Shown piece by piece: positions 1 to 24,000 of a DNA stretch of 24,000 nt. Below the pieces are notes generated by a model. It saw nothing but the letters and a program-made list of their open reading frames with translations, was not told the DNA's origin and did not search any database. Origin of the DNA: an uncultured Coriobacteriaceae bacterium (GTDB taxonomy: Bacteria; Actinomycetota; Coriobacteriia; Coriobacteriales; Atopobiaceae); NCBI GenBank assembly GCA_902798915.1, contig CADBYM010000007.1, positions 109,201 through 133,200 of the forward strand, read 5' to 3'. Positions within the stretch are counted from its first letter, which is position 1. Every line of letters starts with the position of its first letter. The position numbers and the translations under genes were made by a program.

Positions 1-743
1 CGGCGATTGACGTCTCGCCCGAGAGCGCCCGAGCCCTGCCGATGAGCTACATCGAGTCATTCATCGAAGAGGATATGCATAAGGTTGACGAGCGACGGCG
101 TGACAAGGGCAAGATGGCGCGCCTCATGCGCTCGCTTGCCCGCAATGCCGAGCAGGCGGCGACCCCCAAGACGCTCATCAGAGACATGACGGCGGAAGAC
201 GGGGCCACGCCCCTAGCGGACGAGACGATCGACGACTACATGGACGTCCTCGAGCGCACCTTCATTCTCGAGAAGATCGGTCCGTGGAGCCCCAACGTCC
301 GCTCGCCGCTGCGCATAAACAAGAAGCCCAAGTACCACTATACAGACCCCTCTCTCGCGGCCGCCGTATTGGGGGTGACTCCCGACATGCTGCTGGGAGA
401 CTTCGAGACGTTCGGCTTCCTGTTCGAGGGCATGTGCACGCGCGACCTGCTCGTGTACGCGCAGGCAATTGGCGGTAGGTTGTACTACTACCGCGACCGC
501 GATGACCTGGAGATTGACGCCGTCATCGAGGCGTCGGACGGTGCCTGGGGAGGCTTGGAGATAAAGCTTGGCCACAACCAGGTAGACAAGGCCGCCGCGA
601 ACCTTCGGCGTGTGCGCGACAAGGTCGTTGCGGCGGGCGGGAGGCCGCCCTCATTCCTCGCTGTGGTCGAGGGGCTTGGCACCTATGCATATACGCGCCA
701 AGATGGCGTGCATGTCGCGCCGATTCAAACGCTCTGCCCGTGA
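1..743 (+). CDS. AAA+ ATPase with DUF4143-like C-terminal domain, 3' part only (5' end outside window)
   Basis: The reading frame is open from the window edge (listed ORF 42..743). The about 230 aa align along their length with the C-terminal half of the complete Walker-A/B ATPase at 14454..15710. Shared blocks are DPS(L/I)AAA.LG, TFG.LFE..C..DL.VYA, LE.DAV and (L/M)E(I/V)KLG. Identity is roughly 35-40% by eye. Confidence 0.75.
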   Translation, partial: AIDVSPESARALPMSYIESFIEEDMHKVDERRRDKGKMARLMRSLARNAEQAATPKTLIRDMTAEDGATPLADETIDDYMDVLERTFILEKIGPWSPNVRSPLRINKKPKYHYTDPSLAAAVLGVTPDMLLGDFETFGFLFEGMCTRDLLVYAQAIGGRLYYYRDRDDLEIDAVIEASDGAWGGLEIKLGHNQVDKAAANLRRVRDKVVAAGGRPPSFLAVVEGLGTYAYTRQDGVHVAPIQTLCP

Positions 744-804
744 GAGCGGAGGCCTGGGGCGCTGTTTGCCATTTTGGGTTCAGGCCGCCGCCCCATTTCC
801 CCGT

Positions 805-877
805 ACCCGACGGCTGCTGGGAGGTCGCTTGGGACCCTGACCTCCAATACGACGAGGACGGCTTGCTGATGTTCTAG
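805..877 (+). pseudogene. Relic of a VOC (glyoxalase/bleomycin-resistance fold) gene: only the last ~24 codons plus the stop remain
   Basis: acccgacggctgctgggaggtcgcttgggaccctgacctccaatacgacgaggacggcttgctgatgttctag aligns with the 3' ends of the three intact VOC genes (...DPD.YYWEVAWGPDF.YDEDGMLVF*). No upstream VOC sequence is present. A repeat copy follows it, as it does after the intact VOC genes. Confidence 0.7.
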
Positions 878-1096
878 AGTTATCATGTCTACCAGCACAA
901 ACGCGGTCTAGTGACGTCATGACGTCATCCGACTTCGAATAAGGCGACGTCACGGGTGCGGGAACGGTGCCCGTGACGTCGCTTTGATGTCTGCAGGGAA
1001 GATAGTCAAAACTGCGGAGGAGACAGGAGACGTGGCGGAGCGTCTCGAGCCACCACAGGCCACCTCTATGACGCCTTTCAGATTGAGTGGGAGTAA
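878..1096 (+). repeat. Family-R repeat, copy A (core only; diverges right after the GATTGAGTGGGAGTAA box)
   Basis: Alignable by eye to the copies at 10125, 13960, 16232, 18193 and 23745. It contains tgacgtcatgacgtca, the 13-bp perfect hairpin gcgacgtcacggg(944..956)/cccgtgacgtcgc(970..982), and cagattgagtgggagtaa at 1079..1096. Confidence 0.85.
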
Positions 1097-1153
1097 ACCG
1101 GAGGGCAAAACACTCTTTCACGGTTTACCCCAAAAACACAAGATGCAACGCGA

Positions 1154-1202
1154 TTCGCGAAATGTTTCGCGAAAAGTTCTTTGCTTCCTAAATTGATATA
1201 CT
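1154..1202 (+). promoter_or_regulatory. Operator-like inverted repeat (TTCGCGAAA-tg-TTTCGCGAA, 1154..1173) followed by an extended -10 (TGaTATACT, 1194..1202)
   Basis: The perfect 9-bp inverted repeat and the TGnTATACT motif were read directly. They lie about 45 bp upstream of the ATG at 1247. No clear -35. Confidence 0.3.
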
Positions 1203-1246
1203 GCAAAGAAACTTCGTTGGGCTTGCATGCGAGGACGGGCATCAAC

Positions 1247-1687
1247 ATGGAGCTTCAAACGCTGCAGGAAATTCTCGCACGAGGAGAGACGGCCACAGTG
1301 AAGTTCAATGGGCGGGTCGTCGGCGTTCCCGAAGCGGCGATTTCAGACATACAGCGCAACATCGCAAATAACGTTCTTCGAAGGGGGCATTACGCTCAAG
1401 GACTTCAGCCCGGTGCCGACCTACTGAGGGGGATCCGCGCCAGGAGCAAGGGGGAGCTCAAGGAGCGGATCCTCAGGTACTTCGACAAGGTCAACGAGGT
1501 GCCCGTGCCCTACAGGTGGACGTGGGGCCTCGACGACATCGACCTCGGCGGGGAGGACGTGGACTCCATACCCTTCGAGGTGGTGAACGCCAAGGCCTGC
1601 CGCCCGGAGGACAGGAGCAAGAGGGCGCCGACGCCTCCCAGGAGGGGGCGACGGCCTAAGAAGGGGGACGGGCAAACTGCTCGCTAA
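1247..1687 (+). CDS. Hypothetical protein, possibly chimeric; the central segment resembles the C-terminal tail of IS630-type DDE transposases
   Basis: ORF 1181..1687, with an internal ATG at 1247 (MELQTLQEIL...). The segment SKGELKERILRYFDKVNEVPVPYRWTW resembles the conserved ...I..YI...N....PF.WT tail of IS630-family transposases. Composition shifts from lower to higher GC near 1430. No DDE core is present. Confidence 0.3.
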   Translation: MELQTLQEILARGETATVKFNGRVVGVPEAAISDIQRNIANNVLRRGHYAQGLQPGADLLRGIRARSKGELKERILRYFDKVNEVPVPYRWTWGLDDIDLGGEDVDSIPFEVVNAKACRPEDRSKRAPTPPRRGRRPKKGDGQTAR

Positions 1688-1764
1688 TTACCGTGGCTTC
1701 TACTAGTTGTCCCCGCAGGCCGTTTCGAGCGACCTGCGGATGTGCATGCAGCGCATGAATGACG

Positions 1765-3294
1765 TTACTGCAAGGGAATCGCTTCGCTTACGAACGTGCC
1801 CATTTCCTGCATGGTCGCCTCGTCGAAGTCCATCATGCGCACGGTGTGCGGCTTCGTGTCGCTGACAAACATCTTCACGTTCGGGTTGTCCGTGTCGTGC
1901 ATGCGCAGCGAGTACCACGGGTCGCTGCTGCCGTAGATGAACATGATCTTCGCTTCCGAGGTGTCGATCCACCTGGTCACGCCCTCGTAGAACGCGCCAT
2001 CATAGGCGAACGCCTGCTGCTGCTCGGGCGTGAACACCATCTTGAACACGAAGTTCTCCTCGTCTTCGGGCTTCACCGTCAGCACGTCTCCGAGGCCCGC
2101 TGCCTCGCATGCCCGGCGCAGGTACGAGAAGTCGTAGTGGTACTGCCCGTACTGCGAAGCAGCTCCCACGTAGTACGGCCAAGCGGGATGGTTCGCCGCC
2201 CAGTCGGTGGGGCTTGCCAGGACGAGGAGGAACTGGAGTTCGGCTTCCAGCTTCGCGCTCTTCTCGCTATCGGTCCCCTCGGGCATGGCAAGAACCGCCT
2301 TCATGTCCTCGAAGCTCACATCCATGTCCGGGTTGGAGCTCGTCTCCTGGTTGGACTGCCATTCCTGCACGGCCAGCTCGGCCACGGCCAGATCGAACAG
2401 GTTCCCTTCGGTCACGTACTCGCGGTACACGCTGCCTTGCTCTTCGCAAAGTTCCTTGAGCGCGGGGGCCAGGGCGTCCTTGTTCTTCATGAGCTCCACC
2501 TGGAACGACGACACCAGGTCGCGGTACTCTTTAGCTTTCTCGGCGCCATACTTCTCGTCACCGATTTTGGTGTACACGAATTCATAGCAACGCGGATCCT
2601 CGCGGCCACTGCTGAACGGTCCGACGTAGGGCACGTACAGGCCCATGTCCTCGGGGTAGTAGTAGGCGTACGACGTGCACACCTCTCCGCCGCGGCTCGT
2701 GCCGGTGGCAGCCCACGGGCCGTCGAGAACCTTGGAGAGCTCAGTGTAAATATGGTGGTAGTCAGCGGCGGCGTTCTCGGACGTCAGGTACTGCCAGCCT
2801 TCCGTGTCGTCATTCGACAGGCTCGCGGGCCTGGATTGCCCGAAGAAGCGGTGCTCCACATGGATGTAGTTGCCAGAGAGTATAGAGCAGAGCTCATGCG
2901 CGTCATCCGTGGCAATTCTCTGATCGAACAGCAGGTAGCCGTCGGTCTCCATGACGTTCGCCTTGGCGTCCTTGACAATACCGACCTCCACGCGCTGCGG
3001 GAACGTGCCGGCCGGAGGGTTCTTGTGGTCGAGCGGCTGCTCGAATGTAACAACGTACTTTTCGGCGTACACCTGCGACCCGCTGACGTCGACCGGATCG
3101 ACGCTCTTCACGCCGTCGAGAGCCGCGAGCGCTTGCGCCATCGACGACCCGCTGGCGCTTGCGGACGATGTGCTTGCGCTCGTGCCGTTCGCAGACGAGC
3201 TGTCGGAGCTGCCGGCGTTCCCACCACAGGCGGCGAGCGCCAGGGCCAGAGCGGCAGCCATGGCCATCACCGCAAATGCTTTCAAGAATCTCAT
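1765..3294 (-). CDS. Secreted lipoprotein, alpha/beta-hydrolase serine peptidase (S28/S37-like)
   Basis: ORF 1765..3336. The preferred start is Met15 at 3294, preceded by AAGGAGG (revcomp of 3301..3310). The N-terminus MRFLKAFAVMAMAAALALALAACGG is a lipoprotein signal with a lipobox Cys. A GTSRGG (GxSxGG) nucleophile motif and HRFFGQSRP / YLTSENAAADYH blocks are typical of S28/S37 peptidases. Confidence 0.75.
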   Translation of the reverse strand: MRFLKAFAVMAMAAALALALAACGGNAGSSDSSSANGTSASTSSASASGSSMAQALAALDGVKSVDPVDVSGSQVYAEKYVVTFEQPLDHKNPPAGTFPQRVEVGIVKDAKANVMETDGYLLFDQRIATDDAHELCSILSGNYIHVEHRFFGQSRPASLSNDDTEGWQYLTSENAAADYHHIYTELSKVLDGPWAATGTSRGGEVCTSYAYYYPEDMGLYVPYVGPFSSGREDPRCYEFVYTKIGDEKYGAEKAKEYRDLVSSFQVELMKNKDALAPALKELCEEQGSVYREYVTEGNLFDLAVAELAVQEWQSNQETSSNPDMDVSFEDMKAVLAMPEGTDSEKSAKLEAELQFLLVLASPTDWAANHPAWPYYVGAASQYGQYHYDFSYLRRACEAAGLGDVLTVKPEDEENFVFKMVFTPEQQQAFAYDGAFYEGVTRWIDTSEAKIMFIYGSSDPWYSLRMHDTDNPNVKMFVSDTKPHTVRMMDFDEATMQEMGTFVSEAIPLQ

Positions 3295-3567
3295 TCTGTT
3301 TCCCCTCCTTACGAAGCACGCCTTTTCATGATACACCTGACTCGCGGCCAGCGTCTCCTGCGTCTGCCGGCGAGGGCTGCTCCCGCACCGGCGAGGGCAG
3401 TCGTGGCAACGCCAGCAACCGACGTCGCGTCGCCTTGGCCATGTCGGCCCCTTTTCCCGGCGCGTCGCGTCGAAGACAAGCGCCTGTTATTCGGTTTCGT
3501 GCCGATACGAGGGCGAAAAAGTTATAATGTGCAATGCGATTCAGGCCAAAGGTGGTAGGAGAAGCTC

Positions 3568-6357
3568 ATGAAGGAACATTGGAAGTACAAAAAGCCGGTT
3601 GCGGTCGTCACCTCGATCGCGTTGGCGTTCTCGCTCGCGGTGGCTCCGAGGGTCGCGAGCGCCCGCGGCGCGGAAGACGAGCTCGCTGTTGGTACGATGG
3701 CCATGGACGGCATTCCCGAATGGGCGGTCGACGACGGTGCGGATGATTTCGCGCTCACCGCGCAATCGGCTCTGCCAAGCAAGTATGACCTGCGCAGCGA
3801 CGGCTTGGTGACGCCCGTGAAGAGCCAGTCCCCGTGGCGGGCGTGCTGGGCGTTCGCCGCGTTCGCCGGCATCGCCGCAGCCGAGACCTCGATGCTCTCG
3901 GCAACGGGTTTCACGGCTGAGGAGAGCCCGACAGACCTCTCCGAGCGCCATCTCGCATACTTTGCGCTGAATCCCGTTACCGAGGTCGACGATTCCGTAC
4001 AGGCGGGCGAGGGCATGTATACGATGAGCACCGACCGCAATGCGGCGTTCGACGCCGGCGGCGCGCCCGTGTACATCACCACCCTGTTTTCGCAAGGCGT
4101 CGGTCCGCAGGCGGAGGCAATGTTCCCGTACCGCGGGGTGGATGCGCAAGGGACGTCGCGCCTCAGCAACCAGGCGTTTGAAAGCGATCCGGAGGGCACC
4201 ACGCTTCTCCTGTATGCATCTGCAGAGGGCAAAACTGCGGACGAGTACAAGGGGACGCTGGAGAAGGAAGCAAGGGACACTGGCTCTACCTACGAAGAGG
4301 TGCTCAAACCTAAAATGGAGGAAGCTAAAAAGTACTGTGAAGGCGATTCCACCTATTTCTATCTTGACGACTGGACGATCCCCGCAACCGATGGCAGCGG
4401 TAACTCCAACCGCACGCTTACCCCCTTCATGACGTTGAGGGACGGCAACGTGCTGCCCGAGTACCAGACTATGGACGCGACTGGGACCGATGTGACTCCC
4501 AACCCTCAGAGCATCGCCGCCATGAAGCAGGAGCTGGTGAACGGCCACGGCGTCTCCATATCGTATAAGGCAGACAAGGCGTCACCCGGCGAGTCGGGTG
4601 ACTCGCGCTACATCAACCGCGATAATTGGGCCCAGTACACCTTCGAGATAGATAACGGCACCCATGCCGTGTGCATCGTCGGCTACGATGACGACTACCC
4701 GGCATCCAACTTCACGCATGACGTATTTGCAAGGGTGAAAGACGAAAGCGGTAGATACGTTCTCGCCAAGGACGCTGAGGGGAATCCTATTGTTGATCCC
4801 GATGCCACCGCAGCATCCACGCCTCCCGGTAACGGCGCGTGGATCGTGAAGAACAGCTGGGGTTCCGAGACCGACCAGACAACGGACGACCTCGGCAACG
4901 TGATCGGGACCGGCACCTATGGCGTGCGCGACGCGGATGGAAAGGCCACCGGGTACTTCTACCTCTCCTACTACGACAAGACCATCTCGCAGCCCGAGAC
5001 CATGACCTTCTCGCCCGATTTGCTGGACGCTGCCGGTGACTTCGAGGTCCTGCAGCACGACTACATGGCCGCGCAGGGCGGCTTCTACACCACGCCGACC
5101 ACAACTGACGTCACGAGCTCGGCGAACGTCTTCGAGGCACCGCAAGACCTCTCGATCAAGGCCGTCTCCACGCGCACGTCGGAAGAGAACCAACGCGTGA
5201 CCTTTGCCATCTACGAGCTAAAGGACGGCGCCACAGAACCCACCGACGGCACGATGCTCTACCGCACCTCGCGCAACTTCGAATATGCCGGTTTCCACCG
5301 CCTGGACCTCGATTGGGTCCTCGAAGTGAAGGCCGGGAAAAGGATCGCCGTCGTCTCGACCGCGTCCACCTTGGACGGCGGCGGCACGCGCCTCTATAGC
5401 GCTTCCGCGAACCAAGCAGCATTAACGAAACAGTCCGTGGAGTTTTTGAACGGGATGAGCGTGCCGGTGCCCATGTACGGCGAGGCGGTCGTGAACGAGG
5501 GGGAGAGCTTCCTGTTCTCGAACGGGCAATGGGTCGACTGGAGCGAGCATATTGCCGCGTTGCCACCAGTGGCAGGGGTCCCCATCCCGGGAGTTACGCT
5601 TCCCGGGGACTCCTACATCGAGCAGTTCCCCATCGACAACTTCTCCATCAAGCTGTATGCCGTGCCTGTGGAAATAACGCTCACGCACCAAGAGGCCAAA
5701 GCGGCCACCTGCACCGAGCCGGGCAACATCGAGTACTGGTACTACGACACGACCGACACATCCGAGGGTCAGAGGCGATACTACAAGGACCAAGACGGCA
5801 AGGAGGAGATCGAGCTGGCAGACACCGTTATCGCTCCGCTCGACCACAAGTGGGGGGCTTGGACGGAGCTCGATGGCGAGCAGCACCAGCGTGTGTGCGA
5901 GCGCGACTCGTCGCATGTGGAGAAGGCGGAACACGTTTGGGACGAGGGCGAGGTGACTACGGAGCCCACGGCCACGAACGACGGCGTGCGCACCTATATC
6001 TGCAAGGATTGCGGAGCGACCAAGACCGAGAGCATCCCCGCAACGGGCTCCGAGCAGAAGGGCGACGACGACAACGCCAAGACGGGCGATGCCGCAACGA
6101 CGGGAACGCCCAGCACCGGAGCTCCCACCAGGACGGGTGGTCCCGCAACGACGGGAACGCCCAGCACCGGAGTTCCCACCAGGACGTCCGGTACTAGCAG
6201 CGTCGCGGCGAAAGCGAATACGGGGCTGGCCAGCACCGGAGATTCCATGGCGGCGTTGCCGGCGCTTGCCGCAATGGGCCTGAGCGGCTTGGTTCTGCTC
6301 GTGGCGGGCAGCAGGATGCATGTCGGCCGCCGTCGTGACAAAGGGGATGAGTCTTAG
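3568..6357 (+). CDS. Cell-wall-anchored papain-family (C1) cysteine peptidase with an LAXTG sorting signal
   Basis: AGGAGA RBS upstream and a signal peptide (MKEHWKYKKPVAVVTSIALAFSLAVAPRVASA). C1 catalytic motifs are SQSPWRACWAFA (Cys), GTHAVCIVGYDD (His) and WIVKNSWG (Asn). The C-terminus has LASTG (6226..6240), a hydrophobic span and an RRRDK tail, which is a sortase class E-type LAXTG signal. Confidence 0.85.
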   Translation: MKEHWKYKKPVAVVTSIALAFSLAVAPRVASARGAEDELAVGTMAMDGIPEWAVDDGADDFALTAQSALPSKYDLRSDGLVTPVKSQSPWRACWAFAAFAGIAAAETSMLSATGFTAEESPTDLSERHLAYFALNPVTEVDDSVQAGEGMYTMSTDRNAAFDAGGAPVYITTLFSQGVGPQAEAMFPYRGVDAQGTSRLSNQAFESDPEGTTLLLYASAEGKTADEYKGTLEKEARDTGSTYEEVLKPKMEEAKKYCEGDSTYFYLDDWTIPATDGSGNSNRTLTPFMTLRDGNVLPEYQTMDATGTDVTPNPQSIAAMKQELVNGHGVSISYKADKASPGESGDSRYINRDNWAQYTFEIDNGTHAVCIVGYDDDYPASNFTHDVFARVKDESGRYVLAKDAEGNPIVDPDATAASTPPGNGAWIVKNSWGSETDQTTDDLGNVIGTGTYGVRDADGKATGYFYLSYYDKTISQPETMTFSPDLLDAAGDFEVLQHDYMAAQGGFYTTPTTTDVTSSANVFEAPQDLSIKAVSTRTSEENQRVTFAIYELKDGATEPTDGTMLYRTSRNFEYAGFHRLDLDWVLEVKAGKRIAVVSTASTLDGGGTRLYSASANQAALTKQSVEFLNGMSVPVPMYGEAVVNEGESFLFSNGQWVDWSEHIAALPPVAGVPIPGVTLPGDSYIEQFPIDNFSIKLYAVPVEITLTHQEAKAATCTEPGNIEYWYYDTTDTSEGQRRYYKDQDGKEEIELADTVIAPLDHKWGAWTELDGEQHQRVCERDSSHVEKAEHVWDEGEVTTEPTATNDGVRTYICKDCGATKTESIPATGSEQKGDDDNAKTGDAATTGTPSTGAPTRTGGPATTGTPSTGVPTRTSGTSSVAAKANTGLASTGDSMAALPALAAMGLSGLVLLVAGSRMHVGRRRDKGDES
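6094..6190 (+). repeat. 51-bp tandem duplication inside the C1 peptidase stalk (TTGTPSTG.PTRT.G x2)
   Basis: gcaacgacgggaacgcccagcaccggag(c/t)tcccaccaggacg occurs at 6094 and again at 6145. Confidence 0.8.
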
Positions 6358-6480
6358 TTCGTCGGGAATGAGCCAGCGGAAAGTGCTCTCACGCACATAG
6401 GAACCCGCTGGCAAATGATATCCAAGTGGTATGATAGTTTCACCATACGATGCATGTCTGCGGTAGAAAGGTGGTAGCAC

Positions 6481-7407
6481 ATGAGCATTCAGCCTCAAAG
6501 AGATGGACAATCATACGAGTACACAACGTTTCCCCGTGTGTTTGTGACCTACGCATGGTTCAAGCCGTTGCTGGTTGCCCTGCTTACGGCGGTGTTTACT
6601 CTCGTGATTCAAGGCATTACGCTCCTCATTTGCCTACTTTGGCTAGGAGACCCAGCATTAATGAGAGAGGCCATGAGCAACTCAAGCCCTTACTTCTACT
6701 CCGGGCCGGGTCTTCTCGTGGCGGTTGGCGGGGTTGCCGGCATGCTGCCCGCCCTGGCGCTTGCCGAACGCATCGTGCGCGGTCGACCCTTCTCGTCGTA
6801 CTCGTCGTCGCGCGGCGGCTGGAACTGGGCGGCGTTCATTAAGTGCTTCGCCCTGGCAGCGGTCGTGTTCGGCGCTGAGGCCGTCGCCATGATCCTCGGT
6901 CTGCCCGATCCGGGGGCCGACGGCATCAACAAGTTTACCATTATCGGAGCCATCCTCTGCGTCGTGGTCGTGCCCTTACAGGCTGCGGCGGAGGAGTACA
7001 TCTATCGCGGCCTGCTGATGCAGGCGATCGGATCCTGGACAAAGCTTCCCGCGTTGGCCATGGTCTTGTCGGCGATCGTCTTTGGGATTTCGCATAGCTA
7101 TGGAGTTCTCGGCATCACCGCCGTCGGCATCCAAGGTCTGGGTTTTGCCTTCCTCGCGTGGTATAGCAGAGGACTTGAGGCGTCCAGCGCAGCCCACGCC
7201 GCCAATAACCTTTCGGTATTCATCTTCTCCGGTCTCGGTTTAGCGTCAGCGGGGTCAGGAGGAGTCGAGACGGTCTTGATATCGTCTGGCGTAATGCTGC
7301 TCTATTGTGCGTGCATCGTGCTGCTGGATAGGAAGTTCAACTGGTTCACGTCCCAAGGCGACGGCGTTACGGCCTTCAACGAGAAGTACGGCTCGAAGGC
7401 AGCGTAG
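6481..7407 (+). CDS. CPBP family (CAAX/Abi-type) intramembrane glutamic/metallo-protease
   Basis: Polytopic membrane protein carrying the three CPBP motifs: EEYIYRGLL (EExxxR), FGISH (FxxxH) and AAHAANN (HxxxN). Confidence 0.85.
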   Translation: MSIQPQRDGQSYEYTTFPRVFVTYAWFKPLLVALLTAVFTLVIQGITLLICLLWLGDPALMREAMSNSSPYFYSGPGLLVAVGGVAGMLPALALAERIVRGRPFSSYSSSRGGWNWAAFIKCFALAAVVFGAEAVAMILGLPDPGADGINKFTIIGAILCVVVVPLQAAAEEYIYRGLLMQAIGSWTKLPALAMVLSAIVFGISHSYGVLGITAVGIQGLGFAFLAWYSRGLEASSAAHAANNLSVFIFSGLGLASAGSGGVETVLISSGVMLLYCACIVLLDRKFNWFTSQGDGVTAFNEKYGSKAA

Positions 7408-7603
7408 GTGCTGCCAACAGGCTAAACCGCTGCCCCGAAAAGAACGGGCAAAGCAGAACCACCCTGCCGCGCCCGGCCTTTTCGGTAATGCGCCAAAATG
7501 GCGTTCCTGCATTCTTGGGTTTTCCCTACGAATCGGACTCCCGACGGCCGATTTAGGAACGATTTAGAACTTCCGCGCCCCCCTGATCTACCGCTATTCG
7601 CAC

Positions 7604-7954
7604 TTGATGGGCGAGACGATGGACGCCGGGCGCATCGCCTTGGTCTTCGTGCAGCTGTTCGGCGAGGAGCTGTTCAAGACAAACATGATGCTTGGCATCC
7701 TCTTGCTGCTGTTCCGCAGGTCGGGCAACCGCAAGAGCGCCATCGTTATCGCCACGCTCGTGACCGCACTCGTCTTCGGGCTCGCGCACTATGCCGCCTA
7801 TGGCTCCATCGTGCAAATCCTGCTCGTCCAGGGGCTGGGGTGCATCATCGACGTGTTCGCGTACCTCAAGACGAAGAACATACTCACGTCGTACGCCGTT
7901 CACCTGCTGCTCGACTTCATCCCTCTCGGTTTGGTAGCGCTCGGGGCGCTGTAG
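7604..7954 (+). CDS. Small CPBP/Abi-domain membrane protein (minimal or N-terminally truncated)
   Basis: Hydrophobic 116-aa ORF with degenerate CPBP motifs GEELFK, FGLAH and AVHLLLD. The start codon is uncertain. It overlaps a longer, Arg-rich ORF (7498..8130) in another frame, which I discount. Confidence 0.5.
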   Translation: MMGETMDAGRIALVFVQLFGEELFKTNMMLGILLLLFRRSGNRKSAIVIATLVTALVFGLAHYAAYGSIVQILLVQGLGCIIDVFAYLKTKNILTSYAVHLLLDFIPLGLVALGAL

Positions 7955-8016
7955 ACCGGCGCGACGGCAGCTGCGCTACCCCTGCTCTGAATCATAGGGG
8001 TCGCCTCGCCCATGGA

Positions 8017-8130
8017 GCAGCTCATATCTCGGTGTTCGCGTTCAAGGAGCCGGTCAACATCCCGATGGTTTTGGGCATCGCCTTGTGCGTCGCGGGCGGC
8101 CTCGTCGTGAACCTCTGCTCGCAGGGCTAG
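8017..8130 (+). pseudogene. 3' fragment of an SMR/DMT-type small membrane transporter gene
   Basis: Only the last ~37 codons of ORF 7498..8130 look protein-like: ISVFAFKEPVNIPMVLGIALCVAGGLVVNLCSQG*. This resembles the final TM helix of SMR/EamA-type transporters. The upstream part of that frame is Arg/His-rich noise. Confidence 0.35.
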
Positions 8131-8846
8131 GCCGCCGTCATGTACCCCGGCGTGCTCACCGTGTCGATGCGGAAGTACGTGTACGCCGTCTTGTTGCTGG
8201 CCCATGTGGTGCCGTTTCCGCCAACGAGCGACGTGGAGCACGAGTAGAAGCACTGCGAGCCCGTGATTCCGCTCGCAGGCAGCGCCCAGCTCGCGTCGGC
8301 CTGGATGGTCGTGAGCCTGCTGCACCCCGAGAACGTGTAGAACAGGTTCGTGAGCGCCGACGGGTCGAAGCCCCGGAAGTCGATGCTCATGAACGCGCAA
8401 GAGCTGAACGTGTAGCGCATGGAGCGCACGCCCGAGAGGTTGCCAAGCCCGGAGACGCTCGCCAGGTTCGTGCAGCTGTAGAACAGGTAGTTCAGGTTCA
8501 GGTACGGGAACGTGGCCATGTCGGCGGCGAAGGTCGCGCTCGTGAGGTACTGGCGGTGCGTCGGGCCCGTCATGCCGTCCCAGGGCGTGAAGCCCAGGCC
8601 GACGTACTTGCCGATCGCGCAGATCCGCCCGCTCGCGACGAGCTCGCGCGTGGCGTCCGGCGTGGAGGTCGCCGTGAGCACGCCCTCGCCGTCGGCGTAG
8701 CAGTGGGCCCAGAACCAGGTGCGGGCGTCGTTGTTCGGGTCGGTGAGCACGCCGCCGGCGCCCAGCTTGCACACGCTCGCGCCGCTTGTTGTCGAGGGCA
8801 CGAAGCCGTCCGTGCCGCCCACCAGGCGGTTGCAGCTGTTGAACAT
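8127..8846 (-). CDS. BspA-type leucine-rich-repeat / DUF285-like surface protein fragment (no signal peptide; probably 5'-truncated)
   Basis: Reiterated F.SC..L / F.GC..L units (LFYSCTNLASVSGL, YTFSSCAFMSIDF, LFYTFSGCSRLTTI, QCFYSCSTSLVGG) are typical of DUF285/BspA repeats. The ORF starts abruptly within such a repeat (MFNSCNRLVGG). Confidence 0.6.
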   Translation of the reverse strand: MFNSCNRLVGGTDGFVPSTTSGASVCKLGAGGVLTDPNNDARTWFWAHCYADGEGVLTATSTPDATRELVASGRICAIGKYVGLGFTPWDGMTGPTHRQYLTSATFAADMATFPYLNLNYLFYSCTNLASVSGLGNLSGVRSMRYTFSSCAFMSIDFRGFDPSALTNLFYTFSGCSRLTTIQADASWALPASGITGSQCFYSCSTSLVGGNGTTWASNKTAYTYFRIDTVSTPGYMTAA

Positions 8847-8865
8847 GAGCGAGCCGGAGAGTCCC

Positions 8866-8893
8866 GAGTCAAGGGGTCCTGACCCCTTGACTC
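8866..8893. repeat. Perfect 13-bp palindrome GAGTCAAGGGGTC-ct-GACCCCTTGACTC
   Basis: Read directly. It lies at the truncated 5' edge of the DUF285 fragment and about 150 bp upstream of relB copy 1. Confidence 0.8.
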
Positions 8894-9044
8894 ACAGGGA
8901 CTATTCTTCCATAGGAACAATAGGAACACGGCGGACGCTCCTCCAGCGTGGCATGCCAAAGAGCGCCTCTCCCCATACGGAGGGCAGCTATTGTATTGCA
9001 GAAGTATGTGCATCTGCGTTATCCTTTCGTCTGAGGTGATAATC

Positions 9045-9356
9045 ATGCAGAAGTCAGCAACGCTCAACCTACGGGTTGACCCTGCGGTGAAGCAGTCTGC
9101 CGAGTCCGTCCTGTCGCAGCTCGGCCTCTCCATGTCCACCGCCGTCGACATGTTCCTCCGACAGGTCTCACTTACGGGCGGCATACCGTTCAGGGTAGCC
9201 CTCCCGGAGGCCCCCAGCTCCATCGACGTGGGAACGCTGACCGACGAGCAGCTCCTCGAGGCGCTGTCGCGCGGCCTCGGGGAGGCGGACGAGGGCAGGG
9301 GAGTGGAGGCATCCGCAGCCTTCGCCCGCATGAGGGAGGAGCTCACTGGTGCGTAG
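9045..9356 (+). CDS. RelB/DinJ-family type II antitoxin (copy 1)
   Basis: MQKSATLNLRVDPAVKQSAESVLSQLGLSMSTAVDMFLRQV... is a typical RelB/DinJ ribbon-helix-helix N-terminus. GAGGTG RBS upstream. The 3' end overlaps the toxin start by 8 nt. The paralog at 18599..18910 differs at 15/103 aa by my count. Confidence 0.85.
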   Translation: MQKSATLNLRVDPAVKQSAESVLSQLGLSMSTAVDMFLRQVSLTGGIPFRVALPEAPSSIDVGTLTDEQLLEALSRGLGEADEGRGVEASAAFARMREELTGA

Positions 9357-9696
9357 GTACGAGGTGCGTCTCACGCCCTCTGCCATGGCACAGATCTCGG
9401 ACGCCGTCAGCTACGTGCGCGACGACCTCGGCATGCCGCAGGCGGCTACCAAGCTGCTTGAGGAGCTCGAGGAAGCGGTCATGGGCCTCGCGAACCTGCC
9501 CAATAGGTTCCATGCGGTTGACGCCGAGCCGCTGCTCTCGGCGGGGGTGTGCCGCATGAACGTTCGCAAATACTCTGTCTTTTACCGGGTGGACGAGGCG
9601 AGCCTGGCGGTGGACGTGTTCGCCGTGTTCTACGGGACACCCTCGGACGAGCGGGTCAGGAGGGCCTTCGCGAGCGGGACGGAGGACGGACGATGA
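9349..9696 (+). CDS. RelE/ParE-superfamily type II toxin (copy 1)
   Basis: 115 aa with a GTG start overlapping the antitoxin stop. The size, position and C-terminal ...VDVFAVFYGTPSDER pattern fit RelE/ParE-fold toxins. The paralog at 18903..19250 is about 70% identical by my count. Confidence 0.75.
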   Translation: MRRYEVRLTPSAMAQISDAVSYVRDDLGMPQAATKLLEELEEAVMGLANLPNRFHAVDAEPLLSAGVCRMNVRKYSVFYRVDEASLAVDVFAVFYGTPSDERVRRAFASGTEDGR

Positions 9697-10124
9697 ACAA
9701 GATCACGTGTATCTGCTTGGGCGTGAGGGACATGGCGAGGTCGGTTGCCTTCTACCGCGACGGTCTGGGCTTCCACACCGACTGTGTCGAGGACAGCCCC
9801 CGCGTCTGCTTCTTCGACACGCCGGGGACCAAGTTCGAGCTCTACCCGCTGGATCTGCTGGCGGAGGACATCTGCCCCGACGATCCACCCGCGACTGGCA
9901 GCGGCTTCGGCGGGATCACGCTGACGTACAACGTCGAGCGCAGGGAAGAGGTCGACGAGGTCGTCGAGCTCGTCCGGGCCGCGGGAGGCGCCATCGTGAA
10001 GGAGCCGCAGGAGGTCTTCTGGGGAGGCTACCACGCCTACTTCGCAGACCCGGACGGCTACTACTGGGAGGTCGCGTGGGGCCCGGACTTTAGGTATGAC
10101 GAGGACGGCATGCTGGTGTTCTAG
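9693..10124 (+). CDS. VOC-family (glyoxalase/bleomycin-resistance/dioxygenase fold) protein, copy 1
   Basis: 143 aa: MNKITCICLGVRDMARSVAFYRD.LGF ... FWGGYHAYFADPDGYYWEVAW, a typical VOC beta-alpha-beta-beta-beta module. Its ATG overlaps the toxin stop (ATGA). Paralogs lie at 15800..16231 and 19247..19678. Confidence 0.85.
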   Translation: MNKITCICLGVRDMARSVAFYRDGLGFHTDCVEDSPRVCFFDTPGTKFELYPLDLLAEDICPDDPPATGSGFGGITLTYNVERREEVDEVVELVRAAGGAIVKEPQEVFWGGYHAYFADPDGYYWEVAWGPDFRYDEDGMLVF

Positions 10125-10421
10125 ATTCTTGAATGCCTATGTTTACCAGCGCAGAAGCAGCCGGGCGACGTCATGACGTCACCCGACTTCGAGTGAAGCG
10201 ACGTCCGCGGGCGCGGAAAAGGTGCCCGTGACGTCGCTTTGACGTCCGCGGGGAGGATAGCTGAAAACAAGACGGACACTTACAGGTATGAAAGCGCATC
10301 CTGAGCCTCCGCGCGCTACCACAGCCGAGCTTTTCTGATTGAGTGGGAGTAAGACTAAGACCGCTACATTATTGTGCGATTCTCTAGGCGCTCCGGACGT
10401 GGCTCCGGGGCGCCTATTTCG
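10125..10421 (+). repeat. Family-R repeat, copy B, left part (interrupted by a group II intron)
   Basis: Starts directly after the VOC stop. It contains gacgtcatgacgtca, a hairpin with one imperfection, ctgattgagtgggagtaag, attgtgcgattctctagg and the terminator hairpin. Confidence 0.85.
10386..10419 (+). terminator. Intrinsic-terminator-like hairpin of repeat B (aggcgctccgg...ccggggcgcct + tattt)
   Basis: A 10-11 bp GC-rich stem followed by a T-rich tract. Homologous to the terminators at 14167 and 18428. Confidence 0.6.
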
Positions 10422-12393
10422 GTGTGCCGGGCATGGCACACGCCTAACGGGTGAAAGTCCCGAGCGCACCCGGCAGCGGGAAGCGCATAGCCAAGGGCAA
10501 GGGTGTCCGTCGCGAGGCGGAATCCGAAGGAAGCCGGAGGCGAAACCTCGGCCCGAGGGACACGAACCGCATCAGGCGGGCGCGGAGGGTGAGGCCGCCG
10601 AACAGGCCGAAGCCCCATAGCTGCACGGAATCCGCGGGCGTAAATGCGGCGGGCACGCGAGGCGAAAGGCGTGGGCCTTACCCCGGGAGGCCTCACGGGC
10701 GGGAAAAGGAGGCAAAGGCTGCGGCTTCGCCCACGGAGTGGGCCGCATCGACCGGGCGACCGGCATGCGAGCGACTGCACGCCCGCAGCAACAGCGAACC
10801 GTGAGGAGTCAGCAGAGGCCATAGTAGCGGCGACGCCGGCCGCGAAGGGCCGAACCCAGACGGAGGGAGCCACTGAGGGAGACCATGCGCACGGAAGAAG
10901 GCAGACAACTCCGCCTCGACCTGTTCGGGGAAGGGGGCCAGCCGGGATGGGTAGGGCCGGAAGCCCGAGAGGTACCGGAGGCTTCGACGCGCGCGCGGAG
11001 CACCGAAGCCGACGAACTCGAAGCAACCACAGGCAACACCGGGGACCTGCTCGAACGCATCTGCTCGTGGGAGAACATGAGCGAGGCGTGCGCACGCGTG
11101 GTGCGCAACGGCGGCGCGGGCGGCGTGGACGGCATGGGCGTGGCGGAGCTTCCCGCGTGGCTCGAAGCCAACCACGGGGCGCTGGCGGGCAGGATCCTCG
11201 GGGGGAGGTACCGGCCCGAGCCCGTGAGGCGGGTAGAGATACCCAAGGGGGAGAGGGGCAAGGTCAGGATGCTGGGCATACCCACGGCCGTGGACCGCAT
11301 GGCCCGGCAGGCGGTGGCGCAGCAGATGACGCCGGTATTCGAGCCGAGGTTCCACCGTGACTCCTACGGCTTCCGGCCCGGCAGGTCGGCGCACGACGCG
11401 CTGCTCGCGGTCAAGCGACACGCCGACGCGGGGAACGCGTGGGCGGCGTCGATGGACCTCGAGCGCTTCTTCGACACGGTCAACCAGTCCAAGCTGGCGC
11501 GGCTGCTGTCGGACGCGCTGGCCGACAGGCGGGTGGTGTCGCTCGTGCACCGCTTCCTGATGGCGGGCGTGGTCGTGGACGGCATCGCTGAGCCGACGCC
11601 GGAGGGCACCCCGCAGGGAGGGCCGCTCTCGCCGCTGCTCGCCAACGTCCTGCTCAACGAGCTGGACTGGGAGCTGGAGGGGCGCGGGCACGCCTTCGTG
11701 CGCTACGCGGACGACTTCATCATCCTCAAGCGCAGCCGCAAGGCGGCGGAGAGGGCGATGGAGTCCGTGACGAAGTTCGTGGAGGGAAGGCTGTTCCTGC
11801 GGGTCAACCGCGAGAAGTCGTTCGTCGCGCACATATCAAGAGGCGTCAGGTACCTCGGATACGCCTTCTACGGGAGCGGCGGGGAGCTGCGCTTTCGCGT
11901 GCACCCCAAGTCGCTCGCATCACTGAAGGGCAAGGTCCGGGAGATACTGTCGCGCTCCAACGGCCGGTCGCTCGACTGGCGCAGGCACCGCCTGCGCTGC
12001 CTCGCGAACGGCTGGGTCGGCTACTTCCGGCTCGCCGACATGCGGGGCGTCCTGCGCGACCTCGACTCGTGGGTCCGACGCAAGATACGCTGCGTGTACT
12101 GGAAGTGCTGGAAGCGGAATCGGACCAAGTTCCGCGCCCTCGTGCGCCTCGGCGTCGGCCGTGGGCAGGCGTGGCAGTGGGCGAACTCGCGGAAGGCCTA
12201 CTGGCGCGTGGCGGGAAGCGGCATCCTCTGCCGGGCGTTGAACAACTCAAAGCTCGCCGAGCTAGGCTGGACCCTCTTCTACCCCCGCTACCTGCTATTA
12301 TCGTGTTAAGTCTGGGAACCGCCGTGTACCGAACGGTACGCACGGTGGTGTGGGAGGACGGCGCGCCGACTAACGGCGCGCCTCCTACCCGAT
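10422..12393 (+). mobile_element. Group II intron (bacterial class C-like), complete, about 1.97 kb
   Basis: 5' GTGTG lies at 10422, directly after the terminator T-tract. An RT/maturase ORF sits internally. Domain V (12318..12349) has a CGC triad, a 2-nt AC bulge and a tetraloop. Domain VI (12352..12390) has a bulged A at 12387, 7 nt from the 3' end (...CCUACCCGAU). The boundaries are supported by alignment to uninterrupted repeat copies C and E. Confidence 0.85.
10885..12309 (+). CDS. Group II intron-encoded reverse transcriptase/maturase (no recognisable C-terminal HNH endonuclease domain)
   Basis: RT blocks include GVDGM, RVEIPKGERGKVRMLGIPT, SYGFRPGRSAHDAL, DLERFFD, TPQGGPLSPLLANV and FVRYADDFIIL (YADD). 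A maturase X-like region (GWVGYF...) follows. The start codon is uncertain. Confidence 0.9.
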   Translation: MRTEEGRQLRLDLFGEGGQPGWVGPEAREVPEASTRARSTEADELEATTGNTGDLLERICSWENMSEACARVVRNGGAGGVDGMGVAELPAWLEANHGALAGRILGGRYRPEPVRRVEIPKGERGKVRMLGIPTAVDRMARQAVAQQMTPVFEPRFHRDSYGFRPGRSAHDALLAVKRHADAGNAWAASMDLERFFDTVNQSKLARLLSDALADRRVVSLVHRFLMAGVVVDGIAEPTPEGTPQGGPLSPLLANVLLNELDWELEGRGHAFVRYADDFIILKRSRKAAERAMESVTKFVEGRLFLRVNREKSFVAHISRGVRYLGYAFYGSGGELRFRVHPKSLASLKGKVREILSRSNGRSLDWRRHRLRCLANGWVGYFRLADMRGVLRDLDSWVRRKIRCVYWKCWKRNRTKFRALVRLGVGRGQAWQWANSRKAYWRVAGSGILCRALNNSKLAELGWTLFYPRYLLLSC

Positions 12394-12440
12394 TGCTTTG
12401 AGGGGGCTCTTGTAGCTGCTAGCCAAACGCAGATTACGAA
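12394..12440 (+). repeat. Family-R repeat, copy B, right part (3' exon side of the intron)
   Basis: tgctttgagggggctcttgtagctgctagccaaacgca aligns with tgcttcttggggactcgcgcgcgttttatccaaacgca (copy E) and tgcactgaggggactcgtgtgtctgtctacctaacgcg (copy C). Confidence 0.7.
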
Positions 12441-12458
12441 CTAATGGTCACGGGCATC

Positions 12459-12467
12459 TGCTATAAT
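12459..12467 (+). promoter_or_regulatory. Extended -10 promoter element TGcTATAAT upstream of the MATE gene
   Basis: Perfect TATAAT (12462..12467) with TG at -15/-14, about 117 bp upstream of the ATG at 12584. No good -35. Confidence 0.4.
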
Positions 12468-12583
12468 CCCTCCCAGCGCACAGCCAAATCACCTGTGGAA
12501 GGGCCATGGGGAACATTCGATAGAGCGAGGCGCGCCTTGGCATCTGCCAGGGCGCGTCTCTGTGCATGCCGAAAGGAGTTCCC

Positions 12584-13909
12584 ATGAACCGTACCGAACG
12601 TTTTGCGACCGACCCGATACCCGGTCTTGTGATGAGGACGTGCACGCCGCTCGCGCTTTCGATGCTGGCACAAGGCGTCGACATCGTGGACGACGGCCTG
12701 TTCGTGGCACATTACGGCGAGCTGGCGTACCGAGCCTCAACGGTTGCCTATCCCGTGCAGGTGGCGGTGATGGCAGTCGCGGTGGGGACGAGCATCGGCG
12801 TCAACTCGGTGCTCTCCCGTGCGCTCGGGAGGCGTGATGGGCTGGGCGCGCGCAGCGTGAAGGCCAATGCCCTCTTCCTGGCGCTCGCGGGGGCAGCCGT
12901 GTGCCTCGCCGCTGGCCTCTTCTCGTCCAGCCCCATCGCGAGGTGCTTGACGCGCGACGAGCAGACCCAGTCGCTCGTGACCTCTTACCTGCGCATATAC
13001 CTGATTGGTGCAGGCACGCTCTTCCTATCAGTCACGTTCGAGCGCTTCCTGCAGGCGCACGGGCTCATGCGCGAGTGCATGCTGGTGCAGGTCATGGGCG
13101 TCGTGGTGAACTTGGCGCTCGATTCGCTCCTCATCTTCGTGCTCGACCTGGGGCTCGTGGGCGCGGGCCTGGGCACGGTGCTTGGGCAGGTGGCGTCCGG
13201 CGCCCTTGCCCTAGGCTTTTATCTGCGGGGAGTTGGTATGCCGATCGAGGTTCGCCCGAACGCCGCTTCGTGCTGCGATACCTATGCCGTGGCGCTGCCC
13301 GTAATCCTCACGGAGCTCTCCGAGTCAATCATGATGTTCGTACTCGGTGGTGTGGCTGGTCGGACGGACCCGCTCTTCATGGTTACGTTCACGACATACT
13401 ACAAGCTTTGGGTCTTTGTGTTCCTCGCTATGAACGGTTTCGGACAAGGCCTCATACCGCTCGTGGGCTACAACGTGGGTCGCGGCGACGCGGATCGCGT
13501 TCGTGCTATTGCGCGGTACGGGGCTCGAGTGGTGGCTGCGGGGATGCTGGTCTGCACGTTGGTATTCGTGCTGCTGTGGCGGCCGATGCTCTGGGCCTTC
13601 AAGGCGGACGCCACCATGTACGGTTATGGCGCGCACGTGTTCAGGCAGATGGCGCTGGGCTTCGTCTTCTGCGGAGTGGCGAATACGCTTGCCCTGTGCT
13701 GTACGGCTATCGGAGACGGTCGCGTGCTCATGGTCGCCACCTACCTGCGGCAGCTGATCGTGCCCCTTCCGCTCTTCGCGCTGATCATGGGCACGGTGGG
13801 GGTTTCTTGGGCGTGCCTTGCCTTCGTCGCGGGTGACGTGTGCGCAGCGCTGTACGCGATGAACGCTTGGGGGAGGGCGAGTAGACGCGTGGGCCGAACT
13901 ACGGAGTAG
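12584..13909 (+). CDS. MATE-family multidrug/toxic-compound efflux transporter
   Basis: A polytopic protein of about 441 aa with a 12-TM-like hydrophobicity pattern and MATE-like features. AAAGGAG RBS lies 6 nt upstream of the ATG at 12584 (the listed ORF starts at 12566). Confidence 0.8.
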   Translation: MNRTERFATDPIPGLVMRTCTPLALSMLAQGVDIVDDGLFVAHYGELAYRASTVAYPVQVAVMAVAVGTSIGVNSVLSRALGRRDGLGARSVKANALFLALAGAAVCLAAGLFSSSPIARCLTRDEQTQSLVTSYLRIYLIGAGTLFLSVTFERFLQAHGLMRECMLVQVMGVVVNLALDSLLIFVLDLGLVGAGLGTVLGQVASGALALGFYLRGVGMPIEVRPNAASCCDTYAVALPVILTELSESIMMFVLGGVAGRTDPLFMVTFTTYYKLWVFVFLAMNGFGQGLIPLVGYNVGRGDADRVRAIARYGARVVAAGMLVCTLVFVLLWRPMLWAFKADATMYGYGAHVFRQMALGFVFCGVANTLALCCTAIGDGRVLMVATYLRQLIVPLPLFALIMGTVGVSWACLAFVAGDVCAALYAMNAWGRASRRVGRTTE

Positions 13910-13959
13910 CGGCCCATGTCGATCGACGATGACCATGTGAAGCGCGACGGGAGAACTGG

Positions 13960-14258
13960 CCATCGCGCCAACGCGTTTCTGATCGGGTGGCGTCACGGGT
14001 GCGGAAACGGTGCCCGTGACGTCGCTTTGACGTCCGCAGAGAGGATGGCCAGAGCTACGACGGACAATACGGATTCAAGAGCGCATTTCGAGCCACGACG
14101 AGCAACCACTGCCACACGATTCTGATTGAGTGGGAATAGGGCTTCTACATAATTGTGCGATTCTCCAGGCGCTCCGGACGTGGCTCCGGGGCGCCTTTTT
14201 GGTGCACTGAGGGGACTCGTGTGTCTGTCTACCTAACGCGAACGGCTGTTTTTCTGGT
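13960..14258 (+). repeat. Family-R repeat, copy C (full length but with a ~37-bp internal deletion between GACGTCA cores)
   Basis: cgcgccaacgcg..tcgggtggcgtca|cgggtgcggaaacggtgcccgtgacgtcgctttgacgtcc. Also ctgattgagtgggaatagg, ctacataattgtgcgattctccagg, the terminator, and the gaggggactcgtgtg...cctaacgcgaacgg tail. Confidence 0.8.
14167..14200 (+). terminator. Intrinsic terminator within repeat C (aggcgctccgg-acgtggct-ccggggcgcct + TTTTT)
   Basis: GC-rich stem with one G.U pair, followed by five T. Confidence 0.7.
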
Positions 14259-14316
14259 CTCTTTGCGATCTCGTCAAACGAAAACCCTCGTCAGGTCTTG
14301 CGAAATGCTCTGCAGA

Positions 14317-14408
14317 TTGCAAGTGGATGGTCAAATACATTGCAAATGGATGGTCGATTAGATTGAAAGTTGACGGATAGCCTTATTGCAACTGGACGGT
14401 TGGTATGA
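14317..14408 (+). repeat. Four tandem 23-bp direct repeats (TTGCAAnTGGAyGGT...) ending in an extended -10 (TGgTATGAT, 14401..14409)
   Basis: Units start at 14317, 14340, 14363 and 14386: ttgcaagtggatggtcaaataca / ttgcaaatggatggtcgattaga / ttgaaagttgacggatagcctta / ttgcaactggacggttggtatga. They lie 46-137 bp upstream of the ATPase ATG at 14454. Confidence 0.8.
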
Positions 14409-14453
14409 TAGGATGAATTCATTAGAAACATATGTTCTATTGGGAAGGCCACC

Positions 14454-15710
14454 ATGCAATACCTGCCAAGAATTGCTGATGAACAGCTTACGGAGAAGCT
14501 CTCCTATGCCGGGGCGGTGTGCATCCGCGGTCCCAAATGGTGCGGAAAGACCACCACTGCGGAACAGCATGCGAGGAGCGCGCTCTACATGCAGGATCCC
14601 GATGAGGCGGAGAACAACCTCATGCTCGCCGAGACGCGTCCGTCACTCCTCCTCAGGGGCGAAAGACCGCGCCTCATTGACGAGTGGCAGGACGCTCCGC
14701 AGCTGTGGGATGCTGTTCGCTTCTCAGTCGACAGGGAGCAACTCACAGGCGGCTACATCCTCACGGGGTCCGCTGTTCCAGGAAAACAACCACGGCATAC
14801 GGGTGCGGGCCGAATCTCCTTCCTCGCCATGCGAACCATGTCCCTTAGCGAGACGGGGGACTCTACGGGAGAGGTGTCCCTTGGAGCTCTGTTTGGTGGA
14901 GTGGCAGAACCTGAAGGGTGTTCCGAGAAGAACGTGGAAGATCTCTCGTACCTGATTTGCCGTGGAGGATGGCCTCGTGCAGTTACCGCATCCCGTGAGG
15001 CATCTCTCCACTATGCGGCCGACTACGTGGACGCGGTGTGCAACGAAGATGTCTCACGCGTTGATGGTGTGTCGCGGGACCCTCAGAGCGCGCGCCTTAT
15101 CCTGAGGGAGTATGCGCGCCTGACGGCGACGGCTGCGAGCCTTAACACGGTCAGGGCGGACCTTGCCGCCCATGGGCGTGAACTGTCGAAGGACACGGTC
15201 AACTCGTACCTCTCGGCGATGCGTAAGATTTACACCATCGAGGATCTCGAGTCCTGGAGCCCCTCTCTCAGGGCGCGCTCTCGCATTTCGAAGACACCAG
15301 CAAGGTTCCTGAGCGACCCATCGATTGCCGCTGCGGCACTTGGGACAAACCCCGATGGGCTGCTGAGAGATATGGCGACGTTCGGGGTCTTATTCGAGTC
15401 GTTGTGTGTGCATGACCTCAGGGTGTACGCCGATGCTTTCGGTGGAAAGGTATACCGCTACCACGACAACACCGGGCTCGAGGCAGATGCCGTAGTGACC
15501 CTGCCAGATGGGCGTTACGGCCTCATGGAGGTGAAGCTAGGCGCGAGCTTCGTGGAACAAGGTGCTGCCAGCCTGATGAAGCTGGCATCGAAGCTTGACA
15601 CCTCTGTCATGGGGCAGCCTTCGTTTATGGCGGTGCTCACTCCGGGTGGGTATGCCTACAGGCGAGACGATGGCGTGCTTGTTGTTCCCGTGACGACCCT
15701 TACTCGCTAG
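14454..15710 (+). CDS. AAA+ ATPase (AAA_14-like N-terminus with a DUF4143-like C-terminus)
   Basis: Walker A GPKWCGKTT and Walker B RLIDEWQ. The C-terminal half is homologous to the partial CDS at 1..743. Confidence 0.9.
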   Translation: MQYLPRIADEQLTEKLSYAGAVCIRGPKWCGKTTTAEQHARSALYMQDPDEAENNLMLAETRPSLLLRGERPRLIDEWQDAPQLWDAVRFSVDREQLTGGYILTGSAVPGKQPRHTGAGRISFLAMRTMSLSETGDSTGEVSLGALFGGVAEPEGCSEKNVEDLSYLICRGGWPRAVTASREASLHYAADYVDAVCNEDVSRVDGVSRDPQSARLILREYARLTATAASLNTVRADLAAHGRELSKDTVNSYLSAMRKIYTIEDLESWSPSLRARSRISKTPARFLSDPSIAAAALGTNPDGLLRDMATFGVLFESLCVHDLRVYADAFGGKVYRYHDNTGLEADAVVTLPDGRYGLMEVKLGASFVEQGAASLMKLASKLDTSVMGQPSFMAVLTPGGYAYRRDDGVLVVPVTTLTR

Positions 15711-15799
15711 GGAGCGTGCAATCATCAAGTGTTCCCATATGAGTAAAGCCTGCCAGCTGAACGAAGAAGGATGTCATTATGAATCATGAGGGATGCCAG

Positions 15800-16231
15800 A
15801 TGAACAAGATCACCTGCATATGCCTGGGCGTGAGAGACATGGCGAGGTCGGTTGCCTTCTACCGCGACGAGCTTGGGTTCAAGACTGACTGCGTGGAGGA
15901 CAGCCCTCGCGTCTGCTTCTTCGATACGTCGGGGACCAAGTTCGAGCTGTACCCGCTGGACCTGCTGGCGGAGGACATCTGCCCTGACGACCCTCCGATG
16001 ATCGGCGGCGGCTTCGGCGGCATCACGCTGGCGTACAACGTCGCCAGGCGGGAAGAGGTCGACGAGGTGGTCGAGCTCGTCCGCGCTGCCGGCGGCACCG
16101 TCGTCAAGGAGCCCCAGGAGGTTTTCTGGGGAGGCTACCACGCGTACTTCGCGGACCCCGACCGCTACTACTGGGAGGTTGCCTGGGGCCCGGACTTCGA
16201 GTACGACGAGGATGGCATGCTGGTGTTCTAG
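15800..16231 (+). CDS. VOC-family protein, copy 2
   Basis: 143 aa, differing from copy 1 at 12/143 residues by my count. An upstream in-frame ATG at 15779 is an alternative start. The repeat begins right after the stop. Confidence 0.85.
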   Translation: MNKITCICLGVRDMARSVAFYRDELGFKTDCVEDSPRVCFFDTSGTKFELYPLDLLAEDICPDDPPMIGGGFGGITLAYNVARREEVDEVVELVRAAGGTVVKEPQEVFWGGYHAYFADPDRYYWEVAWGPDFEYDEDGMLVF

Positions 16232-16537
16232 AATCACCATGTCTACCAGCCCAAACGCAGTCGCTTGACTCATGACGCCGCCCGGCTCCAAGTGAGGCGA
16301 CGTCACGGGTGCGAGAACGGTGCCCGTGACGTCGTTTTGACGTCCGTAGGGAGGGTGGTCAAAACCACGGTAGAGACAAGAGATGCGACGGAGCATCTCG
16401 AACCACCGCGAGCCGCCACGGCCACGCAATCCTGATCGAGTGGGAGTAGGGCCGCTACAGAATTGTGCGATTCTCTAGGCGTCTCGAAGGGACTCGTGTG
16501 CCTGCAAGCCTAACGCGAGCGGTCGTATTTCCGGTCG
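16232..16537 (+). repeat. Family-R repeat, copy D (terminator hairpin deleted; tail retained)
   Basis: ctaccagcccaaacgcag..., hairpin 16297..16335, cctgatcgagtgggagtagg, ctacagaattgtgcgattctctaggcg. It then runs directly into tctcgaagggactcgtgtgcctgcaagcctaacgcgagcggtcg. Confidence 0.85.
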
Positions 16538-16565
16538 AAAATTTTACGACCGGAAATACGACCGC
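16519..16565. repeat. Perfect 19-bp inverted repeat GCGGTCGTATTTCCGGTCG / CGACCGGAAATACGACCGC with an AT-only 9-nt spacer
   Basis: Read directly. The left arm is the conserved tail of the repeat family and the right arm is its inverted duplicate. It is followed by ttatctct, so it may be a substitute or bidirectional terminator. Confidence 0.8.
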
Positions 16566-16587
16566 TTATCTCTGACGAAGCGAAGGT

Positions 16588-16917
16588 GTGTTCTACCTCG
16601 CCGTTGGCGAGGCGGTGCGCTCGCGGGACTTCGGAACGCAGCTTCTCGCCTGGCTCGCCGGCGAGTGTGCGGGAAGGGCCGTGGTCGCTAACATCGAGGC
16701 AGTGGGGACGGGAGCTGCGAACGAGGAGCAGCGCGTGCGGCGACTGGCCTTCTACACAAGGAACGGCTACGCACTTGCCGACTGTCGCCTGCTCGACGAC
16801 AGCGGCCTCTACGACATCGTTACTACATCGCCCGGTGACTTCGATTGGGAAGAGTACCTGGAACTCATCGGCAGCCTCGGGTTCGACGCCTACCACCCCA
16901 GGCTCGTCTCCCGCTGA
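16588..16917 (+). pseudogene. GNAT-family N-acetyltransferase, N-terminally truncated
   Basis: It begins inside the conserved core (..FYLAVGEAVRSRDFGTQLL, the R/QxxGxG/A-type acetyl-CoA loop) and continues ...RRLAFYTRNGYA. About 50 N-terminal residues expected for a GNAT fold are missing. The only start is GTG, and it abuts the inverted repeat. Confidence 0.5.
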
Positions 16918-17012
16918 GCATCGGGTATGCCAGCAGGGGCTCCGAGCGACAGCCGCGGTTCAGGGTGTTCGAGAACTCGATCCTTGTGATTCTGCCCCTC
17001 TTCAGCGAAGAG

Positions 17013-17363
17013 ATGGATCTGTCAGACGACGAGAGGAGGGTGTACCGCGAGCTCGTGGGCAGGTCTCTACAGACTTCGGAGCTGACAGAGAGGACGGGCT
17101 TTGGGAGGACGAAGGTCCAGGAGATCCTCGAGAAGCTTGTCAAGAAGGGGTACGTCTCTGTCTCCGGCAGGGGAAGGGGAACGCGATATACCGCCACGAG
17201 GTGGGCTTCTCTGGTTGGACGTCGTCGCTACCAGCGCAAACGCAGTCGGGTGACGTCATCTTTCCGAATGACTGTGTGCTGTGCACACGTCCGTCCGGGA
17301 TACTCCCGGATCAGAGCCAACGGGAGTCAAAGGGACGGGTCATTTGACGCATGCGTTGGATGA
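17013..17363 (+). CDS. Small winged-helix DNA-binding protein (native 3' end probably replaced by repeat sequence)
   Basis: MDLSDDERRVYRELVGRSLQTSELTERTGFGRTKVQEILEKLVKKGYVSVSGRGRGTRYTA is a wHTH with the G.GRGTRY ending. That ending is common at the C-termini of AlbA_2/HATPase_c_4-type regulators. Beyond about 17210 the frame reads through repeat stub G. Confidence 0.45.
   Translation: MDLSDDERRVYRELVGRSLQTSELTERTGFGRTKVQEILEKLVKKGYVSVSGRGRGTRYTATRWASLVGRRRYQRKRSRVTSSFRMTVCCAHVRPGYSRIRANGSQRDGSFDACVG
17228..17259 (+). repeat. Family-R repeat, copy G (32-bp 5' stub; a highly degenerate remainder may extend to ~17470)
   Basis: ctaccagcgcaaacgcagtcgggtgacgtcat matches the family 5' end nearly perfectly. 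Downstream there are only faint echoes: ttccgaatga vs ttcgagtga, a gtgtgc-tgt-gcacac hairpin, and agattcaatgcgggaagg vs tgattgagtgggagtagg about 217 bp from the start. Confidence 0.6.
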
Positions 17364-17525
17364 GGCGTGATGGGCCATGGACTGCGTCCCGTCATCCTCG
17401 AACAGCGTCGCTAAGCAGACGGCCATCGGTGGCGATGTGCATTAGATTCAATGCGGGAAGGCCGATCCATGAACATCGCCGAGAAGGTCAGCGGGCATCA
17501 CTCTGGGACGAGCACGGTAATTTGA

Positions 17526-17534
17526 TGATATAAT
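17526..17534 (+). promoter_or_regulatory. Extended -10 promoter element TGaTATAAT for the phd/yefM-relE operon
   Basis: Perfect TATAAT (17529..17534) with an upstream TG, 31 bp upstream of the ATG at 17565. AGGAGG RBS at 17553..17558. Confidence 0.5.
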
Positions 17535-17564
17535 TCAGATAATATTTGCCAGAAGGAGGTAACG

Positions 17565-17831
17565 ATGCAGATCATGCCGGTGTCAGAGCTGCGCAACCAC
17601 TACGCCGCAGTCGAGGAGGCGGTGGCCACAGGCGGACCGGTCTTTCTCACCAAGAACGGATACGGCTCGATGGTCGTGATGAACATGGAGCAGTACGAGA
17701 GCCTCACGGGCAACGTCGAAGCGATGCTGGACGCGGCGGACCGCCAAGCGGCGTCCACCACGATGCGTTACTCCCACGACGAGGTGTTTGGTGCACTGAG
17801 GGAGGAGCTGCATCGTGCCGACGCAGTATAG
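17565..17831 (+). CDS. Phd/YefM-family type II antitoxin
   Basis: MQIMPVSELRNHYAAVEEAVATGGPVFLTKNGYGSMVVMNMEQYESL is a canonical Phd/YefM N-terminal domain. Strong RBS. Its 3' end overlaps the downstream toxin by 17 nt. Confidence 0.85.
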   Translation: MQIMPVSELRNHYAAVEEAVATGGPVFLTKNGYGSMVVMNMEQYESLTGNVEAMLDAADRQAASTTMRYSHDEVFGALREELHRADAV

Positions 17832-18129
17832 GTTGCAGTACCTGCCGCTCTTCTGGGACGACCTCGAGCAGGCCGTGTTCTACGTCCGTGACGTGCTCAA
17901 GAACCCAGAGGCGGCCGAGCGCCTGCTCGACCGAACCGAGGCAGCTATCCTCGAACACGCCAAGGCACCAACCATGGCGCAGGTATACAAGACCACGCGG
18001 AATAGGCCGGTGCCGTACTACTGGTTCGCGGTGGGTAACTATATGGTCTTCTACGTGGTGTTAGATGATGTAATGGAGGTCCGCCGCTTCATATATGGTG
18101 CCCGCGATCTCACTAAGATGCTGCCCTGA
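17815..18129 (+). CDS. RelE/ParE-superfamily type II toxin
   Basis: 104 aa with a GTG start overlapping the antitoxin 3' end. ...YYWFAVGNYMVFYVVLDDVMEVRRFIYGARD fits the RelE/ParE beta-sheet core. Confidence 0.75.
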   Translation: MPTQYRLQYLPLFWDDLEQAVFYVRDVLKNPEAAERLLDRTEAAILEHAKAPTMAQVYKTTRNRPVPYYWFAVGNYMVFYVVLDDVMEVRRFIYGARDLTKMLP

Positions 18130-18192
18130 CCTACTAGGCCTAACAGACGTATGATGGCATTTCCTATGCCATTGAAGGGAAGAACAGCCTCG

Positions 18193-18525
18193 CTGCCAGC
18201 ATAAAAGCAGCATGCTGACGTCATGACGTCGCTCGACTCGAAGCGAAGTGACGTCACGGGCGCAGAATCGGTGCCCGTGACGTCGCTTTGACGTCCATAG
18301 GGAGGATAGCCAAAGACACGACTGGCAGCGTGAGCACGAGGGCTCGCGCCGAACTACCACAAACTACCCTAGCTACGTAATCCTGATTGAGTGGGAGTAG
18401 GACTGCTACATAATTGTGCGATTCTCCAGGCGCTCCGGACGTGGTTCCGGGGCGCCTTTTTGGTGCTTCTTGGGGACTCGCGCGCGTTTTATCCAAACGC
18501 ATGCAACGCGCAACGGCTGATACGA
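18193..18525 (+). repeat. Family-R repeat, copy E (most complete: core, promoter-like element, terminator and tail)
   Basis: GACGTC cores at 18217, 18225, 18250, 18279 and 18290. Hairpin 18248..18260/18274..18286. cctgattgagtgggagtaggactgctacataattgtgcgattctccagg. Terminator at 18428..18461. Tail ggggactcgcgcg...ccaaacgcatgcaacgcgcaacgg. Confidence 0.85.
18428..18461 (+). terminator. Intrinsic terminator within repeat E
   Basis: aggcgctccgg-acgtggtt-ccggggcgcct followed by TTTTT. Confidence 0.7.
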
Positions 18526-18598
18526 GCAAAGCCATATTGCTTCGTCTGTATTGTAAAAGTACCTGCAAATGCGTTATCCTCTTCTCGAGGTGATTATC

Positions 18599-18910
18599 AT
18601 GCAGAAGTCAGCGACGCTCAACCTGAGGGTAGATCCCGAGGTAAAGCAATCGGCCGAGTCCGTCCTGTCGCAGCTCGGGCTCTCCATGTCGACCGCCGTC
18701 GACATGTTCCTCCGCCAGGTATCCCTCACGGGAGGGATTCCCTTCAGGGTCGCCCTCCCCGAGGCACCACGCTCCGTCGACGTGGATTCGATGACGGACA
18801 GGCAGCTGTTCGAGGCCCTGTCGCGCGGCCTCCAGGAGGCCGAGGAGGGCAGGGGGGCAGAGGCGTCCGTTGCGTTCTCGCGCGTGAGGGAGGAGCTCCT
18901 CGGTGCGTAG
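18599..18910 (+). CDS. RelB/DinJ-family type II antitoxin (copy 2)
   Basis: About 85% aa identity to copy 1. In the first 57 codons I count about 23 synonymous differences and 1 non-synonymous. About 60 bp of upstream promoter region is shared with copy 1 (tgtattg.a.aagta..tgca..tgcgttatcct). Confidence 0.85.
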   Translation: MQKSATLNLRVDPEVKQSAESVLSQLGLSMSTAVDMFLRQVSLTGGIPFRVALPEAPRSVDVDSMTDRQLFEALSRGLQEAEEGRGAEASVAFSRVREELLGA

Positions 18911-19250
18911 CTACGAGGTGCGCGTCACTCCCTCGGCCTTGGCACAGATATGGGATGCCGTCCGCTACGTCCGGGACGAGCTCTGCATGCCGCAGGCGGC
19001 AGCCAGGCTGCTAGACGAGATTGAGGAGGTGGCCAGAGGCCTCTCGAGCATGCCGAACAGGTTCCATGCAGTTCGGGTGGAGCCGCTTCTCTCGTCGGGA
19101 GTTCGTCGCATGAACGTTCGTGGCTACTCGCTCTTCTACAGGCTCGACGAGACGAGCTCGACGGTGGACGTGTTAGCCGTGTTCTACGGCACCCCCTCGG
19201 ACGCGCGAATCAGAAGGGCCTTCCAGATTGGGACGGGGAGTGAGCAATGA
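18903..19250 (+). CDS. RelE/ParE-superfamily type II toxin (copy 2)
   Basis: Paralog of 9349..9696 with the same GTG start/antitoxin stop overlap (GTGCGTAG). Confidence 0.75.
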   Translation: MRSYEVRVTPSALAQIWDAVRYVRDELCMPQAAARLLDEIEEVARGLSSMPNRFHAVRVEPLLSSGVRRMNVRGYSLFYRLDETSSTVDVLAVFYGTPSDARIRRAFQIGTGSEQ

Positions 19251-19678
19251 ACAAGATCACCTGCATATGCCTGGGCGTGCGGGACATGGAGCGCTCCGTC
19301 CGCTTCTACTGCGACAAGTTGGGGTTCAGGACGGACTGCATGGAGGAAAGCCCCCGCGTCTGCTTCTTCGATACGCCGGGGACCAAGTTCGAGCTGTACC
19401 CGCTTGGCCTGCTGGCGGAGGACATCTGCCCCGACGATCCTCCTGCCGTCAGCGGCGGCTTTGGCGGCATCACGCTGGCGTACAACGTCGCCAGGAGAGA
19501 AGAGGTCGACGAGGTGATCGAGCTCGTCCGTGCCGCCGGCGGCACCGTCGTCAAGGAGCCCCAGCAGGTGTTCTGGGGAGGCTACCACGCGTACTTCGCG
19601 GACCCCGACGGCTACTACTGGGAGGTCGCCTGGGGGCCGGACTTCAAGTACGACGAGAATGGCATGCTGGTGTTTTAG
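19247..19678 (+). CDS. VOC-family protein, copy 3
   Basis: 143 aa, differing from copy 1 at 19/143 residues by my count. It has the same ATGA overlap with the toxin stop. Unlike copies 1 and 2, no repeat follows directly. Confidence 0.85.
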   Translation: MNKITCICLGVRDMERSVRFYCDKLGFRTDCMEESPRVCFFDTPGTKFELYPLGLLAEDICPDDPPAVSGGFGGITLAYNVARREEVDEVIELVRAAGGTVVKEPQQVFWGGYHAYFADPDGYYWEVAWGPDFKYDENGMLVF

Positions 19679-20002
19679 TGCTGGGGAAGATGAGGCTGCC
19701 GTGCAACCACTGCCGTCGACGCTTCCTGTACGTTGCTAGAGACACACTCCCGTACGCCTTGCCGACATAATGACGAGGAGCACGGTTTGTCCAAGATTTG
19801 TCCATGGTGGTACTCACGGACCTGCCCCCATGAGCACTAAACCCATCCCGTCGGTACTCGAATGACACTCACGCAGCTAGGGCGGCCAGTGCGACGCCGA
19901 GAGGCACAGGATTAAACGGGAGGAGATTGTTGTCCGTGAATGCGGGTATCATGGTTCCATTGACAAAAACGTAGGCCGACACAAGGAGTGGGGGTGTATT
20001 CC

Positions 20003-21601
20003 ATGACAGAGCCCGGAGTCGTATTCACAAAGGACTGGGTGGTCGACTTCGTCCTCAACGTGGCGGGATACACCACCGACAGGGACCTAACATCCGGCTG
20101 CATTGTCGAGCCGTCCTGCGGGGACGGGGCCTTCCTCGGTCGTGTGGTGTTGCGGTTATGCGAGTGCGCAGTGGATGCTGGTGCGTTGTCCGTCGAGCGT
20201 CTCGTCTCCTGCATAAGGGCCTACGACGTCGACAACGCTTCCGTCTTGGCAAGCAGAGCGACTGTCAGGCGAGTGCTCGAGAGCTTCGGCGTGAGCCCGG
20301 CCGACTCCGAGAGACTTGTCGGCATCTGGGTCATACAAGGCGACTTTCTTCTGTCCGAAGTGCCTCCGGCTCGGTGGGTAGTGGGCAACCCTCCCTATGT
20401 GCGTTCGTCCCTGATTCCCCGGGAACAGCGGGTGGCATACGGCCGAGTCCTATCCTGCGTGACCATGGGCTCGGATCTCTATGTCGGCTTCTTCGAGAAG
20501 GGCCTCGAGGCGCTTGAGGAGGACGGGGCTCTCTGCTTCATCTGTGCGGATCGCTGGTTGCAGAATCGATACGGATCGCGTCTGAGGGCTTTCGTCTCCG
20601 AGGGGTACAGTCTCGACGCACACATCCGGATGCACGGCGTCGATGCCTTCGAGGAGGATGTCTCGGCGTATCCGGCGATCTCGCTCATCAGAAGGGGTTC
20701 TGGCAGGCCCATGCGCTACATGGAGTGCGGGCCTCGCTTCACCTTGGATGACGTGCGTGACGCCGAGGAGTGGGTCTTTGCGGGAGAGGGGGCGTACCGT
20801 TCCAAGAATGCCACGGCGGACGTTCTCCCACCCCTTCATGGAGCTGAGTCAATACCGCTTGCATCTCCCGACAGGCTGAAGGTCCTCGGGGAACTCGCGC
20901 ATCGGCATCCCCGTCTGGAGGACGCTGGGGTGAGGCTGGGTATCGGCGTCGCCTCGGGGTGCGACGAGGTGTACATCACCGAAGACCACGACCTCGTGGA
21001 GGCGGACCGCTTGCTTCCGCTGTTCTTCATGCGCGACTGGAGGGCTGGCAACCATGAGGGAACGAAGTGCCTCGTGAACCCCTGGGGTTCGGACGGAAGG
21101 CTCGTCGATCTCGACAGCTACCCGAAGCTCAAGGGATATCTTGAGGAGAACGAGGAGCGGCTTAGGGCACGCAGGGTGGCCAAGGACCACCCAGACTCCT
21201 GGTATCGCACGCTCGACAAGCCCGACCAGTCGCTCATGGGAAGGGAAATGCTGCTCTTTCCTGACATGGCGATGCGGTCGGATCCCGTGTACAGCGACGG
21301 GTCTCGATACCCACACCACAACTGCTACTGGATGACATCGAGTGAGTGGGACGTGCGATCGTTGGGCGGGTTGATGATGAGCGACCTCGTAGAGGGCTAC
21401 GTGGGCGCGTTCGGGGTGAAGATGAGGGGCTCGACCCTCCGCTTCCAGGCGCAGTACCTGCGCATGGTACACATCCCCCGCGCTGATGACGTTGACGAGC
21501 AGACGAAGAGGGAGCTTGCGGAGGCTTTTGCCACCGGGAGCCGCGATTTGGCCAATGAAGCAAGCAGAAGAGCCTATGGGTTGGAGGACGCGTATGCGTG
21601 A
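20003..21601 (+). CDS. Type II N6-adenine DNA methyltransferase (gamma-class, Eco57I/PaeR7I-methylase-like)
   Basis: SAM-binding motif I VEPSCGDGAFL precedes catalytic motif IV VVGNPPYV. At about 530 aa it resembles M.PaeR7I/M.XhoI-type enzymes. Its 3' end overlaps the downstream endonuclease start by 8 nt. An alternative GTG start lies at 19988. Confidence 0.8.
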   Translation: MTEPGVVFTKDWVVDFVLNVAGYTTDRDLTSGCIVEPSCGDGAFLGRVVLRLCECAVDAGALSVERLVSCIRAYDVDNASVLASRATVRRVLESFGVSPADSERLVGIWVIQGDFLLSEVPPARWVVGNPPYVRSSLIPREQRVAYGRVLSCVTMGSDLYVGFFEKGLEALEEDGALCFICADRWLQNRYGSRLRAFVSEGYSLDAHIRMHGVDAFEEDVSAYPAISLIRRGSGRPMRYMECGPRFTLDDVRDAEEWVFAGEGAYRSKNATADVLPPLHGAESIPLASPDRLKVLGELAHRHPRLEDAGVRLGIGVASGCDEVYITEDHDLVEADRLLPLFFMRDWRAGNHEGTKCLVNPWGSDGRLVDLDSYPKLKGYLEENEERLRARRVAKDHPDSWYRTLDKPDQSLMGREMLLFPDMAMRSDPVYSDGSRYPHHNCYWMTSSEWDVRSLGGLMMSDLVEGYVGAFGVKMRGSTLRFQAQYLRMVHIPRADDVDEQTKRELAEAFATGSRDLANEASRRAYGLEDAYA

Positions 21602-22250
21602 CGACGTGAGGGAAGCCGTTCTCGATTGTGTCAACTATGCGGTGACGAAGGGAACCCAGAGCGGCAGGCACATCGCGCCCCTCGCAATGAAGATTGCCGA
21701 GGACATGGAGCGCGTGGGGTATGATCCAGATTCCATCTACCTCGATGACGTTAACGTGACGCTGCCTGGCTGGTTCCGTCCCTCCAAGAAGTGGGACATC
21801 ACGGCCTTCGAGGGTGGGGTGCTCGTTGCCGCTATCGAGCTCAAGAGTATTAACAGCAGCTTTGGGAACAACGCGAACAACCGTGCCGAGGAAGCGCTTG
21901 GCAGCGCGTCGGATGTCGACTACGCGACGCATAACCACTTGCTAGAACCAAACGACCTGCCGCCAAACTTCGGGTATGTGCTCCTCGTACGGAAGACGCC
22001 GGAGAGTACGAGGAAGGCCAAGATCGGCTCCAAGTCACGCTACGCCTTCGACAAGGAGTTCGAGAACTCGTCCTACGTTGAGCGCTTCACCATCCTGGGC
22101 AAGCGCCTTCTCCGCGAGAGGATCTACCAGGCTGTGTGGGTGGCCGTGGTCGACCTAGAGAATGGCGTTGTTGAGGAGCCCGACCCGCTTATGACCTACG
22201 ACAAGTTTGTCGCCCACCTCAAGGGCTGGATTGACGTCATGAGGGCGTAG
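21594..22250 (+). CDS. Type II restriction endonuclease, XhoI/PaeR7I-like (PD-(D/E)XK)
   Basis: ATG at 21594 with a GGAGG RBS. The core ...KKWDITAFEGGVLVAAIELKSINSSFGNNANNRAEEALGSA matches my recollection of the XhoI/PaeR7I family signature (ELKS..GPSFGNN.NNR.EE..G). It is translationally coupled to the methylase. The family assignment comes from memory, not a search. Confidence 0.6.
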   Translation: MRDDVREAVLDCVNYAVTKGTQSGRHIAPLAMKIAEDMERVGYDPDSIYLDDVNVTLPGWFRPSKKWDITAFEGGVLVAAIELKSINSSFGNNANNRAEEALGSASDVDYATHNHLLEPNDLPPNFGYVLLVRKTPESTRKAKIGSKSRYAFDKEFENSSYVERFTILGKRLLRERIYQAVWVAVVDLENGVVEEPDPLMTYDKFVAHLKGWIDVMRA

Positions 22251-22304
22251 CATAGTCAAAGCGCTGCACTAGGGGTCACGGGGGCTCCTCCGTGTACGGC
22301 GATC

Positions 22305-23144
22305 CTAAGCCAGCTGATACCCCTCTGCGGCCTGAGCGTTTGCTACGTCGTGGTATAAAACCATCCAATGTGGCCCATGTGCGGCTGTCGACCCACAGGT
22401 TCTTGGGACTGAACCGGAGTTTTCGGTGGTTAGGTAAGGCGGATAGGGTCTTTGACCAGCACATTCTTGCTCTCGCACGCCGACTAGTGCCAACAAACGA
22501 ACAGTTTTGTGCGGTCTTGGCGTCTCGTAGTCGTATAAAATCCGCCACTTCTGTGCATCGCCAAGTGCGACCCCATGCCGGTATAGATGCGCGACGTCGG
22601 TCCTGCCTCGATCGCCGTCAGGTCCATGCCAGTCCGCGATGTAAGAAGTGTGGCCATCGTATGGGACCCTCGAGGGGAACCCAAGAAACAGCTCGCAGAT
22701 GGCGTCTCGTGCAGCGTCCCAGCCTTTGGGGTATGCACTGTAGCCACCCCAACTCCAGCAGTACCCGTCCCTCGTTCCGATGGTAAGATGCCAGCTACCG
22801 CCGTCCAAAACGTCCTTGTTGCGGTAGAAGGAATAGGTGTCTGCAAGGCCAAGGTCTAGGAGTCTCGTGATGAGGCTGTTCATCTCCTCGATGGAGACCG
22901 AATCGGGAGGGTTGATAACCCGGGCTTTGTGTCTGCTTATCGGGTGGCCGTGGTCGTGCCAGAACCGGACCCTATAGCAGCCGATATTCGGTGCGTACCA
23001 GACCTCTATGTTGGAATCGCCCTCGAAGAAGCCACCGTCATAGCATGTGAGGAATCGTATATCCCTCCCATCAATCCCTCTCGGGTCTCTCGCCGCGGGC
23101 TCTTCGCGCTCTGGGGTTGGCAGATACTCCTCCAGAGGAATCAT
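22305..23144 (-). CDS. Hypothetical protein (279 aa, no recognisable domain)
   Basis: Long ORF in a visibly lower-GC stretch, convergent with the R-M pair. Trp/Tyr/Gly-rich core (WHLTIGTRDGYCWSWGGYSAYPKGW). The C-terminal ~70 aa look low-complexity, so the true stop or frame is uncertain. Confidence 0.45.
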   Translation of the reverse strand: MIPLEEYLPTPEREEPAARDPRGIDGRDIRFLTCYDGGFFEGDSNIEVWYAPNIGCYRVRFWHDHGHPISRHKARVINPPDSVSIEEMNSLITRLLDLGLADTYSFYRNKDVLDGGSWHLTIGTRDGYCWSWGGYSAYPKGWDAARDAICELFLGFPSRVPYDGHTSYIADWHGPDGDRGRTDVAHLYRHGVALGDAQKWRILYDYETPRPHKTVRLLALVGVREQECAGQRPYPPYLTTENSGSVPRTCGSTAAHGPHWMVLYHDVANAQAAEGYQLA

Positions 23145-23182
23145 TGGTTCGCCTTCGTAATCTCCGCATCTTTCGGAGAGCC

Positions 23183-23446
23183 TCAGTTGACCGTTCTCGT
23201 CGAACCAAGCCCCTGGTCAGTATGGTCGACGACGATCTCATTCTTCGAGATGGTGACCACCCAGAATGACCCAGACGCATCATTGATGTGCATGGGCTGA
23301 CCGTCAGGAACAGTCCCCTCGAACAGTACCTCACCTGCCAGCACGCTTCTAGTCACCTTAAGCGTGAGGTAGCCGTCCGTTTCGAAAACCCGCAGAACAA
23401 CCGACTTGTTGTCAAAGCAGTACTTGCGTGCGCTCTTTAGGGGCAT
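23183..23446 (-). CDS. Hypothetical small protein (87 aa)
   Basis: ORF upstream of and co-oriented with 22305..23144, with protein-like composition. No recognisable motif. Confidence 0.35.
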   Translation of the reverse strand: MPLKSARKYCFDNKSVVLRVFETDGYLTLKVTRSVLAGEVLFEGTVPDGQPMHINDASGSFWVVTISKNEIVVDHTDQGLGSTRTVN

Positions 23447-23744
23447 GCCGTCCTAAACAACACGCCCAACAACCTCGTCTTGGCTCTCAAAGTGAACGAC
23501 GCTTACAAACATGGCGGGATCCTCCTCCTGGGAATGGGCTCTCTTTACACCGTGGCATCGATTATCCCATCCACACAGGACACAAATTGGCTTTCGCGCA
23601 AGCCTCAAATGAATGGTGAGCCATGACCCTGAGCATCATAGAGAGCCCTATCGGGTATGGAGTGCAAAAAGGCTGGCCGTCGAAGCCTATCGGTGCGGGG
23701 AATGAAAGGGTGCCGCTTCCAGCAATTGTAAGGAAGACTGTACT

Positions 23745-23950
23745 CATCAGCGCAAACGTAGTCGGGTGACATGATGTCGCCCGACTTCGAGTGAGGTGAC
23801 GTCACGGGTGCGAAAAGGGTTCCCTTGACGTCGTTTTGACGTCCGTAGGGAAGAAAGTCGGAGCTCAAGGTGGGCAACACGGACACGAGAGCGACTGCCC
23901 GACCACTCCGAACAACCGCAGCCACGCAATTCAGATTGGGTGGGAGTAGG
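23745..23950 (+). repeat. Family-R repeat, copy F (core only; diverges right after the GATTGGGTGGGAGTAGG box into AT-rich DNA)
   Basis: catcagcgcaaacgtagtcgggtgacatgatgtcgcccgacttcgagtgaggtgacgtcacggg...cccttgacgtcgttttgacgtccgtaggg...cagattgggtgggagtagg. Confidence 0.8.
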
Positions 23951-24000
23951 CATGTTTGGATAAATAGCATTTAACGGTGATAAATCAGTAATACTAACGA

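Follow-up and report, generated by a model that had tools for sequence, protein, structure and literature searches.

Long repeats that bound small gene modules in an Atopobiaceae genome as probable junctions of serial integration at guaA

A 24-kb stretch of DNA from an uncultured Atopobiaceae bacterium, the whole of which is referred to here as the window, is divided by long repeats into modules of mostly small genes. Does this arrangement represent an integron-like array assembled by an undescribed element, as an earlier note made from the sequence had proposed, or can it be traced to a process that is already known?

A co-oriented family of long repeats

Repeat finding and MAFFT alignment bore out the existence of the repeats, which comprise six co-oriented copies on the plus strand (A to F) and a stub (G) (Table 1). 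The repeat measures ~215–225 nt, or ~215–330 nt with its extension, and pairwise identity among the six window copies is 61–78%. An nhmmer profile of these copies recovered each of them with E-values of 1e-57 to 1e-62, and also revealed a further copy and a stub on same-strain contigs close beyond the window. Across ~33 kb the strain possesses seven full junctions and two stubs between which neither an integrase nor a relaxase is located, and ~55 further copies of the repeat are present in rumen and gut Atopobiaceae genomes. The 3′ motif GAGTGGGARTAR that is common to the window copies occurs six times compared to an expected 0.19 occurrences, and the heptamer TGACGTC occurs 36 times compared to 4.8 expected.

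The gene upstream of the repeat is co-oriented with it in 33 of 41 cases and is in the opposite orientation in the other eight, and the gap from stop codon to repeat start mostly is 4–31 nt. Within the window, repeats A, B, and D commence ~8–20 nt past the stop codon of a VOC gene in line with the earlier note, although the sequence upstream of A is only a VOC remnant and not a full gene, and the distance between repeat C and the end of the MATE gene is ~24 nt instead of the 50 nt that was claimed. The remaining positions were described correctly: repeat E begins ~60 nt past the stop codon of a ParE/RelE-type toxin gene, stub G is situated inside a wHTH reading frame, and repeat F is preceded by minus-strand ORFs. 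Stub G is read as a decayed junction.

Table 1. Repeats, intervening cargo, and group II intron in the 24-kb window (positions numbered from its first letter).
Feature	Position	Strand	Remarks
Cargo of module ending in A: DUF4143 ATPase C-terminal part and 65-nt VOC remnant (814-876)	42..876	+	
Repeat A: P arm and att core GAGTGGGAGTAA (1085-1096)	884..1096	+	'class 2' flank follows, not guaA-flank mimic
Cargo of module ending in B: 239-aa ORF (minus strand), RelB, ParE/RelE-type toxin, VOC	8127..10124	.	
Repeat B: P arm, core, and guaA 3′-flank mimic with terminator hairpin	10138..10421	+	Core 10341-10352; repeat part 10138-10352
Group II intron, just past repeat B terminator	10422..12393	+	RT/maturase gene 10885-12309
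Cargo of module ending in C: MATE efflux pump	12566..13909	+	
Repeat C: P arm (5′ part divergent), core, and guaA-flank mimic	13933..14255	+	Core 14128-14139; terminator 14167-14196; repeat part 13933-14139
Cargo of module ending in D: AAA_14 + DUF4143 ATPase, VOC	14454..16231	+	
Repeat D: P arm, core, and guaA-flank mimic, terminator deleted	16238..16536	+	Core 16438-16449; repeat part 16238-16449
Cargo of module ending in E: wHTH protein, Phd/YefM antitoxin, ParE-type toxin	16845..18129	+	
Stub G: first ~34-44 nt of P arm	17230..17263	+	Similarity breaks at centre of first palindrome
Repeat E: P arm, core, and guaA-flank mimic	18189..18500	+	Core 18389-18400; terminator 18428-18457; repeat part 18189-18400
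Cargo of module ending in F: RelB, ParE, VOC, Eco57I-type methylase, XhoI-type nuclease, two minus-strand ORFs	18569..23446	.	
Repeat F: P arm and att core GGGTGGGAGTAG (23938-23949)	23739..23949	+	DUF4143 ATPase module next, beyond window end

Identity of the repeat core with the end of guaA

The 3′ end of every copy of the repeat, GAGTGGGA(G/A)TA(A/G), corresponds to the four codons (EWE-stop) with which the GMP synthase gene guaA ends. Across 38 copies, codon three of the core alternates synonymously between GAG and GAA and is succeeded by TAA, TAG, or TGA, a combination of synonymous change and stop triplet that constitutes a coding signature. In at least ten unrelated downstream contexts, homology breaks off exactly after GAGTA. 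Genuine guaA genes (Pfam GMP_synt_C, E = 9e-31) terminate with ATVEWE or ATIEWE before the stop codon, with the identical 12 nt. The likeness continues beyond the coding sequence: the ~100-nt extension past genuine guaA also trails repeats B, C, D, and E, four of the six in the window, terminator included, and positions 18389–18500 of the window are 84–91% identical over 112 nt to genuine guaA ends with their flank (E down to 1e-41). Moreover, guaA is located directly upstream of repeat arrays, and co-oriented with them, in six related loci (L007, L022, L044, L061, L089, and L112), and the first module past guaA in L007 and L112 is the relBE-VOC-repeat module of the window. The left flank of the window strain has PTS and FGGY-kinase genes at its end, 10 kb out.

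With the core thus placed, the repeat can be divided into an element-derived arm of ~200 nt in which five copies of TGACGTC are laid out as two long palindromes, a hypervariable stretch of ~60 nt, and the att core, which in ~40% of copies is trailed by the ~100-nt mimic of the guaA 3′ flank with its terminator. The TGACGTC motifs are candidate arm-type sites for the arm-binding domain of an integrase. Two other readings of the repeat were discarded. It conceals no gene, as stop codons or frameshifts interrupt all six frames across many copies and the sole coding signal is the guaA-derived EWE-stop; nor does the repeat appear to contain anything like the ATAA-N6-TTAT core of a Xer/dif site.

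A discrete multicopy unit of ~225 nt that has internal hairpins and defined ends also might be produced by a MITE or by a palindrome-associated element of the IS200/IS605 type that inserts downstream of genes. This origin has almost no likelihood: terminal inverted repeats and target-site duplications are absent, the copies are confined to one guaA-adjacent island instead of being dispersed, and guaA sequence forms the 3′ end of the repeat. Searches among plasmids, phages, and viral contigs gave zero matches to the repeat, which speaks against a MITE and also led to the rejection of an origin from any of these sources.

The location of the repeat on the sense strand between a stop codon and an intrinsic terminator accords with a structured RNA in the 3′ UTR of each module's transcript, whether a stabilizer, a regulator, or a processed small RNA, as do the G-U-compatible variants on the top strand of the second palindrome (28 versus 8) and the extension of this palindrome, which consists mostly of G-U pairs. 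Nevertheless, a role as RNA is very unlikely. As the earlier note had anticipated for a novel repeat, the repeats matched no family of Rfam 15, either at the gathering threshold or up to E = 10, and the group II intron was the sole Rfam match. Apart from the two palindromes, no consistent structure was disclosed by RNAalifold, by folding of single sequences, by a scan for stacks, or by shuffling of the variable region; the stability of this region does not exceed that of shuffled sequence (mean z = −0.36), and the opposite strand gives the better fold. Two-sided compensatory changes are nearly absent, many alternative pairings arise merely from the repeated palindromic GACGTC, the first palindrome is without strand asymmetry, and the guaA codons are left unexplained by a function in RNA.

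Integrase-bearing relatives and probable serial integration at guaA

A contig of 9.2 kb (L190) harbors an autonomous relative in which the repeat forms the right arm. In the orientation of guaA, this element consists of a guaA-flank arm, cargo, and genes for a relaxase, a NikA-like protein, AAA_25, and an integrase, followed by HTH_17, XRE, and ApeA-HEPN genes, a full repeat (nhmmer E = 1.7e-53), and GAGTGGGA. The integrase is a tyrosine integrase of the Tn916 type with Arm-DNA-bind_4, Phage_int_SAM_3, and Phage_integrase domains, and the HTH_17 gene is Xis-like. Possession of an integrase and a relaxase between att boundaries, and no conjugation apparatus within the 9.2-kb contig, fits an integrative mobilizable element. 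The same integrase and relaxase genes adjoin guaA in a second locus, L052. The integrase of L190 and L052 is linked to the repeats by position only, and intact integrase-bearing relatives occur within the same bacterial family.

The core and flank match the end of guaA, guaA precedes the arrays of relatives, and L190 is bounded by the same arms. From these observations the repeats can be read as attR-type junctions in which the element arm is followed by the guaA core. Thus, the repeats very probably are attR/attP-type junctions that arose as integrative mobilizable elements of a single family inserted repeatedly at the guaA 3′ end. An element circle that bears arm, core, and flank would recombine either with the guaA-terminal core or with one already present in the array, with the core acting as a replacement copy of the last guaA codons, and each integration would add one module and one junction in the same orientation. 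Most modules would be integrase-less derivatives that lost, or never had, the integrase and relaxase genes, and would persist as cis-mobilizable remnants with one to few accessory genes. Homologous exchange between junctions that are ~80% identical might shuffle the modules further.

Pfam and NCBIfam scans of all ORFs upheld the earlier report of no recombinase within the 24 kb, and the same databases identified no integrase in the window or in 16 kb of same-strain flanks. A truncated recombinase-in-trio gene is situated ~2.3 kb to the left of the window. This gene, a divergent 344-aa ORF at the left edge, was considered as an IntI analog and rejected, since it encodes a truncated RitA from a recombinase-in-trio element of 3.9 kb whose ends are unrelated to the repeat. 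The window modules would depend on an integrase supplied in trans, for which the L190-type enzyme is a candidate, and they may retain the capacity to move.

The earlier note recognized the repeat as no described element and had named a match to a known att site as grounds for abandoning this claim. Such a match was found, and the claim fails: the repeats are att junctions of guaA-targeting integrative elements, a class already in the literature (PMC9376610, PMC4844618, PMC5704250). The att sites of GIsul2 at the 3′ end of guaA have the core 5′-GAGTGGGA-3′, and several sites of this kind are recombined by the GIsul2 integrase (PMC9376610); Tn5801-like islands are associated with 11-bp direct repeats at guaA (PMC4844618), and the actinobacterial element ATE-1 of Trueperella pyogenes targets guaA (PMC5704250). 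In these elements a tyrosine integrase inserts into the last guaA codons, the element restores the end of guaA, and additional internal att sites allow sub-units to move, as probably applies to the present family; both have junctional direct repeats that include GAGTGGGA (PMC9376610) and toxin-antitoxin pairs among their cargo. In contrast, most units described here lack integrase and transfer genes and comprise one to few genes each, five TGACGTC sites are spread over a conserved arm of ~200 nt, the hosts are Coriobacteriia of the rumen and gut, and at least nine junctions are in tandem.

Cis-mobilizable elements and a tandem accretion model also have been described (PMC5704250). ICESt1-related islands of Streptococcus thermophilus and IME-CIME tandems similarly integrate and decay to att-flanked units, and later elements enter whichever att site retains the end of the gene, giving rise to co-oriented tandem arrays (PMC5704250). 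The window fits tandem accretion as it contains several att-flanked units in tandem and in one orientation that are devoid of integrase and transfer genes. However, the tandems described usually consist of two or three elements of several kb, whereas the modules here are many and very small with arms that still are sharply conserved. Overall, serial integration at the guaA 3′ end and subsequent decay provide an ordinary mechanism for a striking array that resembled an unknown integron-like system. The analysis documents a family of guaA-targeting mobilizable elements in Coriobacteriia of the rumen and gut, a group for which descriptions of mobile elements are scarce.

Module cargo, reassortment, and the integron analogy

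The cargo assignments of the earlier note were substantiated by Pfam, and comprise RelB/ParE twice, Phd/ParE, three VOC proteins, MATE, DUF4143 ATPases, and a restriction-modification system with an Eco57I-type methylase and an XhoI-type nuclease. The two DUF4143 ATPases are mutually divergent (40% identity), as had been noted; the ATPase of the module ending in A is 431 aa in locus L100, and that of module D is the PADLOC candidate defence family PDC-S01. The guaA site in these bacteria gathers many tiny modules that include toxin-antitoxin pairs, candidate anti-phage ATPases, and restriction-modification and ApeA-type genes. Each module seems to be equipped with a promoter and a terminator of its own. 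The VOC gene was examined as a potential carrier of the repeat at 80 homologue loci taken from 406 found in metagenomes, and was rejected as the repeat was present at only three loci (87–89% identity); the VOC gene in module F has no repeat after it.

The group II intron that the earlier note had placed in one of the repeats was verified by matches to Rfam RF02001 (122 bits) and RF01998 (52 bits) and by RVT_1 and GIIM domains. The orthologous site is intron-free in L009 and L097, and L009 is colinear across the 10421/12394 boundary. The intron presumably belongs to class C, an assignment taken from its insertion after a terminator.

Comparison between strains supported the proposal that the repeats are boundaries of the recombination-site type between modules that reassort. 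The module with the 431-aa ATPase is preceded by a module with a 190-aa gene in the window strain, but by relBE-VOC in L048 and L079, and the next neighbor of the relBE-VOC module is either MATE or the 431-aa ATPase. Breakpoints within the repeats differ from copy to copy and often fall in the most conserved 100 nt, a variability that fits homologous exchange and not one fixed crossover. A single crossover in the first palindrome, which was hinted at by the stub, accordingly was rejected, with truncations at positions 34, 41, 44, 110, and 138 of the model. Segments of the repeat also were only weakly linked to the cargo on either side, and covariation with the upstream gene was confined to the initial ~20 nt.

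The scatter of the breakpoints, together with similarities of separate repeat segments that are uncorrelated between copies, might signify that the junctions now are inert, with reassortment proceeding only by RecA-dependent exchange, gene conversion between ~80% identical repeats, and duplication. The window array is without a nearby integrase, and the stubs and internally deleted copies denote decay. Full inertness nonetheless is improbable. Both edges of the repeat, 5′ and 3′, show sharp conservation across dozens of differing contexts, and binding-site-like motifs are kept at 85–99% across species; these patterns point to ongoing selection for a site that functions. The existence of intact integrase-bearing relatives in the family also weighs against inertness.

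How far does the resemblance to integrons extend? Co-oriented modules with a repeat just past the stop codons, strong palindromes within the repeats, and toxin-antitoxin, VOC, and defence genes of the kind found in sedentary integrons are what would be expected of a true integron-like platform, in which long attC-like sites would fold as single strands and be recombined by an IntI-like integrase of their own, encoded at one end of the array. This possibility is scarcely credible and already is largely refuted. IntI is absent from the window ORFs and both same-strain flanks, and the only divergent recombinase at the left edge is the truncated recombinase-in-trio copy described above; the R″/L″/L′/R′ layout and GTTRRRY are missing and the 5′ and 3′ ends of the repeat are unpaired; the 3′ end is guaA coding sequence; and the integrase of the relatives is an arm-binding enzyme of the Tn916 type within a mobilizable element. 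Integron attC sites are imperfect palindromes of 57–141 bp with RYYYAAC and GTTRRRY boxes, whereas the repeats are ~215–330 nt and end in GAGTGGGARTAR. The integron-like identity put forward originally therefore does not stand, as IntI, attI, and attC architecture are lacking and the core consists of guaA codons. Sedentary chromosomal integrons share with the array small co-oriented modules that have a recombination site at each 3′ end, cargo rich in toxin-antitoxin, VOC, and anti-phage genes, and probably an enzyme that acts in trans, but the sites of the array are att arms of the conventional type whose core derives from a housekeeping gene. The analogy holds functionally only.

A tentative extension of serial integration, which is doubtful at present, is that the end of guaA operates as a platform for cassette capture, a functional analog of the integron based on a different enzyme. 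Tiny integrase-less modules would keep a selected ~215-nt arm and att core, and the integrase of a co-resident mobilizable element would excise, exchange, and re-insert them in trans. If so, single-gene defence and toxin-antitoxin cassettes would form a shared pool, and continued mobility in trans would amount to a second, independent route to an integron-like economy of gene cassettes. Irrespective of this prospect, the array probably was assembled as other genomic islands are known to be, but it is unusually long, cassette-like, and loaded with defence and toxin-antitoxin genes.

Some observations are accommodated less readily by serial integration at guaA. Among them are the variable breakpoints within the repeats and the lack of an integrase in the window and in 16 kb of its same-strain flanks. 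Many copies are only 4–31 nt past a stop codon, which the decay of larger elements explains only loosely, and the excess of G-T over A-C on the top strand of the second palindrome (28 versus 8) is not predicted by a purely double-stranded site.

In a separate matter of annotation, the large plus-strand ORF at positions 1759–3558 is spurious, and the real gene in this interval encodes an S28/S37 peptidase on the minus strand (1765–3294).

Extent and distribution of the repeat family

The repeats that the earlier note took as module boundaries form a genuine family, as repeat searching and MAFFT alignment returned six copies (A to F), all on the plus strand, and one stub (G) of ~35 nt. The copies are 61–78% identical pairwise and each was recovered at E = 1e-57 to 1e-62 by a profile made from the six. 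The unit extends from approximately CAT-N2-CTACCAGCGC to GATTGAGTGGGAGTA, with columns that are 80–99% conserved except in a variable stretch of ~60 nt. The motif TGACGTC occurs 36 times in the window compared to 4.8 expected, and the five sites per repeat are putative arm-type sites for the arm-binding domain of an integrase. The motif TGACGTCG(Y)TTTGACGTC and further GACGTC copies recur in other conserved intergenic blocks of unrelated bacteria (Table) and could be operators or integrase arm sites of an analogous kind.

Distribution was surveyed by scanning an 18-nt repeat motif in one genome per species, followed by a profile search. This yielded ~55 copies at ~40 loci, several of which have two or three co-oriented copies. 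All hosts are Atopobiaceae, Olsenella, Parafannyhessea and related Coriobacteriia, mostly from the ruminant gut, and no sequence similar to the repeat was found in the known plasmids, phages and viral contigs searched. The upstream gene is co-oriented with the repeat in 33 of 41 cases, often across a gap of just 4–31 nt; the downstream gene is under looser constraint (25 co-oriented vs. 15).

Readings of the repeat as RNA or as a gene were set aside. An Rfam search matched only the intron. The sole consistent helices are two long palindromes, and two-sided compensatory changes are almost nil. The repeated palindromic hexamer GACGTC permits many alternative pairings, and the variable region has no stability beyond that of shuffled sequence. 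In the second palindrome (alignment A2, columns 62–118), 28 top-strand variants are G-T, preserving pairing on that strand, compared to 8 that are A-C, the type that would preserve bottom-strand pairing; G-T makes up most of the helix extension. No such bias is seen in the first palindrome (24 vs. 33). As a gene, the repeat is broken in every reading frame in many copies.

The guaA end within the repeat

The final conserved bases of the repeat translate as ...L-I-E-W-E-stop, with synonymous variation in the glutamate codon and TAA, TAG or TGA as stop. The GMP synthase gene guaA, identified by a Pfam GMP_synt_C match that reaches the last residue (E = 9e-31), ends in ...PKPIATVEWE-stop, encoded with GAGTGGGAGTAA in guaA orientation. 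In the same bacteria, loci matching the 18-nt motif and not the profile have a second conserved block just 3′ of guaA. Behind repeats B, C, D, and E of the window comes the same extension that lies directly 3′ of guaA; window 18389–18500 is 84–91% identical over 112 nt to the last 12 nt of guaA plus 100 nt of flank (E down to 1e-41). When four genuine guaA ends were aligned with repeats A, C, D, and E, GAGTGGGA was invariant and the 3′ flank was common, whereas the 5′ sides were unrelated, being coding sequence in guaA and arm in the repeats. The 12-nt end motif occurs six times in the window, once per repeat, compared to 0.19 expected.

Homology between copies stops exactly past GAGTA in many unrelated contexts. 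The common extension of ~100 nt, with a strong intrinsic terminator, follows ~40% of copies, and a second conserved flank ('class 2') with a different hairpin follows ~20%. The latter spans ~170 nt past the att core, and comprises a GC-rich hairpin and then a T-rich run. L190, which encodes an integrase, has this flank at its right end. The class 2 flank may represent a different version of the left arm, or else the sequence natively found beside guaA.

Repeat-bearing arrays lie directly 3′ of guaA and co-oriented with it at six loci (L007, L022, L044, L061, L089, L112). The first module, that is cargo genes plus terminal repeat, past guaA in L007 and L112 is relBE-VOC-repeat, which is also a module of the window. 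Thus, the junction at guaA and that behind any given repeat are equivalent. At L025 and L074, on the same contig, PTS and GH1 sugar genes separate guaA from the first repeat; these are either native or part of the cargo of the oldest module, the first in the array. At L015, L032, and L057 the first palindrome begins 3 nt past the GH1 stop, and in several genomes the repeat adjoining the 6-phospho-β-glucosidase gene is missing ~20 nt at its start.

Integrase-bearing relatives and probable tandem accretion

Near guaA in L052 is a 372-aa tyrosine integrase ORF (domains Arm-DNA-bind_4, Phage_int_SAM_3, and Phage_integrase) adjoined by a MobA/VirD2-type relaxase. An integrase 77% identical to it is present on the 9,167-bp contig L190, whose layout (Table) therefore identifies the two arms of an integrative mobilizable element, with the repeat on the right-hand side and the guaA-flank block on the left. 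L190 can be regarded as an autonomous relative, the tie between its integrase and the repeats being positional. In a Parafannyhessea umbonata isolate (L061) the same two arms surround only a C5 methylase, an Eco29kI nuclease, and ApeA, and this copy therefore is a decayed derivative.

The att sites of GIsul2 lie at the guaA 3′ end with the common core 5′-GAGTGGGA-3′, and several sites of this kind are substrates of its integrase, among them internal sites through which sub-units are mobilized (PMC9376610). The window repeats and guaA ends possess the same core. Tn5801-like islands have 11-bp direct repeats at guaA (PMC4844618), and the guaA 3′ end is also the target of ATE-1, an actinobacterial element (PMC5704250). 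The repeats very probably represent the att junctions of an integrative element family that targets guaA, arrayed by tandem accretion. The earlier integron-like interpretation is apt functionally, but mechanistically the boundaries very probably correspond to att junctions of the guaA type. In the window and the 16 kb of same-strain flanks recovered, none of guaA, an IntI gene, and an integrase was found.

Accretion, the best-supported mechanism for the array, follows a course of integration, decay, and accretion set out in a review (PMC5704250). A circle with arm, core, and flank would recombine at the guaA-end core or at a core already in the array, each event would add one module and one same-orientation junction, and integrase and transfer genes would be lost, or never built in, leaving modules that persist as att-bounded units. 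The sharply conserved repeat edges and short spacing after stop codons suggest that the arms still are under selection, and there is room for active exchange of mini-modules in trans.

The left edge of the island has a divergent ORF of 344 aa that is unrelated to the array. It comprises the first 344 codons of the 537-aa first recombinase in a recombinase-in-trio element of 3.9 kb. Intact examples of this element have three tyrosine recombinase genes and terminal inverted repeats of ~58 bp unlike the repeat.

Module reshuffling and cargo

Strain comparison showed that modules reassort. In the window strain, the module of the 431-aa DUF4143 ATPase comes after a 190-aa gene, and in L048 and L079 it comes after relBE-VOC; either MATE or this ATPase follows the relBE-VOC module, depending on strain. 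Breakpoints within repeats are not the same in different pairs, and the similarity of one segment does not correlate with that of another; therefore homologous exchange between junctions also shaped the array. Decay is evident as stubs and copies with internal deletions. The fourth VOC copy has no repeat behind it, and its relBE-VOC module runs directly into a methylase/XhoI-type restriction-modification pair, which suggests that a junction was deleted.

The island is an accessory and defense locus, with PDC-S01-type ATPases, restriction-modification systems, ApeA, toxin-antitoxin pairs, and VOC and MATE genes. In PADLOC, the DUF4143 ATPases hit the candidate defense family PDC-S01 (E = 5e-61 and 2e-139). 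At least three divergent DUF4143/AAA_14 ATPases, ~40% identical, occur in this one island, and over all loci the PDC-S01-type family accounts for 19 of the 95 ORFs that flank repeats, more than any other neighbor. VOC homologs of other bacteria have no repeat, and the pairing of VOC with the repeat is therefore a local feature of this clade.

The group II intron, which is polymorphic for presence and absence, is situated exactly past the terminator T-run of repeat B; L009 and L097 have no intron at this site. In metagenome sample ERZ27280627 one contig ends within the intron and another is intron-less.

Initial gene calls were mostly right, except that a long plus-strand ORF proved spurious, the actual gene encoding an S28/S37 peptidase on the minus strand. 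Repeat A is followed by a 146-aa ORF that is also present, conserved, in contigs L100 and L104 of the same strain and had no match in a Pfam search; it may represent the C terminus of an IS630-type transposase. Two 51-nt tandem units, 90% identical, lie within the gene for a 929-aa lectin-like/papain-like protein.

Table. Locations of features in the window and related loci
Feature	Location	Detail
'Class 2' flank	window 1097–1150; e.g., L009 after 6004, L058 after 3277, L190 1–88 (minus strand)	window plus ~10 other copies
TGACGTCG(Y)TTTGACGTC blocks	L030, L031, L042, L053, L085, L096	Lachnospiraceae, Butyrivibrio
TGACGTCG(Y)TTTGACGTC blocks	L078, L080, L081, L094	Mycobacterium
DUF4143/AAA_14 ATPases	window 14454–15710, 42–743; L100 2980–4275; L097 4376–5605	
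Group II intron	window 10422–12393	
Empty intron sites	L009 between 2037 and 2038; L097	L097: 275 nt, MATE start to VOC end
Fourth VOC copy	window 19247–19678	region 19247–19900
Spurious plus-strand ORF (peptidase gene at 1765–3294, minus strand)	window 1759–3558	
146-aa ORF	window 1247–1687	
Lectin-like/papain-like gene	window 3568–6357	
Tandem units	window 6077–6178	
Truncated trio element	L100 255–1297	~2.3–3.3 kb left of window position 1
Intact trio element	L106 1–3855	overlapping recombinase genes, 537, 327, 355 aa
L190 part 1 (guaA orientation)		guaA-flank extension, downstream conserved block with three GACGTC sites
L190 part 2		three small ORFs
L190 part 3		relaxase, 127-aa ORF, AAA_25 protein, NikA-like protein
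L190 part 4		integrase, HTH_17 (Xis-like) protein
L190 part 5		XRE regulator, ApeA-type HEPN protein
L190 part 6		full repeat copy (nhmmer E = 1.7e-53), ending in GAGTGGGA

Follow-up and report, generated by a model that had tools for sequence, protein, structure and literature searches.

The window (the whole stretch of DNA that was analysed, 24 kb) carries cargo genes that are annotated on the + strand, together with a few unannotated minus-strand genes called near 22.3-23.4 kb. The annotated genes are accessory in kind and include three RelB/Phd-ParE pairs, three glyoxalase/Ble-like genes and the remnant of another, MatE, a papain/lectin protein, DUF4143/AAA_14 ATPases, and an Eco57I-type methylase together with an XhoI endonuclease. 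The window does not encode a recombinase. Six copies (A-F) of a repeat and one 34-nt remnant are also present. The original prediction referred to copies A to F and overlooked the remnant at 17225-17258. When all copies were lined up on a short conserved box, the repeat was found to be modular: M1 (~200 nt, containing the GACGTC sites) and M2 (~100-125 nt) meet at a 12-nt core, giving a true length of ~340 nt rather than ~270 nt. M2 begins with GACCGCTACATAATTGTGCGATTCTCCAGGCG, passes a terminator, and ends in ..GCCTAAC. The copies, and the cargo that follows copy E, are located as follows.

889..1096, + strand: copy A, M1 and core (1085-1096), then a truncated 'class b' flank and no M2; a presumed attR-type junction.
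10143..10421, + strand: copy B, M1, core (10341-10352) and M2 until 8 nt beyond the terminator; M1 and core portion, 10143-10352.
13934..14237, + strand: copy C, M1, core (14128-14139) and M2 with its terminator at 14167-14196; M1 and core portion, about 13934-14139.
16243..16514, + strand: copy D, M1, core (16438-16449) and M2 with a deleted terminator hairpin; M1 and core portion, 16243-16449.
17225..17258, + strand: M1 remnant, the first 34 nt, broken at the centre of palindrome 1; a presumed decayed junction.
18193..18400, + strand: copy E, M1 and core portion.
18569..19678, + strand: cargo of the unit after copy E (RelB, ParE and glyoxalase/Ble-like).
23744..23949, + strand: copy F, M1 and core GGGTGGGAGTAG (23938-23949), then a different right flank.

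The copies are 75-95% identical over 270-340 bp. Signs of decay are seen in the 5' half of copy C, where the 5' part of M1 and palindrome 1 are degenerate, in the terminator loss of copy D, and in the 17225 fragment. Copy B is interrupted by a group II intron (10422-12391) inserted 8 nt past its terminator, and its M2 picks up again beyond the intron at 12392-12428. A recount of the GACGTC hexamers agreed exactly with the positions and spacings first given for copy E (starts at 18217, 18225, 18250, 18279 and 18290; spacings of 8, 25, 29 and 11) and copy B (10167, 10175, 10200, 10230 and 10241; spacings of 8, 25, 30 and 11). The hexamer occurs 35 times in the 24-kb window as compared with 11.5 +/- 3.3 times in shuffles, and GACGTCAC occurs 15 times as compared with 1.5, with 13 of the 15 lying within repeats. 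Alignment of the copies likewise reproduced palindrome 1, hairpin 2, the variable 13-nt loops and the box as they had been described, the exception being hairpin 2 of copy C, which was called perfect and has a 5' arm, GTGGCGTCACGGG, that gives two G.T positions. The repeat had been placed at 18193-18461; its start holds, and its end does not, as conservation of copy E continues past 18461 through the terminator and then GGGGACTCG..CCAAAC to ~18498. The parts of copy E to which we refer below are the following.

18193..18388, + strand: M1, the putative P arm of an att junction, with GACGTC at -172, -164, -139, -110 and -99 from the core.
18215..18232, no strand: palindrome 1, CTGACGTCA abutting TGACGTCGC; arm-site candidates 1 and 2, whose counterpart in sister elements is an inverted site near -175.
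18248..18286, no strand: hairpin 2, GTGACGTCACGGG, a 13-nt spacer and CCCGTGACGTCGC; arm-site candidates 3 and 4, inverted.
18279..18295, + strand: direct pair TGACGTCGCTTTGACGTC, candidate sites 4 and 5 at 11-bp spacing.
18389..18400, + strand: core GAGTGGGAGTAG, identical to the last three codons and stop of guaA (E-W-E-stop); the presumed crossover region.
18401..18498, + strand: M2, where the P' arm would start and the next unit would have its left end; it includes an intrinsic terminator (18428-18457 and a T run) and ends in the conserved GGGGACTCG..CCAAAC.

We scanned a genome collection with TGACGTCGYTTTGAYGTC and found the repeat in Atopobiaceae, Olsenella, Parafannyhessea and 'Coriobacteriaceae' MAGs and isolates from rumen and gut, often in several copies per contig. 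Searching the phage and plasmid collections with the repeat by blastn gave no match, and neither of two pattern scans of viral contigs produced a hit. Across 42 distinct copies from many genomes, the box CTGATTGAGTGGGA, which had been called near-invariant from the window, is indeed invariant or nearly so. Read in frame, the box (GATT-GAG-TGG-GAG-TAG) gives I-E-W-E-stop, and the 12-nt core within it, GAGTGGGARTAR, matches the guaA 3' end exactly (E-W-E-stop); genes that end in ...KP(P/I)AT(I/V)EWE-stop with GAGTGGGARTAR are GMP synthases by Pfam (GATase and GMP_synt_C). That the box equals the last codons and stop of guaA, and with them the presumed crossover core, was absent from the original prediction.

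Three classes of junction were found, and they have the core alone in common. A guaA-type gene end followed directly by M2 (guaA-core-M2) is present in at least 11 loci; M1-core-M2 is the arrangement of copies B to E in the window; and M1-core followed by one of several other flanks, as in related Atopobiaceae contigs, is the arrangement of copies A and F and of many loci. Some M2 copies follow unrelated gene ends without M1. The same 12-nt GAGTGGGARTAR is therefore the identity core common to the element ends and the target gene, as in an att site, and a core at a gene end is the signature of site-specific integration into a gene 3' end. We infer that the box is a crossover core copied from the last guaA codons and that strand exchange would occur within it. 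From comparison of these sequences, we consider it probable that the repeat is a ~340-bp att junction between mobile units stacked behind guaA by a tyrosine integrase in rumen and gut Atopobiaceae, with GACGTC as the likely arm sites.

The position of the junctions also bears on another account, namely that an intergenic or terminator module, or a MITE, has been passively duplicated and spread by homologous recombination or transposition and now lacks a function. Copies that are 75-95% alike could be recombined by RecA, and decay such as that of C (5' part), D (terminator) and the 17225 fragment would be natural for such a module. However, conservation across many species is block-wise and not uniform, with the sites and core invariant and the centre free; the breakpoints of the junctions coincide with the 12-nt guaA core; and the repeat is linked to a guaA-specific integrase clade, described below. 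Transposon ends are also not apparent: copies within a locus have the same orientation, full-length copies end at the core, and neither terminal inverted repeats in the alignment nor target duplications were found. We judge a passive module to be very improbable.

An integrase was sought over the element-bearing loci. An integrase-motif regex search of these loci yielded false positives only, and phmmer with E. coli XerD as query matched L052:5453-6526, a 357-aa tyrosine integrase with Arm-DNA-bind_4, SAM_3 and Phage_integrase domains. An integrase is missing from 48 of the 49 element-bearing 8-kb loci of the genome scan. Because neither the window nor these 48 loci encode one, activity on the units of the window would have to be exerted in trans. 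The genes that lie upstream of guaA are housekeeping genes. Locus L052 begins inside M2, immediately 3' of guaA. After M2 come a non-coding conserved stretch with GATGACGTCAAAACGACGTCACGG..GGACGTCACG, a Dcm/NgoMIV restriction-modification pair, a MobA/VirD2 relaxase, NikA, the integrase (Int), an Xis-like ORF and a divergent Xre.

Using the L052 integrase as query, we identified 562 relatives in metagenome contigs. The closest, with 78% identity, is encoded in L100, a complete single insertion on a 10-kb contig. At the left end of this insertion, guaA (..ATIEWE-stop) is joined through GAGTGGGAATAG to M2, which is followed by a non-coding stretch of the L052 type; the genes are ordered relaxase, AAA_25, NikA, Int (Arm-DNA-bind_4, SAM_3 and Phage_integrase), Xis-like, Xre and ThsA-like; and at the right end, M1 is joined through GAGTGGGAATGA to a flank with a terminator hairpin. 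The anatomy of L100 shows that a mobilizable element with an integrase, inserted at guaA, has M2 at its left end and M1 at its right end, and both L100 and L052 have a cognate integrase within an element bounded by these ends. The integrase clade has the same target elsewhere: in ~40 loci encoding relatives of 55-59% identity, the guaA end lies ~1.1 kb upstream of int, and these guaA-adjacent elements are bounded by direct 12-bp repeats, GAGTGGGAATAA.

Integrase-less insertions occupy the same position. In L061, from Parafannyhessea umbonata, a 4-kb integrase-less cargo of Dcm, Eco29kI and ApeA lies between guaA-core-M2 and M1-core. In a sister Atopobiaceae species, contigs that encode an identical GuaA protein are hypervariable downstream of guaA between samples, where they contain integrase-bearing elements with GmrSD, DUF4238 or SNF2 cargo, or a type III restriction-modification/ICE-like insert; L181 of this species has two tandem integrase-less units with the core between them.

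An integrase with an arm-binding domain of its own is expected to have arm-type sites in its att site. We compared the repeated motifs of the element groups, which are 7 bp long in the relatives and differ by subfamily, by their distances from the distal core.

Distant relatives: TGATAGC, TGATAAC, TGATACT or TGGCAAC; P arm at -136, -121 and -110; P' arm at +70 and +81.
Sister Atopobiaceae species: TTGTCCC; P arm at -175 (inverted), -125 and -113; P' arm at +290.
Repeat family of the window: GACGTC; P arm at -172/-164, -139, -110 and -99; P' arm at +307, +318 and +338 in L018 and L100.

A pair of sites at 11-12-bp spacing is common to all the element groups. The version in the window family is TGACGTCGCTTTGACGTC, and its counterpart in all relatives examined lies between -125 and -108. 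The five GACGTC sites are intact in 31, 35, 36, 40 and 33 of the 42 distinct copies, respectively. Because the geometry is fixed while the motif changes, as in co-evolving protein-DNA contacts, the GACGTC cores are most likely the arm-type sites to which the integrase would bind. They have the look of palindromes, kept by sequence and without covariation, because TGACGTCA reads the same on both strands and neighbouring sites are placed head-to-head.

The palindromic arms measure 13-15 bp, including CGGG/CCCG, which is longer than an arm site needs; they may be bound by a further protein, Xis or NikA, or may have an oriT function. Taken further, the palindromes might serve some other DNA transaction, either instead of arm binding or besides it, as an oriT for NikA and the relaxase or as sites bound by Xis or by the repressor Xre. 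Long inverted repeats are typical of oriTs. NikA and a MobA/VirD2 relaxase are encoded by family members, the palindromes exceed a 7-10-bp arm site, nearly all integrase-less units have kept M1, and an oriT would let conjugation mobilise those units. In some copies, AATCCTG directly precedes the core, and this is similar to YATCCTG, the MOBP nick consensus. However, the ATCCTG motif lacks conservation, with TTCTG, CCCTG and TTCAG as variants, and the palindromes lie ~100 nt away from it. The candidate Xre-type operators have another motif, AATCGAACA..TGTGCGG, and GACGTC is present in both arms at distances matching those of the arm sites in relatives with unrelated motifs. Such a role for the palindromes is accordingly one that we think unlikely, and we retain GACGTC as the candidate arm motif.

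Conserved stems with free loops had been taken as a sign of a folded nucleic acid. In the alignment of 42 distinct copies, the palindromes are paired at 93%, which equals the column-shuffled controls (500 shuffles), and the covariation analysis found no significant excess of double changes: 6 pairs had them as compared with 3.6 +/- 1.5 in the controls, and 59 of the 500 shuffles reached as many. Mismatches accumulate both ways, with G.T and A.C numbering 51 and 38 in palindrome 1 and 25 and 12 in hairpin 2. As pairing is at the shuffled level, covariation is lacking and both types of mismatch accumulate, we conclude that the palindromes are kept as sequence. Folding of the two strands as ssDNA, which had been suggested as a check, showed each to be far more stable than its shuffles (z = -5.3 and -5.1).

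These results weigh on the proposal of a structured RNA, in which a 3'-UTR element or sRNA would be transcribed with the upstream gene and end at the M2 terminator, with the hairpins as RNA stems. In every case the repeat lies in the sense orientation 3' of a stop codon and has an intrinsic terminator after it, its RNA fold is predicted to be very stable (-116 kcal/mol, z = -5.0), and the flanks of hairpin 2 can be extended by G.U pairs on the + strand only. Against this, the minus strand is equally foldable, A.C mismatches are almost as frequent as G.T, and covariation is not significant in the 42 copies, from which RNAalifold and our own helix scans recovered hairpin 2 alone and supported no helix in the variable centre. 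A scan of the window at the gathering thresholds of Rfam 15 returned the group II intron only, and a permissive scan (E <= 10) of 18100-18600 and the region downstream of guaA gave no credible match. guaA and the att junctions, moreover, account exactly for the box and the borders of the modules. An RNA function for the repeat is in our view very unlikely. The broader part of the original prediction, that this is a functional DNA-level element (a recombination site, a multi-site protein array on TGACGTCA-type sites, or both), agrees well with an att junction whose cores lie at the arm-site positions of related elements.

An attC-like ssDNA hairpin had also been put forward. Integron attC sites are imperfect palindromes with R''/L''...L'/R' boxes (RYYYAAC..GTTRRRY) that are recognised by IntI as folded ssDNA. 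Were the repeat an attC or another folded-ssDNA site, its hairpins would form from one strand and be read by structure, and the units of the window would be integron cassettes in an array. The array is cassette-like, with annotated cargo on the + strand of toxin-antitoxin, resistance and defence kinds; the repeat has long hairpins; and short AAC-stem-GTT hairpins start at the M2 end in several units. However, the palindromes are conserved in sequence and not in structure alone, as protein sites are; no R''/R' boxes bracket the repeat, and M1 lacks them; there is no IntI-type integrase, the linked recombinase being of the lambda/Tn916 type with an arm-binding domain; the array is anchored on guaA and not on attI; and the units are multi-gene and 2-9 kb long. 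The AAC..GTT hairpins after M2 are inconsistent, and the one before RelB overlaps a promoter-like TTGTAA-N17-TTATCC. We dropped these hairpins as attC candidates, as the GTTATCC element moves with the RelB cargo and is promoter-like, and IntI is absent. A folded-ssDNA site is thus extremely improbable. A dif/Xer site at the start of M2 was rejected by eye for its lack of XerD-arm similarity.

The units delimited by the att junctions recur in other genomes. The RelB-ParE-glyoxalase unit that follows copy E is found again, at 82-90% identity, beside M2 and/or M1 in L007, L091, L048, L079, L009 and L098 and at 8991-10124 in the window. Its left context is guaA directly in L007, a pseudo-guaA fragment in L075 and other sequence in L091, and in every case the core is the point of joining. 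The units with MatE and with Phd-ParE are likewise found in other genomes, and cassette content differs between strains, L098 being without the MatE unit. We read the window as a predicted tandem stack of at least six integrase-less units, each of the form [core-M2-cargo-M1-core]; the anchoring of such stacks on guaA is seen in related contigs. As in the accretion of cis-mobilizable elements (CIMEs), these are cargo-only units without a recombinase that lie between att sites, and in L052 and L100 the site is taken by relatives that have an integrase. The units of the window resemble CIMEs.

In the mechanism that we propose, a tyrosine integrase with an N-terminal arm-binding domain would recombine the att site of an element with the last 12 nt of guaA. 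The integrase would be supplied by integrative mobilizable members of the family, which also supply the Xis-like protein, NikA and the MobA/VirD2 relaxase. guaA would stay intact by virtue of the same 12 nt being brought by the element, and M2 would supply a replacement terminator. A first integration would create attL (guaA-core-M2) and attR (M1-core-flank), and a next integration into either attL or attR would create M1-core-M2, the attP-like repeat of the window. Integrase-less units may be mobilised in trans to this day.

Several observations sit less easily with an att junction. Repeats of 270-340 bp with 75-95% identity could be shuffled by homologous recombination as well, and such recombination between repeats surely also contributes to the rearrangements. 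The P'-arm GACGTC sites, which are seen in integrase-bearing elements, are missing from most integrase-less units, in which M2 goes directly into cargo. The palindromes, as noted above, exceed the need of an arm site, and a second protein or another function may act there. Among the guaA contexts examined, including contigs that share the identical GuaA protein, no unoccupied guaA site was found, and the assemblies showed no circular junction. Finally, the 'class b' flank looks native in L100, yet in the window, L007 and L075 more units lie beyond it.

A larger interpretation, which we offer as tentative, is that Atopobiaceae possess an integron-like platform for gene capture that employs a lambda/Tn916-type integrase rather than IntI and the last 12 nt of guaA as its entry site. 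Dozens of small integrase-less cassettes with defence, toxin-antitoxin and resistance genes, each with a complete, selected ~340-bp attP and GACGTC arm sites, might then circulate between species and be inserted, excised and reshuffled in trans by the integrases of a few mobilizable elements.

Recognition of the repeat as a probable att site has several uses. It gives an identity to an undescribed multi-copy repeat of rumen and gut Atopobiaceae and explains why assemblies break into short contigs here, and the guaA core with M1 and M2 provides a simple marker for the mobile gene pool. With its restriction-modification, ApeA, ThsA-like, GmrSD, Abi, toxin-antitoxin, MatE and Ble-like genes, the locus is a hotspot of defence and resistance functions in gut bacteria of livestock and humans. 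As the arm motif varies over the clade (TGATAGC, TGGCAAC, TTGTCCC and TGACGTC) at fixed spacing, the clade represents a natural experiment in integrase specificity and could be used to study or re-engineer the co-evolution of the integrase arm domain with its DNA site.

Our literature search found no description of the element family of the window. Tandem accretion of ICEs and IMEs with CIMEs has been reviewed, for example for ICESt1/ICESt3 at fda in Streptococcus thermophilus (PMC5704250). The likeness to ICESt1/ICESt3-type accretion extends to the target in the 3' end of a housekeeping gene, the tyrosine integrase, the retention of att sites by decayed or integrase-less units, and the entry of newcomers at attL or attR that gives rise to arrays with att repeats. 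The window family differs in its target, guaA, and in its host, the Coriobacteriia; its stack is long, with at least six junctions and a remnant in 24 kb; integrase-less units are the large majority, and the att arms are highly conserved across species. IMEs and islands at the guaA 3' end are listed as well: ATE-1 of Trueperella pyogenes, the Brucella suis IncP island and GIsul2 (PMC5704250; PMC9376610). Going by their descriptions, these share with the window family the guaA end, a tyrosine integrase and mobilisation functions in place of full conjugation. The passages of PMC5704250 that we consulted mention no multi-unit stacks for ATE-1, the Brucella IncP island or GIsul2.

With lambda attP and Tn916-type att sites, the repeat shares a large size (at least 340 bp), a short identity core, and arms in which a short motif recurs several times; the GACGTC cores of M1 number five, as do the arm sites of lambda. 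The arm motifs of lambda attP and Tn916-type att sites are bound by the separate N-terminal arm-binding domain of the integrase. In contrast to those sites, the motif in the window is itself palindromic and lies within long inverted repeats, the P'-arm sites are ~300 bp from the core, and the arm sites are candidates only. SCCmec, psi-SCC and SCC composite islands occupy the 3' end of rlmH (orfX) in staphylococci and employ serine recombinases (Ccr) and short repeats without arms. They too are tandem cassettes behind a housekeeping gene, many without a recombinase, with direct repeats that carry the integration-site sequence between them, whereas the window family has a tyrosine recombinase in place of a large serine recombinase and a different host phylum. 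Like integron arrays, the window has co-oriented, recombinase-less cassettes for toxin-antitoxin, resistance and defence functions, each with a recombination site; unlike them, it depends on another type of recombinase, on a double-stranded site with putative arm sites rather than a folded attC, and on a guaA core rather than attI, and its units are multi-gene with their own promoters and terminators. The window element thus apparently represents undescribed att sites of guaA-specific tyrosine-integrase IMEs and accreted CIMEs, a class that is already known. Its mechanism is an instance of known accretion and CIME formation rather than a new one, and what sets it apart is the length of the stack and the cassette-like nature of its units.

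The cargo of the stacked units (core-M2-cargo-M1-core) includes a set of glyoxalase/bleomycin-resistance-like (Ble-like) sequences, comprising three paralogues with 87–90% DNA identity and one 3′ remnant; their positions relative to M1, the ~200-nt GACGTC-bearing arm of the att-junction repeats (copies A–F), are as follows.

814-878: 65-nt 3′ remnant, immediately 5′ of copy A M1
9549-10124: gene, immediately 5′ of copy B M1
15779-16231: gene, immediately 5′ of copy D M1
19247-19678: gene, with no M1 after it

It is as if a glyoxalase/Ble-like gene were the customary final gene of a unit. Elsewhere in the cargo, the papain/lectin-domain ORF (929 aa, 3568-6357) contains an internal 51-bp tandem duplication, 90% identical, at 6077-6178.

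A further sequence, which we term class b, recurs 3′ of M1 plus core (..AAACACTCTTTCACGG..CGCAGGTCAGAAGTGGTG) and has a terminator hairpin at its end.

Class b flank: window 1097-1145; also in L100, L007, L009, L075, L058/L062, L044, L091 and L029

In L100, a complete single integrase-bearing element at guaA, class b looks like the native flank on the side distal to guaA; in the window, L007 and L075, more units lie beyond it. A conserved non-coding stretch of ~170 nt, containing AATCGAACAGTTTTGTGCGGAC, separates M2 (the terminator segment) from the +307 GACGTC sites of the P′ arm.

Conserved non-coding stretch: L018:3760-4010; L100, about 240-470 (reverse); L052:60-290

The intergenic region between the xis-like and xre genes (L052:6735-6800) carries the near-identical repeats TCGAACATATTTGTGCGGTC and TCGAACAAATATGTGCGGTC; they and AATCGAACAGTTTTGTGCGGAC probably serve as operators at which the Xre repressor of the element acts.

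At 14126-14153 and 18387-18414, a sigma-70-like promoter match (TTGAGT-16 nt-CATAAT) places its −35 hexamer within the 12-nt att core and its −10 within M2. The match ends only ~15 nt upstream of the terminator hairpin, and could be due to chance or could specify a very short transcript or an attenuator.

Some arrays contain internal pieces of the guaA 3′ end, frameshifted or duplicated, each followed by the core and then M2 or an element.

guaA 3′-end fragments: L075:204-300 (minus strand); L138:6741-7661

Imprecise excision may have brought them along; alternatively, they could serve as decoy att sites. A sister Atopobiaceae species, represented by human-associated samples (L180-L189, contigs encoding the GuaA protein P0049), has a highly variable hotspot of defence genes downstream of guaA, occupied alternatively by GmrSD, DUF4238, SNF2/ResIII, Abi_2, type III restriction-modification or an ICE-like insert. 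The elements of this species share the core of the window and have different arm motifs (TTGTCCC, TTTACTCCC).

A seventh copy in the window (17225-17258) consists of only the initial 34 nt of M1 (TCGCTACCAGCGCAAACGCAGTCGGGTGACGTCAT), breaking off precisely at the midpoint of palindrome 1, formed by the first two GACGTC cores, with unrelated sequence from there on; it looks like a rearrangement breakpoint at that midpoint. A strain variant (L098:1733-1900) lacks both the MatE unit and the group II intron of copy B, and its terminator is hybrid and duplicated (..GGCGCCTATTTCG joined to CGTGGTTCCGGGGCGCCTTTTT..), which may represent a recombination or deletion scar inside M2, or an assembly artefact.

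The intron itself (10422-12391) splits the M2 of copy B.

10506-10676 and 10784-10850: group II intron D1-D4, Rfam matches
10885-12309: intron RT/maturase ORF

An intron-free form of this M2 is present in L009 (TATTTCG followed directly by TGCTTTGAGGGGG). The insertion lies 8 nt 3′ of the M2 terminator hairpin; the typical insertion point of class C introns is directly after a terminator.
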